This document shows, in pieces, positions 1 to 64,000 of a stretch of DNA of 64,000 nucleotides; position 1 is the first letter of the stretch, and the number at the start of each line of letters is the position of its first letter. The notes under the pieces are model-generated. The model ran no database searches, was not told the origin of the DNA, and worked only from the letters and a program-made list of their open reading frames with translations. Where the stretch lies: contig JAEEXH010000001.1 of the NCBI GenBank assembly GCA_016291435.1, positions 59,661-123,660 of the forward strand, in the 5' to 3' direction. The DNA is from Oscillospiraceae bacterium (lineage in GTDB: Bacteria > Bacillota > Clostridia > Oscillospirales > Ruminococcaceae). A program made the position numbers and the translations under genes.

Positions 1-2
1 AT

Positions 3-239
3 ACCAAATACGGCACCTTCAAATATAAGGTCTCGGAGCTCATCTCCTTTGATAAGAATGACAAAACCTATGTCAGCGTCACGGAGAACGAAGAGGAGCA
101 TCTGACGATCTACACCTGCCAGCCGCAGGTGCTCGGCTCCTCCGATCTGCGCATCGGCGTGCAGTGCGTGCCGGTCGAAAAGGACTACTATTTCCCGATT
201 GAGGATGACAAGACTGAGGAGGAGGGTGAGACAACATGA
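3..239 (+). CDS. sortase-family transpeptidase, C-terminal fragment (5' end lies outside the window)
   Basis: The frame is open from the window edge. The translation ...EEHLTIYTCQPQVLGSSDLRIGVQCVP... carries a TLxTC-type catalytic Cys motif. The TGA stop at 237-239 overlaps the next ATG (ATGA). Confidence 0.55.
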   Translation, partial: TKYGTFKYKVSELISFDKNDKTYVSVTENEEEHLTIYTCQPQVLGSSDLRIGVQCVPVEKDYYFPIEDDKTEEEGETT

Positions 240-1156
240 AAAAACCGCTGACCTATGCCATGAGTGTTGTCATCACGCTGCTGCTCATCTTCGGCTGTCT
301 CGGGCTCGCAGCGGGCGGGATCCTGAAATTCCGCGCCGTCAAGCCGCAGACTGCCCTGAAGCTCGTCGAATCCGAGCAGCTCGTGCAGAAGGTACACGAC
401 AATCTCGAAAGCTACTACAAAACACAGGAGAATGTCTCCGGCATCTCCGCAGATACCTACGCAGACGCGATCTCGACCGAAGCACTGACACCGATCATCC
501 GCGCTTATATCGAAAACGGCTTCGGCTATGTCAACCGCTCGCGCAATGAGATTTCCGTGCATGCGGATTTCACCGAGCTTGAGAATGATGTCACGGCGTT
601 TTTCGTGCGCTATGCCAACGAAAACGGCTACGAGCGCGACAGCACCTTCGACGCAAAGGTGAAGGAGACGATCGAGGCGGCAAAATCGAACATTCTTTCT
701 GCCTGCGATATTTACCGCTTCCGCACGCTCTCCGATGCAAATTACCTCAGCAAGCTGCGCACGGTCGCATCCTGGGCAGATTATCTGCTGATCGGCGCCG
801 TGCTGATTCTCGCGCTGCTGATGCTCGTGCTGAGCATCCTCTATCGGAAGGAGCCGGCAATGCTCTGCTACTGGGGCGGCACGGCGGTTCTGGTCAGCTC
901 CGTGCTGATGCTGATTCCCGCGCTGTATTTGCAGAGCACGCGCTGGTTTGACCGGTTCGCCGTCAAGGAAGATGCGGTCTTTGCGGCGGTCACCGGCTAT
1001 CTCTACTCGATGACGGGCACGGTCATTACGGCGGCGATCATCGGCATCGTGCTGGCTGCTGCGATCTATCTGCTCTACGGCATTGTCTCGCATGCATCCC
1101 CCGACCGCGCACGCCGCGAAGCCAAGCGCAATATGCGTGCTGCCGCGGAGGAATGA
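236..1156 (+). CDS. hypothetical membrane protein (one N-terminal TM and several C-terminal TM segments)
   Basis: ATG at 236 is preceded by GGAGGAGGG. The 306-aa product has hydrophobic segments VVITLLLIFGCLGLAAGGIL and LLIGAVLILALLMLVLSIL among others. I see no recognisable catalytic motif. Confidence 0.7.
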   Translation: MKKPLTYAMSVVITLLLIFGCLGLAAGGILKFRAVKPQTALKLVESEQLVQKVHDNLESYYKTQENVSGISADTYADAISTEALTPIIRAYIENGFGYVNRSRNEISVHADFTELENDVTAFFVRYANENGYERDSTFDAKVKETIEAAKSNILSACDIYRFRTLSDANYLSKLRTVASWADYLLIGAVLILALLMLVLSILYRKEPAMLCYWGGTAVLVSSVLMLIPALYLQSTRWFDRFAVKEDAVFAAVTGYLYSMTGTVITAAIIGIVLAAAIYLLYGIVSHASPDRARREAKRNMRAAAEE

Positions 1157-1235
1157 GGTATCGCTTCGCGATGATTTATAATGGGGACTCCGTCCCCAAA
1201 CCCCTGCCGGGGACAGCGGTCCCCGGGCCCCGTTT
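1153..1235. repeat. stop-codon-adjacent hairpin-chain repeat, copy 1 (close copy at 44960-45036)
   Basis: aatgaggtatcgcttcgcgatgatttataatggggactccgtccccaaacccctgccgggg... is almost the same string as the one following the GH5 stop codon at 44960. Confidence 0.85.
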
Positions 1236-1324
1236 TTTATTCCGTCAGGATTTCATTGCGCAGCAATTTCATTCGCAGAATTTCACTGCGGAGCAATTTC
1301 TTTCTCATTTCTGCTATTATGATG

Positions 1325-1353
1325 AAAACCTCCCCATCCCCGGGGAGGTTTTT
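1325..1353. terminator. intrinsic terminator hairpin (A-tract / T-tract flanked, potentially bidirectional)
   Basis: Stem cctcccc (1329-1335) pairs with ggggagg (1342-1348). It is flanked by aaaa and ttttt. Confidence 0.7.
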
Positions 1354-1502
1354 GCCTAACAGATATCTCCTGCGCGATGATTTATAATGGGGACTCCGTT
1401 ATGATTTGCGAAGCAATATCATTCGTCAGAATTTCATCGCGAAGCGATTTCATTGCGCAAGCTTTTTTCTTCTCATTTCTGCTCTTATGATGAAAGCCTC
1501 CC

Positions 1503-1532
1503 CATTCACGGGGAGGCTTTTGATTCATATGA
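1503..1532. terminator. intrinsic terminator hairpin (duplicate copy), placed just after the minus-strand permease stop
   Basis: 10-bp stem aagcctcccc (1504-1513) pairs with ggggaggctt (1520-1529), followed by a T-run. Confidence 0.7.
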
Positions 1533-1539
1533 AGGAAAC

Positions 1540-3624
1540 TTACGAGGATGCCGTGATGCTGAGCCAATGCACAAAATCGAGGAAATGCAGCTGCGTCACG
1601 CCGCTTTCCGCCAGCGCTGACGGCAGAAGGAAGACCGCCATCGCAATCAGGAGCGCCGTTTCCGGCGTGCGGGAGAAGCGGCTGATCTGCACCGTGCCGC
1701 CCGCGATGAGCAGCGCCGCACAGTATTGCAGCACAAGCTGTACGGTGATCACTGTTTTCAGCGAGACCGATACAGGAATCCATTGCAGCAGCTCCATGCT
1801 CTGTGCAGGTGCTTCGGGCATGGAGAACCCGACATCCTGCTGCAAACGGACAAGGTAAATGCCGTGGATGGCAGCCGCGGCGAGCGCCGTGAGGAGCATG
1901 ACCCAGAGCCATGCCGCCGTCCGGCGGTGCCCTCTGCCGCGCTTTGTCGCCCTGAGAAGCATCTCGGTGTCATACTGATTGTCATAGGCGTGCAGGCTGC
2001 GGAACATGAAGATCAGGAAGAGCAGCAAAATCATGCAGCCGCGGCGGATGGACGCATTCTCGCGGAAGAGAAGCTGATAGGAATTCTGCTGGATGAACCA
2101 CGCGGGCAGACCCGTGCGTGCGGTGTAATCCGCGAGCTTTTGCAGGGCATCCTGCAAGGCGGAGTAGAGGTTAAAATCAGATTGCAGCTTTTGCAGACGG
2201 TACTGCGCATTTGCAATCGCCTGCGGATCGCCGCCGCGTTCCATCAGCTTGTCGATGCGCGCCTGCTGCTGCTCGATCTGGTTTGCGAGTGTCTCCAGAC
2301 GGTTCGCGACATCCGTGCGCTTTTCCTCTGTCACCTCGCCTGCATACTGATCGTAGATCTGCTTGGATTCCTGCGAGACCCACACATAGAGATGCGTCTG
2401 CTGCCAGAGCGAGAAGCCGAGCAGCCCCGCAATCAGCAGCACGAGAAATCCGCGCTGTGCAATGAGGATCTTCCAGCCCTCGAAGCCAAAGAGCGTGCGC
2501 CGCCGCGTGAGCCTTGCGAATTTCTGCGCAAGGCGGTCGCCGAGCAGCTCCATCTTGCTGCCGAGCTTGCCCGGGCGGCAGTATCCGATCAGCACAAGGC
2601 AGAGCACCGTGAGAATCACGCAGAGCCCGCCGACTGTAATCAGCATATCCGTGCGGAAATTCGAGGGAAAGCCAAACCAGTTGAGATTGCTGTACTGCGT
2701 GAAGAACACATCTGCTTCGAGCGCCGCAAACACATTCAGGAACTTGAAATGCGAGAGCTTTGCCGTCGGGAGAATGAGCTTGTGCGTGAGGAAGCAGACT
2801 GCGATAACGGCAGCGGAAACCGACCATGCTGCCAGCGGATGGATCCGCGCCTGCATGAGCCACAGAAACAGCGCAAAGACTGTCACGGCAAGTGTTTTCA
2901 GCAGCGCCGCCGCAAGGAAATATCCTCCGACAGTGAGCCGCAGCGAGCAGAGCTGGAATTCCGGCACCGACTGCACTGCGCGTGTCATCACGGGGTCGCC
3001 GAGCACCGCACAGGCATAGGCGATATTCGTGCCGTAAAGCAGCAGCACCGAGAGCGCCGACATGATTACCACGGCGAGCGCCTGCCAGCCGCAGAGCGGG
3101 AGCCGTCCGCGCTTGGTCGTGCGGGTCAGCGCACCGACTGCCGTTTCCGTATCTGCCGCGAGCGAGAGCACCAGCAGAAGCGGCGCGATCAGCAGCAGAT
3201 AGTCGGTCACATCATAATCCTTGACGGCATTCACCGTGTCGTCGCATCCCGCACGGACCTTGATGCCCTCGAGCTTTGCGTAATCCTTTGCGGTTTTCTC
3301 AAGATTGCGCTGCACGAAGTCATCCTTCTTTGCGGCGAGCTTGCCGAGCACCGACTGTGTGCCCGACTGCGACTGCACATATTCGAGATACTGCGGATAG
3401 GTCTCATTGAGATATTTTTCTGTTGCGGCTTGTTTTTCGGCGGCGCGCTTTGCGTCATATTCGTCAAGGTCTGTGCCCCATGCCGCCATCTGCTGCCGCC
3501 ATCTTTCATCCTCCTGCCCGCGTGTGCGGCAGTAGCCCGCAAAGAGCGCGAGATTGCAGAGCGCGATCATCAGCAGGAGAAGAATGCGCTTGGGGTCACA
3601 GAGCAGGCGTCTCAGTTCATACAT
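1540..3624 (-). CDS. ABC-2-type transporter permease, internally duplicated (two halves, each with a TM, a coiled-coil loop and multiple TMs)
   Basis: 694 aa. The ATG at 3624 overlaps the ATPase stop by 8 nt. Two repeats of the pattern N-terminal TM, then a charged loop of about 120 aa, then a TKRGR motif, then about 5 TMs (LTRTTKRGRLPL and LLRATKRGRGHRR). Confidence 0.75.
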   Translation of the reverse strand: MYELRRLLCDPKRILLLLMIALCNLALFAGYCRTRGQEDERWRQQMAAWGTDLDEYDAKRAAEKQAATEKYLNETYPQYLEYVQSQSGTQSVLGKLAAKKDDFVQRNLEKTAKDYAKLEGIKVRAGCDDTVNAVKDYDVTDYLLLIAPLLLVLSLAADTETAVGALTRTTKRGRLPLCGWQALAVVIMSALSVLLLYGTNIAYACAVLGDPVMTRAVQSVPEFQLCSLRLTVGGYFLAAALLKTLAVTVFALFLWLMQARIHPLAAWSVSAAVIAVCFLTHKLILPTAKLSHFKFLNVFAALEADVFFTQYSNLNWFGFPSNFRTDMLITVGGLCVILTVLCLVLIGYCRPGKLGSKMELLGDRLAQKFARLTRRRTLFGFEGWKILIAQRGFLVLLIAGLLGFSLWQQTHLYVWVSQESKQIYDQYAGEVTEEKRTDVANRLETLANQIEQQQARIDKLMERGGDPQAIANAQYRLQKLQSDFNLYSALQDALQKLADYTARTGLPAWFIQQNSYQLLFRENASIRRGCMILLLFLIFMFRSLHAYDNQYDTEMLLRATKRGRGHRRTAAWLWVMLLTALAAAAIHGIYLVRLQQDVGFSMPEAPAQSMELLQWIPVSVSLKTVITVQLVLQYCAALLIAGGTVQISRFSRTPETALLIAMAVFLLPSALAESGVTQLHFLDFVHWLSITASS

Positions 3625-4501
3625 ACTGCCGGTTCCCCTTTAAGTAGAGATGACACACATCCTCAAGCGTGAGATTGTCTGTCACCGGGACGCAGCCCTC
3701 GGGCAGCGGGTCATCGGCAATGCGCAGGACAAAGCCGTCCCTGCGCTCCGCGATCTCGCCGGCGGGATATTCCGCCTGCTTTGCGCGGATCTCATCATAA
3801 GTACCGACAAACTCGCCGATCTTGCCCTCTGCGTTTTCGAGCAGCGCGTGCGGGGTATCGAAGGCAATGCGCTCGCCGCCGCGGATGAGCAGCACCTTCT
3901 TTGCGATGCAGGCAATGTCGCTGACAACATGCGTTGCGAGCAGGACAATGCGGTCACGCGCAAGCTCTGCGATGTCATTGCGGATGCGGATGCGCTCCTC
4001 GGGATCAAGGCCCGCAGTCGGCTCATCGAGAATGAGCACCTGCGGCTTGCCGAGCATCGAGGAAGCGAGCATGACGCGCTGCCGCATGCCGCCCGAGAAG
4101 GTGCCGATCTTCCTGTGTGCATGCTGCGAGAGGTTCACCGCCTCAAGCATCTCCTCGGTCTCCGTTTTGATGTCGCGGCGCTTCATGCCCTTCAGCGCGC
4201 CCATATAATAGAGGAAGCGGCGTGCGGTGAATTCGTCGTAGAGCCCCTGAAGCTGCGGCGTATAGCCGACCAGCTCCCGCCATTTTGCCCCCATCGTGAG
4301 GATCTCGGTGCCGTTCCAGAGGATCTCTCCCCCGGTGCGCTTCATGTGGTCGGTCATCAGCTTCATGAGCGTCGATTTGCCCGCGCCGTTTGCGCCGAGC
4401 AGACCCGTCACGCCCGGCTCAAGCGTAAAGCTCATGTCGCTGAGTGCCGTGAAGCTGCCGTATTTTTTCGTGAGATGTCTGATTTCCAGTTTGTTTGCCA
4501 T
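3617..4501 (-). CDS. ABC transporter ATP-binding protein
   Basis: Walker A GANGAGKST, signature FSGGMRQR and Walker B LILDEPTAGLD. I chose the ATG at 4501 (MANKLEIRHL) because it has the RBS AAGGAGAA upstream; the longer ORF extension back to 4648 lacks one. Confidence 0.92.
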   Translation of the reverse strand: MANKLEIRHLTKKYGSFTALSDMSFTLEPGVTGLLGANGAGKSTLMKLMTDHMKRTGGEILWNGTEILTMGAKWRELVGYTPQLQGLYDEFTARRFLYYMGALKGMKRRDIKTETEEMLEAVNLSQHAHRKIGTFSGGMRQRVMLASSMLGKPQVLILDEPTAGLDPEERIRIRNDIAELARDRIVLLATHVVSDIACIAKKVLLIRGGERIAFDTPHALLENAEGKIGEFVGTYDEIRAKQAEYPAGEIAERRDGFVLRIADDPLPEGCVPVTDNLTLEDVCHLYLKGNRQYV

Positions 4502-4539
4502 GTGTGTTCTCCTTGGTTTGTGTTCGGGCTGCGTTAGGT

Positions 4540-4582
4540 GCCCTCTGTATCTATATACAATCGGCGGGCAGGTTTTCGTGCA
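4540..4582 (-). promoter_or_regulatory. conserved upstream element of the ABC operon, near-identical to the element upstream of module 7 (22544-22586)
   Basis: Minus-strand reading: TGCACGAAAACCtGCCCgcCgaTTGTATATAgAtACAGAGGGC. At 22544-22586 it reads TGCACGAAAACCgCCCtcaCggTTGTATATAtAaCAGAGGGC. Both lie about 40 nt before an RBS and ATG. Confidence 0.5.
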
Positions 4583-4610
4583 GAGCTCCGGGAGAAATTT
4601 CCGCTTGCCG

Positions 4611-5900
4611 TTATTTGTATACCGGGAGCCATTCCGCTTTGCCTGCAAGCAGATCGGATACGCTGCATTTCAGGCCGTCACGGAGCGGGTCGATGCCCTC
4701 CATGGGGTCTGCCGTGCGCTCCAGGAGGATGACCGTGAGCGTTTCGTCGTCAGAGAACATGTGCAAGAGCTGCATGTCCTCCGGGATTGCGATGCTGCCG
4801 CAGATCTGCATATCGGTACTGAGCAGCAGCACGCTGTTTTCTGCGCTTTCTGTGTAGAGGTAGGTACCGTCAAAGAGCATATGCTCCCAGCTGACATCGC
4901 CCGCCGCCTGCATATCAAGCGCTGTGTCGGTATCGGTGCCGGGGTCGCGCAGAAGCATCCGGGGATTCCCTGCCGAGGCATCTATCCGGATGAAGCGCTC
5001 CGCAGAGGGTGCGATCGCGGGGATATTCCCGCCAAGATAGGTCTCTGCTTCGCCGGTCAGCAGGCTGACACGGTGAATGCCGTCGCCGCTGCGGGGCTGC
5101 TTTGGCTGCCAGAAGTAAAGATCATCGCCGCTGCCCCAGAGGGTAGTCGGTTCGGTGAGTTTGCCAGGTCTGCCGGCGGGCGGCATTTCCTCGCAAACGA
5201 CAAACTGCCGCTTTTCTCTCGGGTCATAGCCGATGACCGCATAGCCCCTGCGCGAACAGTCTGCCTGTGAACCGACGATTGTGTTGTCCTGAAAATCGGG
5301 ATCATCGAGGATGCTGATGAGTGCATACAGGCAGCCGCGGTGTACGCAGAAGTCGGTCACATCCGCGGCGGTATAGGGCATTTCCCAGTATGCCAGCTCC
5401 TCGATGCCGGTGCCGTCCGGCGCATAAGAAAGGAGTACGGGAAAAGAAAAGTCAAAGTTTCCGTTTTTCTTATCCGCAAAGGAATAGAGCGTGCCGTCCG
5501 CAGAGAGGAGCCATGTCCGGCGGTATGTGTCCGCTGAGGCTTCGCAGAATGCGCTGCCGTCGTGCAGACAGTTTGCACGGGCGCAGAGCGGAACCGCCGT
5601 GCCGCTTCTGTCGCAGAACTGATAAAGCGTCTGTCCGCTGCCGTCATATTCGTCGGTGCGGTAGTAAATGCCGTCTGCCGTCTCCGCGATGAGCGGCATC
5701 GGTTCATAGATGCTCCTGACGCGCGCAGAGGGATTATCCTTCTGCGCGGTCAGGGTCGGAGCGGCATAGCCTTCATCGGTGATGTGCTTTTCCGGCAAAG
5801 CGGCGCTGCTTTCTTTCAAGGGCTGCCCGTCCGAAGCCTCTGCGCAGGCAGTGAGCGTGCAGCAGAGCAGGAGGAGAGAAACACACACAGAGCGTTTCAT
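4611..5900 (-). CDS. lipoprotein paralog (P1) of the C-x4-C-x-H-x5-C ectodomain family; lacks the anti-sigma-like N-terminus
   Basis: 429 aa. The signal peptide has a lipobox (MKRSVCVSLLLLCCTLTAC). It contains PLCARANCLHDGSAFCEAS, LLSYAPDGTGIEELA, HRGCLY and a C-terminal SDLLAGKAEW, as in the other paralogs. RBS GAGGAGGG; only 12 nt separate it from the P2 stop. Confidence 0.85.
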   Translation of the reverse strand: MKRSVCVSLLLLCCTLTACAEASDGQPLKESSAALPEKHITDEGYAAPTLTAQKDNPSARVRSIYEPMPLIAETADGIYYRTDEYDGSGQTLYQFCDRSGTAVPLCARANCLHDGSAFCEASADTYRRTWLLSADGTLYSFADKKNGNFDFSFPVLLSYAPDGTGIEELAYWEMPYTAADVTDFCVHRGCLYALISILDDPDFQDNTIVGSQADCSRRGYAVIGYDPREKRQFVVCEEMPPAGRPGKLTEPTTLWGSGDDLYFWQPKQPRSGDGIHRVSLLTGEAETYLGGNIPAIAPSAERFIRIDASAGNPRMLLRDPGTDTDTALDMQAAGDVSWEHMLFDGTYLYTESAENSVLLLSTDMQICGSIAIPEDMQLLHMFSDDETLTVILLERTADPMEGIDPLRDGLKCSVSDLLAGKAEWLPVYK

Positions 5901-5912
5901 GCGGTGCCCTCC

Positions 5913-7553
5913 TCAGTGATAAATGATCTGCATATTATCGTCAATATGTGCTGCCTTGAGCGTAATATCGGAGACCTGAAGGAATTTCTCCCAGTCCTCC
6001 GAAGCGCTGCCCTTTCCGGCGAGCAGATCGCTGACACGGATGCGGTAAAGATAATCGTTCGGGTCCATCGTTTCGATGTCGCTTCTCCACTGCGCTTCAT
6101 ATTCTCCGTTTTCCAGCTGCGTGTGCGTCACCAGATGTTCGGAATTGCGCTGCATCACATACAGATAATCCCCGCGCAGAAAGCTGTCTGTCTGAGATTC
6201 CATGAAATCCGGCGCCGCGACCGTCTGCACAACACGGCAGTCATAATCACAGAGATACAGCACAAAGTTCGGATCTTCCCCCTCTGCCGGGGTCGAGACA
6301 AACAGCAGATAATCGTCATTCACCGAATAGTCATCCCAGTTCGGGTGTCCCTTGATCCCGGTTCTGTCCAGACGGGTCTCCTCGCCCGTGAACAGGTCAA
6401 GGCGCGTGAGCTTTGTGCCGTTTATGTCGCTGTCAAGCACGAAGCAGGCGTCCTTGCCGAACTGGATATTTGCGTCCATCGCCTGTTTGAGCGTCTTTAT
6501 CTCGAAGCTGTGCAGATCGAGCTGCTTGATGCTGCCGAGGATCAGGCTGTCGCCGTATCCCGCGATCATCCCGTAGGTGCCGCAGTCCCTCGATTCATCC
6601 GGCTCCGGCATGTTTATCGCAAGAATGCCGCCCTTGCCGGTCGCGAGCTCATAGCAGACGATCGCCGAGCCGCGGCAGCACGGCGAGCCTGCAACATCAC
6701 GGTTGGTCGCGTCCAGACCGACAGAGGCAAAGAGACAGCCGCGGTAAAGGATCACATCCACCACAGATGCGGCATATGTTTCATACGGGAATGAGAACCG
6801 CATGAGCTCCTCAATGCGGGTGCCGTCATTTGCATAGCGCAGAACCAGCGGCCCCCCGCCCCAGGAGCCGTCCTCATTGAGCGGCTGGGTGATCATATAG
6901 AGCTGATCGTCATAGCTGATGAAACGCCCCGGTGCATAGGCTTTCGTCGATGCCACGCAGTAGGGATTGCCGTCGTGCAGGCAGTTTGCCCGGGCGCAGA
7001 GCGGCACGCATTCGCCGGTCTCCTTGTCCTGATAATAATAGCAGCTGTGCTCGTTCTGCGCGCGCTGCGGAAAGCTCTCGGTGTTGTCCGGGTCATAGTT
7101 CAGCTCATACGTATCCTGCATGTAGTAAAGGCCGTCCGAGGTCTCTGCAAACCATGCCATCTCGTCATAGCGATAGCGCTGTCCGCCGAGATGATACGGC
7201 GCTGCCGTGCGCGTGTCATCCGTGAGACGGAGCGCCTCCGGCTGCTCCTGCACGCTGACAACTGCCGGTTCATTGCTGCTGCCGCGGTCAAAGATATTGC
7301 CGCCCTGCGAGCCGCGCATTGCGACGGCTGCCGCGATGCCGCCCGCGCCGAGCACTGCCGCCGTGATCGCGGCACCGATCGCGATTTTTCCGATTTTCCG
7401 TTTGTTTTCCCGCTTTTCCATTGTGCGTTTCCCTTTCCGGGATGCTGCTTCGGCACGCTGCTCCCGCACATAGTCCGCGATCATGTCATAATACCTGCGG
7501 TCTGCGTTCTTCACAGCGCGGCGGATCCGTTCCTCCGTGAGCTTCACAGCCAT
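5913..7553 (-). CDS. single-pass membrane sensor paralog P2 (putative anti-sigma of module 1)
   Basis: 546 aa. N-terminal ADRRYYDM motif, TM AAVLGAGGIAAAVAMRG and ectodomain PLCARANCLHDGNPYCVAS. The ATG at 7553 overlaps the sigma stop by 10 nt. Confidence 0.85.
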   Translation of the reverse strand: MAVKLTEERIRRAVKNADRRYYDMIADYVREQRAEAASRKGKRTMEKRENKRKIGKIAIGAAITAAVLGAGGIAAAVAMRGSQGGNIFDRGSSNEPAVVSVQEQPEALRLTDDTRTAAPYHLGGQRYRYDEMAWFAETSDGLYYMQDTYELNYDPDNTESFPQRAQNEHSCYYYQDKETGECVPLCARANCLHDGNPYCVASTKAYAPGRFISYDDQLYMITQPLNEDGSWGGGPLVLRYANDGTRIEELMRFSFPYETYAASVVDVILYRGCLFASVGLDATNRDVAGSPCCRGSAIVCYELATGKGGILAINMPEPDESRDCGTYGMIAGYGDSLILGSIKQLDLHSFEIKTLKQAMDANIQFGKDACFVLDSDINGTKLTRLDLFTGEETRLDRTGIKGHPNWDDYSVNDDYLLFVSTPAEGEDPNFVLYLCDYDCRVVQTVAAPDFMESQTDSFLRGDYLYVMQRNSEHLVTHTQLENGEYEAQWRSDIETMDPNDYLYRIRVSDLLAGKGSASEDWEKFLQVSDITLKAAHIDDNMQIIYH

Positions 7554-8104
7554 CCCTCCTCACTCAAGAATTTCCGCAGCTTTTTGCGGGTGCGCATCAG
7601 CGTGACGGTCACCCGGCTCTGCGAGATGCCGAAGGCTTCGGCGATCTCCCGCGTGCTGCGGTCGTTTCCGTAGTAATGCACAAAGATCATGACAGTCATC
7701 TTCGGGAGCGTCTTCAGAAACCGCCCGACTGCTTCATCCAGAAGCCGCTCCTCCATGAGCTGCTCGATGGAATCGCCTGCCGGCTCCCTGCCGCGGCTAA
7801 GATCGTGGAGCGGGATCTCCGCCTGTCCGCCGCCGCGCTTCTTTGCCTGCTTCTGCTCCGCACGGTTGAGCGAAAGCCGCTTCACCGTCGTGTGCAGATA
7901 GGCGCCGAAGCTCTTCGGGGCTGCGGGCGGGACTGCGCTCCAGACTTGCAGCAGCGCGTCGTTCCAGACCTCCTCTGCGTCCTGCTCGCTGTGCAGAATG
8001 CGCATCGCGAGCTTTTTGCAGGCGCCGCCGTACTGCGCCGTCAGCGCCCTGAGCGCCGATTCATCGCGCTTTTGCAGCAGCGTTAAGATCTGCCTGTCCG
8101 TCAT
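7544..8104 (-). CDS. ECF-type sigma-70 family factor (module 1)
   Basis: 186 aa. Region 2-like DAEEVWNDALLQVWSAVPP...YLHTTVKRLSLNR and a region 4 HTH REIAEAFGISQSRVTVTLMRTRKKLRKFL. Confidence 0.88.
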   Translation of the reverse strand: MTDRQILTLLQKRDESALRALTAQYGGACKKLAMRILHSEQDAEEVWNDALLQVWSAVPPAAPKSFGAYLHTTVKRLSLNRAEQKQAKKRGGGQAEIPLHDLSRGREPAGDSIEQLMEERLLDEAVGRFLKTLPKMTVMIFVHYYGNDRSTREIAEAFGISQSRVTVTLMRTRKKLRKFLSEEGWL

Positions 8105-8191
8105 TGTTCATCACTTCCCTGCGTGTTTGAGTGGGAAAGGCGTTCCGGAACCGTCATTCCCCCGTCATATGAGTGTCACTCTGTATTAGTA

Positions 8192-8219
8192 TGACAGGAA
8201 AAAATGCGGTTTCGCTACA
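8192..8219 (-). promoter_or_regulatory. ECF-type promoter-like motif TGTAGC-N16-CTGTCA (module 1)
   Basis: Minus-strand reading: TGTAGC gaaaccgcattttttc CTGTCA, followed by tactaatACAGAG. The position and motif are shared with modules 2-6. Confidence 0.5.
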
Positions 8220-8260
8220 CCTGCGGGGAAAATTTTTATTGCGGGCAATCCATTCCTCCT

Positions 8261-9949
8261 TTATTCGAGCGGCCCGTATTCATGATCCCAGCCGTTCTCA
8301 TAGAATGTGCCGTCATCGGGATTGTAACAGTAGTTGTGGATCAGCGTACACTGCGGCTCCCATTCCGGGCTGCCGCTCAGCAGTGAATCAATGCTGCACC
8401 GGCAGAGCACGCCGGGCGTCTCGCCGTCGCCGACATAGAGCACGCCTTCCGCATTCTTCTCGATCGCGTTGTAATCCAGCGCATAGAGGAAGCCGTCGCG
8501 CACCGACAGCTTGCGCAGCGCATGCCGGAAGCGATAGCTGACCGTTTGCAGAAGCTCACGGCTCGCAAGGTCGTAGACGCTGATGCGGTATTCCGCCTTC
8601 TGTACGCCGTCCTCCTTCATCACAACACGGCTCAGGCCGTAGAATCTGCTGCCGTCTGTCGTATAATCCTCAAATGCCGCATCCAAGAGCTTTTCGGATT
8701 CGCCGGTGTCAAGATTCATTTTCATGGTGTAGGATACATTCGGCGTGCGCACCTGATAAATCAAAGTGCTGCCGCACATCGTAAAGCCCGTCATGCCGTT
8801 ATTGGCACCCGAGACAACCTGCCTGTGCGCGCCTGTTTTCAGATCTATCGCAAAAATGCCGTTGCTGTTTTTCGCCTGCCAGTCGCCGCCGCCGATCTGA
8901 TAGCAGAGCCAGTCGCCGCCCGCACAGAGCATGACAGGCGTCGGATATATGATGTTCGACTCCGCATCCGGCATCGAGCGGTAAAGCTCCAGCGTCTTGC
9001 CGGTCGCGATCTCATAGCCGAAGATGGCGTAGCCTGTGTTGGATGTGTTCTCATCGCTCGGATTCTCGGGGTTGAAATCCGCCAGACGGTGATGCAGCTC
9101 TGCCATCCACCAGACATAGCCGCGGTGAATGACAGGCGTGCCGATGGGCATGGAGCATTCCGCCTTGATGCGGGCAAGCTCCGTGATGCCGGTGCCGTCG
9201 GGCGCATAGGAGAGCAGATAGGTGTATTCGCTGTTATACTGATCACGGTCTCCGGCTGCGGCATAGAGCACGCCGTCATAGGCAACAAGCCCGTGCTGCA
9301 CATATTTTTCCACAGACGCTTCGCAGAAATCATCGCCGTAATGCAGACAGTTCGGTCTTGCACAGAGCGGCACCTCCCCGCCGGATTCCGCATCGCTGTA
9401 TCCGATTATGCTTATGCCGCTTCGGTGGTCGGCATAAAACTTCGTGATCAGCTCATCCTGTTCGGTTTCGTCAAGCTGCGCGAGCGTATCATATGCGAAT
9501 GTGTTGACGATCGAGTGATACCAGCCGGTATCGGAGGCGGTGTACCAGAAACTGTAATTCTCAAGCGGACTGTGGAACCGCTGTGCCGAGTTGTCCCACT
9601 GCTGATCGGTGAGATGCAGCCCGAGTGTGTTCTGCTCTGTCTGCCCCGAAAGCTCCGCGGCACGGCTGCTGCCGTCAGACTGATTGTTTCCGCCGTTTGT
9701 GCCGCGCATTGCAACGATTGCCGCCATGCCGCCGCCGCCCAGCACTGCCGCCGCGAGCACCCCCGCGAACACATATTTCCCGATCCTCCGCCGCTTTTCT
9801 CTGCGCTGTTCTTTTTCCATATCAAATGCCTTTCCCTTCTGCCTCTGCGCGAACTCCGAAGGAGAGCAAAGTCTTGCGGAAAGCTCCGCAAAATACCGCT
9901 GATCGGCACGCGGCAAAGCATGCAGAAAGGCGCGTTCCTTTTTGTTCAC
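8261..9949 (-). CDS. single-pass membrane sensor paralog P3 (putative anti-sigma of module 2)
   Basis: 562 aa. The GTG start at 9949 overlaps the sigma stop (GTGA). TM AAAVLGGGGMAAIVAMRG and ectodomain PLCARPNCLHYGDDFCEAS. Confidence 0.85.
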   Translation of the reverse strand: MNKKERAFLHALPRADQRYFAELSARLCSPSEFAQRQKGKAFDMEKEQRREKRRRIGKYVFAGVLAAAVLGGGGMAAIVAMRGTNGGNNQSDGSSRAAELSGQTEQNTLGLHLTDQQWDNSAQRFHSPLENYSFWYTASDTGWYHSIVNTFAYDTLAQLDETEQDELITKFYADHRSGISIIGYSDAESGGEVPLCARPNCLHYGDDFCEASVEKYVQHGLVAYDGVLYAAAGDRDQYNSEYTYLLSYAPDGTGITELARIKAECSMPIGTPVIHRGYVWWMAELHHRLADFNPENPSDENTSNTGYAIFGYEIATGKTLELYRSMPDAESNIIYPTPVMLCAGGDWLCYQIGGGDWQAKNSNGIFAIDLKTGAHRQVVSGANNGMTGFTMCGSTLIYQVRTPNVSYTMKMNLDTGESEKLLDAAFEDYTTDGSRFYGLSRVVMKEDGVQKAEYRISVYDLASRELLQTVSYRFRHALRKLSVRDGFLYALDYNAIEKNAEGVLYVGDGETPGVLCRCSIDSLLSGSPEWEPQCTLIHNYCYNPDDGTFYENGWDHEYGPLE

Positions 9950-10515
9950 AATAAGCCCTCCCCGTTCAGAAATTTTCGCAGCTTAAGGCGTGTGCGCATC
10001 AGCGTGACAGCCGCCTTGCTGTAAGTGATCGCAAAGGCATCCGCGATCTCCCCGACCGACTTCCCGTTCACATAGCGGTGCAGGAAGATGGTGCGGGCTT
10101 CGGGTGTGAGCGTTGACAGAAAGCGGTTGACCGCCTCTGTCATCAGTGCTTCATCCATGATCTGCTCAACGGAGACCTTTGCGGGCTGCTGCCGCGCCGC
10201 TGCATCGTCGAGTGAAAGCTCCGGCAGACCGCCGCCGCGCTTTTTCGCGCGCTGTTTCTCGCGTTTCTGATATGCGTGCCGCCTGAGAACGGTGCAGAGA
10301 TAGGCAAAAAGATCCTCCGGCTCAGCGGGCGGAATCGCATTCCAGAGGCTCAGGAGCGTATCGTTCCAGACCTCTTTCGCGTCCTCCTCGGAGTGCAGGA
10401 TATTTGCCGCAATGTTTCTGCCGGCGCCGCCGTATTTTTTCGATACGGCTCGGAGCGCTTTTTCGTCCCGCGCTGCAAACAGAGCGAGAATCTGCTTGTC
10501 TTCCGTTGCAATCAC
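9946..10515 (-). CDS. ECF-type sigma-70 family factor (module 2)
   Basis: 189 aa paralog of 7544-8104 (EEDAKEVWNDTLLSLWNAIPP...; HTH GEIADAFAITYSKAAVTLMRTRLKLRKFL). The start is GTG at 10515 or the adjacent ATT; see findings. Confidence 0.85.
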   Translation of the reverse strand: MIATEDKQILALFAARDEKALRAVSKKYGGAGRNIAANILHSEEDAKEVWNDTLLSLWNAIPPAEPEDLFAYLCTVLRRHAYQKREKQRAKKRGGGLPELSLDDAAARQQPAKVSVEQIMDEALMTEAVNRFLSTLTPEARTIFLHRYVNGKSVGEIADAFAITYSKAAVTLMRTRLKLRKFLNGEGLL

Positions 10516-10552
10516 TTCCTTTCCATGAGATAGAGACCGTCTCTATTTCACC

Positions 10553-10580
10553 AGATCGGAACCGGGCTCTGTATATTACA
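10553..10580 (-). promoter_or_regulatory. ECF-type promoter-like motif TGTAAT-N16-CGATCT (module 2)
   Basis: Minus-strand reading: TGTAAT atacagagcccggttc CGATCT ggtgaaATAGAG. Confidence 0.5.
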
Positions 10581-10626
10581 CTTGATATGAAAAAAATTTC
10601 TGCGTGTACAATGCACCTGCCTTTCC

Positions 10627-12261
10627 TTATTTGAGCGACACCTCCGAGAGCGTCAGCACGGTCTCGCAGTCTGAAGCATCCGTATCTCCGCGCAGCACAT
10701 CCGCCGTCGGGATGCGGCAGAGACAGGCGTTTGCGTCCGCGTCCGGATTGAAGTCGCCTTCCCTGATCAGACCGTCCTCATAGATAGTGTCGTAGCGAAG
10801 ATCGAAGCCGTCCGTCACAAACCAGAGATACCCGTCACGGACAAAATACCGCAGGATTTTGCCGCGCGATGTAAGGTCGATGCGTGCAAGCGTTCTGCCC
10901 GCCGCATCCCCGACCGCGATCCCGTGCGCATGCGTATCTTCCCCGTAATCTGACCACTGCCAGAAGGTATACTCCCCCTGCTTCAGCACAAACGGGAACG
11001 CCTCGCCCGCATCGCCGAGCTTCTGCCGCATCCCCTTCGTGATCTCGCCGGTTTCGTAATCGCAGAACTTATACGCCGGTTCAATGCCTGCGTCATCCCT
11101 GTAATAAATGCCGTCTGTACCCGCAAAGAAGTCCCCCGCGTACAGACGCACATTTTCCTCGAGCCGTTCGCAGGCAAATGTGCCGAGATCCATGCGGTAA
11201 ATACCGCTGTGTGTGCCTGTTTCGAGCGCATAGAGCGCACTGCCTTTGCACCAGATCTGCTCCGGGCTGCCGTATACCGTATGCTCGCCTTCCGGCGGGA
11301 GATTCAGATACAGCGTATACGCCTGCTTTTCCGCAAAGTCATAGCAGACAACTGCCCAGCCGCCGCGCACGGCTTTGGTGACGGTGCCGACATCCGGCTG
11401 CTCCGTGACCGCCTGCTCTGCAACAGAGAGCGCCGCAAAGAGATACCCTTTGTGGATGCAGAAATCCTGCACCGCGATCTGTGCATTCGGCAGGTCGCTT
11501 GTGAACTGCACAAGCTCCTCGATTCCGGTACCGTCAGGCGCATAGGAGAGCAGGAAGCAGCCCTTGCTGTCTGCGCCTCTGCCCTTTTCCGCAACGGTAT
11601 AAAGCCCGCCGTCCCAGCTCAGCAGATGATGTGTCTCATAGGCTTTTGTCGATGCCTCGCAGTATTCATTGCCGTCGTGCAGACAGTTTGCCCTTGCACA
11701 GAGCGGCACGGTCTCGCCGGTCGCCTTGTCCTTGTAGCAGAAATAATCTGCCGTGATCTCCGTCTGTTCTTCCGGCGGGGCATATTTGTCCCTCCTGCGG
11801 AAGAACCAGCCGTTCTCTGTTTCCGTGACATACGGATTCACGCTGATGCCGCGCAGACTGTCTGCAATGTAATAATCCTGCTCCGGCATGAGCCGCGCGG
11901 TGAAATCGTCATCGCCGCCCTCCGTGAGACGGAGCGCCGGGGTATCGACCCCTTCCGTGATATTTTTCAGTTTGACACCGACGGTGTTCCGCTGAAAGAT
12001 GCTGCCGCCCTGCGTGCCGCGCATTGCAACGATTGCCGCCATGCCGCCCGCGCCGAGCACTGCCGCCGCGATCAAACCCGCGGCCGCGATTTTTCCGATT
12101 CTGCCGATTTTCCCTCTGGTTTCCCGCTGCTTCATAAGACGCTGTCCTTTCCGGGCAGCCGTTTCACTGCGGTGCCGTTCGATGCGGCGCGTCACCATAT
12201 CAAAATAGCGGCGGTCTGCACGCTCGACAGCTTGCAGAAAATCCTTTTCCGTGATCTTCAC
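10627..12261 (-). CDS. single-pass membrane sensor paralog P4 (putative anti-sigma of module 3)
   Basis: 544 aa. ADRRYFDM, TM AAAVLGAGGMAAIVAMRG and PLCARANCLHDGNEYCEAS (codons 11659-11700). 4-nt overlap with the sigma stop. Confidence 0.85.
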   Translation of the reverse strand: MKITEKDFLQAVERADRRYFDMVTRRIERHRSETAARKGQRLMKQRETRGKIGRIGKIAAAGLIAAAVLGAGGMAAIVAMRGTQGGSIFQRNTVGVKLKNITEGVDTPALRLTEGGDDDFTARLMPEQDYYIADSLRGISVNPYVTETENGWFFRRRDKYAPPEEQTEITADYFCYKDKATGETVPLCARANCLHDGNEYCEASTKAYETHHLLSWDGGLYTVAEKGRGADSKGCFLLSYAPDGTGIEELVQFTSDLPNAQIAVQDFCIHKGYLFAALSVAEQAVTEQPDVGTVTKAVRGGWAVVCYDFAEKQAYTLYLNLPPEGEHTVYGSPEQIWCKGSALYALETGTHSGIYRMDLGTFACERLEENVRLYAGDFFAGTDGIYYRDDAGIEPAYKFCDYETGEITKGMRQKLGDAGEAFPFVLKQGEYTFWQWSDYGEDTHAHGIAVGDAAGRTLARIDLTSRGKILRYFVRDGYLWFVTDGFDLRYDTIYEDGLIREGDFNPDADANACLCRIPTADVLRGDTDASDCETVLTLSEVSLK

Positions 12262-12824
12262 AGCCAGCCCTCCTCATTCAGATATTGCCGCAGTTTTTTT
12301 CGGACGCGCATGAGCGTCACGGCGACCTTGCTGCGCGAGATGCCGAACGCCTTTGCGATTTCCGTAAAGCTGCGGTGGTTTCCGTAATGATGCACAAAGA
12401 TCGTCAGGGTCTCCTCAGGGAGCGTTGAGAGAAAGCGGTTGACCGCCTCCTCCAGCATCCGCGCCTCCATCAGCTCCTCGACCGTTTTGCCGCCCGATGC
12501 GGGATGACGGTGTTCGGGGAGTGCGTCAAGCGAGGTCTCCGCTCTGCCGCCGCCGCGCTTTATCGCCTGCCGCTTTTCGAGACGCTTCAGCGCAAGATGC
12601 CGGACGGCCGTGTGCAGATAGGCGCCGAGATCATCGGGCTCTGCGGGCGGGACAGCGTTCCAGAGATTCAGCAGGGCGTCGTTCCAGACCTCCTCTGCAT
12701 CCTCATCCGATTGCAGGATATTCCGTGCAATGCGCAGCCCCATCGGGCGATATGCCGCGGTGAGTGCCGCGAGCGCTGATTCATCGCGCCTTTGCAGCAG
12801 GGCGAGGATCTGCCTGTCGTTCAT
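12258..12824 (-). CDS. ECF-type sigma-70 family factor (module 3)
   Basis: I chose the ATG at 12824 (MNDRQILALLQ) because it has GGAAG 8 nt upstream. The track ORF extension to 12962 runs through the promoter motif and is rejected. Confidence 0.85.
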   Translation of the reverse strand: MNDRQILALLQRRDESALAALTAAYRPMGLRIARNILQSDEDAEEVWNDALLNLWNAVPPAEPDDLGAYLHTAVRHLALKRLEKRQAIKRGGGRAETSLDALPEHRHPASGGKTVEELMEARMLEEAVNRFLSTLPEETLTIFVHHYGNHRSFTEIAKAFGISRSKVAVTLMRVRKKLRQYLNEEGWL

Positions 12825-12899
12825 TGTGATCACTTCCATTCCGTTTGTGTGCGCGGTTCCGGAGCCGCAGCACTGTGCAGAGAATTCTCTGTACTGGTA

Positions 12900-12927
12900 T
12901 GACCGGAAACAGATCTGAATGGTTACA
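12900..12927 (-). promoter_or_regulatory. ECF-type promoter-like motif TGTAAC-N16-CGGTCA (module 3)
   Basis: Minus-strand reading: TGTAAC cattcagatctgtttc CGGTCA taccagtACAGAG. Confidence 0.5.
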
Positions 12928-12984
12928 CATGCGGGAAAAAAATTTTTGTTTGGAAAGATCATCTCCTTTCAGATGATGCTGTAT

Positions 12985-14613
12985 TCAGTTCAGCAGTGCG
13001 CTGAGCCGCTGAATCTTCTCGATCGTGCAGACCGTTTCCCAGTCGGCGCTGCCCGCTTTGAGATCAGCCGTTTTGCAGCGAACAAGACAGGTGTCCGGGT
13101 CGTCCGCCGAGATCATGCCGCCGCTGCGGTAAGAAGGTCCCATCAGCGCACAGATGTCGCCGCCGATGAGCCGCAGCGTGAGGAAATCGCGGTCTGCGGG
13201 GCCTTCCAGCGTCCCCTGAAGCTGCATATCCATGTCGTAGAGATAAACCGTGCAGTGATCGTCAGCGGTGCCTGCCTGCTTGCAGATCGCGACATGCTTT
13301 CCGTCCGAAACCGTGATGCCGCTCGGGATATCGCTGTATATTTTGCTTTCGCCGGTCTCGGTGTCCAGAATGCAGAACTGATACTGATTCACCTTGACCT
13401 GCTTGCGGCAGAGGATATATTTGCCTGCCGTACCCTCACGGGCATAGCTTGCTGTGCCGCTCAGCAGCGTCTTCACCTCGCCGCTGCGCAGATCGAGCCC
13501 GTAGAGACCGACGGTGTAGGTCGCAGGCCAGCCGGATTCGCTTGAGAAATAGAGCATATCGCCGCCTGCCGAAAGAAACCGCGGCGGCTCCTCATAGCCC
13601 TTGGAGTTGTTCTCCTTCGGCATGACACTGAGCACCTCTGTCGTTTTGCCAGTCGCGATCTCGTAGGCATAGACCGCATAGCCTGTGCCCTTATGGGGAT
13701 TGTTGAAATCAAATTCGCTCTCGCTTGGCGAGGCGCCGTTCCGCACACGGTACAGGCAAAACACATAGCCGCGGTGGATGATCATATCCAGCGGGTCTGC
13801 CTCGCCCTTGCTGAACACCGCAAGCTCCGTGATGCCCGTGCCGTCAAGCGCATAGGAGAGCAGGCAGCGGCGGTAATTCTCGGGGTCGTCCTCATCGGTC
13901 GAGCGCGCCGCACAATAGAGCACGCCGTCATAATAAAGCGGTTTCCCGCGGTAATACTTTGCTGTTGTCGCCTCGCAGTATTCATTGCCGTCATGCAGGC
14001 AGTTCGGGTGCGCACAGAGCGGCACATCCTCGCCGGTCTCGCTGTCATAATACCAGATGATGTCATTGCGCGGCTTGGAAGTGTTATATGCGCTTTCCGC
14101 CGCATCCATCCTTTCATTCTCCGCGTCGGTATAGGAATTCTCCCCGCCTCCGCGCAGATCGTCGATCAGTTCAAAATTGATCTCATGATACCAGCCTGTA
14201 TCCGATGCCGTGAACCACATCTGGTCTGCGATATAGGAGTCGCCGGTATTGATCTCGCACCACTCCCCGCCGTCGGTGAGATTGAGATGCAGCGCTGCGG
14301 TGCCGTCTGTCTGCGAGGATGTGACCTCTGCGGCACGGCTGCTGCCGTCAGACTGATTGTTTCCGCCCTGCGTGCCGCGCATTGCGACGATTGCCGCCAT
14401 GCCGCCCGCGCCGAGCACTGCCGCCGCGATCACACCCGCGGCCGCGATTTTTCCGATTTTTCCAAGATGCTTTCCCACTTTGGATGCCTTCCCTTTCCGG
14501 GATGCCGCAAACGCATCCGGGTCGGCGCGGCGCCTTGCGATCTCCGCATAGAAGCGCCGGTCTGCATCCTTCATGAGCCGCAGAAATTCCTGCTCCCTGT
14601 GTTTCACAGCCAT
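12985..14613 (-). CDS. single-pass membrane sensor paralog P5 (putative anti-sigma of module 4)
   Basis: 542 aa. ADRRFYAE, TM AAAVLGAGGMAAIVAMRG and PLCAHPNCLHDGNEYCEAT. 10-nt overlap with the sigma stop. Confidence 0.85.
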   Translation of the reverse strand: MAVKHREQEFLRLMKDADRRFYAEIARRRADPDAFAASRKGKASKVGKHLGKIGKIAAAGVIAAAVLGAGGMAAIVAMRGTQGGNNQSDGSSRAAEVTSSQTDGTAALHLNLTDGGEWCEINTGDSYIADQMWFTASDTGWYHEINFELIDDLRGGGENSYTDAENERMDAAESAYNTSKPRNDIIWYYDSETGEDVPLCAHPNCLHDGNEYCEATTAKYYRGKPLYYDGVLYCAARSTDEDDPENYRRCLLSYALDGTGITELAVFSKGEADPLDMIIHRGYVFCLYRVRNGASPSESEFDFNNPHKGTGYAVYAYEIATGKTTEVLSVMPKENNSKGYEEPPRFLSAGGDMLYFSSESGWPATYTVGLYGLDLRSGEVKTLLSGTASYAREGTAGKYILCRKQVKVNQYQFCILDTETGESKIYSDIPSGITVSDGKHVAICKQAGTADDHCTVYLYDMDMQLQGTLEGPADRDFLTLRLIGGDICALMGPSYRSGGMISADDPDTCLVRCKTADLKAGSADWETVCTIEKIQRLSALLN

Positions 14614-15173
14614 CCCTCCTCGTGCATTGCCTTCCGAAGCCTGATGCGCGTCCGCATCAGGGTGACAGCAACCTTGCTCCGCGAAATGTGAAATTCCGCC
14701 GCGATCTCTGAGACGGTCTTTCCCGTGCCGTAATGCTCCAGAAAAATCGTTCTGGCATCGGGTGAGAGCGCCGTGAGAAAGCGGTTGACGGAATCGAGCA
14801 TCATGGCGCGCTCCATGAGCTCCTCCACATCATTGCTCTGCGGGTGGTGCTTTTCGGAGATTGCTTCCAGTGAGAGCTCCGGCTGACCGCCGCCGCGCTT
14901 CTGCGTGTTTTTCTTCTCGAGCCTTTGCAGCGAGAGCCGCCGCACGGCGGTGCAGAGATAGGCAAAGAGATCGTCGGGCTTTGCGGGCGGGATCGCATTC
15001 CAGAGATGCAGCAGGGCATCGTTCCAGATTTCCTCTGCGTCCGCCTCTGAGTGCAGTATATCCCTTGCGATTTTGCGCCCGGCTCTGCCGTACTGCTTTG
15101 TCAGCAGATGCAGCACCTGTTCGTCGCGCTGCTCGAGCATTCTGATCAAGCGGCTGTCTTCCGTTGTCATCAC
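14604..15173 (-). CDS. ECF-type sigma-70 family factor (module 4)
   Basis: 189 aa paralog. GTG at 15173 is followed directly by ATG at 15170; the ATG is the more likely start given GAAAGG 5 nt upstream. Confidence 0.85.
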   Translation of the reverse strand: MMTTEDSRLIRMLEQRDEQVLHLLTKQYGRAGRKIARDILHSEADAEEIWNDALLHLWNAIPPAKPDDLFAYLCTAVRRLSLQRLEKKNTQKRGGGQPELSLEAISEKHHPQSNDVEELMERAMMLDSVNRFLTALSPDARTIFLEHYGTGKTVSEIAAEFHISRSKVAVTLMRTRIRLRKAMHEEGWL

Positions 15174-15200
15174 TTCCTTTCGAGGTCCCTCTGTTTACTG

Positions 15201-15228
15201 GGATCGGAAAAGCAGGGATTTGTTTACA
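15201..15228 (-). promoter_or_regulatory. ECF-type promoter-like motif TGTAAA-N16-CGATCC (module 4)
   Basis: Minus-strand reading: TGTAAA caaatccctgcttttc CGATCC cagtaaACAGAGGG. Confidence 0.5.
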
Positions 15229-15267
15229 CCTCCGGATATATTTTTATATTTTATCTTTTTCAGATAT

Positions 15268-15451
15268 GAATTCGCAATGCGCAATTCGCAGTGCGCAATG
15301 AAGGTGTCGGCTTGCGCCGACGAATTTGGATTGAGCTCTGCCCAACCCTGACAAACAGATTACTTACGCCAAGGGGCTTGGGCGTCAGCCCCATTCATAA
15401 TCATCGCGAAGCGATACCGCCATTGCGCATTTCGCATTGCAAATTGCGCAC
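15268..15451. repeat. MITE-like element with GCGCAATG-type terminal inverted repeats and internal mini-hairpins
   Basis: Left end gaattcgcaatgcgcaattcgcagtgcgcaatg; right end cattgcgcatttcgcattgcaaattgcgc. The core (gtcggcttgcgccgac ... gcccc attcataatcatcgcgaagcgatac) is the reverse complement of the core at 60791-60963. Confidence 0.8.
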
Positions 15452-15459
15452 TGATTCTG

Positions 15460-17097
15460 TCAGTTTTCGGGTTCAGGGTGCTCCGCACGCCATGCCTCCA
15501 TGTCGATCTCGTGCATCTTCACCAGCGTACACGCCTGCTTCCATTCCGCATTGCCCGCAAGCAGCGCCTCCCGGCTGCATGACAGCACGGCGGCATCCTT
15601 TGCGATGATGCCGGATGTCTCCTGGATTTGCCCCTGATACTCCGTAATGACGCCGTCCGTGATGACTGTGACCGTGTCGCCGAACACCATGATTCTCCGC
15701 ACGCACTGATGATCGGGCACGCGCAGGGAGGCGACCTCCTTGCCCGTCATATCCAGCACGCGCACAGCATAGCTCATAACCTCCCTGCTTTTATCCGCCT
15801 CAGCCGAGTAGATATAGCTTCCGTCCGTCACAGAGTACGAGAGCGAGCCGTTATACAGCGTTTCCGTTTCGCCGGTCGCCGCATCGGTTGATTTTACCTT
15901 GTCCGGCGTGGCATCAAAATCCGTGTAATAGACTTTGCTGCCGGATACGGCAAAAACAGCCTCCTTATCCACGAGCTGTTTATGGCTGCCGTCTGTGAGA
16001 TTCAGCGCATAGATGCCTTGTTTGTTGGTATTCTGCCATGTGCCGTTTCCTATGGAATAGAACAGATAATCGCCGCCTGCCGAAAAAGTCCACGGTGCAT
16101 CTTGCCTGATACCGGAGCCTGCCTTCGGCATACAGCTATAGATCTCCGTCGCCTTGCCCGTGGCAATCTCATAGCCGAGAATCGCATAGCCGCTGTCGCT
16201 TTTTGTCACAAAGCCCGCCGCATCATATTCCAGCGGATTGATTTTCATGAAAATGCAGAACACATAGCCGCGGTGAACAACCGGTGTGCAGATCACATCG
16301 GTATACTGCTCGCCGAATGTGCAGAGCTCGGTGATGCCCGTGCCGTCCGGCGCATAGGAAAGCAGCACGGCGGTTGTCTTTTTCGGTACTGTTCCATCCG
16401 ATTTCAGTTCATCGAAATTCAGCGTTTTCAGCGCGGAAGCGTAGATCACGCCGTCCACACAGACCGGATCCGAGCGGCGGTAGGTATTCGAGGTCGCTTC
16501 GCAGTATATGCTGCCGTCATGCAGGCAGTTCGGTCTTGCGCAGAGCGGCACATCCTCGCCGGTTTCGCCGTCGCAGAACATGAGCGGCAGGTTTTCCAGA
16601 TAAAGCTTCGTCGGATACAACTCCTGCTGTGCTTCAAAGAACTCCTCGCCGAGCTCGCCGTCTGAGGGCGCTGCCGTCTCATCATAGCTGTGATACCAGC
16701 CGTTTTCGGTCGGGAACGCACAGCCGTAACCCGTGCTGCCATAGGAATCCGACTGCATGGCATTCCACTGCTGATCGGTGAGATTGAGACTGAGCGCTTC
16801 CGCGTGCTGCTCCTCGACCATACTGCGCATGTCGCGGGATTCCTCGCTGACGATGCCGAAGCCGCCGCGCATCGCGACCGCTGCCGCAATGCCGCCTCCG
16901 CCGACGAGTGCCGCTGCGAGCACCACGCCCCACGCAAGCTTCTTGTGATGTTTTTTCTCCGCAGATTTCATTTTGCGTGTTCCTCCTGCTCCGTATTTCG
17001 CTGCGAAAGCCTGAGGATCCGCTGCCCGGTCTGCGGCCATTTTGAAGAAACGGCGGTCTGCGCCTTTGACCGCACGCAAAAATTCCTTTTCCGTCAT
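15460..17097 (-). CDS. single-pass membrane sensor paralog P6 (putative anti-sigma of module 5)
   Basis: 545 aa. ADRRFFKM, TM LAAALVGGGGIAAAVAMRG and PLCARPNCLHDGSIYCEAT. ATGA overlap with the sigma stop. Confidence 0.85.
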   Translation of the reverse strand: MTEKEFLRAVKGADRRFFKMAADRAADPQAFAAKYGAGGTRKMKSAEKKHHKKLAWGVVLAAALVGGGGIAAAVAMRGGFGIVSEESRDMRSMVEEQHAEALSLNLTDQQWNAMQSDSYGSTGYGCAFPTENGWYHSYDETAAPSDGELGEEFFEAQQELYPTKLYLENLPLMFCDGETGEDVPLCARPNCLHDGSIYCEATSNTYRRSDPVCVDGVIYASALKTLNFDELKSDGTVPKKTTAVLLSYAPDGTGITELCTFGEQYTDVICTPVVHRGYVFCIFMKINPLEYDAAGFVTKSDSGYAILGYEIATGKATEIYSCMPKAGSGIRQDAPWTFSAGGDYLFYSIGNGTWQNTNKQGIYALNLTDGSHKQLVDKEAVFAVSGSKVYYTDFDATPDKVKSTDAATGETETLYNGSLSYSVTDGSYIYSAEADKSREVMSYAVRVLDMTGKEVASLRVPDHQCVRRIMVFGDTVTVITDGVITEYQGQIQETSGIIAKDAAVLSCSREALLAGNAEWKQACTLVKMHEIDMEAWRAEHPEPEN

Positions 17098-17663
17098 AGC
17101 CAGCCCTCCTCATTCAGATACTTTTTCAGCTTGATGCGGGTGCGCATCAGACTGAGCGCAGCCTTGTTCCGTGAAATTTGGTACATGTCTGCGATCTCCG
17201 CGATGCTTTTGCCGTTGCCGTAGCGCTGCACAAAGATCGTGCAGGCATCGGGCGAAAGCGACTGCAAAAAGCGGTTGACCGCATCGTTCAGGAAAATCGC
17301 GCCGACCGTTTCCTCGACCGCATTGCGTGCGGGCTGGGCGTGCTCGGGGAGATTTTCGAGCGACAGTGCCGCCTGTCCGCCGCCGCGCTTCTGCGCGTTC
17401 CTCTGATCGAGCCGTTTATAGCAAAGATTGCGCACAACGGTCGTGAGATAGGCGTAGAAATTATCGGGGCGTGCGGGCGGGATTGCATTCCAGACCTGCA
17501 TCAGTGCATCGTTTAAGACCTCCTCCGCGTCCTGCTCGGAATGGAGCAGATGCGCGGCGAGATTTCTGCATGCCCTGCCGTATTGCTTCGAGACCGCAGC
17601 GAGGGCAGCTTCATCGCGTGCAAAGAACAGATCGAGGATCTGCCTGTCGTTCAATGTGATCAC
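17094..17663 (-). CDS. ECF-type sigma-70 family factor (module 5)
   Basis: 189 aa paralog. The track start is GTG at 17663. By alignment with module 3 (ATG AAC GAC AGG CAG), the TTG at 17654 (TTG AAC GAC AGG CAG) is an alternative start. Confidence 0.82.
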   Translation of the reverse strand: MITLNDRQILDLFFARDEAALAAVSKQYGRACRNLAAHLLHSEQDAEEVLNDALMQVWNAIPPARPDNFYAYLTTVVRNLCYKRLDQRNAQKRGGGQAALSLENLPEHAQPARNAVEETVGAIFLNDAVNRFLQSLSPDACTIFVQRYGNGKSIAEIADMYQISRNKAALSLMRTRIKLKKYLNEEGWL

Positions 17664-17696
17664 ATCCTTTCGGTATGAGGTACCTCTATTTCACAA

Positions 17697-17724
17697 GAAC
17701 GGTTTTGGAGGGAGGATATTTCAT
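17697..17724 (-). promoter_or_regulatory. ECF-type promoter-like motif TGAAAT-N16-CGTTCT (module 5)
   Basis: Minus-strand reading: TGAAAT atcctccctccaaaac CGTTCT tgtgaaATAGAGG. Confidence 0.45.
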
Positions 17725-17862
17725 GCCTGCGAAAATTTTTCAAAAGTGTCTCCGACGGATTTATCATGGGGGGCTTCCCGCCGGAACCTGTTCGGCAAGC
17801 TGTGTTTATTATACCATATTTTTCCCTGTTTCCATAGACCGCCTTCTTTCTTTTTTCCGCTG

Positions 17863-19485
17863 TCAGCCGTAGGCCGCTTCAGCAGTGACAAATTCAAACA
17901 CCGTCTCCCAGTGCGGATCATCTGCGATCAGATCAGATAGATCACAGCAGAGGAGCTTCGCCGATTCGCTCTTCTGCCGCTTCTGCACCGAAATCTCCGG
18001 GTCCTGCGTGTAATAATACAGCTGATACAGCTTTCCGTCATGCACCTTCATGTTGCCGAAGACCGCATTCTCAGGGCGCTGCACGCTTGCGATCTGATTC
18101 CATTCGCTGTCAAAAATCACGGTCACATCACGCGAGCTGCCCGATGTGTTTTCGTAATCGGTGCGCTCGGCAATCACATAATCGCCTGCCTGCACAAGCC
18201 GATGGTAATTGTCCCTCATATCGAACGGGAGCTCCGTATTCTCGCCGGTTTCAAGGTCATAGCTGTAATTCAGATAGATCGGTGTGCCACTGCCGTGTTC
18301 CTTTGCGGCATCCGTCTTATAATAGATTTTCTGCTTTGCCGCAAACAGAAGATTCTGCGATATTTCATAGCCCGCAAGCGGGAGCTTTTCGCAGGCGCCG
18401 GTCACAAGATTGATCGCATAGATTCCCTTCGGCTCGGGCGACGGCCATTTCGCAAACTGATAGCTGAAATAGATTCTGTCGCCTGCCGCCAAAAGAGATC
18501 CGTTCGGCACATCGTATTCCTTGCCCTCGTCCGCGCCCGGCATCGAGCGGAAGATCTCCGCTGTTTTGCCGCTTGCCAGCTCATAGCCCCGGATAACAAA
18601 GCCGCTCGAAACCTGCCGCTTTGTTTCGCCTGTGAATTCATCCCCGGTTTCCTCGCCGTAATAGCTGTAATCTTTGTAGACCGCAAAGATGCAGCCGCGA
18701 TGCAGGATCGGGTCGCCGATCAGCTCCGCCTTCGGGTGCACATCAAAGTGTGCAAGCTCCGTGATGCCGCTGCCGTCCGGCGCATAGGCGAGCACATAGC
18801 CCGCGTCATATCCGCCCTTGTCGTTTCGCTTCGAGGCAAGCGCATAGAGCGCATCGCCGTAAGGGATCAGCGCCGAGCGGTCGGCATAGCCCTTTGTGGA
18901 GGCTTCGCAGAAATCGCTGCCGTCGTGGAGACAGTTTGCGCGCGCGCAGAGCGGCAGCGTTTCGCCGGTCTCGCTGTCTGTGAAGACAACGCCGTGATTC
19001 ATCGGCAGATTTTCATACCAGTCAAGATAGCCGAGACCGTCATAATTGCCGTCTGCATCCGTTTTGATCTCGGTGCGATAGATCTGCTCGTGATAAAAGC
19101 CCTTGTCTGTCGCAGCAAACCAGAGATGCTCCTGCGGGGATACAGACTGCCCGTAGCTTTTGCAGAAGAGATCGTTCCATTCCTGATTTGTGAGCGTCAG
19201 CCCGCTTTGCGCGGTGACAGTCTGCTCCGTGTGATTGTTTCCGCCGTGTGCACCGCGCAGCGCGACCGTTGCCGCTATGCCGCCCGCACCGAGCACTGCC
19301 GCGGCGATCACCGCAGTGAGCGCATATTTTGTGATGCGCCGGATCTTTTGCTTTTGCATGAGATGCCTTCCCTTCCGGGCGGCTGCCCCAGCTTTTGTCT
19401 CCGCAATGCGGCGCTTCACCATGTCATAATATCTGCTGTCCGCCTCCCGCACGGCGGCGCGCAGTATCTGATCATCCAGCTTCAC
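17863..19485 (-). CDS. single-pass membrane sensor paralog P7 (putative anti-sigma of module 6)
   Basis: 540 aa. ADSRYYDM, TM AAAVLGAGGIAATVALRG and PLCARANCLHDGSDFCEAS. 4-nt overlap with the sigma stop. Confidence 0.85.
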   Translation of the reverse strand: MKLDDQILRAAVREADSRYYDMVKRRIAETKAGAAARKGRHLMQKQKIRRITKYALTAVIAAAVLGAGGIAATVALRGAHGGNNHTEQTVTAQSGLTLTNQEWNDLFCKSYGQSVSPQEHLWFAATDKGFYHEQIYRTEIKTDADGNYDGLGYLDWYENLPMNHGVVFTDSETGETLPLCARANCLHDGSDFCEASTKGYADRSALIPYGDALYALASKRNDKGGYDAGYVLAYAPDGSGITELAHFDVHPKAELIGDPILHRGCIFAVYKDYSYYGEETGDEFTGETKRQVSSGFVIRGYELASGKTAEIFRSMPGADEGKEYDVPNGSLLAAGDRIYFSYQFAKWPSPEPKGIYAINLVTGACEKLPLAGYEISQNLLFAAKQKIYYKTDAAKEHGSGTPIYLNYSYDLETGENTELPFDMRDNYHRLVQAGDYVIAERTDYENTSGSSRDVTVIFDSEWNQIASVQRPENAVFGNMKVHDGKLYQLYYYTQDPEISVQKRQKSESAKLLCCDLSDLIADDPHWETVFEFVTAEAAYG

Positions 19486-20048
19486 AGCCTGCCCTCCTTA
19501 TCGAGCCATTTCCACAGCTTCCTGCGGGTGCGCATCAGCGTCACGGCAACCTTGCTCTGCGTGATGCCGAACGCCTCAGCGATCTCGCGGATGCTGCGGC
19601 CGTTTCCGTAGTAATGCACAAAGATCGTGACAGTCTCCTCCGGCTGCGTGCCGAGAAAGCGGTTCACAGACGCATAGAGCGCACGGGCATCCATAAGCTC
19701 CTCCACGCTTTTCCCGGCGGGGTGCAGGCTTTCCGGCAGCGCATCGAGCGAAACCGGGCTTCTGCCGCCGCCGCGCTTCTGCGCGTTTCTCTGCTCCAGA
19801 CGGTTGAGCGAAAGCCGCTTCACCACCGTATGCAGATAGGCGCCGAGACTGCGCGGCTGCTCCGGCGGAATGCTGCTCCAGATTTGCAGCAGCGCATCGT
19901 TCCAGACCTCTGCCGCGTCCTCCTCGCTTCCGAGCAGGCGGCAGGCGAGCTTTCTGCACTGTGTCCCGTACTGCGCCGTCAGCTCCCGCAGTGCCGTTTC
20001 ATCGCGGCTTTGCAGGAGACGGAGAATCTGTCTGTCGGTCAATGTCAT
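19482..20048 (-). CDS. ECF-type sigma-70 family factor (module 6)
   Basis: ATG at 20048 (MTLTDRQILRLLQ) follows GAAAGGAAG. The track extension to 20261 runs through the promoter motif and a repeat element and is rejected. Confidence 0.85.
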   Translation of the reverse strand: MTLTDRQILRLLQSRDETALRELTAQYGTQCRKLACRLLGSEEDAAEVWNDALLQIWSSIPPEQPRSLGAYLHTVVKRLSLNRLEQRNAQKRGGGRSPVSLDALPESLHPAGKSVEELMDARALYASVNRFLGTQPEETVTIFVHYYGNGRSIREIAEAFGITQSKVAVTLMRTRRKLWKWLDKEGRL

Positions 20049-20122
20049 CACTTCCTTTCGGGCGGTAAAGCTGCGCTCCGGAGCACATCTCCGCCTTTCC
20101 AGAGGCGTCCCTCTACAATACA

Positions 20123-20150
20123 TGACAGGAAACAGGGAAAGTTTCTTACA
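20123..20150 (-). promoter_or_regulatory. ECF-type promoter-like motif TGTAAG-N16-CTGTCA (module 6)
   Basis: Minus-strand reading: TGTAAG aaactttccctgtttc CTGTCA tgtattGTAGAGGG. Confidence 0.5.
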
Positions 20151-20262
20151 ATGCGGAATGCGCAATGGCAGTATCGCTCCGCGATGATGGATCATGGGCG
20201 AAGCCCATTCTGAATCATCGGCGAAAGCCGACACTTTCATTGCGCATTGCAAATTGCACATT
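20150..20262. repeat. short member of the GCGCAATG-TIR MITE-like family
   Basis: gcggaatgcgcaatggcagtatcgctccgcgatgat...gggcgaagccc...ggcgaaagccgacactttcattgcgcattgcaaattgc. Confidence 0.75.
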
Positions 20263-20274
20263 GAGCATTCAATT

Positions 20275-20748
20275 TTATTCGGGTTCCAGCTCCATGCGGA
20301 GACGCTGATGCCCGCGCCGGAGCCATGCGCTCACGGTGTTCGGCCTGGCATCGAGCATTTCTGCGATCTCGCGGATCTTGTAGCCCGCGCAGTCGTGGAG
20401 ATAGACCGCCGCGGAATAGGGCTGCGGCAGTGCGGCGATCAGTGCAAGGATCTCCGCGGAATTGTCGGGCTCCGCGGGCAGGTCTGCGATGTCCTCCACA
20501 TCCGTCCGCATGCGGCTCCAGAGGCTTTTCCGCAGATTCTTTGCGCGGTTCATCACGGCGCGCAGGATATACGCTTTCAGGTGCGCGTCGCTTTCAAACT
20601 GCACGGGCTTTCTGTGCAGCGCAAAGAACACCTCCTGTGCGATGTCCTCCGCGTCCTCGCGGCTGCCCGTTGCACAGTAAGCCGCCTGCAATGCCGTGTC
20701 GCCGAATTTCCGGAAGGCATAGAGCGCGATGTTTTCCTGATTCAGCAT
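20275..20748 (-). CDS. ECF sigma factor of a different lineage (157 aa; module 7, located downstream of its membrane partner)
   Basis: Region 2 DAEDIAQEVFFALHRKP...YILRAVMNRAKNLRK and region 4 YKIREIAEMLDARPNTVSAWLRRGHQRL. The ATG at 20748 lies 9 nt after the P8 stop, with GGAGTGAGG upstream. Confidence 0.88.
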   Translation of the reverse strand: MLNQENIALYAFRKFGDTALQAAYCATGSREDAEDIAQEVFFALHRKPVQFESDAHLKAYILRAVMNRAKNLRKSLWSRMRTDVEDIADLPAEPDNSAEILALIAALPQPYSAAVYLHDCAGYKIREIAEMLDARPNTVSAWLRRGHQRLRMELEPE

Positions 20749-20757
20749 CGCCGCACC

Positions 20758-22512
20758 TCACTCCGCATTGCGGAACGCCGGCTTCCACTCCGCTTTGCCG
20801 CTCAGAATGTCCTCCATGCTGCAAGCGTAGTCAAAAAGCGCATAGCGCAGGAAGACCTCGCCGCTTCTGCCGATGTGTACGCGGGCCATCAGTGTGTTCG
20901 CTTCCTCTGTTGCCTCCGGCCAGACCGCGTGCAGCTCCTCGCCGTGCGTTTTCCATTCCAGATACGGGTCAAGCGGCGCGCGCTTCAGAAGCGTGCCGTC
21001 CCAGTCATAGAGCCAGAGCTCGACGGCGTCATAGCCGTTGGCGAATTCGTTGGGATCAGACATCAGGAAGCAGATCGCATCCCTGCCCGCGGCAACAACA
21101 CCGCCGATGCCGAGTCCGTGACCTGTCGGGGTCACGAAGCTGCCGGTATCGTCCGTGTGGCGCATAATGCAGGTCTCAGTGCGGGTCTCCGTGTCATAGA
21201 TCATGTAGTCGTCATAAATCTCCGCGTCCATGCCGCTGCGCACCTCGACCTGCTTCGGGTAAAAGATCTTCCCGCCGTTCACGGTGAACCGATCGGGCGG
21301 CGTGTCGTTTGTTTCCGTGAGCCGCGTCAGCCCGCCGTCTGTGCAGGAGAGCTGCCAGAGCCCGGTGCGCAGCTTGTTCGGCTCATCCCATCTGCCCTTT
21401 GCATCGAAGCTGAAATAGATATAATCGCCCTCGCCTGCCAGTGCGCGGAAGCCGCTCCTGCCTCCGAAGCCGTATTCCTGACCGTCGGCAGAAAGGAGTG
21501 TGCTGCCCTGCCCGGTCTCCGGGTCATAGAATCCCATGCGGTACCCGCAGAGCGCTCTGCCGTCGCTCGGGAGCTCCTGCACGCCTGCCGCATACCAGAG
21601 CTTGCCGCGGTGCGCGATGAGCTTCGCTTCGTCTGCTTCAAGCCCGAACCGCATCCTGCCGCTCTGCGACGCGGAATCCGCCGGCGAATCCATGATCTCG
21701 GCGGCCTCCGTGATGCCCGTGCCGTCCGGCTCATATCGGAGCAGCACGATCTTTCCCTCGCCGTAACCGTCCACATCCCCGCGGTCATCGGGCTTTTTCG
21801 CAACAGCATAGACATAGCCGTCCAGCCAAACAGGGCCTGTTTTCAGGCGGTAGGTGAGCGTGGTCGCCGTGCAGAATTCGCTGCCGTCGTGGAGACAGTT
21901 CGGGCGGTTGCAGAGCGGCACGAGGGCATCGCTCTCCTTGTCGGCAAACATCATCGTATAGGTGCGCTCGCTTGCCCGCGATCCGACATCCCAGTCACGT
22001 TTTTTGAGATAATAATAGCCCTGCTCCGATTCCGTCAGACACTCCTCCGGGTAATAGCCGCGCATGCCCTGTTCGTCCTGCTGATCGGTGAGATGCAGAC
22101 TGAAGCCCTCCCCGACAACGCGGTCTGCGGTGTGCGTCTGCTCTGCGGCGGAGCGCTCTGCTTGGCTTTCTGCACTGCGGCTATCCTCTGCGCCGCTGCT
22201 TGTCTGATCGACCTGCACGCTGCCGCGCCGCTGCATCGCGACTGCCGCCGTGATGCCCCCTGCACCGAGCACCGCCGCTGTCAGAACCGCGATCAGCACA
22301 TTTCTGCGAATCCGTTTCCGTTCCATTCTCATATCCTCCTCTGTCATCACATCGTCCATCGACAGCAGATCGGTCTCGATGAAGGCTTCATCGGGGTCGT
22401 CAATCGGCTCCGGCACTTTCACATTCTGCCGGAGCGCCGCTTCGATGGAAAGCCGCTTTTCCGCATCCCAGCGGACGGTCGAGACCGCATATCGGTATGC
22501 TGCCTTTTTCAT
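20758..22512 (-). CDS. single-pass membrane sensor paralog P8 (module 7; divergent N-terminus)
   Basis: 584 aa. TM VLIAVLTAAVLGAGGITAAVAM, ectodomain PLCNRPNCLHDGSEFCTAT, LLRYEPDGTGITEAA, HRGKLW and a C-terminal EDILSGKAEW. RBS AAAGGAGGA. Confidence 0.85.
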   Translation of the reverse strand: MKKAAYRYAVSTVRWDAEKRLSIEAALRQNVKVPEPIDDPDEAFIETDLLSMDDVMTEEDMRMERKRIRRNVLIAVLTAAVLGAGGITAAVAMQRRGSVQVDQTSSGAEDSRSAESQAERSAAEQTHTADRVVGEGFSLHLTDQQDEQGMRGYYPEECLTESEQGYYYLKKRDWDVGSRASERTYTMMFADKESDALVPLCNRPNCLHDGSEFCTATTLTYRLKTGPVWLDGYVYAVAKKPDDRGDVDGYGEGKIVLLRYEPDGTGITEAAEIMDSPADSASQSGRMRFGLEADEAKLIAHRGKLWYAAGVQELPSDGRALCGYRMGFYDPETGQGSTLLSADGQEYGFGGRSGFRALAGEGDYIYFSFDAKGRWDEPNKLRTGLWQLSCTDGGLTRLTETNDTPPDRFTVNGGKIFYPKQVEVRSGMDAEIYDDYMIYDTETRTETCIMRHTDDTGSFVTPTGHGLGIGGVVAAGRDAICFLMSDPNEFANGYDAVELWLYDWDGTLLKRAPLDPYLEWKTHGEELHAVWPEATEEANTLMARVHIGRSGEVFLRYALFDYACSMEDILSGKAEWKPAFRNAE

Positions 22513-22543
22513 GGCTTGTCCTCCTTTTCAGAGAGATTGAGGT

Positions 22544-22586
22544 CGCCCTCTGTTATATATACAACCGTGAGGGCGGTTTTCGTGCA
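22544..22586 (-). promoter_or_regulatory. conserved upstream element of module 7, near-identical to 4540-4582
   Basis: See feature 4540-4582. Contains GAAAAC-N16-TATATA followed by ACAGAGGGC. Confidence 0.5.
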
Positions 22587-22669
22587 TGGAGCAATCAAAA
22601 AACAGGGAACGGATATAAATTCAGCTTATCAAAAAGCTCCGTAAAGTCACTGAACCTATGATTAAAGTT

Positions 22670-22920
22670 TCGGTCAAGCCTTTTCAAAGGCTTGCAGGGT
22701 CGAGGGGCAGCGCCCCCGCCGCCCGTCGCAACGGGCGGAATCTCCAGACTTTAGGAGCTCCGCAAGGGTGAATCTCAAAAAGCATCCAGCGGATGTTTTT
22801 TGAGAGAGGGACGCATGTTTGCTTCGCAAACTGCGCAGTTCCACAAAGTGGAACATGCGCCTGCGATAGAGGGCGCCCCTAGGCGAATCGCTTTGCGATT
22901 CGCGATCTCTGGACTTTATT
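22670..22920. repeat. intergenic chain of short stem-loops (hairpin-chain mosaic repeat)
   Basis: Successive small palindromes: aagcctttt/caaaggctt, cgcccgtcgcaacgggcg, catccagcggatg followed by a T-run, gttccacaaagtggaac and cgaatcgctttgcgattcg. Confidence 0.7.
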
Positions 22921-22982
22921 GACAGACCGGGATATAGATTATCATACAACAATTTCACAGAATATGCAAGTCTTGTCCGATA

Positions 22983-23011
22983 TTGACAAAAGGCGCGAAA
23001 AACGATATAAT
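22983..23011 (+). promoter_or_regulatory. consensus sigma-A promoter of the leu/ilv operon
   Basis: TTGACA (22983-22988), a 17-nt spacer and TATAAT (23006-23011). Confidence 0.8.
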
Positions 23012-23023
23012 AAGTGTAAACTC

Positions 23024-23060
23024 ACAGTCTCCATCCGGGATCCGCAGCGGAGACTGTTTT
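23024..23060 (+). promoter_or_regulatory. 5' leader hairpin with a short U-tract (attenuator or 5' stabiliser)
   Basis: 9-bp stem acagtctcc (23024-23032) pairs with ggagactgt (23049-23057), followed by ttt. It starts about 6 nt after the predicted transcription start site (TSS). Confidence 0.45.
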
Positions 23061-23083
23061 CATATCACGAAAGGACATTCATC

Positions 23084-24754
23084 ATGCAGCATCCAGAGAA
23101 ATACACAAGACAGTTTTTCCCGCCGCCCGCACCCGCGCACCGCTGGGCACAGAAAACCTATGTCGATCACGCACCGCAGTGGTGCAGCGTCGATCTCCGG
23201 GACGGCAATCAGGCGCTTATCATCCCGATGAGCCTCGGCGAAAAGCTGGAATTCTTTGCAAAGCTCGTGGAGATCGGCTTCAAGGAAATCGAGATCGGCT
23301 TCCCTGCCGCCTCCGAGACGGAATATAATTTCTGCCGCACGCTCATCGAGCAGGATCTCATCCCCGACGATGTGACGATCCAGGTGCTCACGCAGTCCCG
23401 CGAGCATATCATCAAAAAAACCTTTGAAGCCCTCCGCGGATGCAAAAACGCGATCGTGCATCTCTATAACTCCACCTCTCTCGCGCAGCGCGAGCAGGTC
23501 TTCCGCATGGAGAAAAACGAAATCAAGGCAATCGCCGTGCAGGGCGCGCTCATGTGCCGCGATTACCGCGCAAAGCATGAAGGCAATATCCGCTTTGAAT
23601 ATTCCCCCGAGAGCTTCACGGGCACAGAGCCGGAGTTTGCGCTTGAGGTCTGCAATGCGGTGCTGGATGTCTGGAAGCCGGATGCAGAAACACAGGTCAT
23701 CATCAATCTGCCGGTGACGGTGCAGCTCTCGATGCCGCATGTCTACGCCGACCAGATCGAATATATGAGCGACAATCTGAAATACCGCGAGCATGTCATC
23801 CTCTCGCTGCACCCGCACAACGACCGCGGCTGTGCGGTTGCAGACACAGAGATGGGTCTGCTGGCAGGTGCGGAGCGCGTCGAGGGCACACTCTTCGGCA
23901 ACGGCGAACGCACCGGCAATGTCGATATCGTGACGCTTGCAATGAATCTCTATTCGCAGGGCGTGGAGCCCGGACTCGATTTCTCCGACCTGCCGGAGAT
24001 CTCCGAGCTCTTCACCCGCGTGACCAGAATGCCGGTCTACGAACGCCAGCCTTACAGCGGAAAGCTCGTCTTTGCGGCGTTCTCCGGCTCCCATCAGGAT
24101 GCAATCGCAAAGGGCATGCACTGGCGGCAGGCGCATCCCGCAGACCCCTGGGCTGTCCCCTATCTCCCGCTCGACCCCAAAGACATCGGCCGCGAATATG
24201 AAGCAGACGTCATCCGCATCAACAGCCAGTCCGGCAAGGGCGGCATCGGCTATATCCTTGAGACGCGCTTCGGCTACAATCTCCCGAAGCGCATGCGCGA
24301 GCGCCTCAGCTACGAGATCAAGGCAGCCTCCGATCATCTGCACAAGGAGCTGCTCCCCGACGAAATCCTTGCAATCTTTACAGAACACTATGTCGATATC
24401 ACCGCACCGATGAACATTACCGCCGCGCACTTTGAGCAGCGCACGGACGGCATCGGCGCCAAGATCGACATTATCCTGAACGGCAGAGTGACCGGCGCCT
24501 CCGACAGCGGCAACGGCCGTCTCGACGCCGTCAGCAATGCGCTCCGCTCCGGGCTCGATCTGGAGTTCATCATCAATGAATACACCGAGCACGCGATGGA
24601 GGTCGGCTCGACCTCGAAGGCGGTCTCCTATGTCGAAATCCGCGGCGGAAAGGGCGAGAGCTTCTGGGGCACGGGCATCGACACGGATATCATGAAATCC
24701 TCGATCAAGGCGCTGGTCAGCGCAGTGAACAATATGCTGCTTGCCGCAGAGTGA
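23084..24754 (+). CDS. leuA: 2-isopropylmalate synthase (long form)
   Basis: MQHPEKYTRQFFPPPAPAHRWAQKTYVDHAPQWCSVDLRDGNQALIIPMS... and HPHNDRGCAVADTE. I chose the ATG at 23084 because the upstream extension would cross the promoter and hairpin. Confidence 0.9.
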   Translation: MQHPEKYTRQFFPPPAPAHRWAQKTYVDHAPQWCSVDLRDGNQALIIPMSLGEKLEFFAKLVEIGFKEIEIGFPAASETEYNFCRTLIEQDLIPDDVTIQVLTQSREHIIKKTFEALRGCKNAIVHLYNSTSLAQREQVFRMEKNEIKAIAVQGALMCRDYRAKHEGNIRFEYSPESFTGTEPEFALEVCNAVLDVWKPDAETQVIINLPVTVQLSMPHVYADQIEYMSDNLKYREHVILSLHPHNDRGCAVADTEMGLLAGAERVEGTLFGNGERTGNVDIVTLAMNLYSQGVEPGLDFSDLPEISELFTRVTRMPVYERQPYSGKLVFAAFSGSHQDAIAKGMHWRQAHPADPWAVPYLPLDPKDIGREYEADVIRINSQSGKGGIGYILETRFGYNLPKRMRERLSYEIKAASDHLHKELLPDEILAIFTEHYVDITAPMNITAAHFEQRTDGIGAKIDIILNGRVTGASDSGNGRLDAVSNALRSGLDLEFIINEYTEHAMEVGSTSKAVSYVEIRGGKGESFWGTGIDTDIMKSSIKALVSAVNNMLLAAE

Positions 24755-24788
24755 ACGCATGCGGCAGGCGAAAAGTTGGTGAGATGCT

Positions 24789-26564
24789 ATGAATATAACC
24801 GGCGCACAGATCGTCACGGAGGTGCTCTGCGAGCAGGGCTGCGACACCGTGTTCGGCTATCCCGGCGGACAGGTCATCGACCTCTATGACGCACTCTGGC
24901 TCGCGAAGGACCGCATCCGGCATGTGCTCACGGCACACGAGCAGGGCGCGGCGCACGCAGCAGACGGCTACGCACGCGCCTCGGGCAAAGTCGGCGTGGT
25001 AATCGCGACCTCGGGTCCCGGCGCGACGAATCTGGTCACGGGGCTCGCAACGGCACATCTCGATTCGGTACCGCTGGTCGCCGTGACGGGCAATGTCCCG
25101 AGCGGACTGATCGGCCGCGACGCCTTTCAGGAGGTCGATATCGTCGGCGTCAGCATGCCGGTGACAAAGCACAATTTCATCGTCAAGGATGTGACGCGCC
25201 TCGCAGAAACCCTGCGCCTTGCATTCAAAATCGCAAAATCCGGGCGGCCGGGGCCTGTGCTGGTCGATATTCCGAAGGATGTGCAGACCGCATCCTGTGA
25301 ATTTGAACCGGCGGCAGCGCCGATCGAGGCAGAGCCGAAGAAGACCTCCTCGAATCACCGGCTGCGCTGGGCAAAGGAAATGATCGAGAAAAGCCGCAGA
25401 CCCTATATCTATTTCGGCGGCGGCATCATTTCAGGCGATGCCTCCGCGGAGCTGCTTGCCTTTGCGGAGCGCTGCGATGCGCCGATGGGCTGCTCGCTGA
25501 TGGGGCTTTCCGCCGTGCCGACTGATCACCCGCGCTTTCTCGGAATGCAGGGCATGCACGGACACTTTGCCGCCTCTGCCGCGGAGCAGGAAGCCGATCT
25601 GGTCATCGCGCTCGGGGTGCGGTTCTCTGACCGTGCAACCGGCGACGGCGACAGCTTTGCAGAGCGGTTCCGCGTGCTGCACATCGACATTGACGCTGCG
25701 GAGCTCAACAAAAATATCCACGCGCAGCTCAGCGTGCAGGGCGACGTCAAGGATGCCCTCTCGCGCCTGACGGAGATTCTCCCGCAGCAGCATCACCCGA
25801 CATGGATGAAGCGGATCCGGACACTCCGCCGCGAGGAAGCAGAACGCACGGCGCATTCCCACGAGATGCGCGATGCCCGCAGCGGCTTGCAGAAAGGCAT
25901 GGGCACTGTCACCGAGACGGAAGCAGACCGGCATTTTCTGCTGCCGCCCGGTCAGAGCTATGACACTTCCCCCTGTCTCACGCATGAGCAGATCATCGAC
26001 GGGATCGAAGCGGCAAAAGCAGGAAGCTGCATTGCCGTCACTGACGTCGGACAGCATCAGATGTGGGCGGCACAGCGCTGTCATCTTACAGTCCCGCGCT
26101 GCTTCCTCACAAGCGGCGGGCTCGGCACAATGGGCTTCGGGCTCGGCGCCGCGGTCGGGGCATATATTGCAACGGGCAGGCGCCCGGTGCTCTTCACGGG
26201 AGACGGCTGCTTCCGCATGAACCTCACGGAGCTTGCAACTGCAGTTGCCGAGAAGGTGCCGGTCGTCATCGTGATTTTCAACAACGGCGTGCTCGGCATG
26301 GTGCGGCAGTGGCAGACACTGTTCTTTGACGGGCATCATTCCGCGACCACGCTCCCGCGCACTGCCGATTTCGTGAAGATCGCGGAGGGCTTCGGCGCAG
26401 GCGCAATGCGGGCGCATACCCCGGAGGAGCTGAAGGCTGCCGCGGAGACTGCATTCGCGCAGGAGATGCCGTTCGTGATCGACTGCATCACGGATCCCGA
26501 TGAGACTGTGCTGCCGATGCTGCCGCCGGGCGGGTCGTTTGCGGATCTCATCACGGAAATCTGA
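24789..26564 (+). CDS. ilvB: acetolactate synthase large subunit
   Basis: GYPGGQVIDLYDAL, ATSGPGATNLVTG, DVGQHQMWAAQ and GGLGTMGFGLGAAVGA (ThDP motif). Confidence 0.9.
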   Translation: MNITGAQIVTEVLCEQGCDTVFGYPGGQVIDLYDALWLAKDRIRHVLTAHEQGAAHAADGYARASGKVGVVIATSGPGATNLVTGLATAHLDSVPLVAVTGNVPSGLIGRDAFQEVDIVGVSMPVTKHNFIVKDVTRLAETLRLAFKIAKSGRPGPVLVDIPKDVQTASCEFEPAAAPIEAEPKKTSSNHRLRWAKEMIEKSRRPYIYFGGGIISGDASAELLAFAERCDAPMGCSLMGLSAVPTDHPRFLGMQGMHGHFAASAAEQEADLVIALGVRFSDRATGDGDSFAERFRVLHIDIDAAELNKNIHAQLSVQGDVKDALSRLTEILPQQHHPTWMKRIRTLRREEAERTAHSHEMRDARSGLQKGMGTVTETEADRHFLLPPGQSYDTSPCLTHEQIIDGIEAAKAGSCIAVTDVGQHQMWAAQRCHLTVPRCFLTSGGLGTMGFGLGAAVGAYIATGRRPVLFTGDGCFRMNLTELATAVAEKVPVVIVIFNNGVLGMVRQWQTLFFDGHHSATTLPRTADFVKIAEGFGAGAMRAHTPEELKAAAETAFAQEMPFVIDCITDPDETVLPMLPPGGSFADLITEI

Positions 26565-26646
26565 ATGCGCTCAGCCGCTTCCGCCGGATCTGTACGGGGG
26601 GGCAGGGCGATGAGATATGTGATTATTCTGAAACAGGAGAACAACT

Positions 26647-27174
26647 ATGGAACAGCAGGAATATGTGCTCGGCGTGATGGTCGCCAACATCTCGGGCGTG
26701 CTCTCGCGAGTGTCGGGCATGTTCACACGGCGCGGCTTCAATATCGACAGCCTTACCGTGGGCGAGACGGAATCACGCGGTTATTCGCGCATCACGATCT
26801 CCTTCCACGGCGACGAGGACATGAAGGAGCGCATCTTAAAGCAGCTTGAGAAGCTGCACGATGTCAAGGAGGTCGAGGTGCTCGCGAAGGATGATACGGT
26901 CATCCGCGAGCTGCTGCTCCTCAAGGTGCGCAATTCCGTGGAGACACGTCAGGACATTATGGCGGCGGTGGAGATCTTCCGCTCGAAGATCGTGGACTAT
27001 TCCTCCGCGGCGCTGATCTGTGAGCTCACGGGCGAGACCTCGAAGATCGACGCCTTCATCTCGCTGATGCGCGAATACGGCATCATGGAGATGTGCCGCA
27101 CGGGGCTTGTCGCGCTCGAACGCGGCGAGAACTGTCTCCGCACGGAACGCGAGGCCGATCTGGATCCGATCTGA
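26647..27174 (+). CDS. ilvN: acetolactate synthase small (regulatory) subunit
   Basis: ACT-domain start LGVMVANISGVLSRVSGMFTRRGFNIDSLTVGETE. RBS AGGAG. Confidence 0.9.
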   Translation: MEQQEYVLGVMVANISGVLSRVSGMFTRRGFNIDSLTVGETESRGYSRITISFHGDEDMKERILKQLEKLHDVKEVEVLAKDDTVIRELLLLKVRNSVETRQDIMAAVEIFRSKIVDYSSAALICELTGETSKIDAFISLMREYGIMEMCRTGLVALERGENCLRTEREADLDPI

Positions 27175-27210
27175 AAACCTACATTCTGCATGATGGAGGG
27201 GATGAGTACA

Positions 27211-28479
27211 ATGGCTATGACGCAGACACAGAAGATTCTCGCGGCACACGCGGGGAAAACCGAAGTCAAGGCGGGCGAGCTGATCCTTGCCTCGCTCGAC
27301 AGAGTGCTCGGCAATGACATTACCTCGCCGGTCGCGATTCGGGCGTTTCAGGCGCTCGGCGCGGAGACGGTCTATGACAAAGACCGCATCGTCATGGTGA
27401 TGGATCACTTTGCGCCGAACAAGGATATCAAGGCGGCGGAGCAGTGCTGCTGCTGCCGTGATTTCTGCGGCGCACAGGGCATTTCGCATTTCTATGATGT
27501 CGGCAAGGCGGGCATCGAGCACGCGCTGCTGCCGGAGCAGGGGCTCGTCACGGCGGGCGACTGCGTGATCGGTGCGGATTCGCACACCTGCACCTACGGC
27601 GCACTCGGCGCCTTCTCGACCGGCGTTGGCTCGACGGATATGGCATGCGCAATGGCGACGGGAAAGGCGTGGTTCAAAGTGCCCTCCGCGATCCGTGTCG
27701 TGCTGAGAGGGAGCCTGCAAAAATATGTTTCCGGCAAGGATGTGATTCTGCATCTGATCGGGAAGATCGGCGTGGACGGTGCGCGTTACCGCTCGCTGGA
27801 ATTCACCGGCGAGGGCGTCAGCGCACTCAGCATCAGCGACCGTCTCTGCATCGCGAATATGGCGATCGAGGCAGGTGCAAAAAACGGCATCTTCGAGGTC
27901 GATGACGAAACGCTGATCTATCTCCGCGCGCAAGGCGCCGCAAAGCCCGCCGTATACGCGGCGGACCCCGATGCGGAATACGATGAAACAATCGAAATTG
28001 ACCTCTCCGCGATCCGCCCGACCGTTGCATTTCCGCATCTGCCGGAGAACACAAAGACCTTTGACGAGATCGGCGAGATCCCGGTTCAGCAGGTCGTGAT
28101 CGGCTCCTGCACCAACGGCAGGATCGAGGATCTTCGCGCGGCGGCGGAAATTCTCAAGGGGCGCAAATGCGCAGAGCATGTGCGCGTCATCATCATCCCC
28201 GCGACACAGCAGGTCTATCTGGACGCAATGGACGAGGGGCTGCTCCGCATCTTCATCGAGAGCGGCGCGGCAGTCTCTGTGCCGACCTGCGGCCCCTGCC
28301 TCGGCGGGCATATGGGCGTGCTGGCAGCGGGCGAAAGAGCCGTTGCGACGACCAACCGCAATTTCGTCGGCAGAATGGGACATCCCGATTCTGAGGTCTA
28401 TCTCGCAAGCCCGGCAGTCGCGGCGGCCAGTGCCGTTGCGGGACGGCTTGCAAGTCCGGAGGAGGTCATGGGGCTATGA
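27211..28479 (+). CDS. leuC: 3-isopropylmalate dehydratase large subunit
   Basis: [15 protein letters not shown]..., [15 protein letters not shown] and CTNGRIEDL...CGPCLG. Several in-frame ATGs lie between 27190 and 27217; 27211 is best spaced from GGAGGGG (27195-27201). Confidence 0.88.
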
Positions 28480-28970
28480 AATATCAGGGCACTGTCATCA
28501 GATACGGCGACAATGTAGACACGGATGTCATCATTCCCGCGCGCTATCTCAACACCGGCGACCCCGCCGCGCTTGCCGCACACTGCATGGAGGATCTTGA
28601 CAGCAGCTTTGTGACGCGCGTGAAGCCCGGTGACATTATGGTCGCGGGGCAGAATTTCGGCTGCGGCTCCTCGCGTGAGCATGCGCCCATTGCGATCAAG
28701 GCGAGCGGCATCTCCGTTGTGATCGCAGAAAGCTTCGCCCGCATTTTCTACCGCAATGCCATCAACATCGGGCTTCCGATCGTCGAATGCCCGGCGGCGG
28801 CAAAGGCAATCTCTGCGGGCGACACCGTCGAAGCCGACCTCGGCGCGGGCGTGATCCGCAATCTCACGACCGGCGCAGAATTTGGGACCGCGCCCTTCCC
28901 GCCGTTCATCCAGCAGATCATCGAAGCCGGCGGGCTTGTGGAAGCGATCAAATCCGGCAAAATCGGGTGA
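28476..28970 (+). CDS. leuD: 3-isopropylmalate dehydratase small subunit
   Basis: ATGA overlap with leu[16 protein letters not shown] and [14 protein letters not shown]. Confidence 0.9.
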
Positions 28971-29054
28971 GATTCCATGCGAAATACGCAATGCGTAATT
29001 TGTAATTTATAATTTGCAATACAGATTTCTCACGGAAGAAACGGAGGTGTTTCC

Positions 29055-30050
29055 TTGACCACGCAGCAGCTCACATATGTCATCGCAGTCGCGGAGTGCC
29101 AGAGCATCTCCAAGGCTGCCGCAAAGCTCTATGTCACGCAGCCCTCGCTCAGCCAGTATATCCACAGCATCGAAAAGCAGCTCGGCGTGCAGCTCTTTGA
29201 CCGCTCCATGAACCCCATCCGGCTGACAGACGCCGGCGAGCTCTATGTATCCTGGGCGCGCAGGCTGCTTGCGATGGAGAGCCAGATGCAGACTGCCATC
29301 GCGGATCTCATGGATCTGCATACAGGTACCGTGCGGCTCGGGGCATCGCCCTTCCGCATGCGCTGTCTGCTCGCAAGGAGCATCGCCGCATTTCACGCGG
29401 AGTATCCGCAGATTCATCTTGATTTCACTGAGGCGGATATGCGTGCGCTCCGCGACCGCATCAGCGCCGGAGAAATTGAATTTGCCATCGGCACGGGCAG
29501 CTTCGACGAAAAGCTCTTTCATGTCGAATCGCTGGCACCCGAGCGGCTCTATCTCGCGGTCTCCCCGCTGAACCCGCTGACGGAGCGCCTGCCGGATCCG
29601 CTCACCGCTGAGGATATCTGCAATGCAACACCGAAATTCCTGCGGACAAAGCCCCTGCCGCTCGAGCAGCTCCGCGACGAACGCTTTGTCGCGGCAACGG
29701 CGGGCGAATATGACTGCGAGGATCTGAACGCGGTCTGTCAGGCATGCGGCTTCACACCGCAGATCGAATACAGCGTGCAGACAATCGAGACCGTATTTGC
29801 CTTTGTCTGCGCGAATATGGGCATCGCGCTGCTGCCCGATTCCCTCATTTATTACGGCAATATCCAGTCGCATCCGAATTATTATCTGCTGCCGGACAAT
29901 ATCTCCGAGAGCAGCATCCTGCTCATCTCGAAGCGCGGCGGCTACCTTTCCAAGGCGGCATCGGCATATGCACTGCTCCTAAAGCAGCTCATCGACGTCG
30001 GCACATGGCGCATGGGCGGCATGTCATTCGGAGAGGGGGTGCCGGTGTGA
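29055..30050 (+). CDS. LysR-family transcriptional regulator
   Basis: TTG start 6 nt after GGAGG. The N-terminal HTH LTYVIAVAECQSISKAAAKLYVTQPSLSQYIHSIEKQLGVQLFDR is followed by a substrate-binding domain. Confidence 0.88.
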   Translation: MTTQQLTYVIAVAECQSISKAAAKLYVTQPSLSQYIHSIEKQLGVQLFDRSMNPIRLTDAGELYVSWARRLLAMESQMQTAIADLMDLHTGTVRLGASPFRMRCLLARSIAAFHAEYPQIHLDFTEADMRALRDRISAGEIEFAIGTGSFDEKLFHVESLAPERLYLAVSPLNPLTERLPDPLTAEDICNATPKFLRTKPLPLEQLRDERFVAATAGEYDCEDLNAVCQACGFTPQIEYSVQTIETVFAFVCANMGIALLPDSLIYYGNIQSHPNYYLLPDNISESSILLISKRGGYLSKAASAYALLLKQLIDVGTWRMGGMSFGEGVPV

Positions 30051-31114
30051 ACGAAGCACTGCGCAAAGAGATCGCCGCAGAAGCGCTCGTCTCCTGCGGC
30101 GAAGGAATCGGCTGGCAGGCATTGCTGCAAAAGAAGCCGCTCCGCATCGCGTATCTCGGCGGCTCGGTGACACAGGGCTACGCAGACGGCGAGATCCGCT
30201 TTGCAACGGCATTTCCCGCGGTCGTCGAGCGCGACCTCCGGGCACGCGGCGCAGCGATCCGCACGACCGTTGTCGCGGAGCCCGGCATGGACAGCCTCAT
30301 CTGCGGGCTGCTCGCCGAAACGGAGATCATTCCGCATGAGCCCGATCTTGTGTTCCTCGAATTCGCGATCAATGACACCACGCTCAGGCACAATGTCCAC
30401 TCGTTTGAAAGCCTGCTGCGGCGCATGCTGGAGCTGCCGTCCCATCCGGCAGTCTGCCTGCTCATCATGCGCTCGGCATCGGATTACAGCTGCGAGAGCT
30501 TCATGCTGCCGATGGCGGAGCATTACGCGCTCCCCTGCATCGACCTGCGGCGCGGTCTCGCAAAGCCGCTTTCCGAAGGCAGGATGGTCTGGACGGATTT
30601 CGCCGACAGCGAGAGCCACCCGCATGAGGCGGGACACCGTCTGCTCGCCGACTGCGTGCTGCATCTGCTCGGCACCGCCGCCGCGCAGCCGCAGACTGCG
30701 CAGAAGCCGCTGCCGGAGCCGTGGCTCGATGTGCCCTTCCTGCACATGCACCGCCTGACGCCCGGAGATTATCCTGAAATTGAGACGCAGGCACCGGTCG
30801 TCGGCACGGGCGAATGGTTCTTCGCTGAGGCATGGGAGCTCTCCGAGCGCCCGGGCTGCGGCATGACAATCCGCATGAACTGCCGCGCAGCCGTGATCTG
30901 CTTTGAGACGCATCATCTGGAGCATTACGGCAGCTGCCGCGTGACTGTGGACGGCAAGCCGGCACGCGAGCCGCTCCGCAGCAATTCAATCTACGGCTGG
31001 GGCAATCCGCGGCATATGATCGTTTTGCAGGCGGAGGAGCCGGGTGAGCATGTGATTGAGCTCATGCCGTTTGACGGCATCTTCCGCGTGCTTTCGATCG
31101 GCGTGACGGACTGA
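30047..31114 (+). CDS. SGNH/GDSL-like hydrolase with an extra C-terminal domain
   Basis: GTG at 30047 (GTGA overlap with the LysR stop; GGAGAGGGGG upstream). Block I-like IAYLGGSVTQGY, block III LEFAINDT and block V DSESHPHEAGH. Confidence 0.65.
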   Translation: MNEALRKEIAAEALVSCGEGIGWQALLQKKPLRIAYLGGSVTQGYADGEIRFATAFPAVVERDLRARGAAIRTTVVAEPGMDSLICGLLAETEIIPHEPDLVFLEFAINDTTLRHNVHSFESLLRRMLELPSHPAVCLLIMRSASDYSCESFMLPMAEHYALPCIDLRRGLAKPLSEGRMVWTDFADSESHPHEAGHRLLADCVLHLLGTAAAQPQTAQKPLPEPWLDVPFLHMHRLTPGDYPEIETQAPVVGTGEWFFAEAWELSERPGCGMTIRMNCRAAVICFETHHLEHYGSCRVTVDGKPAREPLRSNSIYGWGNPRHMIVLQAEEPGEHVIELMPFDGIFRVLSIGVTD

Positions 31115-31495
31115 TCAGCTTCTGAGCGCACTGCCGCGCCGGGGTCTCGGCACCAGACCGAAGCTGATCTGCAATGCCTGATCGACCTCGTGCAGCACCT
31201 CGGGCGGAATCTCGCCCATACAGCTTTTCAGGCGCTGCTTGTCGATCGTGCGGATCTGCTCCAGCAGAATGATGCTGTCCTTCGTGAGACCGCAGCGCGC
31301 CGCACTGAGCGCGATATGCGTCGGGAGCTTGGCTTTGCCGCAGCGGCTGGTGATCGCCGCCGCAATGACCGTCGGGCTGTATCGGTTGCCGACGTCATTC
31401 TGGATAATGAGTACGGGGCGGATCCCGCCCTGCTCTGAGCCCACGACCGGGCTCAGGTCGGCGTAATAGATCTCTCCGCGTCTGACTGTTTGCAT
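31115..31495 (-). CDS. mazF: MazF/PemK-family endoribonuclease toxin, with no adjacent antitoxin ORF
   Basis: [50 protein letters not shown]...[13 protein letters not shown] is a typical MazF/EndoA sequence. Its stop codon abuts the convergent SGNH stop with a 0-nt gap. Confidence 0.88.
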
Positions 31496-31656
31496 GGCAT
31501 TCGGATTCCTTTCTGTTTGCGCTGATGTATCCGGCGCTGATTACAGTTTGCCCCGCAGCGCGCCGGATAATCAGAGTGCCGGAAATTCTCTTTTATAATA
31601 TGTCGAAACAGGCGTTTTTGTGATACATGGATACCATAAGAAAGGGTGTGCTGAAT

Positions 31657-32724
31657 ATGACCTATCAGATTGCTGTCCTGAAGGGTGACGGCATCGGGCC
31701 GGAGATCACGGAGAGCGCTGTCGCCGTGATGCAGAAGGCTGTGCCGCAGGATGTGACGCTCTGCTGCACCGACTACCTAATCGGCGGCATTGCCATTGAC
31801 AGGACGGGCGAGCCGCTCCCGCAGGAGACCGTAAACGGCTGTCTCCGAAGCGATGCCGTGCTGCTCGGCGCCGTCGGCGGTCCGAAATGGGACGGCTGCG
31901 AGAAGCATCCGGAGCAGGCGCTCCTCGGCATCCGTGCGGCGCTCGGGCTCTATGCGAATCTCCGCCCCGCACAGCTCTGGTCACCGCTCAGGGGGGCATC
32001 TCCGCTGCGCACAGAGCTCACGGAGCAGGGCTTTGACCTTCTGATCGTGCGCGAGCTCACCGGCGGCATCTATTTCGGCGACCGCGGATACCGCAGCGGA
32101 AAATTCGGCGAGGAAGCCTTTGACACCGAAGCGTACAGCGTCACGGAGATCGAGCGCATCGGCAGAGTCGCCTTTGAAGCTGCCATGCAGAGAAACCGCC
32201 GTCTTACATCGGTCGATAAGGCAAATGTGCTTGAGACCTCCCGCCTCTGGCGCAAAACGATGCACCGCCTCGCGGAGGAATACCCGGACGTTGCTTACAA
32301 TGATCTCTATGTGGACAATGCTGCGATGCAGCTTGTGCGCGACCCGCGGCAGTTCGATGTGATTGTCACCTCCAATATGTTCGGCGACATTCTCTCGGAT
32401 GAAGCCTCGCAGCTCACGGGCTCCATCGGCATGCTGCCCTCTGCGTCGCTCGGCGAAGGCACACGCGGCATGTTTGAGCCGATCCACGGCTCCGCCCCCG
32501 ACATTGCGGGCACAGGCAAGGCAAATCCGATCGCGGCGATCCTCTCTGCGGCGATGCTGCTCCGCTATTCGCTCGGGCTCTCCGGGGCGGCAGACAGAAT
32601 CGAGCGCGCCGTCGGGCAGGTGCTCGAAGCGGGATACCGCACCGCCGATCTCGCGGGCAGCTCCGATGCGCCGACACTTTCCTGCGCGGAAATGACAGAC
32701 AGAATCCTCATCGCGCTGGAATAA
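31657..32724 (+). CDS. leuB: 3-isopropylmalate dehydrogenase
   Basis: [28 protein letters not shown] and [12 protein letters not shown]...GSAPDIAG. Confidence 0.9.
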
Positions 32725-33024
32725 ATCAAAGTTTGCACGGATTCCAACACGCCCAGCCAGCAGAAAGGAATACTTAAAGTTCCTGTCCCCACGAAACGGG
32801 GGTGACAACCCAAGGAGAAAGGGGGAGATTCGCTCCGCTCACATCCCCCTTCCCCCTTAGGTTTTCGCCCCCGAGCCCCCGCTTTCCTGATCCCCCATTC
32901 CCCTTTATGTTCCGACATCAACCGAACAGAGAGAGGCGAGATAAGGAAGGGGAGCACATGTCTGGAATAAAGGCAGAGTTTGGGTCTCGACGTTCGCGCC
33001 TGCTGCAGCAAGTGTTCTGTTAGC

Positions 33025-33178
33025 GGTGACGGTACGTTCAAAAGCTGCGGGCAGCAGCGTCATACCTGGCTGCTGAGCACTCTCTGTCAGTCGCCCGGAC
33101 GGCAAAACGCCTGCACGGGCTCCGTGCAAAAACTGATTTATCTTCGGAACACTTTTGGAATAAAGGATTTCTGAAACA
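33025..33178. repeat. ~150-nt repeat, left copy (inverted relative to 36032-36185)
   Basis: Its reverse complement, tttcagaaatcctttattcc...gataaatcagtttttgcacggagcccgtgcaggcgttttgcc...cagcagccaggtatgacgctgctgcccgcagctttt, aligns along its full length with 36032-36185. Confidence 0.8.
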
Positions 33179-33237
33179 AACGCATGCGAAAGATTACGAA
33201 ACAGCATGATTGATCGAAAAAAGGAGGAACCCATACC

Positions 33238-34431
33238 ATGATGCGCAACAAAAAATTGCAGGAGCTCGATCTCTCGCTCAATTCCCTGATCGTCTTCCGG
33301 CACATTCTCACCGACCCCGTCATCGTGCCGCTGCGCCCGCTGCTCGACATCGAAACGACCGATCCGATCATTCAGCTCCGGCAATATGCGGAATTCACCT
33401 CGCGGCTCTTCCCGCAGAACATGAACCTCACAGAGTATCTGCTGGGGCTCGTGCTGCACGATGACAATTTCTTCGTGCGGATGCTCGCAAGGGGCGACAA
33501 GCCCGACGACATCCTCTATGCCTGCGTGCGCAATGAGCTCGGCATCATTGAGCGGCTTGCGCATCTGAAGCCCGTGGAGCTCATGAAGGAGATCTCCTAT
33601 TACGGCCCGCTGCCGGAATGGAAAATCTCAGATATTGACTTCGCGGAGACCTATTTTACACGGCTCGATGAGCTCACGAAATTCGGCTACGGGCACTATG
33701 CGCAGAGCACGGTCTTCACCGTCGAGCACGGCAGAACGATTCCCGCGCAGCATCCCGATCCCGTGCGCCTCAGTCAGCTCTTCGGCTATGAGGAGGAGCG
33801 CGGCGCCGTCATCCGCAACACAATCGCACTGCTGGAGGGCAAGCCCGCACAGAATGTCCTGCTCTGCGGCGACACCGGAACCGGCAAGTCCTCGACTGTA
33901 AAGGCCATCGTCAACGAATACGCCGGCGACGGTCTGCGGCTCATCCAGATCACGAAGGAACAGCTCCGCGGTCTGCCCGCTGTCTGGGACAGCATCTACG
34001 GCAATCCGCTGAAATTCATCCTCTTTATCGACGACCTCTCCTTCCATCCGGGCGACGGCAGCTTCAGCGAGCTGAAGGCGATTCTCGAAGGCTCTGTGAC
34101 GGCAATGCCCTCGAATGCGGTCATCTATGCAACGAGCAACCTGACGCAGCTTGTCCCGATGCCGGGCAGAGGTGAGATCATCGGCGACGATGAGGTGCAG
34201 GAGCGCATCTCGCTCGCGGCACGCTTCGGACTGCGCGTGCAGTTCAAAGCGCCGGAAAAGGAGGAGTATCTCAGCATCGTGCAGGCAATCGCTGACCTCT
34301 CGGAGCTCCCGCTTGATACCGATACCCTCTGCGAGGAAGCGGAGAAATTTGCGGTGCGTGCCGGCGGCAGATCGCCCCGCGCCGCAAAGCAGGCTGTTCA
34401 GCAGGCAATGGCGGAGATCGCTGACGCATAA
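33238..34431 (+). CDS. DUF815/COG2607-type AAA+ ATPase
   Basis: [33 protein letters not shown]...[10 protein letters not shown]...VIYATSN matches the pattern I recall for this family. RBS AAAGGAGGA. Confidence 0.75.
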
Positions 34432-34466
34432 TACCCCTCTGCCGTGCGGCTGATCGCGCCGCATGC

Positions 34467-34495
34467 TTGACAAATCATGCAATCTACGCTATAAT
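34467..34495 (+). promoter_or_regulatory. consensus sigma-A promoter of glyQS
   Basis: TTGACA (34467-34472), a 17-nt spacer and TATAAT (34490-34495). Confidence 0.75.
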
Positions 34496-34535
34496 AAGGG
34501 GTAGAATTCAAAACGGAAAGGCGGTTTCTTACCGA

Positions 34536-35930
34536 ATGAAAAACACGGATAAATCTATGGACACGCTCGTCGCCCTCTGTCAGGGACGCGGCTTTGTGTA
34601 TGCAGGCTCCGAGATCTACGGCGGTCTGGCAAATACATGGGACTACGGTCCGCTCGGCGTGGAGCTCAAGAACAACATCAAAAAGGCATGGTGGCATTTC
34701 TTTGTGCAGGCAAATCCGCACAATGTCGGCCTGGACAGCGCCATCCTCATGAATCCGCAGACATGGGTCGCGTCGGGTCACCTCGGCGGCTTCTCCGATC
34801 CGCTCATGGACTGCAAGGCGTGCAAGACCCGCCACAGAGCCGACAACCTCATCGAGGATTTCGACGGCACGAATGTCGCAGGCTGGAGCAATGAGCAGAT
34901 GGTCGATTACATCCGCGAGAAGGGCATCGTCTGCCCGAACTGCGGCAAGGCGGATTTCACCGACATCCGTCAGTTCAACCTGATGTTCAAGACCTTCCAG
35001 GGCGTCACCGAGGGCTCTGAGTCTACGCTCTATCTCCGCCCCGAGACCGCACAGGGCATCTTTGTCAACTTCCAGAACATCCAGCGCTCGACCCGCCGCA
35101 AGGTGCCGTTCGGCGTGGCACAGATCGGTAAGTCCTTCCGCAACGAGATCACGCCCGGCAAGTTCATCTTCCGCGTGCGTGAGTTTGAGCAGATGGAGCT
35201 CGAATTCTTCTGCAAGCCGGGCACTGACCTTGAGTGGTTCCAGTATTGGCGCAGCTACTGCAAGGACTTCCTCACCCGCATCGGTCTCAAGGAGGAGAAT
35301 CTCCGCCTGCGCGACCATGACCCGGAGGAGCTCTGCTTCTATTCCAAGGCAACCACCGACTTTGAGTATCTCTTCCCGTTCGGCTGGGGCGAGCTCTGGG
35401 GCGTTGCCGACAGAACCGACTATGACCTCACGCAGCACAGCAAGGTTTCCGGCAAGCAGCAGGATTATTTCGATCCTGAGACAAACGAGCGCTATATCCC
35501 CTATGTCATCGAGCCGTCGCTGGGCGTGGAAAGACTGTTCCTCTCCGTGCTGACGGAAGCCTATGACGAGGAAGTGCTCGGCACCGACGACAAGGGCAAG
35601 CAGGATGTCCGCACCGTGCTGCATCTGCACCCGATGCTCGCACCGTTCAAGTGCGCAGTGCTGCCGCTCTCGAAGAAGCTCTCCGAGAAGGCACGCGGCA
35701 TCTATGACATGCTCTCGCAGCACTTCATGGTCGATTTCGACGACACCGGCTCGATCGGCAAGCGCTATCGCCGTGAGGATGAGATCGGCACGCCGTTCTG
35801 CATCACCTATGATTTCGACACCGATGAGAAGGATCAGTGCGTCACTGTCCGCGACCGCGACACGATGGAGCAGGTTCGCATCCCGATCAGCGAGCTGCTC
35901 GCATATCTCTGCGAAAAGCTGGTCTATTGA
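34536..35930 (+). CDS. glyQS: glycine--tRNA ligase (homodimeric class II type)
   Basis: [43 protein letters not shown] and [25 protein letters not shown]. The start is ATG 34536 or ATG 34557; the track start at 34467 lies inside the promoter. Confidence 0.9.
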
Positions 35931-36031
35931 TCCGCTGTCCGATCAGACAACCAAACGGGCTTCCGCATTTGCCGTGGAAGCCCGTTTGTTATCAATGCGC
36001 AATATCGGCACATGCACGGATCAAAATATGA

Positions 36032-36185
36032 TTTTGAAAATCCCTTTTAGAAATTGTGTTGCTAAGATAAATCGGAATTTGCACGGAGCCCGTGCAGGCA
36101 TTTTGCCTCCGGGAGGCGGGAAAGAGAATGTGCAGCAGCTATGTATGACGCTGCTGTTCGCAGCTTTTGGACGCACCGGCGCAGC
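36032..36185. repeat. ~150-nt repeat, right copy (inverted relative to 33025-33178)
   Basis: ttttgaaaatcccttttagaaattgtgttgctaagataaatcggaatttgcacggagcccgtgcaggcattttgcc...cagcagctatgtatgacgctgctgttcgcagcttttgg. Confidence 0.8.
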
Positions 36186-36418
36186 TGAATAAATCCTGCC
36201 GATTATCAAGGCATTTACCGAAACAGGCGCGAACAGCGCCGTCGCCGGTGCATTGTCAAGCACGGGATATTTGGACGACTTGAGAATAACGCCCGCGGGT
36301 GGCTCCCCACTGGGTGGGGAGATGTCCGAAGGACAGAGGGGACGGGCGGTTCCGCGCCCCGCTAAATTCTGATTTATCGCAGGAACATTTTTCTTAATTG
36401 GGAGTTTTTGAAAAAAAC

Positions 36419-36446
36419 TGTAAGATTCCGCCGTCATCTGCGTCTT
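36419..36446 (+). promoter_or_regulatory. ECF-type promoter TGTAAG-N16-CGTCTT
   Basis: TGTAAG (36419-36424), a 16-nt spacer and CGTCTT (36441-36446), followed by atagACAGAAGG. It lies about 25 nt upstream of the sigma ATG. Confidence 0.55.
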
Positions 36447-36471
36447 ATAGACAGAAGGGAGGAAACCGCCC

Positions 36472-36954
36472 ATGATTGAAGCGCTTTACAATCAATATTT
36501 TCACGATGTGTTTCTCTATCTCAAAGCCGTCACCCGCAGCGAAGACCTCGCGGAGGAGCTCACGCAGGAGACCTTCTTCAAGGCGATGCAGGCACTCGAT
36601 ACATTCAAAGGCGGCTGCGATGTGCGCGTGTGGCTCTGTCAGATCGCGAAAAACTGCTACCTCACCTACTGCCGCAAGCAAAAGCATTTCACGGGAGAAG
36701 AACTCCCCGAGGCCGTCCCCGACCGCGCTGCACCGCCTCAGCTCGCGCTTGAGGAGCAGGAGACCGTGCAGGAGATTCACAGGATCCTGCATGAGATGAA
36801 AGAGCCCTACAAGGAGGTCTTCATGCTCCGGGTGTTCGGTGAGCTGTCCTTCAAACAGATCGCCGCCCTCTTTCACAAGACAGACAACTGGGCTGCTGTC
36901 ACCTTTCACCGCGCAAAGCTCAGAATTATGGATGAACTGGAGGAATCAAAATGA
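36472..36954 (+). CDS. ECF sigma factor
   Basis: 160 aa. DLAEELTQETFFKAMQALDTF...WLCQIAKNCYLTYCRK and region 4 FKQIAALFHKTDNWAAVTFHRAKLRI. Confidence 0.88.
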   Translation: MIEALYNQYFHDVFLYLKAVTRSEDLAEELTQETFFKAMQALDTFKGGCDVRVWLCQIAKNCYLTYCRKQKHFTGEELPEAVPDRAAPPQLALEEQETVQEIHRILHEMKEPYKEVFMLRVFGELSFKQIAALFHKTDNWAAVTFHRAKLRIMDELEESK

Positions 36955-37607
36955 GCAAACAGACATGCGGAATGATCCGCGACCTGCTGCCGATCTATGC
37001 AGAGAATATGTGCAGCGAAGAAAGCCGGCAGGCTGTTGCAGCGCACCTCGCTGAATGCAAAGCGTGCAGCGAGGCGCTCCGCAAAATGAATACCGAAGTC
37101 CGTGTCAAGGCGGACGATGACATTGCTGTGATGAAGCGCATCAAGCGCCGCATCCGCATCGAGAAGATCGTGATCGGCGCCGCGGTGACAGCCGTGCTGC
37201 TGCTGGCACTCTGGCTGATCGGCTTCACGCTGCTGAATTCCGACACGGAAATGGACTACAACCGCTATAACCTCGATACGTATGTGACCGTTGAGCTGGA
37301 TGAGAACGGCGACCTCTGGCTCGTGCGCGACGGGCTCGCGATGACTGCGGATATGATCTGTCCGACGCTCTCTGACAAAAACGGCAATCACTTCGGCTAT
37401 GATCAGGGCTTCGACAAGGAGACAAAATGCGGCATGGGCTACACCCTCCGTCAGCGCAAAATCGACGCATTTGCGTACACTGACCTTTCGCTCGGCGGCC
37501 CCGTGCGCTCGCTGATCTGCAATATCAACGAGAAGCCCGAGATCACCTATGTTTTCTACTATGAAGCGGAAACGAACACAGAGCATGTGCTCTGGGAAAG
37601 GAGCTGA
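36951..37607 (+). CDS. zinc-finger (ZAS, HxxxCxxC) anti-sigma factor, single-pass
   Basis: ATGA overlap with the sigma stop. HLAECKAC motif and one TM (IVIGAAVTAVLLLALWLIGF). Confidence 0.8.
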   Translation: MSKQTCGMIRDLLPIYAENMCSEESRQAVAAHLAECKACSEALRKMNTEVRVKADDDIAVMKRIKRRIRIEKIVIGAAVTAVLLLALWLIGFTLLNSDTEMDYNRYNLDTYVTVELDENGDLWLVRDGLAMTADMICPTLSDKNGNHFGYDQGFDKETKCGMGYTLRQRKIDAFAYTDLSLGGPVRSLICNINEKPEITYVFYYEAETNTEHVLWERS

Positions 37608-37610
37608 GCC

Positions 37611-37886
37611 ATGCAGGAGAAGAAATTTTTTATCCCGGCGACCGTGCTTGCAGCGGTCGGATGCGTGTGCGCATTCCTGATGCTGCCGGTCGAGGCGATT
37701 GCAGCGGGCTGCATCGGGCTGCTGCTCTCTGTGATGAAGCGGCGCACGCACAGGACGAAGCTCCCGCTGGTGCTGAGCATCATCGCGCTGATCGCGGGGG
37801 CAGGCGTGCTCTTCTGGTTCTTCTATTCCGGCGCAAAGGGCATTGCAGGCACCGAATACTGGTTCTATAAGCTCTTCCATTCGTGA
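37611..37886 (+). CDS. small membrane protein (3 TM)
   Basis: 91 aa. It starts 4 nt after the anti-sigma stop, and the sequence is hydrophobic throughout. Confidence 0.6.
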   Translation: MQEKKFFIPATVLAAVGCVCAFLMLPVEAIAAGCIGLLLSVMKRRTHRTKLPLVLSIIALIAGAGVLFWFFYSGAKGIAGTEYWFYKLFHS

Positions 37887-37887
37887 C

Positions 37888-38060
37888 GCTGTGACGATCT
37901 CCCGCCGGGGGCAGCGGCCCCCGGACCCCATTGCAAAATGCCCCCTGCCCGAACACGGGCAGGGGGCATTTTGAGATAGGGGAGTCTGAGGGGATCGCTA
38001 TCCCCTCAGCAGGGGCGTGGGGACGGAGTCCCCACATAGAATCCGCGGGGAAAGCAGCCG
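37888..38060. repeat. hairpin-chain mosaic repeat containing a strong terminator
   Basis: ccgccgggggcagcggcccccggacccca (related to 1205-1232 and 45010-45036), gaggggatcgctatcccctc and ggggacggagtcccc. Confidence 0.7.
37935..37972. terminator. bidirectional intrinsic terminator
   Basis: 16-bp stem aaaatgccccctgccc (37935-37950) pairs with gggcagggggcatttt (37957-37972). Confidence 0.85.
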
Positions 38061-38069
38061 CCGGCGGGA

Positions 38070-38822
38070 TCAGGGCGTGCAGAGATCCTTGATGACCTCG
38101 CCGGCGAGGATCAGCCCCGCGACGGACGGCACAAACGCCGTCGAGCCGGGAATATCCCGCCGCACCGTGCATTTTCTTGTGCCGGGCGGGCAAACGCAGT
38201 GCGACGCGCAGGGTGCCGCCGGATCCGTCAGCGGGCGGCGCGGCACCTCCTCCGAGTAGACCGTCTTCAGCTTCTTCACACCGCGCTTTCTGAGCTCATA
38301 GCGCATGACCCTTGCGAGCGGGCAGACCTTCGTCTTGTAGATATCCGCGACACGGAATGCCGTCGGGTCGAGCTTGTTGCCCGCGCCCATGCAGGAGATC
38401 ACCGGCGTGCCCGCTGCCTGTGCCTGCATGATAATCTCAATCTTGCCCTTCACGGTGTCGATCGCGTCAATCACATAATCATAGGCGGAACAATCAAACT
38501 GATCCGCAGTCTCCGGCATGAAAAAACAGCGGTGCACATTTACAGTGATCTTCGGATTGATGTCGCGCACACGCTCTGCGGCGACCTCAACCTTATACTT
38601 CCCGACGGTGCTGTGCAGCGCGATGATCTGCCGGTTGATGTTCGTGACGCAGACCTTGTCATCGTCCACAAGATCGAGCGTGCCGACGCCGCTGCGGGCA
38701 AGCGCCTCGACCGCATAGCCGCCGACGCCGCCGATGCCGAACACCGCGACGCGGGCGTTTTTCAGGCGCTCCATTGCCTCTGCACCGAAGAGCAGCTCTG
38801 TGCGGGTAAACTGATTCGTCAT
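38070..38822 (-). CDS. tcdA: tRNA threonylcarbamoyladenosine dehydratase (ThiF/HesA family)
   Basis: ATG at 38822 (MTNQFTRTELLFG). VAVFGIGGVGGYAVEALARSGVGTLDLVDDDKVCVTNINRQ. Confidence 0.8.
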   Translation of the reverse strand: MTNQFTRTELLFGAEAMERLKNARVAVFGIGGVGGYAVEALARSGVGTLDLVDDDKVCVTNINRQIIALHSTVGKYKVEVAAERVRDINPKITVNVHRCFFMPETADQFDCSAYDYVIDAIDTVKGKIEIIMQAQAAGTPVISCMGAGNKLDPTAFRVADIYKTKVCPLARVMRYELRKRGVKKLKTVYSEEVPRRPLTDPAAPCASHCVCPPGTRKCTVRRDIPGSTAFVPSVAGLILAGEVIKDLCTP

Positions 38823-38823
38823 G

Positions 38824-39714
38824 TTATGCCTCCTCCTGTGTGCCGCCGCGCCCCTGCCCCGAGACCGTGCCGTGATTTGTGATGCCGGCATCGTAGGTAT
38901 CGAGGAAGTGATGATACTCCTCGCCGCGGTGATAGGAAATGATCGTGTTCAGGTTGACATTTTCGACGCTGCGAAAGATGTTCATGTCAATCGCCGGGCT
39001 CTTTTTGCGGAGCTCCCGGAGCAGGAGCTTGACCTCCTGCCGCTTGGAGCCGCCTGTTTCGCAGGTGACATTCTGCTGCGTGACGCTGCATGCACAGCGG
39101 ATGAAATGCAGGCCGTTATGCTCTGCCCATTTGATAATATCCGCCTCCCGCACCAGATACATCGGGCGGATGAGCTCCATCCCGGCGAAGTTCTCGCTGT
39201 GGATCTTCGGCATCATCGTCTGCACCTGCGAGCCGTAGAGCATACCCATGAGGATCGTCTCGATCACATCGTCGAAATGATGCCCGAGCGCGATCTTGTT
39301 GCAGCCGAGCGACTGCGCGTGCTGATAAAGATGACCGCGGCGCATTCTTGCGCAGAGATAGCAGGGGTTCTGCTCGATCTTATCGACCGCGTGAAAGATG
39401 CGCGTATCGAAGATCTGAACGGGCACGCCGAGCCGCTCCGCATTGTCGATGATCTGCTGCCGGTTCTCGGGGGCGTAGCCGGGATCCATGACGATGTATG
39501 CCGTCTCAAACGGGATCTTGCTGTATCGCTGAAGGCGCTGCATACATTTTGCCATGAGCATGGAATCCTTGCCGCCGGAGATACAGACGGCGATCCTGTC
39601 GCCCGGCTGAATGAGGTCATAGGTACGGATGCCCTTCAGAAATTTTGTCCAGATGCTGCGCCGGAATTTGCCGACAATGGTCTCCTCGATGGCATTCGGA
39701 ATTTCGCGTGCCAT
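38824..39714 (-). CDS. ttcA: PP-loop ATPase, TtcA-like tRNA 2-thiocytidine synthase
   Basis: ATG at 39714 follows AGAGGAGA. SGGKDS PP-loop (VCISGGKDSMLM) and Cys motifs PCYLCARMRRG and CACSV. Confidence 0.8.
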   Translation of the reverse strand: MAREIPNAIEETIVGKFRRSIWTKFLKGIRTYDLIQPGDRIAVCISGGKDSMLMAKCMQRLQRYSKIPFETAYIVMDPGYAPENRQQIIDNAERLGVPVQIFDTRIFHAVDKIEQNPCYLCARMRRGHLYQHAQSLGCNKIALGHHFDDVIETILMGMLYGSQVQTMMPKIHSENFAGMELIRPMYLVREADIIKWAEHNGLHFIRCACSVTQQNVTCETGGSKRQEVKLLLRELRKKSPAIDMNIFRSVENVNLNTIISYHRGEEYHHFLDTYDAGITNHGTVSGQGRGGTQEEA

Positions 39715-39858
39715 AACGTCTCCTCTTTTCACATTGATTTGATAGGTTATAGATACTATTATACACAAAAACCGTTTCTTTGTCAAGGCAGCGCGAGAGA
39801 AAGCGCCCCCGATACACGCAGTACCGGGGGCGCTTGTTCAGTTTGCATGATATGCCGT

Positions 39859-39975
39859 GGTATGCAAAATACCGGGGTATGCACAATACCGGGGTATGCA
39901 CAATACCGGGGTATGCACAATACCGGGGTATGCACAATACCGGGGTATGCACAATACCGTGGTATGCACCATACC
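39859..39975. repeat. tandem repeat: 7 copies of a 17-bp unit, each containing the palindrome GGTAT-N5-ATACC
   Basis: GGTATGCA(A/C)(A/C)ATACC occurs at 39859, 39876, 39893, 39910, 39927, 39944 and 39961, an exact 17-nt period. The five central copies are identical. Confidence 0.95.
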
Positions 39976-39976
39976 G

Positions 39977-42900
39977 TCACCAGCGCCAGTCCTCCCAGAG
40001 CCGTCCGGCTTTTTCCTTCAGCGATTCGCCGCGCTTCTTGAGCATTTCATTCGTTCCGGCAATGCTGATCAGCAGCAGACCCGCGATCAGCAGGAAGCCC
40101 CACCATTGCAGATCCATCTTCGTATGCAGATAGACTGCGAGCACAACCAGGGATACGCCGCCCAGCAGGAACCACTTTTTCTGCTTCACATAGAACGACA
40201 CGATGAAAACTGCCAGCGCACAGATCAGCACGGTCAGGAAGTCTGCCAGCGACTCGGAGAAGATCGCCGACCCGCCGAGCCGCAGCATGCTGTATGCACC
40301 CGCAGCAAAGAGCAGGAAGCCGCCGGTCTCTTGGCCGTAGAGCAGCCGGAGCACGACCGCAAAGCCGAGCAGCGGCAGCAGATGCAGCTTGCCCTCCCAG
40401 TAGGTATCCGTGACATGCAGGAAGGGCTGCATCCAGAAGGCAAGCGTCAGGCAGGCGGCGCAGGCGGTCACAAGCCCCTTGCGCACCGCATCCGTCTTTG
40501 CTTCCCGGATAAAATGTGCGAGGAAGCCCGCCGCGAGCACCGGCACGAAGAAATAGATCCAGCTTTGCTCATCCGCGTGATAGTGTACGGTGTCGGATCC
40601 CACGAGGCGCGCCCAGACCGGGATGAACCCGCCGGTCACCGTCAGCGCATAGGAACGGTATTTCTGCCGCTCGGGCTGCTCCTCCTCGCGCAGCACCCTG
40701 CCGAGATAGGGCAGCAGCAGCGTGAGACCTGCAAAGCAGCAGAGCATAAAGATCACGGCGCCGTGTCTGCCGGCATCGGAATAGCCGCTCCACGGCACAT
40801 GCCCGCGCACCGCCTCCAGCGTCACGATGAGCGCTGTGCAGGAGAGCATCGGGAGCACAAACTGTGTGCGCTTTGTCGTCAGCCACGCAAGCACGCTCAT
40901 GCCGACCGTGAACACCGCAAACAGCGCCGCCCATTCGGCTGCGTTGAGCGTCAGCAGGACGACCGACAGCAGCACTGCGGTCACAGGCGCCACGGCCTGC
41001 ATGACCGCGGGGACCGCATCGCCGCCGACAAAGCTGAGGAGCCCTGCGCGGATCACGATTGCCAGAATGCTGAGTGCAATGATCCAGAGCGCCGTCAGCA
41101 TCCAGACAGTGAAGCTGAAGCGGTGTGCGTCATAGCTGCCGAACATCGCCGCATTGACACAGTACCATGTCGCCTCAAGCACAAACCAGATCGACACGAC
41201 AAAGGACGCGGTGCTGAGCGCTTTGAAGCCGCGGTTTGCAAAGAGCCGCCAGAGCAGCAGCGCCATCGCAGCGGCAAAGAGCAGCAGCGGGAGATACCAG
41301 CCCTCATCGGCAAACAGCTCCGCGAGGAAGGCGGGCACCATCGGCGGGAGCGCCGTCAGACCGAAGAACAGCCTGCGGACGCCGTGAAAGCGCTTTTTCG
41401 TGGTGAAATAGCAGAGCAGTGCAAGCCCGTAGGAAACAAGCGACCAGATCAGCACTGCCTGCGAACTGTAATCGGTGCGGTCCATGATGTTCCATGCGCC
41501 CGCAAAGAGGACTGCGGGGAGCATCACGGCATAGCCGTACTGCGGGATGCCCTTTTGGTCGCGGGCAAAGGCGAGGAACCAGCAGACCGCGGCGATCAGC
41601 AGCAGAATGCCGAGTCCCGCTGCGCAGAAGCCGGGCTGCACCTTCTCAGAGTCAAAGAGCGGGAGCGCCTTCTGCATAACGGCAAAGGCAGCACAGGCGG
41701 CTGCAATCAGGAAGCCGAAATCGGAGAGATGCGTGCGGAATTTCTTTGCGGCGCAGAAAAGCAGGAAGCAGCTAAGATACAGCCCTGCAAGGAGCAGCAC
41801 TTTTCCGGCGTCCAGGAGCCACGGCTGTGCGTGCGCGAAGTCATTGCAGAGCAAGAGCACCTCTGCCGCACAGAGGCATTTGAGGAAGATGTCATCGGTG
41901 CGCAGCGTGAGCCATACGGTCACGGCGATCAGCACGAGCATCACGAAGACGAGCGGGAAATTCGCATTGCAGTCAAACTGTGACAGCAGCGAGACCGCAA
42001 TCAGTGCGCAGCTTCCGATGTGAAAGCCCTTTCTGCACTGCTCCGGCAGGCTGTTCGTCAGCAGCATGACCATAAAGAGCATCGCGCAGGCGGCGAATAC
42101 AAGCCCGCTGCATGCGCCGATCCCCCAGAACTGCCATGCCTTTTCGCCGGCATCGGCAGCATAGAGCGGATCAAACAGACGCCAGAAGCCGAGCAGCGCC
42201 GTCAGCCCGACAGGGATCGCGGTGAAATCCCGGATACGGTCGGTGATGACCGGCGAGAAGAAGGCTGCCGCTGCCAGCAGCGCCGCAATGCCGCAGAGCA
42301 TATAGCTGTCATCCGCAGCAAACAGAAACAGCATGGCGGAGGCATTCACGAAGGCATAGCCGATGCTGAAGGGCTCCAGTGCGCGTGCGATCGGCAGCGG
42401 ACACCAGTCCTTAACCGTGCGCGAGAGATACGAGAGCAGCAGCGCCCAGAAGGAGGAGAGCAGCAGGAGCATTGCATACTGGAAATCGTCCTCGAACACA
42501 TCCTTTGCGAGCAGTGCACGGGCGAAATAGAGGTAGCTGCCCGTGAGTCCGAGCAGGAAGGCAACGCCCCACCCAAGCTGCATATAAATGTGCACGGCAA
42601 TCAGGGCGACGACCGTAAACGACAAAAATGCGAATGCGATCAGCAGATTGTTTGAGGGCCCGCTGAGCCCCTCGCCGAGCAGGTCAAAGCAGCCTGCGCC
42701 CCAGACGGAGATCGGCAGGAAGGCGGCACCGATGACGAAGAACGCCATGCCGGTGCGCTCCAGGCTGAATACCTTTTGTGCCAGCGCAGACGCGCCGAAG
42801 AAGAGCACGCTGCCCGCGGCAAGCGTCGCGAGCTTGCCGGAATTGCTGAAGGATGCCCAGTTCGAGAGGACAAAGAGCAGCCCCGCCACAACGATCAGCA

Positions 42901-43549
42901 CGACGCCGACCGAGAGCATGACCGTGATTGCAGAAATCTGCATCTCCTCGCGGCGCACGGGCGCTGCACCGTCAGGCGGCTGCGGGCGTGTGACCGGCGG
43001 CTGCACAGGCGGTACGGGTGCTGCGGGCGGCACGGGCGGTTCTGTGACCTTTGTCTCTGTATCTGCGGCTGCCGGCTCCGGCACGGGTGCATCCGCCGCA
43101 GGAGACTCCGCTGCCGGGAGTTCTGTCTCCGGAGCTGCCGGTTCTGCGGCAGGCACAGCAGATTCCGTCAGCGGCTGCACCGCAGGCTGAAGCGGCGCTG
43201 CGGGCATGACCTGTTCAGGCGGCACGGCCGGCTCTGCGGGCAGGGCGCCGATCGGGGGCAGCGTACCGATATAGGTCGGCGGCACAAACTGCACGGGTGC
43301 GGCGGGCGCGGTCGGCAGAGTGCCGGGCGTCGGGAGCGCATTCTGCAGCATCCCCTGCGGCGGCATCCCCTGCGGTGTGTTCAGCGGTGCATTCTGCGGC
43401 GGAACAGGGGCTCTCCGCGCGCCGGTGAGGAAATCGCGGAGCGCTGCCTGCGTCTGACGGCGGGCACTGCGCTCCCGCAGCCAGAGAATCAGCAGCACGA
43501 TCGGCGAAACGAGCCACAGAATCCCGATCAGAATGAGGATTGCTTCCAT
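39977..43549 (-). CDS. large polytopic membrane protein with an N-terminal TM and a proline-rich linker of about 190 aa (possibly DUF2339-like)
   Basis: 1190 aa. RBS AAAGGAGG. N-terminus MEAILILIGILWLVSPIVLLILWL, then a P/A/V/Q-rich low-complexity region, then more than 25 hydrophobic segments. Confidence 0.8.
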   Translation of the reverse strand: MEAILILIGILWLVSPIVLLILWLRERSARRQTQAALRDFLTGARRAPVPPQNAPLNTPQGMPPQGMLQNALPTPGTLPTAPAAPVQFVPPTYIGTLPPIGALPAEPAVPPEQVMPAAPLQPAVQPLTESAVPAAEPAAPETELPAAESPAADAPVPEPAAADTETKVTEPPVPPAAPVPPVQPPVTRPQPPDGAAPVRREEMQISAITVMLSVGVVLIVVAGLLFVLSNWASFSNSGKLATLAAGSVLFFGASALAQKVFSLERTGMAFFVIGAAFLPISVWGAGCFDLLGEGLSGPSNNLLIAFAFLSFTVVALIAVHIYMQLGWGVAFLLGLTGSYLYFARALLAKDVFEDDFQYAMLLLLSSFWALLLSYLSRTVKDWCPLPIARALEPFSIGYAFVNASAMLFLFAADDSYMLCGIAALLAAAAFFSPVITDRIRDFTAIPVGLTALLGFWRLFDPLYAADAGEKAWQFWGIGACSGLVFAACAMLFMVMLLTNSLPEQCRKGFHIGSCALIAVSLLSQFDCNANFPLVFVMLVLIAVTVWLTLRTDDIFLKCLCAAEVLLLCNDFAHAQPWLLDAGKVLLLAGLYLSCFLLFCAAKKFRTHLSDFGFLIAAACAAFAVMQKALPLFDSEKVQPGFCAAGLGILLLIAAVCWFLAFARDQKGIPQYGYAVMLPAVLFAGAWNIMDRTDYSSQAVLIWSLVSYGLALLCYFTTKKRFHGVRRLFFGLTALPPMVPAFLAELFADEGWYLPLLLFAAAMALLLWRLFANRGFKALSTASFVVSIWFVLEATWYCVNAAMFGSYDAHRFSFTVWMLTALWIIALSILAIVIRAGLLSFVGGDAVPAVMQAVAPVTAVLLSVVLLTLNAAEWAALFAVFTVGMSVLAWLTTKRTQFVLPMLSCTALIVTLEAVRGHVPWSGYSDAGRHGAVIFMLCCFAGLTLLLPYLGRVLREEEQPERQKYRSYALTVTGGFIPVWARLVGSDTVHYHADEQSWIYFFVPVLAAGFLAHFIREAKTDAVRKGLVTACAACLTLAFWMQPFLHVTDTYWEGKLHLLPLLGFAVVLRLLYGQETGGFLLFAAGAYSMLRLGGSAIFSESLADFLTVLICALAVFIVSFYVKQKKWFLLGGVSLVVLAVYLHTKMDLQWWGFLLIAGLLLISIAGTNEMLKKRGESLKEKAGRLWEDWRW

Positions 43550-43699
43550 GTATGCAGACCTCCTTTGCTGTCAGATGGTATATCAAGTGTATTATAGCAT
43601 GATTTGATTAAAAATGCAAGCGTCTGCGGCAAAATACGGGCGTCATGCACAAAAGCAAAGTGAAATCGCGTCTGCCGCTGTCAGAAATACAGAACCTGC

Positions 43700-43729
43700 T
43701 TGACAATCCGGCGATATATATGCTATACT
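43700..43729 (+). promoter_or_regulatory. sigma-A-type promoter upstream of the GH5 gene
   Basis: TTGACA (43700-43705), an 18-nt spacer and TATACT (43724-43729). Confidence 0.6.
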
Positions 43730-43799
43730 GCATGCAGGAATTGCGCCTTCGGGCGGCACTGCAATTCACAGAAATAAACAAGGAAAAAAAGGTACACAC

Positions 43800-44951
43800 A
43801 TGAAACAGAATCTGCTCACACGGCTCACTGCCGCAATCTCCGCTGCCGTCACCGGGCTTGCCGCGTTTTCCGCGTGCAGCAATGACACCGTCCGCGACCG
43901 CTCCACGCAGGAGGTCGTCCGCGAGATGGGGCTCGGCATCAATCTCGGCAACACCTTTGAATCCTGCGGCGACTGGATCGGCAAGGACAGCGTCACAAAC
44001 TATGAGACCGGCTGGGGCAGCCCCGTCGTCACAGAGGAGATGATCCGCGGCTATGCAGACAGCGGCTTCGGTGCACTCCGCGTGCCCGTTGCATGGTCGA
44101 ATATGATGCAGGAAAATTACACGATTCACCCCGATTATCTTGCGCGTGTGCAGGAGGTCGTCGGCTGGGCGATGGACGCGGGGCTCTATGTCATCCTCAA
44201 CATTCACTGGGACGGCGGCTGGTGGACAGATTTCGCCGTTGCCGACAAGAAGGACGCGTGCATGAAAAAATACACCCGCATCTGGGAACAGCTCTGCGAT
44301 GCCTTCGGGACGCGCGGCAATCATCTGATTTTTGAGTCGCTCAACGAGGAGGGCTGCTGGGATTCCCTCTGGAACCGCTGGGGCGGCAAGGACGGCAAGG
44401 AGGAAGCCTTCGGGCTGCTGAATGAGATCAACCAGACCTTTGTCGATCTCGTGCGCAAGTCGGGCGGAAATAACACAAAGCGCCATCTGCTCATCGCCGG
44501 CTATGCGACCGATGTCGAGCTCACCTGCGATGCCGCGTTCAGAATGCCGGAGGATCCCGCAAAGCACTGCGCAGTTTCGGTGCATTACTACACCCCCGCG
44601 ACCTTCTGCATTCTCGAGGAGGATGCCGACTGGGGCAAGGCAAGATCCACATGGGGCACCGAGAAGGATCAGAAGGAGCTCACAAAATACATGGACATGC
44701 TGAAAACGACCTTTGTGGACAAGGGCGTGCCGGTCATCATCGGCGAATACGGCTGCCCGACAAAGAACAAGGATCCTGAGTCTGTGAAGCTGTTTCTCAC
44801 AAGCGTCGCAAGGGAGGCATATGCGCGGGAGATGTGCCCGGTGCTCTGGGCAACGACCGGCAATTTCTATGACCGCGAAAACGCAAAGATGTATGATGAT
44901 GCGCTGAAGCAGAGCTTCGCCGAGATCGTGCAGCAGCCCGCCGCGGCGTAA
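43800..44951 (+). CDS. glycoside hydrolase family 5 lipoprotein (endoglucanase/mannanase type)
   Basis: Lipobox LAAFSAC. GINLGNTFE, the acid/base motif FESLNEEG and the nucleophile motif VIIGEYG. Confidence 0.8.
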   Translation: MKQNLLTRLTAAISAAVTGLAAFSACSNDTVRDRSTQEVVREMGLGINLGNTFESCGDWIGKDSVTNYETGWGSPVVTEEMIRGYADSGFGALRVPVAWSNMMQENYTIHPDYLARVQEVVGWAMDAGLYVILNIHWDGGWWTDFAVADKKDACMKKYTRIWEQLCDAFGTRGNHLIFESLNEEGCWDSLWNRWGGKDGKEEAFGLLNEINQTFVDLVRKSGGNNTKRHLLIAGYATDVELTCDAAFRMPEDPAKHCAVSVHYYTPATFCILEEDADWGKARSTWGTEKDQKELTKYMDMLKTTFVDKGVPVIIGEYGCPTKNKDPESVKLFLTSVAREAYAREMCPVLWATTGNFYDRENAKMYDDALKQSFAEIVQQPAAA

Positions 44952-44959
44952 AGATGAAT

Positions 44960-45036
44960 GAGGTATCGCTTCGCGATGATTTAGAATGGGGACTCTGTCC
45001 CCAAACCCCTGCCGGGGTCAGCGGACCCCGGACCCC
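44960..45036. repeat. stop-codon-adjacent hairpin-chain repeat, copy 2
   Basis: aatgaggtatcgcttcgcgatgatttagaatggggactctgtccccaaacccctgccggggtcagcggaccccggacccca; compare 1153-1235. Confidence 0.85.
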
Positions 45037-45190
45037 ATCTTTATAAAGAAAGTAGTGCAGGTGCAGGCAAAAGCTGCGAACAGCAGCGTCATGGCAAAGC
45101 AGACGAGCACGGAAAAGTCAGACGACTTGAGAAAAACGCCGGCGCGGGCTCCGCGCACTTGAGAAAAATGCCAGCGGGGGCTCCCCGCGA

Positions 45191-45232
45191 AAAAGAACCC
45201 CCGGTACAGTGAATTGTACCGGGGGCTCTTTC
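45191..45232. terminator. bidirectional intrinsic terminator between convergent GH genes
   Basis: Stem gaacccccggtaca pairs with tgtaccgggggctc, flanked by aaaaa and ttt. Confidence 0.8.
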
Positions 45233-45261
45233 TGTACTGACCGCGAAAGGGGCGGGGGTAC

Positions 45262-48200
45262 TTACTTGGTCAGAAGCATCCGCTTCAGGGTCGTGAGGTC
45301 GCGGGCATCTGCCTTGAAGTCAGTGCAGACATCTGCTGCATAGCCCTGCTCCCATGTAAACTCAGTTTCGCCGAGGAGCGCATCCATCAGTGCTGCGGCA
45401 TCCTTGCCGTCCACAGTGCCGTTCAGATCGACGTCGCCGCGCATGCCGCGCTGTGTGAAGGGCGTGCCGTCTGCGAAACGGATGATGATGTAATCCAGGT
45501 TGATCGCCTTGTCCGCAGAACGGAAGTTCAGCTCCAGATAGCCGCCCGTGACGGTCACGGTGCCCTTGACTGCGCTGCCGTCGGTTGCACAGTTCGAGGC
45601 GATCAGCTTCTCATTGCTCTTGCCGAGATTTGCATAGACACTCGGATTCTTCGAGCAGCCCCACGGATCGCGGAAGCTCATCTCAACGGTGTATTCGCCG
45701 TCCGGGAGTGTGAAGCCGTAGTCCAGATGGCGGTCAATGTTGTTCTCATACTGGTTCTTCGTGTAGCGGAAGGAGACATTCTTTGCAGCGCCGTCTCCGG
45801 GCGATGCCTCATTCGGCCATGTGTTCGAGGTGTAGATGCCGCCGCTCTTGGAAGCGCCGCCGTACTGATCGTAGGCGTTGTCGATGAGACCCCAGCGCAT
45901 GCCGGAGACCTCGTCATTGCCCATGAGCTGCTCCGTGACGGAGTTGTACCAGCCGAGCTTGTCGCTGCCCGTGAGCGTGGTCACATCCTGGTCGCCGCAA
46001 TCTACGAAATATGCAATCTCCGTGTCAAATTCGTAGTAGGGCTTCACGGCGTTCATGTAGACGAAATCGCAGATCTTTGCAGATTCTTCGTCATCGTTTG
46101 CGGAGAAGGTCACATCGAGCACCGGCACATCTCTGCCGTCTGCTGCGACGGTGTGCAGGCAGCGCGTGAGCACTGCGGGCGGAATCGGGATGCGCACATC
46201 ATAGGTCGCGGAGGTGCCGGTGTGGTTCAGTGTCTCTGCGAACAGCACGGTATCGCCGACACGCACGCGGATCGACTTGCCGTTGTCGGAATGACGGAAG
46301 CGCACAGAGAGCATCGAGAAGACAGCCTCGGGATCGACTTCCATCTGATAGGTGAAATAGCCGCCTGCCTTTGCGTAGCGGTAGGTGGAATCGTCGGTGA
46401 TGCCGACGGTGTTCAGCGCGCGCATATCGTGCTGCTCGTCATTCTCATACTGGCCGTAGCCCGGCTGCACGGTATCGGTGACGGTGATCTTCGCACGCGG
46501 CGGCTTCTCGTCGATGACGGTGCCGTTCGAGAGGAACTTCCAGTAGATGCCGTAGCGCTGCTGATACTGCTGATAATGCGGGGTGAAGGTGAGCTTCTGG
46601 CTGGTGTCGTTCAGCGTAAAGGTCAGCGAATTCGGATCCTTCGAGAAGTGGTCGTTGATCTCTGCCATGAACGCGGCAACAGACTGCCCCTGCTTCGAGA
46701 GCGTGATATTCTGCGAGGAGACGATCTGCTCCTTCGGGATCGTGACCCACATGCCGGTGGAGCCGGTTGTCATGTTCTGCTTGCCGAGCTCTGCACTCAG
46801 CACGATGGGACCGTATTTGAAGCCGTAGACTGCCTTGTTGTCGGGGAGCGGATAGGCTGTAATCTCCATCGGGATCTTGACGGTGACCTTGTCGCCGCCC
46901 TTGACGCCGTCGATCTCTGCATAGCCGTCCGCGGTCTTGTAGCTCACGCCGGAGCCGTTCACGGAGACGGTCATCGTGCCCGCCTTCCACTGCGGGATGC
47001 GGAGCTTCAGGTCGATCGTGCCGCTGCCCGAGACAGTGAACACGGAGGTATCGGAATCCGGGATGCTGCTCTCCTGCTTCACGGTGACATTTTTCTCTGC
47101 CCACGCGATCTCGGAGCTCTGATACATATTGACATAGAGCGCATCGCCGCTGTGCATATAGATGGTGTCGCCGAGCTTTGTGAAGCTCTCCATGCCGCTG
47201 CCCGTGCAGCACCAGAAGCTGTCATAGGGCGAGGAATAGACCTTGAAATAGCCGGTTGCCATCGGCTGGAAATAGGTGGTCATGCCGGATTCCGGATTCT
47301 GCGAGGAAAGAATGGAGTTATAGTAGGTGCCCTCATAGAAATCCATGTATTTCTTGTCGCCGGTGATCTTATAGAGCTCACGGCTGAGCTTTAACATGTT
47401 GTAGGAATTACAGGTCTCGCAGTTGCAGTTGGTGCGCTCGGCATCGAGGATGTCGTCCTTGCCGAAATGCTCCCACTCGCTGTTGCCGCCGGTGATATAG
47501 GTATGATGCGTCACGACCATATCCCAGAAGGCCTCTGCGTATTGCAGATAGCGCGAGGCGTCGATCTTCTCGCCGTTCACGGTCCTGCCGTCCATCACCT
47601 GATAGCGGCGGAGCGCACCGATGAACTTCGGGATCGTCGTGTTCGCGTGGCGGTTGTTGAGCACATCCGCGCCGCCCGAGAGCACGCGCTCATGCAGCGC
47701 CGTCTCATCGAAATAATGTGCAGCGGCAGCGTGGGTATCCTTGCCGGTGATCGCATAGAGCTGATAGAGGCAGTCATTCATGCCGCCGTATTCGATCGAA
47801 AGCACGGTGTTGTGCGTCTGCTGATTCCATGTGGAGCAGCGGTTATAGGTCCAGTCGCCGAGCGCGGATGCAATATCCTTCGCCGTGGACTTGCCGGTCA
47901 TGTTGTAGACATCGACAAGACCCTGCACGAGCTTGTGCATCGTATACCACGGCACCCACGACTCGTCAATGATATTCGTCTTGCCCTGCTGCACGAGGTC
48001 AAACTGCTTCTCGACATTGTTGGAATCCTTGATCTGACCTGCCCAGAGGAAGCCGGGGCGTCCCTTGGAATTCTGCTGGCAGGTGCGCATCCCGGAGAGG
48101 AGCTTGTCGAGGATGTCATCGAGCTTTGCACGCTGCGCAGCGGTCAGCGCGGGATTCTGATACGCCTGTGCGCACGCGGAGAGATAGTGACCGACGGTAT

Positions 48201-48540
48201 GACCCGCGATCAGGGTGTTCTCCCAGCCTGCATAACGGCGTGCGCCGTTGGTCGAGAGCTTTGCATTCTCGCGGAAGCCGCAGAGCAGGCGCTCCGTATC
48301 GAAGGAGAGCAGATAGTCCATCTCCTTCGAGAATGCGTTGGTGCAGTAAGGGTCGGTCATCGTGAGATCACGGAGCGTGAAATCCTCGATGTGCATGTCG
48401 GCTGCCTCTGCAATCGGTATATTCCCCTGCTTCGGCAGATAAAGCCCTGTGCCGAGCGCCATCACGGACGCTGCTGCAATCGCTGCGGTTCTCCGCAGGA
48501 TCTGCTTTGCGGCACGGTTTCCCCCTGAAACCTGTTTCAT
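45262..48540 (-). CDS. secreted multidomain glycoside hydrolase: GH127/DUF1680-like catalytic region, carbohydrate-binding-like region and C-terminal dockerin
   Basis: ATG at 48540 follows AAGGAGGA, with a signal peptide. GHTVGHYLSA, CETCNSYNML and FWCCTGSGMESF (the Glu/Cys cluster typical of GH127). The C-terminal GDVDLNGTVDGKDAAALMDALL...DARDLTTLKRMLL is dockerin-like. Confidence 0.8.
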   Translation of the reverse strand: MKQVSGGNRAAKQILRRTAAIAAASVMALGTGLYLPKQGNIPIAEAADMHIEDFTLRDLTMTDPYCTNAFSKEMDYLLSFDTERLLCGFRENAKLSTNGARRYAGWENTLIAGHTVGHYLSACAQAYQNPALTAAQRAKLDDILDKLLSGMRTCQQNSKGRPGFLWAGQIKDSNNVEKQFDLVQQGKTNIIDESWVPWYTMHKLVQGLVDVYNMTGKSTAKDIASALGDWTYNRCSTWNQQTHNTVLSIEYGGMNDCLYQLYAITGKDTHAAAAHYFDETALHERVLSGGADVLNNRHANTTIPKFIGALRRYQVMDGRTVNGEKIDASRYLQYAEAFWDMVVTHHTYITGGNSEWEHFGKDDILDAERTNCNCETCNSYNMLKLSRELYKITGDKKYMDFYEGTYYNSILSSQNPESGMTTYFQPMATGYFKVYSSPYDSFWCCTGSGMESFTKLGDTIYMHSGDALYVNMYQSSEIAWAEKNVTVKQESSIPDSDTSVFTVSGSGTIDLKLRIPQWKAGTMTVSVNGSGVSYKTADGYAEIDGVKGGDKVTVKIPMEITAYPLPDNKAVYGFKYGPIVLSAELGKQNMTTGSTGMWVTIPKEQIVSSQNITLSKQGQSVAAFMAEINDHFSKDPNSLTFTLNDTSQKLTFTPHYQQYQQRYGIYWKFLSNGTVIDEKPPRAKITVTDTVQPGYGQYENDEQHDMRALNTVGITDDSTYRYAKAGGYFTYQMEVDPEAVFSMLSVRFRHSDNGKSIRVRVGDTVLFAETLNHTGTSATYDVRIPIPPAVLTRCLHTVAADGRDVPVLDVTFSANDDEESAKICDFVYMNAVKPYYEFDTEIAYFVDCGDQDVTTLTGSDKLGWYNSVTEQLMGNDEVSGMRWGLIDNAYDQYGGASKSGGIYTSNTWPNEASPGDGAAKNVSFRYTKNQYENNIDRHLDYGFTLPDGEYTVEMSFRDPWGCSKNPSVYANLGKSNEKLIASNCATDGSAVKGTVTVTGGYLELNFRSADKAINLDYIIIRFADGTPFTQRGMRGDVDLNGTVDGKDAAALMDALLGETEFTWEQGYAADVCTDFKADARDLTTLKRMLLTK

Positions 48541-48973
48541 TTCAAATCCTCCTTGGTTCTGTATTGATTTTTTCTTTTTATCGGCACGGTGCCGGCTTTC
48601 TGCGTACAGTACCGCAGTTTCATCATATAGGATTCTGCCGGGAATTGCAATGACCTTTTCTGCCATTCTCATGCAGGATACTCCCAAACGCTGCCCGCAG
48701 GACTGAATCGCCAAAAACTTGTGCACACTGCGCCGATTTTACATTCATTATAGCGCAGCCGGCATACACTGGCAATTCAAAAAATACAGAAATGCTAGAG
48801 AATGTGCAGTTCTTGCAATAAAAAGCCGCAGGATCCGTCATGAAGACCCTGCGGCTGCTGTTTGTAATGTATCGCTGATGCGATAATCTGTAATGGGGAC
48901 AGCGTTCCCCGGTGCACAGGCTGGCCCAGAACAGTCAGTTGACTTGAGAATACTGCCTGCGCCGGCTCCGCGC

Positions 48974-49330
48974 TCACTGCCAGATCTCAGCGTCCTCTGC
49001 GGTATAGGCTTCCAGCGAATTCGCCTTGACCTGCGTACAGGCATAGCTGATGCCGGAATCCTCTGCGGCGAAGAACTGCCGCTTGGCTGCCGGTGCGATG
49101 CGCACCCAGTCGCCGGCGTGCAGCGTGACGGTCTCGCCGTCGATGACCGCCTTGCCCTTGCCCGCGAGAATCACATAGATCTCCTCATTCTGCTTATGCG
49201 AATGCACAAACGGCACAGATGCGCCTGCGGGCAGATTGTTGACGCTGATCTCCGCTCCTGTCAGACCGAGCTGATCGTGCAGCTCCGTTCTGGCATCCTG
49301 ACCGACACTGACCTTACTGAAATTACACAT
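48974..49330 (-). CDS. cupin-domain protein
   Basis: ATG at 49330 (MCNFSKV) follows GGAGG. PFVHSHKQNEEIYVILAGKG...GDWVRI is a cupin motif. Confidence 0.75.
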   Translation of the reverse strand: MCNFSKVSVGQDARTELHDQLGLTGAEISVNNLPAGASVPFVHSHKQNEEIYVILAGKGKAVIDGETVTLHAGDWVRIAPAAKRQFFAAEDSGISYACTQVKANSLEAYTAEDAEIWQ

Positions 49331-49354
49331 AATAAAAACCTCCGTTTGCATTGT

Positions 49355-49478
49355 GTTGTAACCGTTTCGATTACAACGACAGTATAGCATAATTTCGCTG
49401 TAATGCCAACGGTTACAACGAAATTTCAGCAGCCTGCACAAACCGGCAGAGCGTTTATTGTAACGATTGACATTACAA
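49355..49478. promoter_or_regulatory. three TTGTAA-N9-TTACAA operator-like palindromes in the cupin/Rrf2 divergent region
   Basis: gTTGTAA-N9-TTACAAc (49355-49377), cTGTAA-N9-TTACAA (49398-49418) and TTGTAA-N9-TTACAA (49458-49478). Confidence 0.6.
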
Positions 49479-49495
49479 CCAAATTGTGATACAAT
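49467..49495 (+). promoter_or_regulatory. sigma-A-type promoter of the Rrf2 gene, overlapped by the third palindrome
   Basis: TTGACA (49467-49472), a 17-nt spacer and TACAAT (49490-49495). Confidence 0.65.
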
Positions 49496-49519
49496 AGAAG
49501 CGCAAAGGAGGAACCGCAT

Positions 49520-49942
49520 ATGCAGTTTTCATCGAGATTTACCATCGCCGTGCACATTCTTGTGTGTACCGCGATGTTTCAGGAGCGCGAAAAGGTCACA
49601 TCCGCATTTCTGGCAGGCAGCATCGGCGTGAATCCCGTGATCGTGCGGAATGTGCTGGGGCAGCTCTCCGCCGCCGGTCTGGTCGGGATCCGGGCAGGCG
49701 TCGGCGGTGCGCATCTCGCAAGACCCGCCGAAGAAACCACGCTGCTGGATGTTTTCCGGGCAGTGGAAAAGGACGAGGCGCTGTTTCATTTTCACGAGAA
49801 CCCGAACCCGCTCTGCCCTGTCGGAAGAAATATCCACACCGTCATGGACAGCCGCCTGACGGACATTCAGTCGGCAATGGAGCGGCAGATGGCTGAGACA
49901 ACGCTCCGGCAGCTTGTCGATGAGACACAGGAGAAGGCATAA
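49520..49942 (+). CDS. Rrf2-family transcriptional regulator
   Basis: MQFSSRFTIAVHILVCTAMFQEREKVTSAFLAGSIGVNPVIVRNVLGQLSAAGLV is a typical Rrf2 winged-helix N-terminus. 140 aa. Confidence 0.85.
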   Translation: MQFSSRFTIAVHILVCTAMFQEREKVTSAFLAGSIGVNPVIVRNVLGQLSAAGLVGIRAGVGGAHLARPAEETTLLDVFRAVEKDEALFHFHENPNPLCPVGRNIHTVMDSRLTDIQSAMERQMAETTLRQLVDETQEKA

Positions 49943-49959
49943 TATACGGAGAGGATGAT

Positions 49960-50002
49960 CCCCTCATCGCCGTAACAGAGACGGCGGTGAGGGTTTTTTT
50001 TG
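49960..50002 (+). terminator. intrinsic terminator after the Rrf2 gene
   Basis: Stem ccctcatcgccgt pairs with acggcggtgaggg, followed by T8. Confidence 0.85.
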
Positions 50003-50199
50003 TATATGTGAAAACGCATAACCAGAGCCGGATTTCTCTCCGCTGCATAGTGCAGATCGCCGAAATTGTTTTGTTAGATGAAAAAAGTTGTACGCTGACG
50101 TACAACTTTTCGCGAAAAACCCGCTGCTTATGGAGGCGCATCTGTGCAGCGCACACACATTCAGCCGCCTCACATCGGATACGGAAAGGCGATGATCCT

Positions 50200-50706
50200 A
50201 TGCAGCAGTCCCCTTCCCCGGACCGCCGTGCGTTCTGCCGGTGGTTCATGGCACTCGGCAATCCCGCCGAAGCCGCAAGGAGAGCGGGCTTCCCCGCTGA
50301 GACCGCCGAGCAGGAGGCACTCCGGCTTTTGCAGACACCCGCATGCAGAAGCTACCTCAGCCAGCTCGCGGCACAGCCCCCGCTCCCGCTGCAAAGCCTC
50401 TGCATCGCAGGGCTTGCGCGGCTTGCCTTCGGCGCCGCCAATGACGCAGCAAAGCTCGTATTTGCAGACGAAATGCCGTCGGACAGCACGCTCTCTGCGC
50501 TCGATCTGTTCCATGTTTCCGAGCTGAAACGCGACAAAGGCGGCGGCGTTGAGGTAAAGCTCTTTGACCGGCAGAAGGCGATGGAGCGCCTGCTCGAATG
50601 TGCGGCATCCGCAGATTCCGCGGCGGCTGCCTCCGCGCTGCTCGCGGCGCTCAGCGGTGCGGAAAATGCAGCAGATTCCGACGCCCGTGAGGAGGATGCC
50701 GGATGA
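50200..50706 (+). CDS. terminase small subunit-like protein
   Basis: 168 aa directly upstream of terL with an ATGA overlap. The N-terminal HTH-like FCRWFMALGNPAEAARRAGF and the KLFDRQKAMERL motif are typical of TerS proteins. Confidence 0.65.
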   Translation: MQQSPSPDRRAFCRWFMALGNPAEAARRAGFPAETAEQEALRLLQTPACRSYLSQLAAQPPLPLQSLCIAGLARLAFGAANDAAKLVFADEMPSDSTLSALDLFHVSELKRDKGGGVEVKLFDRQKAMERLLECAASADSAAAASALLAALSGAENAADSDAREEDAG

Positions 50707-51950
50707 CGCCCGTGCCCTTCTCGAAAAAGCAGCTGCTCGCCGTCAACTGGTGGCATATGCCGCAGTACCGCAAATATGACGCGGTCATCTGCGACGGCGC
50801 CGTGCGCTCCGGCAAGACGACCGCACTCTCCATCGGCTTTGTCATCTGGGCAAGCACCTGCTTTCAGGGACAGAGCTTCGCGGTCTGCGGCAGAACCGTC
50901 ACCGCACTGCGCCGCAATGTCATCACGCCGCTCGCCGCGCAGCTCCGCACGCTCGGCTTCGAGGTCACAGAGCGGGTCAGCCGCTCCTTCCTCGATATCC
51001 GGCTCGGCAGCCATGTCAACCGCTTCTATTGCTTCGGCGGAAAGGATGAAGCCTCTGCGTCGCTCATTCAGGGCATCACACTTGCCGGTGTGCTGCTCGA
51101 TGAGGTCGCGCTGATGCCGAGATCATTCGTCGAGCAGGCGCTGGCACGCTGCTCCGTGCCCGGTTCCCGGCTCTGGTTTTCCTGCAATCCCGACCGCCCC
51201 GACCACTGGTTCTACCGCGAGTGGATCTGCAAAACGGAGGAGAAGCATGCGCTCTATCTGCACTTCACGATGCGCGACAACGCCTCTCTGACGCCCGCGA
51301 TCCGAAAGCGCTATGAACGGCTCTATACCGGCGCCTTCTACGACCGCTATGTGCGCGGCGTCTGGACGGCGGCGCAGGGGCTTGTCTATCCGATGTTCCG
51401 CGCATCGCTCCACACGGGCGAGCCGGACGCGGAGCCTGAGCGCTATGCGGTCTCCTGCGACTACGGCACGATGAACCCCGCCTCCTTCGGGCTCTGGGCG
51501 CTCTGCCGCGGCTGCTGGTACCGCATCGCCGAAAGCTACTACGACGGCAGGAAGACCGGCCTCCCGCGCACCGATGAGGAGCATTACGCCGCGCTCTGTG
51601 CACTCATCGGCGGCAGACCCGTCGATCCGATCGTGGTCGATCCTTCCGCGGCGAGCTTCATTGCCTGCATCCGGAAGCACGGGCAATACCGTGTCATCCC
51701 CGCAAAAAACGATGTGCTCTCCGGCATCCGCAGAGTCGCCGATGCCGTTCGGAGCGGGGAGATCCGCATTTCGCCCGGCTGCACAGACACTTTGCGTGAA
51801 TTCACGCTCTATGCCTGGGATGACAAGGCAGGGAAGGACGCGCCGCTGAAGGAGAACGATCACGCGATGGATGACATCCGCTATTTCGTCAGCACGGTCA
51901 TCGACAAAGAGCCGGAAGCACCGTTCTTTGTTGCCTCCGTGCGGCGATAG
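50703..51950 (+). CDS. terminase large subunit (PBSX-like)
   Basis: 415 aa. Walker A CDGAVRSGKTT, Walker B-like AGVLLDEVA and a C-terminal nuclease-like region with HAMDDIRY. Confidence 0.8.
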   Translation: MTPVPFSKKQLLAVNWWHMPQYRKYDAVICDGAVRSGKTTALSIGFVIWASTCFQGQSFAVCGRTVTALRRNVITPLAAQLRTLGFEVTERVSRSFLDIRLGSHVNRFYCFGGKDEASASLIQGITLAGVLLDEVALMPRSFVEQALARCSVPGSRLWFSCNPDRPDHWFYREWICKTEEKHALYLHFTMRDNASLTPAIRKRYERLYTGAFYDRYVRGVWTAAQGLVYPMFRASLHTGEPDAEPERYAVSCDYGTMNPASFGLWALCRGCWYRIAESYYDGRKTGLPRTDEEHYAALCALIGGRPVDPIVVDPSAASFIACIRKHGQYRVIPAKNDVLSGIRRVADAVRSGEIRISPGCTDTLREFTLYAWDDKAGKDAPLKENDHAMDDIRYFVSTVIDKEPEAPFFVASVRR

Positions 51951-52001
51951 CACAAGGCGCCTTTCCGCAGACACATTTTATCTGAAAGGAGGAATCAGCG
52001 C

Positions 52002-53183
52002 ATGGCATTTTCATTTTTGCAGCGCAGACGGAAGCCGCATCCTGTGCGGTCGGCAGCGTTTCCCGCGGCAGTCACAGCCGGTGCAAAGCCGCCGCAGCAC
52101 ACGCATCTGCCGCTCTGCGCGCCGCCCCCACCCGCTCCGCAGGAATGGCAGCTCTATGACGCACTGCGGTATTCCGTGCCGGTGATCGACGCGGCGATCC
52201 GCAAGATCGTGCGGCTGACAGGCGGCTTCCGGCTCAGGGCGGAATCGGCGGAGGGGCAGGCACTGCTCGACCGCTTTGCCGCAGAGGTGCCGGTCAATGC
52301 GGGCGGTATCTCGCTCGGGCTCTTTGCCGATCAGATGCTCGACAGCCTGCTGACCTACGGCAATGCCGCGGGCGAATGGCTCCCCGATGCGGACGGCAGA
52401 CCCGCCGCGCTCCTGACAGCGCATCCGTCGCTGCTGCATGTGCAGGCGGAAAGCCCCGGGCAGTGCAGCTTCTCGGTCATGCCGCCCGGCGCAAAGAAGC
52501 CGCAGCCGCTCCCACACCCCGAGCGCATTCTCTTTGCGGCGCTTGACCCGCCCGCAGGCAGCATCTACGGCGTGTCCGTCCTGCGCGGACTGCCTGCTGT
52601 CTCGCAGATCCTTCTGCGCATCTACGAATGCATCGGGCAGAATTACGAGCGCGCCGGCAATGTCCGCTATGCCGTGACCTATCACCCCTCGGGCGATGCC
52701 GCCGCCTATGCCTCGGAGCATGCCAAAGCCATCGCAGATGCGTGGTCGGACGGCATCCGGGCAGCGCGGTACGGCGAGGTGCAGGATTTCGTCGCAGTCG
52801 GTGATGTCGATATCAAGGTCATCGGCGCAGAGAACCGGCTCTTTGACACGAATGTTCCCGTGCGTCAGCTTCTGGAGCAGATCGTCTCAAAGCTCTCCAT
52901 CCCGCCCTTCCTGCTCGGATTTTCGTGGTCAACGACCGAGCGCATGTCCGCGCAGCAGGCAGATATCCTCACCTCTGAGCTGGAATATTTCCGGCGCATC
53001 CTCACACCGCAGCTCACAAAAATCGCAGCCGCCGTTCTCCGCGGCGCAGGCCTCCCCGACACGCCTTCTGTCGAATGGGATACCATCAATCTACAGGATG
53101 AGACCGAGCTTGCAGAAGCCCGTCTTAAGAATGCACAGGCGCGTGAGATCGAGCAGAGACTCGATGCTGCGCAGCCGGACTGA
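52002..53183 (+). CDS. phage portal protein
   Basis: 393 aa immediately after terL. RBS GAAAGGAGGA. The size, position and sequence character fit a portal protein. Confidence 0.65.
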   Translation: MAFSFLQRRRKPHPVRSAAFPAAVTAGAKPPQHTHLPLCAPPPPAPQEWQLYDALRYSVPVIDAAIRKIVRLTGGFRLRAESAEGQALLDRFAAEVPVNAGGISLGLFADQMLDSLLTYGNAAGEWLPDADGRPAALLTAHPSLLHVQAESPGQCSFSVMPPGAKKPQPLPHPERILFAALDPPAGSIYGVSVLRGLPAVSQILLRIYECIGQNYERAGNVRYAVTYHPSGDAAAYASEHAKAIADAWSDGIRAARYGEVQDFVAVGDVDIKVIGAENRLFDTNVPVRQLLEQIVSKLSIPPFLLGFSWSTTERMSAQQADILTSELEYFRRILTPQLTKIAAAVLRGAGLPDTPSVEWDTINLQDETELAEARLKNAQAREIEQRLDAAQPD

Positions 53184-53196
53184 AAGGAGCATATAT

Positions 53197-54165
53197 ATGT
53201 ATAACGAAGTGAAACTCGAAAAGGGCATGTATCATCTCGCAAACCGCAGCTTCTCCGAGGCACTCGAGGCTGCCGATCCCTCTGCGCAGTATGCAGGCAC
53301 GGAGCTTGCCGCACTGGACGCCTTCGAGCGTCAGCTCAAGCGCTTTGACATCCATGTTTCCGGCGAAAACTGCGACACGGTCGAAAAGTTCTTCACCACG
53401 ACCGAAAGCGCCGTGCTCTTCCCGGAGTTCGTGCGCAGAGCCGTGAAGCGCGGCATGGAGGAATCCATCCTGCCGGAGCTCACCGCTGCCGTGACTGCTG
53501 TGAACGGCACGAGCTGCAAGGGCTTCTCGATCGACGAGACCGACGGCGCCTATTCCGCGACAACCGCAGAGGGCGCTGTGCTCAAGAAGACCGCGATCAA
53601 AGAGGCGGCAAATGCCGTTTCGCTTGACAAGTACGGCAGACTGATCACCGCTTCCTATGAGACCGTGCGTCAGCAGCGCATCGACGTCTTTGCCGTGATG
53701 CTCCGCGCAGTCGGCCACAAGCTCGCCGGTGCAATCGCAGGCACGGCGCTCACCGTGCTGAAGAACTCCGTCACGAGCTTCGGTCTGATCGGCAATTCTC
53801 TCGCCTATGCGGATCTCGCCGCGCTCTACGGCAAGTTTGCAGACTACGATCTCACGACTGTGATCGCCTCGCCGAAGAATGTGGCTGCGATTCTCGCGAT
53901 GACCGAGATGCGCGACCGCACCCTCGGCAGCGACGGCTCGATCCGCCTGCCGTTCGGCGCAAAGCTGATTCGCTCCGCTGCGCTGAATGACAAGACGGTC
54001 ATCGGCATCTCGAAGGGCTTTGCGCTTGAGTGCATGACCGGCTCTGATGTGCTGCTGGAATCCGACCGTCTGATCGACTGCCAGCTTGACCGCATCGCAG
54101 TGTCGGTGCGCATCGGCTTCCAGCCGCTCATGTCCGGCGCGACCGCTGTGCTTGCGTGGACGTAA
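53197..54165 (+). CDS. HK97-fold major capsid protein-like
   Basis: ATG at 53197 follows AAAGGAG; 322 aa. It has the ...KYGRLITASYETVRQQRIDVFAVMLRAVGHKLA... pattern typical of this capsid family. Confidence 0.6.
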   Translation: MYNEVKLEKGMYHLANRSFSEALEAADPSAQYAGTELAALDAFERQLKRFDIHVSGENCDTVEKFFTTTESAVLFPEFVRRAVKRGMEESILPELTAAVTAVNGTSCKGFSIDETDGAYSATTAEGAVLKKTAIKEAANAVSLDKYGRLITASYETVRQQRIDVFAVMLRAVGHKLAGAIAGTALTVLKNSVTSFGLIGNSLAYADLAALYGKFADYDLTTVIASPKNVAAILAMTEMRDRTLGSDGSIRLPFGAKLIRSAALNDKTVIGISKGFALECMTGSDVLLESDRLIDCQLDRIAVSVRIGFQPLMSGATAVLAWT

Positions 54166-54340
54166 AAGAGATGTCGCTTCGCGACAATTCTATCATGGGG
54201 CGCTGCCCCATGCGAAAGCAGTCGAGTTTGCTTCGCAAACATCGACAAACCCCGCCGGGGGCTCCCCGCAGCAACTTCATTCTCTGCACGGGCGCTGTGA
54301 ACAAACGCGCGGCGCCCGCGCGCTTTCTGCGCCGAAAGGA
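54166..54340. repeat. host-type hairpin-chain repeat inserted between the capsid and protease-like genes
   Basis: gtcgcttcgcgac, atggggcgctgccccat, gtttgcttcgcaaac, ccgccgggggctcccc and gcgcggcgcccgcgcgc use the same building blocks as the chromosomal intergenic repeats. Confidence 0.7.
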
Positions 54341-54346
54341 GGACAA

Positions 54347-55237
54347 ATGGACAACAATCTCAGCGAACAGATGCTCGATCAGCTCAATCAGTTCACCCGC
54401 CGCAAGCATACCGCAGATGAGGTCTATCTCTTCGACCTCATCCTCTGCGACAATGAGATCGACCGCGACGGCGACTGCTTCACGGAGGATGCCCTTGCCG
54501 AAATGCAGAAGCGGTTTGTCGGCGTCACGGGCATCTTTGATCATGACCCGCATGCCGGCAACCAGACCGCACGCATCTTCCGCACTGCGCTCTGCACCGA
54601 CAGCACCCGCACCACAAAGGCAGGCAAGCCCTACCAGTATCTGAAAGCCAATGCCTATATGGTGCGCACAGAGCGGAATGCCGATCTCATCCGCGAGATC
54701 GAAGCAGGCATCAAGAAGGAAGTCTCTGTCTCGGTCGCCGTGACGCGGCAGATCTGCTCTGTCTGCGGCGCAAACCGCATCGAGCAGCCGTGCAGCCATC
54801 TGAAGGGCAAGCAGTACGGCGGCAAGCGCTGCTATGCACTGCTGGACGGCATCTCCGATGTCTATGAATGGAGCTTTGTCGCCGTGCCCGCACAGCGCGG
54901 TGCAGGCGTCACAAAGACACTCGGCGGCTCCGGCGACAGCGAGAAGCAGACACTCCGCCGCCTGCTCGAACAGACCGCCGCGCAGCTCGACGAGGTGACG
55001 GAGGTCATCCGGCGCGATGTGGTGCGGCTCTGCTGGCAGCAGGAGAGCGAGACAAGCGCCAAGCTCCTCGCCGAAACTGCCGTGCATCTCAATTTGCAGG
55101 AGCTGCTCGCGCTGCAAAAGTCGCTGCAAATGCGGCTCAGCCCGAGCGCGGCACCCGCTCAGCTCTCCGGCACAGCCCCCGCAACCGCTGCGCCGCAGTA
55201 CAGCGCCTACCGCATGAACGCCGCAGAAAAGGAGTGA
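54347..55237 (+). CDS. prohead protease / scaffold-like protein (S78/XkdF-like N-terminal domain, Cys-rich insert, coiled-coil tail)
   Basis: ATG at 54347 follows AAAGGAGGA. DNEIDRDGDCFTEDAL...GIFDHDPH...EVSVSVAV...EWSFVAVPAQRGAGV, the insert CSVCGANRIEQPCSH, and a Q/L/A-rich C-terminus. Confidence 0.5.
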   Translation: MDNNLSEQMLDQLNQFTRRKHTADEVYLFDLILCDNEIDRDGDCFTEDALAEMQKRFVGVTGIFDHDPHAGNQTARIFRTALCTDSTRTTKAGKPYQYLKANAYMVRTERNADLIREIEAGIKKEVSVSVAVTRQICSVCGANRIEQPCSHLKGKQYGGKRCYALLDGISDVYEWSFVAVPAQRGAGVTKTLGGSGDSEKQTLRRLLEQTAAQLDEVTEVIRRDVVRLCWQQESETSAKLLAETAVHLNLQELLALQKSLQMRLSPSAAPAQLSGTAPATAAPQYSAYRMNAAEKE

Positions 55238-55242
55238 CTGTC

Positions 55243-55620
55243 ATGGCAGAATCCGCGATCTGTGAGGCAAAGGTGATGCAGCTCTTTGCGCTCTTTGCCT
55301 GTCTCGAAACCGCCGACCCCTGGCGCGGCATTGCAGAGGCTGCCGTCGCGCAGACCGAACGCGAGCTGCGCGACGGCGCAGACTGCACCGATGTCCGGCT
55401 CTGCTATTACGCCGCAGCGCTCGCAAATCTGCAATACCGCCGCCTGATCGCCGCACAGGGTGCCCTCTCCCCGACCTATGCGGGCAGCGTCAGCGCAAAG
55501 CGCGATGACACTGTCCCCTGCACGCTCGCCGAGCGCCTGTGTCTTGCATACCGCGAGGCGGCGTCCGACCTGCTGCGCGAGGCGCCGTCCGGCAGCTTTG
55601 TCTTCCGCGGCATCCGCTGA
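55243..55620 (+). CDS. head-tail connector (gp6-like) protein
   Basis: 125 aa; RBS AAAAGGAG. The call rests on its position after the capsid and protease genes and on its small helical character. Confidence 0.45.
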   Translation: MAESAICEAKVMQLFALFACLETADPWRGIAEAAVAQTERELRDGADCTDVRLCYYAAALANLQYRRLIAAQGALSPTYAGSVSAKRDDTVPCTLAERLCLAYREAASDLLREAPSGSFVFRGIR

Positions 55621-55634
55621 AAGGAGGCTTCTGC

Positions 55635-56057
55635 ATGGCATATCTTGAGACCTTCGCCGGAGAAATCGCCGATGCACTCACGGATGCGGGCGTCACGGCT
55701 TTCACGGAGTTTGCACGCGAGGGTGCACCGCTCCCGCGTGCACCGATATTTGTCACGCTGGCAGTCTCGGCGATGCAGACAGAGCCGCCGCTTGCCTATC
55801 CGGGCGGCACCGCCTCCCCCGCAGAGCTGACGCTCCGCTTCCGTCTGCACGGCATGCCGCGGAGCGACCCGGATGATCTCGCAATTCTCTGGGAGCTCTA
55901 TGTTCTCCCGGTGATGCTCCGCGGCGGATACCCGATCACGCACGCAAAGCTCGGCGAGACGCGCTGCGACAAAACGCTCGACCGGCTTGTCCGCGAGGGC
56001 ACTGTCAGCCTGCGTGCCCTGCTTCTGCGCGTCAGCAGAGAGGAGGCGGTCACATAA
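55635..56057 (+). CDS. phage neck / tail-completion-like protein
   Basis: 140 aa; RBS AAAGGAGG. The call is positional only. Confidence 0.4.
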   Translation: MAYLETFAGEIADALTDAGVTAFTEFAREGAPLPRAPIFVTLAVSAMQTEPPLAYPGGTASPAELTLRFRLHGMPRSDPDDLAILWELYVLPVMLRGGYPITHAKLGETRCDKTLDRLVREGTVSLRALLLRVSREEAVT

Positions 56058-56449
56058 TGGCAGCGATCAATACCCTCCGCACAGACAGCACCGCTGCGGC
56101 GGTCACGCTCGGCGGCGTCACGCTTTACGCAGAGCAGTTTTCCGTGCAGGTGCAGCGCAAAACCGTGCAGCAGACACTCTGCGACGGCACACAGCGCGTC
56201 ACGCTGCTCGGCGAGCTCCCCTGCACGCTCACGCTCTCCGGGCGCGCTGTCCCCGATGACGGCACATCGCTCCCCGGCAGCCTGCGGGCGCTCCTCTCCG
56301 GCGATGCGGCATTTGCCTTCGCATTCCGCGGCATGGAGTTTCAGGATATGCGCATTACGGCGCTCTCCTGCTCCGCCGAGCCGCAGCATCACGAAGCCGC
56401 CGTGTCGCTCACGCTGCTCGGTACGCTGAAAGGGGCGGACAGCGCATGA
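56057..56449 (+). CDS. hypothetical phage protein
   Basis: 130 aa, with overlapping start/stop coupling on both sides (ATAATG at 56055-56060; ATGA at 56446-56449). Confidence 0.45.
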   Translation: MAAINTLRTDSTAAAVTLGGVTLYAEQFSVQVQRKTVQQTLCDGTQRVTLLGELPCTLTLSGRAVPDDGTSLPGSLRALLSGDAAFAFAFRGMEFQDMRITALSCSAEPQHHEAAVSLTLLGTLKGADSA

Positions 56450-57366
56450 ATACCGTCTGCAAATGCTTCACGGCTTCCGGCTATTTCGAGCTGCGGGAAT
56501 GCCTGCGCTTTGTGCTTGTCCGCGACCGCTATCAGCCGGATTCCTCGCTGGATATCACAATGCCCGCACAGGAATATTTCGACAGCATCCCGCTCAGAGT
56601 GCAGTTCACGCTCGACGGCAGGCTGCTCCATGACGGCATTGTCCGCGAGGCGCAGTATACGTAGGAGAACAATCGGCGCGTCCTGCGCATCCGTGCCCGC
56701 AGCTTCACCTCTGTGCTCACGCAGAATCAGCTTGTGCCGGGGCTGTATTTCAATGTGACGCTTGCCTCCCTGATGACAACCTATCAGCTCCCGCATATCA
56801 CCTATCAGGAGGGCGAGAGCACCGTGCGCTATGTCTATGTGAAGGAAAACGCCGGCATGTGGGATACGCTCACCGCATTCAGCTATAAGCTCTGCGGCTG
56901 CTATCCGTATGTGCGCGTGCCGAATCTGCTCTGCGTCTCCCCGCAGACAGGCACCGCGGCGATCACGCTCCCCGCAGATTCCCTGCTCATGCGCGGCACG
57001 GGTACTTATGCAGGCGATATGCTGAGCCGCATCGACATGGCGGATCTCGACGGCAGCTACGGCATTTACACCGCCTCGAACCCGGAGGCACAGCGGCGCG
57101 GCATCACACGCGTCCGGCAGATTCTCATGGATAAGCAGTTCCTCTATGACCCGAACGACGGCCTGCGCTGGCGGATTCAGTGCAGCAACCGCAGAATGCG
57201 GAGCACCGTGCTGCGCTACATCGGCTACTGCGGCGAGGACTGCGAGGATCTTGTCACCTGCGGCGATCTCACAGCGCGTGTCAGCCGCATCACGGTCTCC
57301 TGCGAAAACGGAAAGCTCACCACCGAGGATGTTTTCTATTACGACGATTTCTGCAATGCAGAGTAA
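56446..57366 (+). pseudogene. phage late (baseplate/hub-like?) gene interrupted by one in-frame TAG at 56662-56664
   Basis: ORFs 56446-56664 and 56713-57366 are in the same frame, separated only by TAG plus 16 sense codons (ENNRRVLRIRARSFTS). No RBS precedes the internal GTG. Confidence 0.55.
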
Positions 57367-57472
57367 TGCCGCGCAGCCGCTCCCGAGACGTTCACAGCAT
57401 CGGGGGCGGCTGTCTTTTGTATGCGTATTCTGCCGCCTCCTGCCGAACCGCCGCGATTAACCGAACTGTAAC

Positions 57473-57501
57473 TTGACAGCCGCGCCGAAACATGTTATAA
57501 T
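57473..57501 (+). promoter_or_regulatory. consensus extended -10 sigma-A promoter of smpB
   Basis: TTGACA (57473-57478), a 17-nt spacer and TGtTATAAT (57493-57501). Confidence 0.75.
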
Positions 57502-57532
57502 GAGATACTGCAAATGAAAGGAGGGGCTTCCC

Positions 57533-57997
57533 ATCAGGCAGACAGGCACAAAACAGATCGCAGAGAACCGCAAGGCGCGGCATGACTATTTCGTGCTGGA
57601 GACCTATGAAGCAGGAATCGAGCTGATCGGCACAGAGGTCAAATCCATCCGGAACGGCAATGTGAATCTGAAGGACAGCTGGTGTACGATCGAAGCAGGT
57701 GAGCTCTTCCTCCGCGATATGCATGTATCGCCCTATGAAAAGGGCAATGTCTTCAACCGCGAGCCGCGGCGTCCGCGCAGACTGCTCATGCACAAGCGCG
57801 AGATTCTCAAACTGTTCGGCACGCTCAAGACACAGGGGCTTACGCTCATCCCGCTCTCGCTCTATTTCAAGGACGGCAGAGTCAAGGTGCAGCTCGGTCT
57901 CTGCAAGGGCAAAAAGCTCTATGACAAGCGCGAGGATGCGGCAATCCGCTCGGCAAACCGCGACATCGACCGCGCAGTGAAATCACGGAATCAGTAA
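57533..57997 (+). CDS. smpB: SsrA-binding protein SmpB (non-canonical start; see findings)
   Basis: ...[35 protein letters not shown]... The conserved N-terminal motif lies upstream of the first canonical start (GTG 57593). ATC at 57533 sits 8 nt after GGAGG (57520-57524). Confidence 0.85.
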
Positions 57998-58056
57998 GCA
58001 ACTGACAAAATGCCGCAGATGCGGTATAGTCAGAAGGACAATCGGTTCTCCGTCAC

Positions 58057-58402
58057 GGGGGCGTAAAGGTTTCGACGGGGGCTGTGAAATCGGATCGGCG
58101 AGTCGGGTGCATTCCCGTAAAACATGCAACCTTATAAATTTAAACGAGAACAACGATTCCGTTCTGATGGCCGCTTAAGGCCGTCCGTCGGCCTGAGCAT
58201 ACCGCGGGCTCAGGTACCGGCGTCATGACGCGGTGAACGACTGCTGCCGATGCGCATAAGCCGCAGTTGTATGATGCGCTGCCCTGCCGTATAGCCTGTT
58301 TGCCGGCGCTGCGTCAGGAAAGCTCAATAGACAAACTACACTCGTAGATGATCGGAGGGAGCGGTTTTCGGACACGGGTTCAATTCCCGTCGCCTCCATC
58401 CA
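58057..58402 (+). ncRNA. ssrA: tmRNA (SsrA)
   Basis: The 5' end GGGGGCGTAAAGGTTTCGACGGGGG pairs with the 3' end ...GGACACGGGTTCAATTCCCGTCGCCTCCA. The tag frame ...NENNDSVLMAA ends at TAA 58176-58178. It lies immediately downstream of smpB. Confidence 0.92.
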
Positions 58403-58406
58403 AGCA

Positions 58407-58450
58407 AAACGCCGTATCTGCATGCTTTTGTCGCAGATCCGGCGTTTTTT
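58407..58450 (+). terminator. intrinsic terminator of ssrA
   Basis: Stem aaacgccg(t)atctgc pairs with gcagat(c)cggcgttt, followed by a T-run. Confidence 0.75.
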
Positions 58451-58460
58451 CATATATACC

Positions 58461-58490
58461 AAAAGGCTGATGCAGAGGCACCAGCCTTTT
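58461..58490 (-). terminator. intrinsic terminator after nfnB (minus strand)
   Basis: Stem aaaaggctg pairs with cagcctttt, 7 nt beyond the stop at 58497. Confidence 0.65.
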
Positions 58491-58496
58491 CTCATA

Positions 58497-59909
58497 TTAT
58501 CCCTTTTGCAGCAGCGCTGCCGCGATCGCCTTTGCCGCAGTCTTGCCGGCGCCCATCGCGGAAATGACCGTAGCGGCGCCGGTGACGGCATCGCCGCCCG
58601 CATAGACGCCCGCACGGGAGGTAAGCCCCTCCTCCGTGACAACAATGCCGCCGCGCCGGTTGACCTCCAGCCCTTCTGTCGTCGATTTAATCAGCGGATT
58701 CGGTGAGGTGCCGATCGCGATGACGACCGTATCGACCGGCAGATCAAACTCCGAGCCCGCGACCGGCACAGGACGGCGTCTGCCCTTTTCGTCGGGCTCG
58801 CCGAGCTCCATGCGGATGCAGCGCAGCCCCGTGACAAAGCCGTTGCGCTCATCGCGCGGGACATCCGGGTTGCGGTAGCCGAGCACCTCCGTCGGATTCG
58901 TCAGCAGCATGAACTCGATGCCCTCCTCCTGCGCGTGCTCCACTTCCTCGCGGCGGGCGGGCAGCTCGTCCATCGAGCGGCGGTAGACGATATACACATG
59001 CTCCGCGCCGAGCCGCAGTGCCGTGCGGGCTGCATCCATCGCAACATTGCCGCCGCCGACCACCGCGACCTTGCCGTGCTTCATGATCGGCGTCACCGGA
59101 TCATCGAGATAGGCGCGCATGAGATTGCTGCGCGTGAGATATTCATTCGCGGAATAGACACCCTTGTAGCTCTCGCCGGGGATGCCCATGAAATTCGGCA
59201 GACCCGCGCCCGAGCCGATGAACACCGCCTCATAGCCCATTTCAAAAAGCTCATCGACGGTGAGCGTTTTGCCGATGATGATATTCGTCTCGATCTGCAC
59301 GCCGAGGCTTATCAGCGTTTCGACCTCGTGCGCGACAATCGTTTTCGGCAGGCGGAATTCCGGGATGCCGTAGACCAGCACGCCGCCTGCGGTATGCAGC
59401 GCCTCATAGACGGTGACGGCAAAGCCCTGCTTTGCAAGGTCGCCCGCGCAGGTGAGACCCGAAGGTCCCGAGCCGATGACAGCGACGCGGTGCCCGTTCG
59501 GGGCGGGCTTTGCGGGCGGTTCCGTGACAGTGCTGTTGTGACGGTCGGCGACAAAGCGCTCAAGCCTGCCGATCGCGACCGGCTCAAACCTGATGCCGAG
59601 CGTGCATTTGCTCTCGCACTGGCTCTCCTGCGGGCACACTCTGCCGCAGACTGCCGGCAGCGATGAGGACTGCGTGATCACCTGATAGGCACCCTCATAG
59701 TTGTGCTCCGTGATGAGCCTGATAAAATCGGGGATCGCGATATTGACAGGACATCCGCTGACGCAGGGCTGATTTTTGCAGTGCAGGCAGCGCTCTGCTT
59801 CAGCGACCGCCGTCTCCTCGTCATAGCCGAGCGCGACCTCACGGAAATTCCGTGCGCGCACGACCGGCGGCTGCGCCGGCATCTCATGCTTCTTCGGTAT
59901 GATCGCCAT
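58497..59909 (-). CDS. nfnB: NADPH-dependent glutamate synthase small-chain-like oxidoreductase (NfnB / SudA type)
   Basis: 470 aa. An N-terminal 2x[4Fe-4S]-type Cys pattern (CLHCKNQPCVSGCP; CGRVCPQESQCESKC) and two Rossmann motifs (VAVIGSGPSGL; VAVVGGGNVAMD). Confidence 0.8.
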   Translation of the reverse strand: MAIIPKKHEMPAQPPVVRARNFREVALGYDEETAVAEAERCLHCKNQPCVSGCPVNIAIPDFIRLITEHNYEGAYQVITQSSSLPAVCGRVCPQESQCESKCTLGIRFEPVAIGRLERFVADRHNSTVTEPPAKPAPNGHRVAVIGSGPSGLTCAGDLAKQGFAVTVYEALHTAGGVLVYGIPEFRLPKTIVAHEVETLISLGVQIETNIIIGKTLTVDELFEMGYEAVFIGSGAGLPNFMGIPGESYKGVYSANEYLTRSNLMRAYLDDPVTPIMKHGKVAVVGGGNVAMDAARTALRLGAEHVYIVYRRSMDELPARREEVEHAQEEGIEFMLLTNPTEVLGYRNPDVPRDERNGFVTGLRCIRMELGEPDEKGRRRPVPVAGSEFDLPVDTVVIAIGTSPNPLIKSTTEGLEVNRRGGIVVTEEGLTSRAGVYAGGDAVTGAATVISAMGAGKTAAKAIAAALLQKG

Positions 59910-59914
59910 GCTGT

Positions 59915-60772
59915 TTACCTCTCTTCCCGTGCCCGCAGCAGATTGCAGGTATTCTCATATGCGCGGCGTTCAAAATCGACATACATGCGGTTGCGGGAGA
60001 TTGCCTCATCAAAGTCGATCTCGTAGCCGTTGAAATCCGGGCCGTCCACGCAGGCAAATTTCGTGATGCGCTCGCCGTTTCGGTTGAGCGTTACGCGGCA
60101 GCCGCCGCACATGCCCGTGCCGTCGATCATGATGGGATTCATCGAGACCGTGACCGGCGTGCCGTAGGGTCTTGCCGCTTCGACGACAAACTTCATCATC
60201 ATCATCGGACCGATGGCGATGATCTCGTCAAACTGCTCCCCGGCGCCGAGCATCTGCACGAGCGGCATGCAGACATTTCCGTGCTCGCCGAAGGAGCCGT
60301 CATCGGTCATGAGGTGCATGCGGTCGGAGACCGCACGGAACTCCTGCTCCAGAATGATGAGCTCGCGTGTGCGGAAGCCGATGATGCTTGTGACATCGGT
60401 ACCGTTTTCCTTGAAGGCGCGTGCGATCGGGAGTGCAATCGCGCAGCCGACGCCGCCGCCGACCACGCAGACGCGCTGCTTGCCTGTGGTCTCCGTCGCG
60501 ATGCCGAGCGGACCCGCAAAGTCGCAGAGATACTCCCCTTCCCGCTTGGCATCGAGCTTTTTGGTGGTCGCGCCGAGCACCTGAAAGATGATCGAGACCG
60601 TGCCGCGTTCCTTGTCGGTGTCATAGACCGTGAACGGCACGCGCTCGCCGTCCTCATCGACGCGCAGGATGATGAACTGCCCCGCCTTTGCCTTTTTCGC
60701 GACAAGCGGTGCTTCGATCTCAAGCATGGTGACGGTGCGGTTCAGTGCCTTCCGGCTGATGATCTGATACAT
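59915..60772 (-). CDS. nfnA: ferredoxin-NADP+ reductase-like FAD/[2Fe-2S] subunit (NfnA / SudB type)
   Basis: ATG at 60772 (MYQIISRKALN). GQFIILRVDEDGERVPFTV, VCVVGGGVGCA and the C-terminal CGGCRV...CVDGP cluster. Confidence 0.8.
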   Translation of the reverse strand: MYQIISRKALNRTVTMLEIEAPLVAKKAKAGQFIILRVDEDGERVPFTVYDTDKERGTVSIIFQVLGATTKKLDAKREGEYLCDFAGPLGIATETTGKQRVCVVGGGVGCAIALPIARAFKENGTDVTSIIGFRTRELIILEQEFRAVSDRMHLMTDDGSFGEHGNVCMPLVQMLGAGEQFDEIIAIGPMMMMKFVVEAARPYGTPVTVSMNPIMIDGTGMCGGCRVTLNRNGERITKFACVDGPDFNGYEIDFDEAISRNRMYVDFERRAYENTCNLLRAREER

Positions 60773-60790
60773 GATATATAACCGCCTTTC

Positions 60791-60963
60791 AAATTCGCAA
60801 TCCGCAATTCGCAATTCGCAATTGCGGTATCGCTTCGCGATGATTCTGAATGGGGCTGACGCCCCAAACCCTTCCTTGCAGGAAAACTCTCATCGGGTTT
60901 GGGCAAAGCCCGTTCTGAATCCGTCGGCGCAAGCCGACACCTTCATTGCGAATTGCGCATTTC
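60791..60963. repeat. MITE-like element of the GCGCAATG-TIR family, inverted orientation relative to 15268-15451
   Basis: aaattcgcaatccgcaattcgcaattcgcaattgcggtatcgcttcgcgatgattctgaatggggctgacgcccc...gtcggcgcaagccgacaccttcattgcgaattgcgcat. Confidence 0.8.
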
Positions 60964-61049
60964 ATTTTACAGTAATCCTATTATAGCATTCTCTGCCGTT
61001 TCTGTCAATCAAAAAAGCGCTCCGGCACAATCTGCCGGAACGCTTTTGC

Positions 61050-61883
61050 TCAGCGATAGGTCGCGACGATCTCTTCCCTGCGCGTGCCGACTCTGTCGCT
61101 GCACTCATATTCCTCATGGAAGAGCACAGTCGACTGATTCAGCGGCACCACATGGCTGCCGCCCGCATGCGTGTAGCGCGTGATGCGGAAGGCAATGCGC
61201 TTGTCGTCAATGTCGTCGATCTGGATGGACATATCGCCCTCCGTCTGCTCGACGCCGATCATGCGCGTCGCTGCCGTGAACTGGAAGATCTCCGGCAGGC
61301 CGTAGGAGAAATTGTGAATGACCGTCAGCACCGGCTTGCGGACGGAAAGGATCCGCTCAAGCTGCGGCGTATCCGTGAAAGCGTCAATCGCAATGAGCTC
61401 GGGCGTCACGGAAAAATTCAGCGTTTTCAGTCTCGCGCAGCCTGCAAAGGCGCCGCTGCGGATCGCACGCACACTGCGCGGCAGCGTCACGGTCTCCAGC
61501 GCGGCACAGTTGTGGAAGCAGTTTGCGTTGATGACGGAAATGCCGCTCGGAATCGTGATCTCTCTGAGCAGCCCGCAGCCTTCAAACGCACCGATGCCGA
61601 TCATGCCGTTTGAGCCGTCGGGATAGTGCATTTCGCCGGGCATGACAATATTCTCCAGCATATCGCAGTCGCGGAAGGCATAGGCGCCGATCTCGCAGAG
61701 CTGATCGGACAGCGATGCCATGCGGAGCTTCCGGCTCTCGCGGAAGCCGCTCTCCGCAACGATGCGCACCGTATCGGGCATTACAAGCTCCTCGATCTCG
61801 CTCCCGCGGAATTCTCCGCGCTCCACGCGGTCCTTGAACTTATAGCGGATCTTGTCGCCCTGTCTCTTTTTGAACAATCCCAT
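61050..61883 (-). CDS. BspA-type leucine-rich-repeat protein (no signal peptide seen)
   Basis: Repeats of the type IGAFEGCGLLREITIPSGISVINANCFHNCAALETVTLPRSVRAIRSGAFAGCARLKTLNF. 277 aa. Confidence 0.75.
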   Translation of the reverse strand: MGLFKKRQGDKIRYKFKDRVERGEFRGSEIEELVMPDTVRIVAESGFRESRKLRMASLSDQLCEIGAYAFRDCDMLENIVMPGEMHYPDGSNGMIGIGAFEGCGLLREITIPSGISVINANCFHNCAALETVTLPRSVRAIRSGAFAGCARLKTLNFSVTPELIAIDAFTDTPQLERILSVRKPVLTVIHNFSYGLPEIFQFTAATRMIGVEQTEGDMSIQIDDIDDKRIAFRITRYTHAGGSHVVPLNQSTVLFHEEYECSDRVGTRREEIVATYR

Positions 61884-61906
61884 GGTAACCCAACCCCTTT
61901 TGTTTC

Positions 61907-62839
61907 TCAGAAATATTTATATTTTCCGGTGAGCCGCAGCAGCAGATCGAGGCGGATCTCATTCTGCATCTCGGGCTTCACCAGATAATATACATAGGTC
62001 TCGAGCACGTCAATATCCGGCAGGGAACGCCCCTCCAGCTTGAAATTTCGGAATCCGGCGGGCACATATTTCTCTTCGATGTCCTGCGGCGTCACATGCG
62101 TGCGGAAGCCGGTCGTCTGATAGAGCGGCAGCTCCATATACTTGCAGCGGAAGCTCTGCACCTCAAGCTGCGGCGGACGCTCGCCCGGCTTTGCATGCTT
62201 TGCCCATTTTGCGTATCTGATCTGCGATCTGCCGATGCTTTCATAGTGCGCTCTGCGGCGCGGGCAGTCCGGGTCGCAGCAGGCATCGACAAGGATCTCG
62301 CACTTCTCAGGCTTTGAGATCTGCGAGAGCACATCCCAGTTGTTGTTGTGGCGGTAATCGAGCACCACCAGCGCGTAATCCTTCTGAAGCTCCTCTTCGA
62401 GCGCGGCAGGGTCGGTGATCGCCTTGCAGGTCGAGGAAACGAGCGGGAAGCGCGGATACTTCTCACGGATATAGCTTTCGAGCAGCGGCGAGGCGACGAT
62501 CACCTCATTGAGCCCGTTGTCCGCAAGCTGCATCAGGCGGTTGCAGAATTTATCGGACAGATGCTCCTCTGTGAGCAGCGGGTTTGTAAAGGTATAGCGG
62601 CAGGGGATCCCGAGCGCATTGAACTGCTTTAAGACTTCCTTTATGACACGCTCGTCGCAGTTTCCATGAAAATACCGTCCGCCGTTCCAGACGGCAGTCG
62701 GGAAGACGCCGTACACCGAGCCGATCACGGCACCCTCGCGGAACGCCTCCGGGCGCTGCTGCATCATCCTGATCAGATGCATATTGAGCGAAAAATGCTT
62801 CAGAAAATCGGGGATATGATACCGCACGGTCTCAGCCAT
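61907..62839 (-). CDS. conserved hypothetical protein
   Basis: 310-aa ORF with coding-like composition. I do not recognise a motif. Confidence 0.6.
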   Translation of the reverse strand: MAETVRYHIPDFLKHFSLNMHLIRMMQQRPEAFREGAVIGSVYGVFPTAVWNGGRYFHGNCDERVIKEVLKQFNALGIPCRYTFTNPLLTEEHLSDKFCNRLMQLADNGLNEVIVASPLLESYIREKYPRFPLVSSTCKAITDPAALEEELQKDYALVVLDYRHNNNWDVLSQISKPEKCEILVDACCDPDCPRRRAHYESIGRSQIRYAKWAKHAKPGERPPQLEVQSFRCKYMELPLYQTTGFRTHVTPQDIEEKYVPAGFRNFKLEGRSLPDIDVLETYVYYLVKPEMQNEIRLDLLLRLTGKYKYF

Positions 62840-62857
62840 GTCGCAATGCTCCTTCGG

Positions 62858-63607
62858 TTATTCGATCACAGTGTAGGTGAGATCATAGGTAATGCCGTTG
62901 CCGTTTTCGTCGGTCGCGGTCATTGAAATCGGGTAGACGCCGGGCTCGGCGGTGTTGACATCGGCGGAGAGCACAAAGGTGACCTCATTGCAGATGTCCT
63001 CCCAGGAATCGACGAAATGCTTTTCCAGCACCATATCGCCGACATGGAACACGAGCGGATCGACGAACTTCACAGCAGGCGGGGTCGTATCCTGCGCATG
63101 CAGAATAAACGGGATCACCTCGCCGCCGATCTTCACATTGACAAAATAATCACCGGGCAGCACACGCGGCGGGAGCGTATCGAGCAGCTCCGCATCGGCG
63201 TATGCCTCCCCCAGCATCTCATGGATATCGACCTCCGTGCCGATCTCCCAGGTCATCTCCGGGCTCTCGATCGTGAGCTCTGAAGTCTCGATGCGGGTGG
63301 TGCCGTCCTCAAGCTGCATTTCGAGCGCGACGGTCTGCGTGCCGTCCTGATCCTTCGGGGCACGCTGATAGCGCACGGAGGAGACCATATAATCTGCGCT
63401 GTCCGCCAGGAACTCCTCCGGCTTCGGGAATACGCCGGTGTTCCAGACATGCAGGCTTTCGCGGAGATAGACGGTGCCGGTCGGCTGCTTGTCATTTCCT
63501 GCAAAGCTCGCGATCAGGAGGCAGATGCCGCAGAGCACGAGCACTGCGAGCAGCACACTGAAGGCGCCGCCGGCAAAGCTCACAGGTTTCTTCTCATTCT
63601 GATCCAT
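62858..63607 (-). CDS. membrane-anchored hypothetical protein
   Basis: ATG at 63607 (MDQNEKKP) lies 8 nt after AGGAAGG. One TM (FSVLLAVLVLCGICLLIASF) is followed by a beta-rich ectodomain. Confidence 0.65.
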   Translation of the reverse strand: MDQNEKKPVSFAGGAFSVLLAVLVLCGICLLIASFAGNDKQPTGTVYLRESLHVWNTGVFPKPEEFLADSADYMVSSVRYQRAPKDQDGTQTVALEMQLEDGTTRIETSELTIESPEMTWEIGTEVDIHEMLGEAYADAELLDTLPPRVLPGDYFVNVKIGGEVIPFILHAQDTTPPAVKFVDPLVFHVGDMVLEKHFVDSWEDICNEVTFVLSADVNTAEPGVYPISMTATDENGNGITYDLTYTVIE

Positions 63608-63784
63608 ATGTTTAACCTTCCTGTATGTTCGCTGTGAATGATCCACAGATTCTCAACTTATATTATACAGTGTTTTTGCGGCGTTGTCAAGCATTTTGCG
63701 GGGGTGCATTTTTTGAATCTGCACGAAAAACGGTTTGCGGTTTCCGCGTTTTTCTGCCACAATATGAGAATGCACCGCACGGTC

Positions 63785-63813
63785 TTGCAATTTTCGCGGT
63801 TTTGTGGTATACT
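63785..63813 (+). promoter_or_regulatory. extended -10 sigma-A-type promoter
   Basis: TTGCAA (63785-63790), a 17-nt spacer and TGgTATACT (63805-63813). Confidence 0.6.
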
Positions 63814-63832
63814 GCTAGAGATAAAGTATAGG

Positions 63833-64000
63833 CAACACCGCACAGAGCTGGTGGTGCAGATGCGCAGTCAGATTTTTCGTCAGATTGTATAGAAATGACG
63901 CCGCTGGGCTGGCGCCCAGCAAGGAATTTCTGTGCAAGATGGCGGAAAAGATGCAAGCAGATGCGCTGCCAAGCCGTCAGGCGGGCTTTGTGCGGTGTTG
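63833..64000 (+). ncRNA. candidate structured 5' leader or riboswitch-like RNA, truncated by the window end
   Basis: 12-nt perfect long-range complement: caacaccgcaca (63833-63844) with tgtgcggtgttg (63989-64000). It encloses about 144 nt with internal hairpins (gctggg ctggcg cccagc). No ORF start lies in between. Confidence 0.35.

Follow-up and report, generated by a model that had tools for sequence, protein, structure and literature searches.

The window, by which we mean the whole stretch of 64,000 nucleotides analysed here, derives from an Oscillospiraceae bacterium and carries on its minus strand, in this order, the genes for P8, sigma157, six sigma/P modules, p429 and the ATPase and permease of an ABC transporter. 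The array measures about 16 kb, and the sigma157 operon lies approximately 16-18 kb from the transporter. The genes are as follows.

20758..22512, minus strand: P8, 584 aa, a divergent member of the P family and, by its position, a presumed anti-sigma/sensor protein
20275..20748, minus strand: sigma157, a 157-aa ECF sigma factor (Pfam Sigma70_r2 and Sigma70_r4_2)
4611..20261, minus strand: the intervening array, consisting of p429 and six ECF-sigma/P-protein modules
7544-8104, 9946-10515, 12258-12824, 14604-15173, 17094-17663 and 19482-20048, minus strand: the six array sigma genes
4611..5900, minus strand: p429, a lipoprotein-type paralogue of the P-family ectodomain, with a Cys-containing signal peptide
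3617..4501, minus strand: ABC transporter ATPase, 294 aa, PF00005, probably of the DrrA/GldA/NodI-like (ABC-2) type
1540..3624, minus strand: ABC transporter permease, 694 aa, the last gene of its operon
236-1156, plus strand: the gene after the permease, convergent to it

Because the gene beyond the permease is convergent, the ABC operon consists of two genes. The ATPase finds its best NCBIfam matches in GldA, DrrA and NodI, with E values of 1e-58 to 1e-39, all of them below the family-specific cut-offs. The permease is built of two membrane domains around a coiled-coil insert and has no direct match in Pfam, in NCBIfam or among solved structures. Its distant homologues P0141 and P0143 match PF12698 (ABC2_membrane_3); P0141, which is 24% identical to the permease (E 1e-42), does so with 39 bits against a cut-off of 31.6. 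Given the closest ATPase models and these distant permease homologues, the label "ABC-2", which a preliminary description of this DNA had attached to the transporter, is plausible.

Sigma157 comprises sigma2 and sigma4 domains only, scores 58.4 bits against TIGR02937 (cut-off 42.9) and has its best matches among solved structures in SigE, SigH and SigW. It is the sole member of its type in the window and shows no BLAST similarity to the six window sigma factors of 186-189 aa. In the AlphaFold2 model of P8 (pLDDT 74, pTM 0.73), a pair of short cytoplasmic helices at the N-terminus is followed by a single transmembrane helix (residues ~58-82) and then by an extracellular beta-propeller, which structure comparison likens to Kelch, TolB and GH74-like propellers. 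As paralogues, the P proteins, P8 among them, show 28-36% identity; the values between P8 and the others are 28-31%. Searches of Pfam and NCBIfam, anti-sigma domains included, returned no match for P8, and no anti-sigma match was found among solved structures; its role as the anti-sigma/sensor of sigma157 is presumed from gene position. Where the ectodomain begins, all P proteins carry an invariant Cys/His motif, (P)LCxxxNCxHxGxxxC (residues ~197-216 in P8), which could be a metal or disulfide site. Divergence from the array-bearing relative L012 is uneven: the ATPase is 98.9% identical (3617-4501 against L012 12379-12917), sigma157 82% and P8 39% (20758-22512 against L012 730-2433). This pattern is that of P sensors which, judged from such identities, either evolve very fast or are exchanged.

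In the array, each sigma gene (186-189 aa) precedes the gene for one P protein of 540-562 aa, the modules span 20048-5913, and pairwise identity among the six sigma factors is 50-66%. Two open reading frames, 12258-12962 (234 aa) and 19482-20261 (259 aa), are too long at the 5' end; judged by alignment to the paralogues, the two genes start at 12824 and 20048, and these corrected starts open the intergenic regions that hold the corresponding promoters. At the transporter end, p429 is without the cytoplasmic and transmembrane part of the P proteins and varies among strains, being absent in L062 and L063. No intrinsic terminator was detected in the window, either between P546/p429 and the ABC genes or between modules, and read-through from the module-1 promoter may add to transporter expression and could account for much of it. 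The literature on ECF arrays in Oscillospiraceae or Ruminococcaceae yielded nothing specific.

Several repeats accompany these genes. A dispersed intergenic repeat containing GGTATCGCTTCGCGATGATTTATAATGGGGAC occurs at 1148-1237, 1360-1408, 44953-45042 and 60823-60871, often flanked by GCGCAATGCGAAAT-like runs, with degenerate copies between the sigma modules at ~15300-15440 and ~20130-20260, and at 39835-39993 a 17-nt unit, ATACCGGGGTATGCACA, is repeated in tandem about nine times. Furthermore, four independent short-read assemblies (L001, L003, L007 and L009) break at ~22687, 175 nt upstream of P8 and inside AAAAGGCTTGACCGAAAC; the shared break suggests a repeat boundary.

Two copies of a bipartite element

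An element of two blocks separated by a spacer occurs upstream of P8 and again upstream of the ATPase gene. Its parts are given below with their predicted roles.

22556..22586, minus strand: predicted autoregulatory promoter of the P8-sigma157 operon; weight-matrix rank 1, core shared with 12 homologous operons
22586-22575, minus strand: -35 block of the P8 copy, TGCACGAAAACC
22574-22565, minus strand: 10-nt spacer of the P8 copy, GCCCTCACGG
22564-22556, minus strand: -10 block of the P8 copy, TTGTATATA, followed by TAAC
22551-22545, minus strand: AGAGGGC after the P8 copy
22544..22551, minus strand: AGAGGGCG block, where transcription of the P8 operon is predicted to start
4552..4582, minus strand: predicted sigma157-dependent promoter of the ABC operon; weight-matrix rank 2
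4582-4571, minus strand: -35 block of the ABC copy, TGCACGAAAACC
4570-4561, minus strand: 10-nt spacer of the ABC copy, TGCCCGCCGA
4560-4552, minus strand: -10 block of the ABC copy, TTGTATATA, followed by GATAC
4546-4540, minus strand: AGAGGGC at the predicted transcription start of the ABC operon, placed by ECF promoter geometry
~4514-4508, minus strand: AAGGAGA, ribosome-binding site of the ABC operon (ATG at 4501; predicted leader about 45 nt)

Both copies read TGCACGAAAACC-N10-TTGTATATA in equal register, followed by 4-5 bases and AGAGGGC; in the P8 copy the AGAGGGCG block is followed by ACCTC, which creates a small GAGG/CCTC palindrome. The preliminary description had placed near-identical elements at 4540-4582 and 22544-22586 on the minus strand, and its coordinates and letters proved correct. 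The indel that it assumed after the first block is unneeded, since both blocks align in register without gaps; the sole length difference is 1 nt between TTGTATATA and AGAG. Over the ungapped alignment 25 of 31 positions are identical, with the blocks matching at 21/21 positions and the spacer at 4/10. All six mismatches thus fall in the 10-nt spacer, for which the chance probability is C(10,6)/C(31,6) = 2.9e-4. Block identity combined with spacer divergence is the pattern expected when selection acts on -35/-10 contacts. Beyond the element the two upstream regions are no longer similar. From the end of the element to the ATG there are 38 nt for the ABC copy (ATG at 4501) and 31 nt for the P8 copy (ATG at 22512), with an AGGAG-type ribosome-binding site between element and ATG at both sites, in agreement with the "about 40 nt" first reported.

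The element is rare in the window. The pattern TGMACGAA-N14-TTGTNTRTA with up to two mismatches matches these two copies only (0.03 expected), and a third copy was sought at this stringency throughout the window and not found. Even the minimal core TGCAC-N17-TTGT has two matches against 0.31 expected, and, apart from the two copies themselves, no ungapped stretch of the 64 kb matches either 31-mer at more than 20/31 positions. A housekeeping sigma-70 promoter at the ABC site was considered and rejected, as the consensus is not matched and the interval from TGCAC to TATATA needs a 20-nt spacer; no sigma-70-type promoter was found upstream of the ABC genes.

The array modules have promoter-like elements of their own:

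8219-8167, 10580-10529, 12927-12875, 15228-15177, 17725-17672 and 20150-20099, minus strand: six paralogous module promoters, TGTAAN-N18-(G/A)TCNNN-N6-7-AGAG

Compared with the sequence shared by the P8 and ABC sites, TGCACG-N17-TGTATA-N6-7-AGAG, these have equal geometry, whereas the -35 and -10 letters differ. Two letter sets in one geometry fit two ECF sigma types with separate promoter specificities, and the distinctness of the module motifs makes the exact match between the P8 and ABC copies more informative. The earlier statement that no other module has the element therefore stands for these letters; it does not extend to the geometry, which all six other sigma genes share. In the six module promoters, AGAG is immediately followed by a short palindrome with covarying arms, for example GAGTG-A-CACTC, AGAGAC-G-GTCTCT, CAGAGAA/TTCTCTG, AGAGG-GACG-CCTCT and GAGGT/ACCTC, and in L012 GTGCAGAG-AGAC-CTCTGCAC. 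Palindrome-bearing promoters are also present in relatives, at positions 2928, 5225, 5318, 7661 and 10087 of L012 and 2207 and 6807 of L068; the palindrome is absent at three pattern matches outside intergenic promoter regions. It looks like a stem-loop at the 5' end of the transcript, or possibly a dimer-binding site.

Conservation of the element and history of the operon

To examine the element beyond the window, homologues of sigma157 were collected, their loci were fetched, and the regions upstream of the operons were compared. This protein-anchored search yielded eight foreign sites with TG(C/A)AC-N17-TTGT in the register of the window copies and with variable spacers (L012, L014, L016, L017, L018, L019, L020 and L021; sigma identity 49-82%). 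In the orthologous sites GA(A/G)GGG stands 4-5 nt beyond the -10 block, at the distance that AGAGGGC has in the window, and each 20-kb orthologous locus has a single core, which invariably precedes the operon. The L020 operon starts with the sigma gene, and the motif stands immediately upstream of that gene. Additionally, metagenome contigs were scanned blindly at the DNA level for TGCACGAAAA-N12-TTGTNTRTA, with about 40 chance matches estimated beforehand. The scan returned 39 matches, four of them 60-90 nt upstream of sigma157 homologues (45-60% identity); the rest are mostly noise or unrelated families, such as a Bacteroidota-like AAATCTGCACGAAAAATGCAGATTT element, and no third target gene was found among the 39. 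The motif therefore precedes 12 foreign operons (eight protein-anchored and four blind; sigma identity 45-82%), in five of which the sigma gene comes first without a P-like leader gene. TG(C/A)AC-N17-TTGT is common to all 14 sites in a single register; their spacer columns are low in information. In the same-species contigs L001-L009 the regions upstream of P8 are almost identical and hence carry no information on motif conservation.

A weight matrix was built from the eight foreign sites only and used to rank 127,928 window positions. The P8 site came out on top, followed by the ABC site; when the closest relative was omitted from the matrix, the ABC site scored only slightly above the third-ranked position (12.5 against 11.4). 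A weak match at rank 7, TGCACGAAAAAC... at 63717-63753 on the plus strand near the window end, lacks a TTGT at the required spacing.

Conservation upstream of sigma operons is the usual ground for predicting ECF target motifs (PMC7826278), and as a rule ECF sigma factors control their own expression and share loci with their targets (PMC7826278). A motif that follows sigma157 homologues through differing contexts is the signature of an autoregulatory ECF promoter. We therefore read the element as a bipartite ECF-type promoter with the core TGCAC-N17-TTGT, most likely recognised by sigma157 for both autoregulation and control of the transporter, and assign this reading a probability of about 0.75. 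From the geometry, transcription probably starts approximately 6-10 nt downstream of the blocks, at AGAG. The autoregulation that the preliminary description had presumed for sigma157 thus gains comparative support from the 12 homologous operons, the five sigma-first operons among them.

The second proposal of that description, that sigma157 also drives the transporter, finds support in the second rank of the ABC site and in the arrangement of more distant relatives. In five other Oscillospiraceae (L014/L015, L016/L017, L018, L019 and L021), a sigma157 homologue (63-67% identity), the ATPase and the permease lie in one operon with the order P-like gene, sigma, P-like gene (a 76-aa ORF in L014), ATPase, permease. 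The ATPase gene begins after a gap of 6-24 nt, a single motif precedes the whole operon, and no array intervenes between the sigma homologue and the ABC genes. Relative to the window proteins, identity is 81-84% for the ATPases and 41-52% for the permeases. The single operon of these five relatives indicates that the sigma factor and the transporter once formed one transcription unit.

The ABC copy itself was found only in the window species (strains L061-L064, L066 and L067), where it is kept both with p429 (L061, L064 and L067) and without it (L062 and L063). These strains are too alike to provide evidence of purifying selection, and the sole signal is the confinement of differences between the two copies to the spacer. 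In the array-bearing L012, L068 and L069 a second copy upstream of the ABC genes is absent, and the ATPase gene starts 36-48 nt after the last P gene; the transporter there must accordingly be transcribed from upstream module promoters, which makes the second promoter lineage-specific and dispensable in relatives. A short contig, L065, encodes an identical ATPase and diverges over positions 1-65 exactly where the promoter copy is expected; either that strain lacks the copy, or the divergence is an artefact of the assembly end. In L014, L016-L019, L021 and L069 the operon is followed by a protein of 445-760 aa with no Pfam match and by an Rce1-like CPBP protease, with dockerin-bearing GDSL lipases or a GH43 enzyme encoded in the vicinity; in the window, the ABC genes adjoin none of these.

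These comparisons allow a mechanism and a history to be proposed. P8, as a single-pass membrane protein with an extracellular beta-propeller, would keep sigma157 in an inactive state; once a cue from outside the cell or from the envelope had set sigma157 free, RNA polymerase carrying it would start transcription at the P8 and ABC promoters. The first copy would drive the P8-sigma157 operon and so establish positive autoregulation, and the second would drive the two-gene ABC-2-type operon (4501-1540), such that the transporter would be induced together with the sigma/sensor pair. The ancestral state was, on this view, a single operon of P-like gene, sigma, P-like gene, ATPase and permease, between whose sigma157 and ABC genes the six sigma/P modules later came to lie. 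The second promoter copy would then keep, or restore, sigma157 control of the transporter in the window species.

Alternative explanations for the element

The element upstream of the ABC genes could instead be a relic of local duplication or rearrangement, for example one accompanying gain or loss of p429, in which case only the P8 copy would work and the transporter would be expressed mainly by read-through from module 1. Such a history would suit the occurrence of the ABC copy in one species only, its absence upstream of the ABC genes in L012, L068 and L069, and the lack of a terminator before these genes. However, blocks intact at 21 of 21 positions beside a spacer matching at 4 of 10 (p = 2.9e-4) do not form a pattern of decay, the copy is retained whether or not p429 is present, and it stands at a proper distance from a ribosome-binding site and an ATG. 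We consider a relic unlikely for these reasons. A promoter read by a different sigma factor encoded elsewhere, with sigma157 merely one gene of that regulon, would be compatible with the visible 64 kb of genome, given that the tie between sigma157 and the motif comes from sequence comparison. It is nevertheless very unlikely: the motif tracks sigma157 homologues with or without the array, a P-like first gene or the ABC genes; the sigma-70 consensus does not fit, owing to the 20-nt interval already noted; and the six other sigma factors of the window have a distinct motif of their own.

Folding of the element offers another account, in which the inverted repeat GCCC(TC)...(GA)GGGC with its AT-rich centre would act as the operator of a dimeric repressor or as a DNA or RNA leader hairpin. 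The P8 copy indeed folds stably (-18.4 kcal/mol, z = -3.3), whereas the ABC copy does no better than shuffled sequence (z = -0.4). Across the 14 sites, 63.3% of positions are paired against 63.0% after shuffling, 261 of 500 shuffles are at least as good, and there is no excess covariation. The conserved letters form two blocks and a free spacer, not a dyad, and no Rfam family is matched, which leaves this account highly improbable. Finally, other dispersed intergenic repeats in the window raise the prospect that the element is itself a repeat or a mobile-element fragment placed upstream of two genes by chance. Against this, there are only two copies in 64 kb, similarity ends at the element edges, and orthologous members of one gene family have the motif conserved upstream. 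Moreover, GCACGAAAAMC-N10-TTGTATAT had two matches across the genomes of 185,579 species, a collection that apparently does not include the source genome with both copies, and these matches lie at unrelated AT-rich loci with unrelated downstream sequence. A chance repeat is accordingly the explanation to which we give least credence, and a sigma157-dependent promoter remains the preferred reading of both copies.

Relation to known systems and significance

In autoregulated ECF regulons, the sigma/anti-sigma operon carries a group-specific -35/-10 motif that also stands before nearby targets (Staron et al. 2009; Casas-Pastor et al. 2021, PMC7826278). The sigma157 locus resembles such regulons in its two-block promoter, with the blocks about 17 nt apart and conserved ahead of the sigma operon across homologues, and in a sigma2/sigma4-only factor co-encoded with a membrane protein and presumed targets. 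It departs from the common ECF consensus, GGAAC...CGTC, in having the letters TGCAC...TTGT. A further difference is that the gene presumed to encode the anti-sigma factor precedes the sigma gene and specifies a beta-propeller protein of 530-590 aa without a known anti-sigma domain.

Two autoregulated ECF groups with an ABC transporter are the closest analogues. In the first, sigY-yxlCDEFG of B. subtilis (ECF31), the ABC transporter YxlFG is transcribed together with an ECF sigma factor that autoregulates (PMC4105308, PMC7826278). The ancestral arrangement seen in L014-L021 is similar: one operon, presumably autoregulated, contains the genes for an ECF sigma factor and for an ATPase and permease of probable ABC-2 type. 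In contrast to sigY, small YxlC/YxlD-like regulators at positions +1 and +2 are absent, the neighbours are large propeller proteins of the P family, and the window transporter lies about 16 kb away with its own promoter copy. The +1 gene after sigma157 is another sigma gene in the window and encodes a P-family protein of 574-678 aa, or a 76-aa ORF (L014), in relatives. ECF258, the second, is a Firmicutes group described as associated with ABC transporters (PMC7826278), and the sigma157 system shares with it both the phylum and a conserved neighbourhood with an ABC transporter; DUF4179, the feature of ECF258 anti-sigma factors, had no Pfam match in P8, P546, P540 or the scanned P-family protein of L016. 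Lacking YxlC/YxlD-like proteins and DUF4179, the system belongs to neither ECF31 nor ECF258, and no NCBIfam equivalog model was reached. It would work in the manner of these groups but is part of an undescribed sigma clade confined to uncultured Oscillospiraceae.

Another resemblance is to C. thermocellum, which has multiple SigI/RsgI pairs that are paralogous, bear extracellular sensor domains and use related but distinct promoters. Common to both are several paralogous pairs of sigma factor and membrane sensor, each with its own version of a common promoter, in one organism of a fibre-degrading community, and the parallel extends to the dockerin-bearing enzymes encoded beside related loci. 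In the present case, unlike SigI/RsgI, the sigma factors are of the ECF type, the sensors have no RsgI_N domain, and the modules stand in tandem.

An ECF sigma factor that autoregulates and drives a neighbouring transporter is textbook biology. The wiring proposed here would be that of an ordinary bacterial regulon, noticeable only because a 16-kb array splits an operon that is single in related species, and the gain is one of annotation and evolutionary detail, with no new mechanism, for a clade of rumen and gut Oscillospiraceae. It yields a concrete regulon prediction: one sigma factor, one promoter (TGCAC-N17-TTGT) and two transcription units. It would also provide a case of an array-split operon that was able to keep its original control through a second promoter copy.

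The preliminary description went further and took the transporter to be an output of the sensing array. Ancestrally the transporter is paired with the P8/sigma157 module in particular, and its standing as an output of the whole array is not obvious. The fast-diverging propeller modules always lie exactly between sigma157 and the highly conserved ABC genes, and on this basis the transporter might, as a tentative and rather doubtful suggestion, be a shared working part of the whole sensing array that works with all P-family sensors. If that were true, it could deliver or remove the sensed ligand, or take part in flux sensing of the BceAB kind; in the window species, it would then be controlled by sigma157 at a promoter of its own and also be reached by read-through from module 1. 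The locus would then represent an expandable, uncharacterised ECF/propeller/ABC signalling cassette in rumen and gut Oscillospiraceae.

Follow-up and report, generated by a model that had tools for sequence, protein, structure and literature searches.

A candidate recombining bank of beta-propeller sensors and ECF sigma factors beside an ABC exporter in an Oscillospiraceae bacterium

What could a bacterium sense, and what would it switch on, with seven ECF sigma genes set one behind the other and interleaved with genes for paralogous surface proteins? The question is raised by an array on the minus strand of a 64-kb stretch of DNA from an uncultured Oscillospiraceae bacterium of the gut (the window), which also holds a dockerin-bearing GH127 gene (45262-48726). 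A first-pass annotation had described eight paralogous proteins and seven ECF sigma genes at 4611-22512, and the ORF listing confirms their coordinates and strand. The array does occupy that span, but the functional unit seems to be larger, as it is bordered upstream by a promoter at 22557-22586 and downstream by an ABC transporter at 1540-4504. The explanation that we favor, with a probability of about 0.55, is that regulators and effector form one minus-strand locus (1540-22586), a recombining multi-sensor ECF bank that feeds an ABC exporter and would represent a new form of ECF signalling.

All seven sigma proteins carry the Pfam domains Sigma70_r2 and Sigma70_r4_2, the three that were scanned against NCBIfam (sigma1, sigma5 and sigma7) pass TIGR02937, and the domain scan identifies them as canonical ECF sigmas, not SigI-type proteins. 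Six of them are mutually 50-66% identical: sigma1 (186 aa, 7544-8104), sigma2 (189 aa, 9946-10515), sigma3 (188 aa from MNDRQ, 12258-12824, in an ORF reaching 12962), sigma4 (189 aa, 14604-15173), sigma5 (189 aa, 17094-17663) and sigma6 (188 aa from MTLTDRQ, 19482-20048, in an ORF reaching 20261). Each of these six genes overlaps the start of its downstream partner by 4 or 10 nt, exactly as first described. The earlier view of seven modules of one kind holds for these six but not for sigma7 (157 aa, 20275-20748), which is only about 22% identical to the others and, judging from its sequence, is a different ECF type; its gene lies downstream, not upstream, of that of its neighboring paralog, which likewise has another type of cytoplasmic tail.

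The partners of sigma1-6 are A1 (546 aa, 5913-7553, 10-nt overlap), A2 (562 aa, 8261-9949), A3 (544 aa, 10627-12261), A4 (542 aa, 12985-14613, 10-nt overlap), A5 (545 aa, 15460-17097) and A6 (540 aa, 17863-19485, 4-nt overlap). A8 (584 aa, 20758-22512), the putative anti-sigma of sigma7, has a type-B tail (YRYAVSTVRWDAEKRLSIEAAL). These seven are single-pass membrane proteins, as had been claimed for the paralogs, but the 429-aa one (L0, 4611-5900) has a lipoprotein-type signal (MKRSVCVSLLLLCCTLTAC) and lacks the cytoplasmic tail. In the alignment, identity to the first sequence is 23-33% across the eight paralogs. A K/R-rich segment precedes the single TM helix of the A proteins, so their N-terminus should be cytoplasmic; with the overlaps, this corresponds to the anti-sigma arrangement that the annotation had expected. 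The ADRR[YF][YF] motif, previously reported from six tails, is exact in four and has one substitution in the other two (ADQRYF, ADSRYY). The Gly/Ala-rich TM helix contains a GAGG helix breaker and ends in an AXA-like (A/I/T)-V-A|M-R-G junction. It is the best conserved part of these proteins, with 44-94% amino acid identity among paralogs, compared to 15-45% for the tail and 20-34% for the ectodomain. The tail (~50 aa) matches no known anti-sigma domain in profile searches, including the ASD, ZAS, DUF4179 and RskA models, which agrees with the reported absence of a ZAS motif. Likewise, Pfam, NCBIfam and further profile searches match the A proteins to no named anti-sigma or sensor family, and Pfam and NCBIfam scans find no CBM, GH or RsgI_N domain in them, so that describing the sensor domain as unrecognised was fair.

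The ectodomain had been guessed to be propeller-like, and modelling bears this out: it is predicted to be a beta-propeller of 7-8 blades that carries an invariant Cys3His motif. The AlphaFold2 model of A5 is all-beta (pTM 0.74), with pLDDT values of 85-95 over residues 250-540 and low confidence for the tail, the TM region and the Cys3His segment. Its Foldseek matches are propellers: prolyl oligopeptidases, TolB, oligogalacturonate lyase and 3s25, the DUF5050 structure. A profile search of the PDB also found TolB (E=1e-4). In Pfam, A5 scores 31.6 bits against DUF5050 (gathering cut-off 27), but it is the only one of the eight paralogs to reach this cut-off and only profile positions 43-166 of 283 are covered; by sequence, the ectodomain is marginally related to DUF5050 and TolB. 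Seven residues are invariant in all eight paralogs (C188, N192, C193, L194, H195, G197 and C201 in the numbering of the 544-aa protein), and of 161 representatives of the family, about 150 have the C-x4-C-x-H-x4-7-C motif.

The relation between tails and sigmas is informative about the role of the former. Among 14 non-redundant modules, sigma distances correlate with tail distances (Mantel r=0.61, p=2e-4) and not with ectodomain distances (r=0.02, p=0.40): the tail co-evolves with its sigma and the ectodomain does not. Tail type also tracks sigma type, type A being associated with sigma1-6 and type B with sigma7-like proteins. Type-B tails adjoin sigma7-type genes in four related loci (L004, L005, L012 and L014); in L021, the gene before that of the type-B protein encodes a 178-aa sigma70-family member, which was not among the hits of the sigma7 query. 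This pattern suggests that the A proteins are anti-sigma-like and that their tail segments may bind the sigmas.

Ectodomains evolve in a very different manner. Against their counterparts in near-identical strains, the sigmas keep 99-100% identity, the permease 99% and the ATPase 100%, but A5 reaches only 70%, A6 80.5% and the remaining A proteins about 94%, all differences lying in the ectodomain. Whole modules also vary by presence and absence between loci, and that of A3 is missing from L014 and L017, two near-identical strains. In L010, the middle module shares its promoter, sigma and tail with one neighbor and its TM helix and ectodomain with the other, each at 100% identity, with a junction inside the TM-coding DNA; this example of unequal crossover is known from a single metagenome assembled from short reads and may have arisen in the assembly. 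The conserved TM-coding segment seems to be the site at which ectodomains are reshuffled. Their rapid diversification and recombination, next to constant sigma, tail and TM segments, makes it likely that the external ligands form a changing set.

Two promoter types accompany the two sigma types. The array type (consensus TGTAA-N15-TCCGnTC) was located by motif scan on the minus strand at 8193-8219 (P1), 10554-10580 (P2), 12901-12927 (P3), 15202-15228 (P4), 17697-17723 (P5, before sigma5, the variant TGAAAT-N14-AACCGTTC) and 20124-20150 (P6, before sigma6, TGTAA-N15-TCCTGTC). At 0-1 mismatch, the motif occurs in the window only upstream of five of the sigma1-6 genes, that of sigma5 being a 2-mismatch variant. 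In approximately 370 kb of related loci, its 22 unique occurrences are all on the sense strand, just upstream of sigma1-6-like genes. An own conserved promoter for each of six sigmas fits the multi-channel sensor bank that the annotation had proposed. The sigma7 type, TGCACGAAAAC-N12-TTGTATAT, is found on the minus strand before the A8-sigma7 operon (22557-22586, 1 mismatch) and again 49 nt upstream of the start codon of the ABC ATPase (4553-4582), with a chance expectation of 0.79 hits at 2 mismatches. It recurs in other loci before type-B operons and before ABC or propeller genes: L001, L004, L005, L008 and L014 have it ahead of their first type-B paralog, and L017 has it before the ABC genes. 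In motif scans, neither type precedes the dockerin GH127 gene or any other window gene outside the array and the ABC operon; targets of sigma1-6 may exist elsewhere in the genome, beyond the 64-kb window. Prediction found no intrinsic terminators between modules on the minus strand. Two intergenic regions contain inverted-repeat elements, a REP/MITE-like one with TGCGCAA-type heptamers between sigma7 and the sigma6 promoter (20149-20263) and one with 51-nt arms that folds at -88 kcal/mol (15266-15455); such long stable hairpins could insulate modules against read-through.

The minus-strand genes that follow the array encode an ABC ATPase of the ABC-2 type (3617-4504, closest models GldA/DrrA) and a 694-aa fused double permease (1540-3624). 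The permease has no sequence match in Pfam, NCBIfam or the PDB. Its model (pLDDT 85.6) is structurally closest to PmtCD, NosY, ABCG5/8 and Wzm, with weak E-values of about 0.07-0.3, and a distant homolog carries ABC2_membrane_3. The effector would be an ABC-2-type exporter. Its linkage to the propellers is conserved: wherever a related locus reaches far enough, an ABC-2 ATPase and a ~690-aa permease come after the propeller genes, homologous genes following the last of these in L002-L006, L010-L013, L017-L021 and L023. Only 35 nt, with no promoter of the sigma7 type, separate the ABC genes from the last module in L010 and L012, where the two must therefore share a transcript. Free lipoprotein propellers lie upstream of the ABC genes in L017, L018-L020 and L021. 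In more distant Clostridia, the propeller-ABC cassette is found beside an LytTR/HPK10-type two-component system.

The most likely scenario is that the sensor parts are propellers taken over from an accessory lipoprotein of the adjoining exporter, which the sensor/sigma pairs would switch on. The exporter would work together with extracellular Cys3His propeller proteins, of which L0 would be the free form. In the host lineage, the propeller would have been fused, via the Gly/Ala-rich membrane helix, to short putative anti-sigma tails, giving seven pairs: A8 and sigma7, and six of the type-A "ADRRYF" kind. Binding of an extracellular ligand by a given propeller would lead to the removal of the anti-sigma, most likely by regulated intramembrane proteolysis, for which the AXA-like junction and the GAGG helix breaker may be cited, and the cognate sigma would be set free. 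Sigma7 would then fire its own promoter and the almost identical one directly before the ABC genes, and sigma1-6 would each fire their autoregulatory promoters. As the modules have no predicted terminators between them, read-through into downstream modules, L0 and the ABC genes would be expected, and the near identity of the promoters makes cross-activation between channels probable. Because of both, the bank may act as an OR gate that turns the exporter on. The ligands are most likely antimicrobial peptides, bacteriocins or other envelope-active compounds secreted by competitors, which is the weakest step of the scheme.

Other scenarios may be considered. One possibility is a polysaccharide-sensing bank comparable to SigI/RsgI or to PUL regulators, the analogy that the annotation had drawn, in which each propeller recognizes a plant glycan and matching carbohydrate-active enzymes are induced elsewhere. 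The hosts of the family, rumen and gut Oscillospiraceae/Ruminococcus MAGs, would suit this idea, as would the GH127 gene in the window, the glycan-binding and lyase propellers retrieved by Foldseek (e.g. oligogalacturonate lyase) and possible sigma1-6 targets outside the 64 kb. Nevertheless, the conserved partner is an ABC-2 exporter instead of CAZyme genes, GH127 and the other window genes outside the locus have neither promoter, the A proteins lack carbohydrate-related and RsgI domains, the sigmas are not of the SigI type and the cassette adjoins LytTR/HPK10 systems in other Clostridia. Both the polysaccharide input and the analogy are left unsupported, and this scenario seems unlikely.

Alternatively, the propellers could be mainly exporter subunits for substrate capture or hand-over, with tails that serve only as anchors, sigmas controlled otherwise and overlaps that reflect co-expression. 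Tail-less lipoprotein or short-anchor propellers, often in several copies, do lie beside the transporter in many loci (L017, L018-L021), and the tail resembles no anti-sigma family; yet the co-variation of sigma with tail and not with ectodomain, the pairing of each tail type with its own sigma type and the standard anti-sigma arrangement of overlap and N-in topology make it improbable that this is their whole role. Moreover, the two roles are not exclusive, as fused forms could serve both. Envelope stress is the input of many ECF systems in Firmicutes, and the similarity to TolB in sequence and structure could indicate redundant copies that survey the state of the bacterium's own wall or membrane through TolB-like peptidoglycan or lipoprotein contacts. 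Hypervariable, recombining ectodomains in strains whose sigmas are 99-100% identical, and the presence/absence variation of whole modules, would be unexpected for self-monitoring, which renders this option quite unlikely.

The exporter-feeding bank can be compared with several known systems. As in SigW/RsiW and SigV/RsiV of Bacillus subtilis, the sigmas have sigma2 and sigma4 domains only, the single-pass partner is co-transcribed, translationally coupled and has its N-terminus inside, the promoter is autoregulatory with conserved -35 and -10 elements and the TM helix is Ala/Gly-rich; such canonical pairs are released by regulated intramembrane proteolysis. RsiV has a ligand-binding ectodomain and an AXA-like signal-peptidase site after its TM helix, features to which the junction and the putative ligand-binding ectodomain of the A proteins correspond. 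Unlike these systems, the A proteins combine a ~50-aa tail outside the known anti-sigma families with a Cys3His propeller, and the locus has six tandem pairs with near-identical promoters and ectodomains that recombine independently of sigma and tail. SigI/RsgI of Clostridium (Acetivibrio) thermocellum also comprises several paralogous pairs per genome with a different sensor on each single-pass anti-sigma, but its sigmas have a sigmaI-C domain, its anti-sigmas have RsgI_N, its sensors are CBM, PA14 or GH modules and its pairs are scattered and tied to cellulosome genes, not gathered in one array beside an ABC exporter. The predicted ABC-2-kind exporter with an accessory extracellular lipoprotein recalls transporter-linked modules of resistance to antimicrobial peptides, namely the LanI lipoprotein with the LanFEG ABC-2 immunity transporters and BceRS-BceAB, in which a dedicated envelope-spanning sensor controls expression and sensing is tied to transporter components, as it may be here; no sequence relationship of the locus proteins to LanI, LanFEG or BceB/FtsX was found, and in the host lineage ECF sigmas take the place of a two-component system. 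The DUF5050 family, without known function, shares with the ectodomain its occurrence in gut Clostridia, weak sequence similarity over 2-3 blades and the fold of 3s25 (EUBREC_1955 of Eubacterium rectale, 7-bladed propeller-like; Foldseek TM-score 0.57 on the 3s25 target), but not, as described, the Cys3His motif, the anti-sigma fusion or the ABC linkage. Finally, each permease half is best matched by type V (ABC-2) exporters such as PmtCD and NosFY, weak though these fold matches are, and the ATPase is likewise of the DrrA/GldA type. The permease, which belongs to no Pfam or NCBIfam family, differs from them by the fusion of both halves in a single chain and by long helical insertions after TM1 of each half.

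Eight paralogous ORFs (429-584 aa) lie on the minus strand between 4611 and 22512, together with seven sigma ORFs. The long plus-strand ORFs over the same region are probably antisense shadows, typical for high-GC DNA; the GC content of the region is 0.55-0.61 and domain or homologue matches were obtained for minus-strand ORFs only. Sigma70_r2 and Sigma70_r4_2 were detected in all seven sigmas, and the three that were scanned against NCBIfam (sigma1, sigma5 and sigma7) passed the ECF superfamily model TIGR02937 with 58-83 bits (cut-off 42.9), all specific NCBIfam models staying below their own cut-offs. Their domain content (sigma2 and sigma4 domains without sigma3) places them in the ECF (group 4) sigma-70 family. 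The first-pass annotation had described a single tandem array, and its eight paralogs, seven sigma genes and gene overlaps stand, but the sigmas are not all of one kind: sigma1 to sigma6 are 50-66% identical and each runs 4 or 10 nt into the start of the paralog that follows, whereas sigma7 (157 aa, 20275-20748) has only ~22% identity to them. Seven of the paralogs (A1-A6 and A8) do combine a basic cytoplasmic tail with one TM helix, as that annotation held, but the 429-aa paralog (L0, 4611-5900, minus strand) starts with a lipoprotein-type signal, recognized by sequence inspection (N-terminus MKRSVCVSLLLLCCTLTAC, lipobox L-T-A-C, for an applied pattern of [LVI][ASTVI][GAS]C).

The eight paralogs are 23-33% identical to the first sequence of their alignment and share an invariant block, C-x4-C-x-H-x5-C. 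DUF5050 (PF16472, gathering threshold 27 bits) matched the 545-aa protein with 31.6 bits, over profile positions 43-166 of 283, and the 562-aa protein with 17.3 bits; neither this nor any other Pfam domain was found in the other six, and NCBIfam returned nothing for the paralogs. Distant members of the propeller family score at most 15 bits against DUF5050 and also lie outside Pfam coverage, so that the ectodomain may at best be called a marginal DUF5050 relative. An AlphaFold2 model of the 545-aa protein, built on a 30-sequence alignment (mean pLDDT 75, pTM 0.74), is all beta at residues 250-540 (pLDDT 85-95), with low confidence for the tail, the TM helix and the Cys/His segment. Its Foldseek matches in the PDB are beta-propellers: prolyl oligopeptidase/S9 peptidase, TolB, oligogalacturonate lyase, LRP6 and 3s25, a 7-bladed 'propeller-like' protein from Eubacterium rectale with which the ectodomain fold agrees. 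A profile search of PDB sequences also matched TolB (E = 1e-4). The beta-propeller fold initially guessed for the ectodomain was thus right.

Leaving aside Gly, Tyr and Leu, only the three Cys and the His are invariant in the ectodomain, and no enzyme-like invariant residues stand out in the family alignment. Since this Cys3His motif is invariant while the remaining ectodomain varies, it suggests a structural site. Zinc sensing was considered in view of the motif and of the Zur/ZnuA neighbours in two of the related loci fetched for comparison, but was rejected as the main idea, as this neighbourhood was not found in the window; in those loci (L010:11248-14780 and L012:15005-18543), the exporter genes are immediately followed by genes for a Fur-family regulator and a ZnuA/ABC-3 system of zinc uptake. 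A word-indexed search recovered only 24 relatives, without Pfam domain or informative name, and an exhaustive HMMER search of 50%-identity clusters recovered 2448 at E 1e-3, 525 at 1e-10 and 106 at 1e-30. The Cys3His motif is kept in ~150 of the best 161 family representatives, and every genome match is a rumen or gut MAG of uncultured Oscillospiraceae, Ruminococcus or Clostridia. Among the best representatives and the loci, at least four kinds of N-terminus precede the propeller: type A tails with the motif ADRRYF, type B tails, that of the 584-aa protein among them, with Y..AV..IRW...QR..IE, type C tails with ..YLDEA, and a plain lipoprotein or signal anchor. The motif ADRR[YF][YF], previously ascribed to six of the window paralogs, is exact in four tails only.

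The tails are only ~50 aa long. Class I ASDs are N-terminal four-helix domains of ~80-90 aa, with HxxxCxxC in ZAS, and are detected by zf-HC2, RskA or related models. No HxxxCxxC or other His/Cys motif was found in the tails, which therefore lack a ZAS, and no Pfam or NCBIfam model matched them (the best, NF052375, has a cut-off of 100 bits and reached 13.9 bits, with E = 0.042). A profile of the 49-aa tail gave chance matches only against PDB sequences and Pfam, and nothing at E <= 0.01 in a collection of 5.8 billion proteins. By sequence, then, the paralogs differ from class I ASDs, ZAS included, and would fall outside every described anti-sigma family, the RsgI and FecR-type families among them. 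Comparison of the related loci shows that every type of tail is paired with a particular type of sigma. In 14 non-redundant modules, the distances between tails correlate with those between sigmas (Mantel r = 0.61, p = 2e-4), nearest neighbours agreeing in 9 of the 14, whereas ectodomain and sigma distances are uncorrelated (r = 0.02, p = 0.40). Shared duplication history contributes to the tail/sigma correlation; the contrast with the ectodomain nevertheless shows that sigma and tail are inherited as a unit and the ectodomain is not. Together, the overlap with the sigma genes, the N-in single TM pass, the matching of types and the tail/sigma co-variation indirectly support the tails as putative anti-sigma segments.

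The regions upstream of sigma1 to sigma6 have in common an A/T-rich tract followed by TGTAA-N15-TCCGnTC. Within the window, this motif occurs with 0-1 mismatch at five of these six sites only, the sigma5 site being a 2-mismatch variant; in the window and ~370 kb of related loci there are 22 unique occurrences, all on the sense strand just upstream of a sigma1-6-type sigma. It makes up the autoregulatory promoter predicted in silico for sigma1-6, with -35 and -10 elements. The recognition helices of sigma1, 2, 3, 4 and 6 are nearly identical (..SKVAVTLMRTR..) and so are their -35 elements, while sigma5 deviates in both its helix (..NKAALSLMRTR..) and its promoter (TGAAAT...ACCGTTC), which suggests that five channels cross-activate one another and the sixth is partly insulated. 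Another motif, TGCACGAAAAC-N12-TTGTATAT, precedes the 584-aa gene (22557-22586) and is found again at 4553-4582, where 106 nt separate the lipoprotein gene from the ABC ATPase gene, 49 nt before the ATG of the latter; 0.79 matches were expected by chance in this search. The site before the ATPase gene recurs in L017, and L001, L004, L005, L008 and L014 have the motif upstream of their first type-B paralog. The motif can be read as the predicted promoter type of sigma7, serving the ABC operon as well as the operon of sigma7 itself. Only 35 nt, without sigma7-type promoter, separate the last putative anti-sigma gene from the ABC genes in L010 and L012, so that array and ABC genes would have to share a transcript there.

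Between modules, no intrinsic terminators were predicted on the minus strand. Long, stably folding inverted-repeat elements occupy two intergenic regions. REP/MITE-like elements, with 7-nt TGCGCAA/TTGCGAA repeats in long inverted arms, are found in intergenic sequence at 15266-15455, 20149-20263, 28978-29000, 60794-60823 and 60944-60959. The copy at 15255-15459 folds with -88 kcal/mol (z = -5.3), and the two copies between array modules could act as transcript terminators or stabilisers. Just downstream of the -10 element, ACAGAG(G) is conserved in both promoter types (for example at 10526-10550, 12875-12894, 4540-4548 and 22544-22552); array promoters have it within a short palindrome, AGAGnn..nnCTCT, with compensating variation of the inner bases. 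A leader hairpin, the first reading of this palindrome, was dropped as such, as the sigma7-type promoters have the ACAGAGGG half only, and the element is better described as a conserved start-region motif; it might mark the start site, form a leader hairpin or serve as an operator. A scan of 1-24000 against Rfam, made with leader RNAs in mind, gave no matches.

The unit extends beyond 4611-22512, a span that had been drawn too small. The related loci were scanned with profiles of the paralogs, the sigmas and the two genes downstream of the array, an ATPase (3617-4504) and a 694-aa permease (1540-3624), both on the minus strand. In every locus extending far enough (L002-L006, L010-L013, L017-L020 and also L021-L023), the last propeller gene is followed by ATPase and ~690-aa permease homologues. 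Close relatives share a layout made up of a 584-type paralog, a 157-aa sigma, N modules of sigma plus anti-sigma candidate, in some cases the 429-aa lipoprotein, then ATPase and permease; N is 4 in L012 and L013, 5 in L014 and L017 and 6 in the window. Simpler arrangements are found in more distant loci: L004 and L005 (type-B paralog, sigma7-type sigma, type-B paralog), L021 (one sigma, one type-B paralog, four short-anchored propellers) and L018-L020 (LytTR response regulator, HATPase_c_5 kinase, one to three lipoprotein propellers), each followed by the ABC genes. Three to four tandem propeller paralogs occur without a sigma array in L018:2795-8744, where there is also a second permease paralog, and in L021:2007-7846, and propeller multiplication would thus be general to the cassette rather than specific to the anti-sigma fusion.

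The ATPase scores 196 bits against GldA and 182 bits against DrrA, in each case under the equivalog cut-off, and is probably of the DrrA/GldA ABC-2 type. The permease has no sequence match in Pfam, NCBIfam or the PDB; its 67 homologues are unnamed, and one distant homologue carries ABC2_membrane_3 (PF12698). Its AlphaFold model (pLDDT 85.6) resembles two fused ABC-2 halves. It is structurally closest to PmtCD, NosY, ABCG5/8 and Wzm, all with weak E values; for PmtCD, NosY and ABCG these are ~0.07-0.3, at a TM-score on target of ~0.55. Since the ABC genes follow the propellers in all long-enough loci, the conserved partner of the propeller family appears to be an uncharacterised ABC-2 exporter and not carbohydrate-active enzymes. 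Beside the lipoprotein-propeller/ABC cassette of L018 (645-2687) and L019, the HATPase_c_5 histidine kinase has a membrane sensor homologous to one permease half (phmmer 31-34 bits), with the motifs N..KT..DY and QS...F..C common to both. In this lineage, the sensor of the regulator seems to be borrowed from the transporter, much as the putative anti-sigmas would have borrowed the propeller.

Among the window paralogs, the TM helix and juxtamembrane stretch (..AAAVLGAGGIAAxVAMRG..) are 44-94% identical, compared with 20-34% for the ectodomain and 15-45% for the tail, and several TM residues are nearly invariant in the 30-sequence family alignment. The TM-coding DNA stands out as an island of identity in module-to-module alignments, reaching 97% between two neighbouring modules. 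In L010 (1000-7883), the middle of three adjacent modules combines its two neighbours exactly: from promoter through sigma and tail it matches the downstream one with 100% identity, and from the TM-coding segment, where the junction lies, through the ectodomain it matches the upstream one, again with 100% identity. One unequal crossover at the TM-coding repeat would give just this product, although the chimera, coming from one short-read metagenome assembly, may be an assembly artefact. The near-identical loci L014 and L017 allow a comparison with the window at the level of strains. Sigma1, 2, 4, 5, 6 and 7 are 99-100% identical to their window counterparts, the ATPase 100%, the permease 99% (over a 188-aa aligned fragment), L0 98%, A8 97% and A1, A2 and A4 ~94%, and identity drops to 80.5% for A6 and 70% for A5; module 3 is absent altogether from both loci. 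Residues 1-90 of A5 have 96-100% identity, against 36-80% for its whole ectodomain; A6 has a replaced stretch of ~120 residues (about 330-450), where identity is 26-33%. Divergence of this kind next to near-identical sigmas suggests that the sensors vary and recombine upon an unchanging signalling chassis.

The data can be assembled into a model in which seven propeller-type putative anti-sigma sensors converge on one ABC-2 exporter. Once a ligand binds outside the cell, the anti-sigma would be removed, with regulated intramembrane proteolysis as the probable route. Cleavage by site-2 proteases of Ala-rich helices with a helix breaker is an established mechanism, and the GAGG helix breaker and Ala-rich helix of the paralogs would fit such substrates. 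A signal-peptidase-type site-1 cut, which has reportedly been described for RsiV, would likewise fit the conserved (A/I/T)-V-A|M-R-G end of the helix. The released sigma would switch on its own promoter; sigma7 would also switch on the ABC promoter directly, and sigma1-6 would reach the ABC genes through read-through and cross-activation. The best candidates for the ligands are peptides, toxins or envelope-active compounds derived from competitors, a tentative proposal drawn from the strain-level hypervariability of the ectodomains, the variation in module copy number and the LytTR/HPK10-type neighbour in other Clostridia. A more far-reaching reading, with a probability of roughly one in four, is a recombining receptor repertoire. 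In that case, the accessory propeller of the exporter would have been captured as the sensor domain of parallel ECF channels, the invariant TM-coding segment would be at once proteolytic release switch and homologous-recombination joint, and hypervariable ectodomains would be swapped, duplicated and re-paired onto fixed sigma/tail units, keeping updated the toxins or peptides of competitors that induce the shared exporter. The adjacent kinase of other Clostridia, with its permease-half-homologous sensor, would fit a general rule of the cassette by which regulators borrow transporter parts as sensors.

ECF sigma/anti-sigma pairs are a major class of bacterial signalling, in which sensor domain and stimulus are known for few. 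The proposed system is comparable to the classical ECF/anti-sigma switch in its way of working, and to LanI/LanFEG and BceRS-AB in its logic of transporter-linked resistance modules. With SigI/RsgI it shares the multiplicity of pairs; those systems have a SigI-type sigma with sigmaI-C, an RsgI_N domain and a CBM/GH/PA14 sensor, whereas the window sigmas match the canonical r2/r4_2 domains and a Pfam scan of the paralogs detected neither RsgI_N nor CBM. PUL-type ECF systems rely on a FecR anti-sigma and a SusC-like TonB transducer; no FecR domain matched any paralog and no TonB-dependent receptor was found among the genes of the locus. Literature searches combining ECF/anti-sigma, beta-propeller, DUF5050 and Clostridia found no paper describing such a system, and the main text of the ECF reclassification (PMC7826278) makes no mention of propeller or DUF5050 partners. 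The new elements would be a Cys3His beta-propeller, a sensor fold undescribed for anti-sigma factors, a short putative anti-sigma tail outside known families, and a concrete, testable output in the form of an unannotated ABC-2 exporter family, whose matches in the searches made came mainly from Oscillospiraceae and other Clostridia MAGs. The locus may illustrate how a sensor bank expands and re-pairs its modules through recombination at a conserved TM-coding segment, with ectodomains up to 30% different between strains that have identical sigmas. Should bacteriocins or other antagonistic molecules prove to be the ligands, the system would mark competition between strains in rumen and gut communities. 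The six sigma/anti-sigma pairs are also possible parts for synthetic circuits, although their near-identical promoters mean that orthogonality is not given.

The array adjoins a cluster of leuA, the acetolactate synthase large subunit gene (ilvB) and leuC (22919-28970, plus strand), and the same junction with the leucine/branched-chain cluster is present in GCA_016648615.1. A GH127 beta-L-arabinofuranosidase with a C-terminal type I dockerin is encoded ~23 kb from the array (45262-48726, minus strand); neither of the two promoter types of the array occurs upstream of its gene. By its domain architecture, the enzyme indicates a probable cellulosome or amylosome-type scaffold system in the host. 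A 1190-aa ORF (39977-43549, minus strand) is a putative gene with no Pfam match at E <= 1e-5. A tmRNA gene lies at 58057-58398 on the plus strand and encodes the tag peptide ENNDSVLMAA.

Follow-up and report, generated by a model that had tools for sequence, protein, structure and literature searches.

Putative autoregulated promoters in a tandem array of six ECF sigma factor modules from an Oscillospiraceae bacterium

Six ECF sigma factor genes lie in tandem within the 64,000-nucleotide stretch of DNA analysed here (the window), and the gap upstream of each contains a nearly interchangeable promoter-like motif. The question raised by this locus, already posed in a preliminary description of the sequence, is which sigma factor reads each promoter and how far the modules are insulated from one another. 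The answer that we consider probable is that each of the six promoters is read by the ECF sigma encoded directly downstream, that the membrane protein encoded with each sigma (the partner) acts as its inhibitor, and that promoters are also read across modules.

The six sigma genes encode proteins of 186 aa (sigma 1, 7544-8104), 189 aa (sigma 2, 9946-10515), 188 aa (sigma 3, 12258-12824), and 189 aa (sigma 4, 14604-15173; sigma 5, 17094-17663; sigma 6, 19482-20051). The modules are encoded on the minus strand, which also carries all six motifs; the preliminary description did not give the strand of genes or motifs. The products matched the Pfam models Sigma70_r2 and Sigma70_r4_2 (and Sigma70_ECF), and positions 4-184 of the sigma profile aligned end to end with the structures of AlgU, SigW, and SigE; all six sigmas were also aligned with one another. 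In addition, sigma 3 scored 81.9 bits against TIGR02937 (cutoff 42.9). ECF (group 4) sigmas have regions 2 and 4, no region 3 or 1.1, and a length of ~160-200 aa. The six proteins are genuine ECF (group 4) sigmas with regions 2 and 4 only.

The motif TG(T/A)A(A/G)N-N16-C(G/T)NTC was present in each of the six gaps 5' of these genes, which confirmed the ECF-type motif previously reported there. Using a position weight matrix (PWM) refined mostly on sites of other genomes, we obtained scores of 17.4 for the promoter of module 1 (TGTAGC-N16-CTGTCA, 8192-8219), 22.7 for module 2 (TGTAAT-N16-CGATCT, 10553-10580), 22.8 for module 3 (TGTAAC-N16-CGGTCA, 12900-12927), 18.4 for module 4 (TGTAAA-N16-CGATCC, 15201-15228), 16.7 for module 5 (TGAAAT-N16-CGTTCT, 17696-17723), and 16.2 for module 6 (TGTAAG-N16-CTGTCA, 20123-20150). 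Five of these positions had been given exactly, whereas that of module 5, reported as 17697-17724, was off by 1 nt. The tracts AAAAATTTT, AAATTTTTTT, and AAAAATTTTTTT lie 5' of the -35 element in modules 1, 2, and 3, respectively. Module 6 has no T-tract, and its -35 element borders the end of an inverted-repeat insertion. The third base of the -35 element is A in module 5 only. The -10 core CTGTCA is common to modules 1 and 6, and CGATC to modules 2 and 4. A site identical to the module 2 promoter was found in another contig (L001) of the same species. At the sequence level, the promoters of the sigma genes show the AAC-type -35 and CGT/GTC-type -10 elements typical of ECF sigmas.

A loose regular expression, TG[TA]A[AG]N-N16-C[GT]NTC, matched the window 8 times (3.25 expected), and six of these matches were the module sites; when the common (T/A)(T/A)C extension before the -10 element was added, 6 matches were found against 0.13 expected. 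With the PWM, the rest of the window scored at most 14.1, and a score of at least 16 is expected ~0.4 times per window. When the six upstream regions were aligned, the -35 and -10 elements, an AGAG block, and the ribosome-binding site were invariant, whereas the mean column identity was 49%. The sequence (T/A)(A/G)(C/T)AGAG 3' of the -10 element was invariant, with AGAG beginning 9-10 nt past the -10 hexamer. The AGAG block was thus present as described, but the pattern (A/G)TA(C/G)AGAG proposed for it literally fits modules 1 and 3 only.

The same promoter layout was found upstream of ~30 related sigma genes in other Oscillospiraceae and Clostridia genomes from gut and rumen: a T-tract, GTGTAAC, N10, TTTCCGGTCT, and then a purine block, 5-90 nt upstream. 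A matching site was present for 41 of 52 sigma relatives (33-67% identical; other Clostridia genomes), and its distance to the start codon was mostly 5-90 nt. The family consensus was aaaTTTTTt-N7-GTGTAAc-N10-TTTCCgGTCT-N8-9-purine block. In 424 kb of related loci, ~26 of 34 strong matches were located directly 5' of a family sigma gene, and relatives with a single module also retained the motif. The motif-based scan for regulons that had been suggested recovered the modules' own promoters, but the PWM detected no further target promoters, whether within the window or in DNA neighbouring the relatives.

Residue 8 of the region 4.2 recognition helix co-varied with the -35 bases across lineages, as judged by a permutation test that ignores phylogeny. 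V, T, or A at this residue accompanied TGTAA, S accompanied GCAAC, M accompanied TGTGAC, and L (..ALSL..) accompanied TGAAAT; the sigmas grouped by this residue did not form single clades. Such co-variation would be expected under cognate recognition. At this position V is found in five of the six sigmas; module 5 is distinct both in its -35 class, TGAAAT, and in its helix, ..AALSL.. (ISRNKAALSLMRTR). The -10 elements fell into two classes, C(T/G)GTCA with sigmas 1, 3, and 6 (region 2 GAYLHT) and CG(A/T)TC(T/C) with sigmas 2, 4, and 5 (region 2 (F/Y)AYL(C/T)T). Because the layout is conserved and the region 4.2 residue co-varies with the -35 element, the assignment of these sites as autoregulated ECF promoters is well supported at the level of sequence. 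The earlier proposal of positive autoregulation in all modules therefore stands for the ECF type and the autoregulatory placement of the promoters, which the ~30 relatives and the -35 co-variation support, while autoregulation itself is something that we still infer.

According to the proposed mechanism, RNA polymerase with the downstream-encoded ECF sigma would read each motif, giving positive feedback in each module. The promoter would consist of a T-tract ~8 nt upstream of the -35 element, the -35 element (G)TGTAA(C/T), a T/C-rich spacer end leading into the -10 element C(G/T)NTC, and a start region ~7-10 nt further, directly followed by a GAG..CTC dyad. Each promoter is predicted to drive two genes, for the sigma and the partner, with the partner start overlapping the sigma stop.

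A short GAG..CTC dyad with compensatory inner pairs was found in every leader at about +3 to +15, and the AGAG block is its 5' arm, which had been overlooked. The dyads, all on the minus strand, were GAGTG-A-CACTC in module 1 (8171-8181), ATAGAGAC-G-GTCTCTAT in module 2 (10530-10546), CAGAGAA/TTCTCTG in module 3 (12878-12891), GAGG-GA-CCTC in module 4 (15182-15191), GAGGT/ACCTC in module 5 (17677-17686), and AGAGG-GACG-CCTCT in module 6 (20101-20114). This leader dyad is a new element. A perfect stem of at least 5 bp was present in 17 of 33 non-redundant promoters, compared with 2.9 ± 1.6 in shuffled sequences, and all such stems began 6-10 nt past the -10 block. In the 14 closest sequences, inner positions 4 and 5 carried 3-4 types of Watson-Crick pair, and three G-T wobbles occurred. 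Most likely, the dyad would form an mRNA-stabilising stem-loop near the 5' end, although this is the least certain step of the mechanism. A possible but, in our view, poorer explanation is that a dimeric repressor binds the dyad as a DNA operator, or that the dyad arose as a by-product of palindrome-correcting mutation. In favour of this, GAG and CTC do not vary, the predicted stability as RNA hairpins is low (-1.8 to -9.4 kcal/mol), and the complementarity continues until only 0-2 nt are left as a loop, which is more than an RNA fold requires and fits a DNA palindrome better. However, 4-6 nt separate GAG from CTC, and the inner bases vary between modules yet stay complementary, so that structure suits the dyad better than the binding site of one protein, and the three tolerated G-T wobbles also argue against a DNA element. 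We thus favour a stem-loop.

The partner genes, all on the minus strand, encode proteins of 546 aa (partner 1, 5913-7553), 562 aa (partner 2, 8261-9949), 544 aa (partner 3, 10627-12261), 542 aa (partner 4, 12985-14613), 545 aa (partner 5, 15460-17097), and 540 aa (partner 6, 17863-19485). In partner 1, whose gene begins within the 3' end of the sigma gene, a short cytoplasmic N-terminus is followed by one transmembrane helix and a beta-propeller ectodomain. The partner start overlaps or abuts the sigma gene end in almost all of 36 relatives (4-nt overlap in 23), and every partner is a membrane protein with one transmembrane helix, a short N-terminal helix that is conserved, and an ectodomain that varies. 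The ectodomain of partner 5 was modelled (pLDDT 75.8, pTM 0.75) as a beta-propeller, with TolB, PDB 3s25, and prolyl-oligopeptidase propellers as Foldseek matches (E ~1e-7, TM-scores 0.3-0.56). Partner 5 also matched part of the DUF5050 model (PF16472, cutoff 27) with 31.6 bits; partner 2 gave a weak match (17.3 bits), and the other partners gave none. The DUF5050 family is defined by a PF16472 score above the gathering threshold and by a propeller of 7 blades. An invariant C-x4-C-x-H-x5-C motif precedes the propeller. The partner family is rare, with 27 clusters among 5.8 billion proteins.

The cytoplasmic part of the partner (~45-55 aa, modelled as three short helices) matched no Pfam or NCBIfam model. 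Class I anti-sigma factors (ASD/ZAS, RskA, FecR) have a recognised N-terminal domain of ~80-90 aa, often with HxxxCxxC; with neither a model match nor an N-terminal Cys/His motif, the partner was rejected as a member of this class. As the N-terminus fits no known anti-sigma domain model, it is synteny that points to an anti-sigma role. In this single-pass membrane protein, the short N-terminus on the cytoplasmic side probably keeps the sigma inactive, and the beta-propeller ectodomain would serve as the sensor.

Identity among the six modules was 69% for the recognition helix, 56% for the whole sigma, 39% for the partner N-terminus, and 28% for the partner ectodomain. As similarity among the modules is highest in the DNA-reading parts and lowest in the sensor domains, we predict that five of the six sigmas recognise each other's promoters, with module 5 (TGAAAT) partly apart. 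Insulation at the promoter level would be partial at best, because five sigmas share the residue that reads the -35 element and two pairs of promoters have identical -10 cores. Insulation would instead come mainly from sigma/partner pairing and operon design. Since each promoter drives the sigma and its membrane partner together, cross-activation may mostly add sequestered sigma: a promoter fired by a foreign sigma would yield sigma and inhibitor at once, leaving the module primed but not switched on. Read-through from upstream modules could add directional coupling, because no separating terminators lie between the modules; no terminator-like site was detected on the minus strand in any inter-module gap. 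The insulation puzzle set out in the preliminary description is thus real, but its special status was overstated, as promoter overlap among ECF paralogs is well documented, with precedents in B. subtilis sigma M, W, X, and V and in clostridial sigma-I paralogs. Of the two sources of specificity considered there, subtle bases and anti-sigma partners, the partners would be the main one; the sequences point to partial discrimination by the promoters at most.

It appears unlikely that each sigma reads only its own promoter through subtle bases matching regions 2 and 4, for which the last -35 base, the middle -10 base, and the base after it are candidates. In B. subtilis, a single -10 base (CGAC versus CGTA) decides whether a promoter is used by sigma X or by sigma W, and specificity is highest at autoregulatory promoters (PMC5758882); cross-talk is likewise limited among the sigma-I paralogs of cellulolytic clostridia (PMC6056542). 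The -10 and region 2 classes that separate sigmas 1, 3, and 6 from 2, 4, and 5, and the -35 element and helix peculiar to module 5, are in line with these cases, and the middle -10 base and the region 2 residues next to the loop, which differ between these classes, could provide more promoter-level discrimination than we assumed. However, modules 1 and 6 share an entire -10 hexamer, modules 2 and 4 share a -10 core, and five sigmas share V. The six modules have no more than four promoter classes available to them, and the separation of 1/3/6 from 2/4/5 may simply be ancestry, a single event. We therefore retain cross-reading as the preferred interpretation.

An even smaller probability attaches to control by one other sigma that reads all six promoters, which would make the array a regulon rather than six feedback loops. 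The candidates are a SigM-like ECF sigma (36472-36954) and a 157-aa ECF sigma (20275-20748). At the SigM-like gene, the site described earlier, TGTAAG-N16-CGTCTT followed by ..ACAGAAGG (36419-36446, plus strand), is indeed present and similar, and ECF promoter classes overlap widely (PMC5758882). Nevertheless, this 36.4-kb site scored below 10 with the family matrix and has GTC one base nearer to the -35 element; moreover, the -35 element co-varies with the region 4.2 helix of the immediately downstream sigma in many genomes, and single-module relatives keep the motif. Hardly credible is the last alternative, in which the motifs were copied with the genes and are unused while one long transcript is made from ~22.5 kb: the modules are indeed tandem paralogs without terminators between them, but the flanking intergenic sequence has diverged around invariant motif columns, the motif is kept before sigmas only 33-50% identical in ~25 other genomes, and the gene at 22.5 kb (a7) has no family-type promoter. 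Because ~30 sigma relatives elsewhere carry the same layout, the six motifs are, judging from conservation, more than a leftover of tandem duplication.

A bolder joint reading, which we offer tentatively, combines a shared-promoter OR-gate network with memory, gain control by the dyad, and a -35 recognition code. Six (originally more) diverged beta-propeller sensors would then release sigmas that read one another's promoters, so that any one signal would prime all modules. The GAG..CTC dyad would be a previously undescribed control element specific to this family, setting the feedback gain as an mRNA-stabilising stem-loop or an operator, and the pairs V-T, S-C, M-G, and L-A would form a simple -35 code for this Clostridia ECF family.

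If the autoregulation and cross-reading proposed here are correct, the array is a clean natural example of divergence in tandemly duplicated sensor and sigma modules, with change quickest in the sensor, slower at the inhibitor interface, and slowest in the DNA-reading parts. A further gain is a promoter model, with candidate residues for specificity, for a so far uncharacterised family of ECF sigmas in Oscillospiraceae of gut and rumen; both may be used for finding regulons in complete genomes and for designing orthogonal switches. General knowledge of ECF regulation is unchanged, because autoregulation and promoter overlap among paralogs are already established; the conserved promoter is real, is probably self-activating, and as such would be an ordinary feature of an ECF family.

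The modules resemble the B. subtilis sigma X, W, M, and V systems (PMC5758882), which are also group 4 sigmas with regions 2 and 4 and a co-encoded membrane inhibitor, have an 'AAC' -35, a 'CGT'-like -10, and a spacer of ~16 nt, and comprise paralogs with overlapping promoter recognition in one cell, tuned by single bases and T-tracts. In contrast to these, the window has C(G/T)NTC rather than CGT(A/C) at -10, a T-tract upstream of the -35 element rather than inside the spacer, partners without a recognised anti-sigma domain, and tandem rather than dispersed paralogs. The window sigmas were rejected as SigW equivalogs (30-36 bits; cutoffs 209 and 243) and as SigM equivalogs (28 bits with the SigM subfamily model; cutoff 148), and the SigX model was not among the 25 best models listed for them. 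Sigma-I/RsgI sets (PMC6056542, PMC10575876) similarly comprise several sigma and membrane anti-sigma pairs in one Clostridia genome, with a different extracellular sensor domain per pair, very similar promoters, and the same question of cross-talk. Such sets are defined by a sigma in which a SigI-type C-terminal domain replaces region 4 and by a partner with an RsgI N-terminal domain; the window modules have a canonical Sigma70_r4_2 and no SigI or RsgI domains in the Pfam scan, and were rejected as members. They also differ in having beta-propellers instead of carbohydrate-binding modules as sensors, in their tandem arrangement, and in that target genes were found for none of them. Firmicutes groups of the ECF classification 2.0 with single-pass anti-sigmas, such as ECF258 (PMC7826278), share the restriction to Firmicutes, a putative inhibitor with one transmembrane helix, and a promoter inferred from conservation 5' of the sigma gene; ECF258 partners carry DUF4179, for which the window partners gave no Pfam match. 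DUF5050/TolB-like proteins (PDB 3s25, EUBREC_1955) share the ectodomain fold, with weak to borderline DUF5050 matches, but in the window the propeller is fused to a transmembrane helix and a sigma-associated cytoplasmic segment.

The array holds further genes on the minus strand. An orphan partner paralog, a7 (584 aa, 20758-22512), has no cognate-type sigma, and no family-type promoter motif was found upstream of it; the unrelated 157-aa ECF sigma named above (minus strand) lies 9 nt downstream of a7. A lipoprotein-type paralog of the partner ectodomain, a8 (429 aa, 4611-5900), lies 12 nt downstream of partner 1. These two extra sensor paralogs and the unrelated sigma, absent from the preliminary description, are new here, as is the beta-propeller ectodomain of the partners. 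An ABC transporter adjoins the array, and ECF258 is likewise associated with ABC transporters (PMC7826278).

Between 4.6 and 22.5 kb of the window lies a gene block in which every gene is on the minus strand. The block holds six pairs (modules 1–6), each consisting of an ECF sigma gene (186–189 aa) followed by a gene for a membrane partner protein (540–562 aa), with an overlap of 4 or 10 nt between the sigma stop and the partner start. The sigma and partner genes were located at 7544–8104 and 5913–7553 (module 1), 9946–10515 and 8261–9949 (module 2), 12258–12824 and 10627–12261 (module 3), 14604–15173 and 12985–14613 (module 4), 17094–17663 and 15460–17097 (module 5), and 19482–20051 and 17863–19485 (module 6). 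All six sigmas are bona fide ECF (group 4) factors, with the Pfam domains Sigma70_r2 and Sigma70_r4_2. They pass the ECF superfamily model TIGR02937, and their profile matched the solved structures of AlgU, SigW, and SigE end to end; no named equivalog among the NCBIfam models was passed.

The preliminary description had placed an ECF-type promoter, TGTAAn-N16-CGnTC, upstream of each sigma gene. All six motifs were present as described when read on the minus strand, except that the coordinates for module 5 were one base off (correctly 17723–17696). An element downstream of the -10 was also found, but its literal pattern, (A/G)TA(C/G)AGAG, fitted only two modules and is better written (T/A)(A/G)(C/T)AGAG. 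A loose regular expression matched 8 times in the window, where 3.25 matches were expected, and six of the 8 were the module sites, each in its own gap upstream of a sigma gene; inclusion of the common (T/A)(T/A)C before the -10 gave 6 matches against 0.13 expected. When the six upstream regions were aligned, the -35, the -10, AGAG, and the ribosome-binding site formed the invariant columns, with a mean column identity of 49%.

Because the modules are tandem paralogs and the six copies are not independent, other genomes were the needed test. A scan of species-representative genomes identified 42 loci with related sigmas (33–63% identical), all from Oscillospiraceae, Clostridia, or Lachnospiraceae, nearly all metagenome-assembled and many from gut or rumen samples. 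One of them (L001, from the MAG CAMNAY01) was from the same species as the window, with modules 3 and 2 at 97–99% identity. In another Oscillospiraceae genome (locus L002; JAZQNP010000020.1, 3732–12281), four or more sigma/partner modules stand in tandem, every one of the sigma 2/4/5 type, a pattern suggesting that such arrays expanded independently in separate lineages. We seeded a two-block weight matrix with the six window sites and refined it on the relatives; it then identified sites for 41 of 52 sigma genes (the six of the window included), most of them 5–90 nt away from the start codon. Taken over 33 non-redundant sites, the consensus was aaaTTTTTt-N7-GTGTAAc-N10-TTTCCgGTCT-N8-9-purine block. 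The six window sites scored 16.2–22.8, where 0.4 sites per window are expected to reach a score of ≥16, and nothing else in the window exceeded 14.1. Of the 34 strong matches in 424 kb of related loci, about 26 were directly upstream of a family sigma gene. With this matrix, no target promoters beyond the modules' own were found in the window, and the related loci gave only background-level extras. Autoregulated ECF promoters are conventionally argued from conservation upstream of the sigma gene (PMC7826278), and that argument is strong here. Given the conservation across genomes, we rejected the view that the likeness of the motifs is a mere by-product of duplication. The autoregulation proposed earlier is well supported by this comparative evidence.

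Co-variation between sigma and promoter was also observed. In the region 4.2 recognition helix, residue 8 (the V that follows ISRSKVA and precedes TLMR in sigma 3) tracked the -35 family-wide: V, T, or A occurred with TGTAA, S with GCAAC, M with TGTGAC, and L, in an ..ALSL.. context, with TGAAAT. Neither the M group nor the S group is a single clade; the nearest relative of locus L006, for example, belongs to the V group. Since the permutation test ignores phylogeny, the co-variation is taken as supportive, not conclusive, of the cognate sigma reading the motif.

The near-interchangeable motifs had been regarded as an insulation puzzle. Across the six modules, sequence identity declines from the DNA-reading parts towards the sensor: it is 69% in the region 4.2 recognition helix, 56% over the whole sigma, 39% in the partner N-terminus, and 28% in the partner ectodomain. 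Five sigmas have V at helix position 8 together with TGTA(A/G)N; sigma 5 has an ..AALSL.. helix with TGAAAT, a combination shared by its closest relatives, L002a and L002c. The -10 hexamer CTGTCA is identical in modules 1 and 6, and the -10 core CGATC in modules 2 and 4. Sigmas 1/3/6 and 2/4/5 are separated by the middle base of the -10 and by residues beside the region 2 loop, a single split that may reflect ancestry. The core elements thus distinguish no more than about four classes among six modules, and cross-recognition among the modules' promoters is the likelier state. The question is a legitimate one, but it has clear precedents and likely a mundane answer. It resembles that of B. subtilis sigma M, W, X, and V, paralogs with overlapping promoter recognition in which single -10 bases switch specificity (PMC5758882), and that of the clostridial sigma-I paralogs, which show limited cross-talk despite similar promoters (PMC6056542).

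Operon design would remove most of the puzzle. Each promoter would make a sigma together with its start/stop-overlapped partner, and a foreign sigma firing that promoter would yield more sequestered sigma and sensor, that is, priming without release of activity. No minus-strand terminator-like site was detected in any gap between modules, and therefore read-through from upstream modules is possible, which would add directional coupling. When the gaps were folded, strong structure was confined to two inverted-repeat insertions, one upstream of module 4 and one upstream of module 6 (z = -6.65 and -4.60). Both are copies of a small MITE/REP-like element whose long terminal inverted repeats read TGCGCAATTTGCAATGCGAAATGCGCAATG ... 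CATTGCGCACTGCGAATTGCGCATTGCGAAT on the minus strand. They occupy 15270–15460 and 20152–20275, each separating a promoter (4 or 6) from the gene upstream of it. The copy at 20.2 kb adjoins the -35 of promoter 6, in place of its T-tract. The two copies might act as transcript barriers between modules.

The AGAG block proved to belong to a short dyad, of which it forms the 5' arm; the dyad lies around +3 to +15 and had been missed in the preliminary description. The dyads are GAGTG-A-CACTC (module 1), ATAGAGAC-G-GTCTCTAT (module 2), CAGAGAA/TTCTCTG (module 3), GAGG-GA-CCTC (module 4), GAGGT/ACCTC (module 5), and AGAGG-GACG-CCTCT (module 6). A perfect stem of ≥5 bp was present in 17 of 33 non-redundant family promoters, compared with 2.9 ± 1.6 in shuffled controls (maximum 7 in 300), and all such stems begin 6–10 nt after the -10 block. 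Pairs were counted with an anchored script because MAFFT left the loops ungapped and the 3' arms out of register. Among the 14 closest sequences, GAG and CTC were invariant, the inner positions 4 and 5 showed three to four Watson–Crick pair types, and three G–T wobbles occurred. Stem-loops near the 5' end are known to stabilise mRNAs in Firmicutes, and we favour such a role for the dyad. Against it, the hairpins are weak (-1.8 to -9.4 kcal/mol), and the complementarity extends into loops of 0–2 nt, which fits a DNA palindrome better. A single operator protein bound at that palindrome is in turn disfavoured by the GAG–CTC spacing, which varies from 4 to 6 nt. An Rfam scan of 4–24 kb gave nothing meaningful (best E-value 0.52). 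Together with the co-variation of residues and bases, the dyad adds modest value over known autoregulated ECF promoters. A second dyad, centred on TCCGGA, was seen on the minus strand in the long leaders of modules 1, 3, and 6 (GTTCCGGAAC, GCTCCGGAAC, and GCTCCGGAGC; about 8125–8140, 12845–12860, and 20070–20085), with one base pair differing compensatorily between modules 1 and 6.

Each partner has a cytoplasmic N-terminus of ~45–55 aa, one transmembrane helix, and an ectodomain of ~450 aa. Pfam and NCBIfam scans detected no anti-sigma domain in the partners; from synteny in 36 relatives we infer a putative anti-sigma role. The partner family is rare (27 clusters, without names or Pfam domains), and a literature search combining ECF sigma with DUF5050 found no papers. 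The predicted structure of the partner 5 ectodomain was a beta-propeller (pLDDT 75.8, pTM 0.75) resembling TolB, the DUF5050 representative 3s25, and prolyl-oligopeptidase propellers. Directly before the propeller, a C-x4-C-x-H-x5-C motif (PLCARPNCLHDGxxxCEA) was invariant in 32 of 32 aligned family members. This motif, modelled with low confidence at residues 186–199 of partner 5 (about 16500–16545, minus strand), might form either a metal site or a disulfide knot.

The array extends beyond the six modules first described. A seventh partner paralog of 584 aa (a7; 20758–22512, minus strand) lacks a cognate-type sigma; 9 nt downstream of it is a 157-aa ECF sigma unrelated to the module sigmas (20275–20748, minus strand). 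This region may be a decayed module. A dyad, AGAGG-GCGA-CCTC, persists upstream of a7 (about 22545–22560), but a decayed family promoter at 22.5 kb was rejected, as no -35/-10 match accompanied it. At the other end, a gene 12 nt beyond partner 1 (a8; 4611–5900, minus strand) encodes the propeller ectodomain as a lipoprotein-type copy, which has a signal peptide with an LTAC lipobox and neither a cytoplasmic nor a transmembrane part. An ABC transporter follows on the minus strand; the genes there encode an ABC ATPase (about 3617–4504) and a protein of 694 aa (1540–3624) that has about 7 transmembrane helices but gave no Pfam match. These may be output genes of module 1.

Elsewhere in the window, the stretch 36419–36954 (plus strand) contains a separate SigM-subfamily-like ECF (TIGR02950 111.8 bits, under the cutoff of 147.95) together with a TGTAAG-N16-CGTCTT promoter of its own, as stated earlier for the unrelated ECF at 36472. 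No dyad follows the -10 of this promoter, and the protein encoded downstream (36951–37607, plus strand) gave a weak zinc anti-sigma (RsrA-like) match. A perfect housekeeping-type promoter, TTGACA-17-TATAAT, was observed at 22983–23011 (plus strand), upstream of leuA-like (22919–24754) and ilvB-like (24789–26564) genes. Because it sits inside the longest leuA ORF, the true start codon of the leuA-like gene is probably further downstream.
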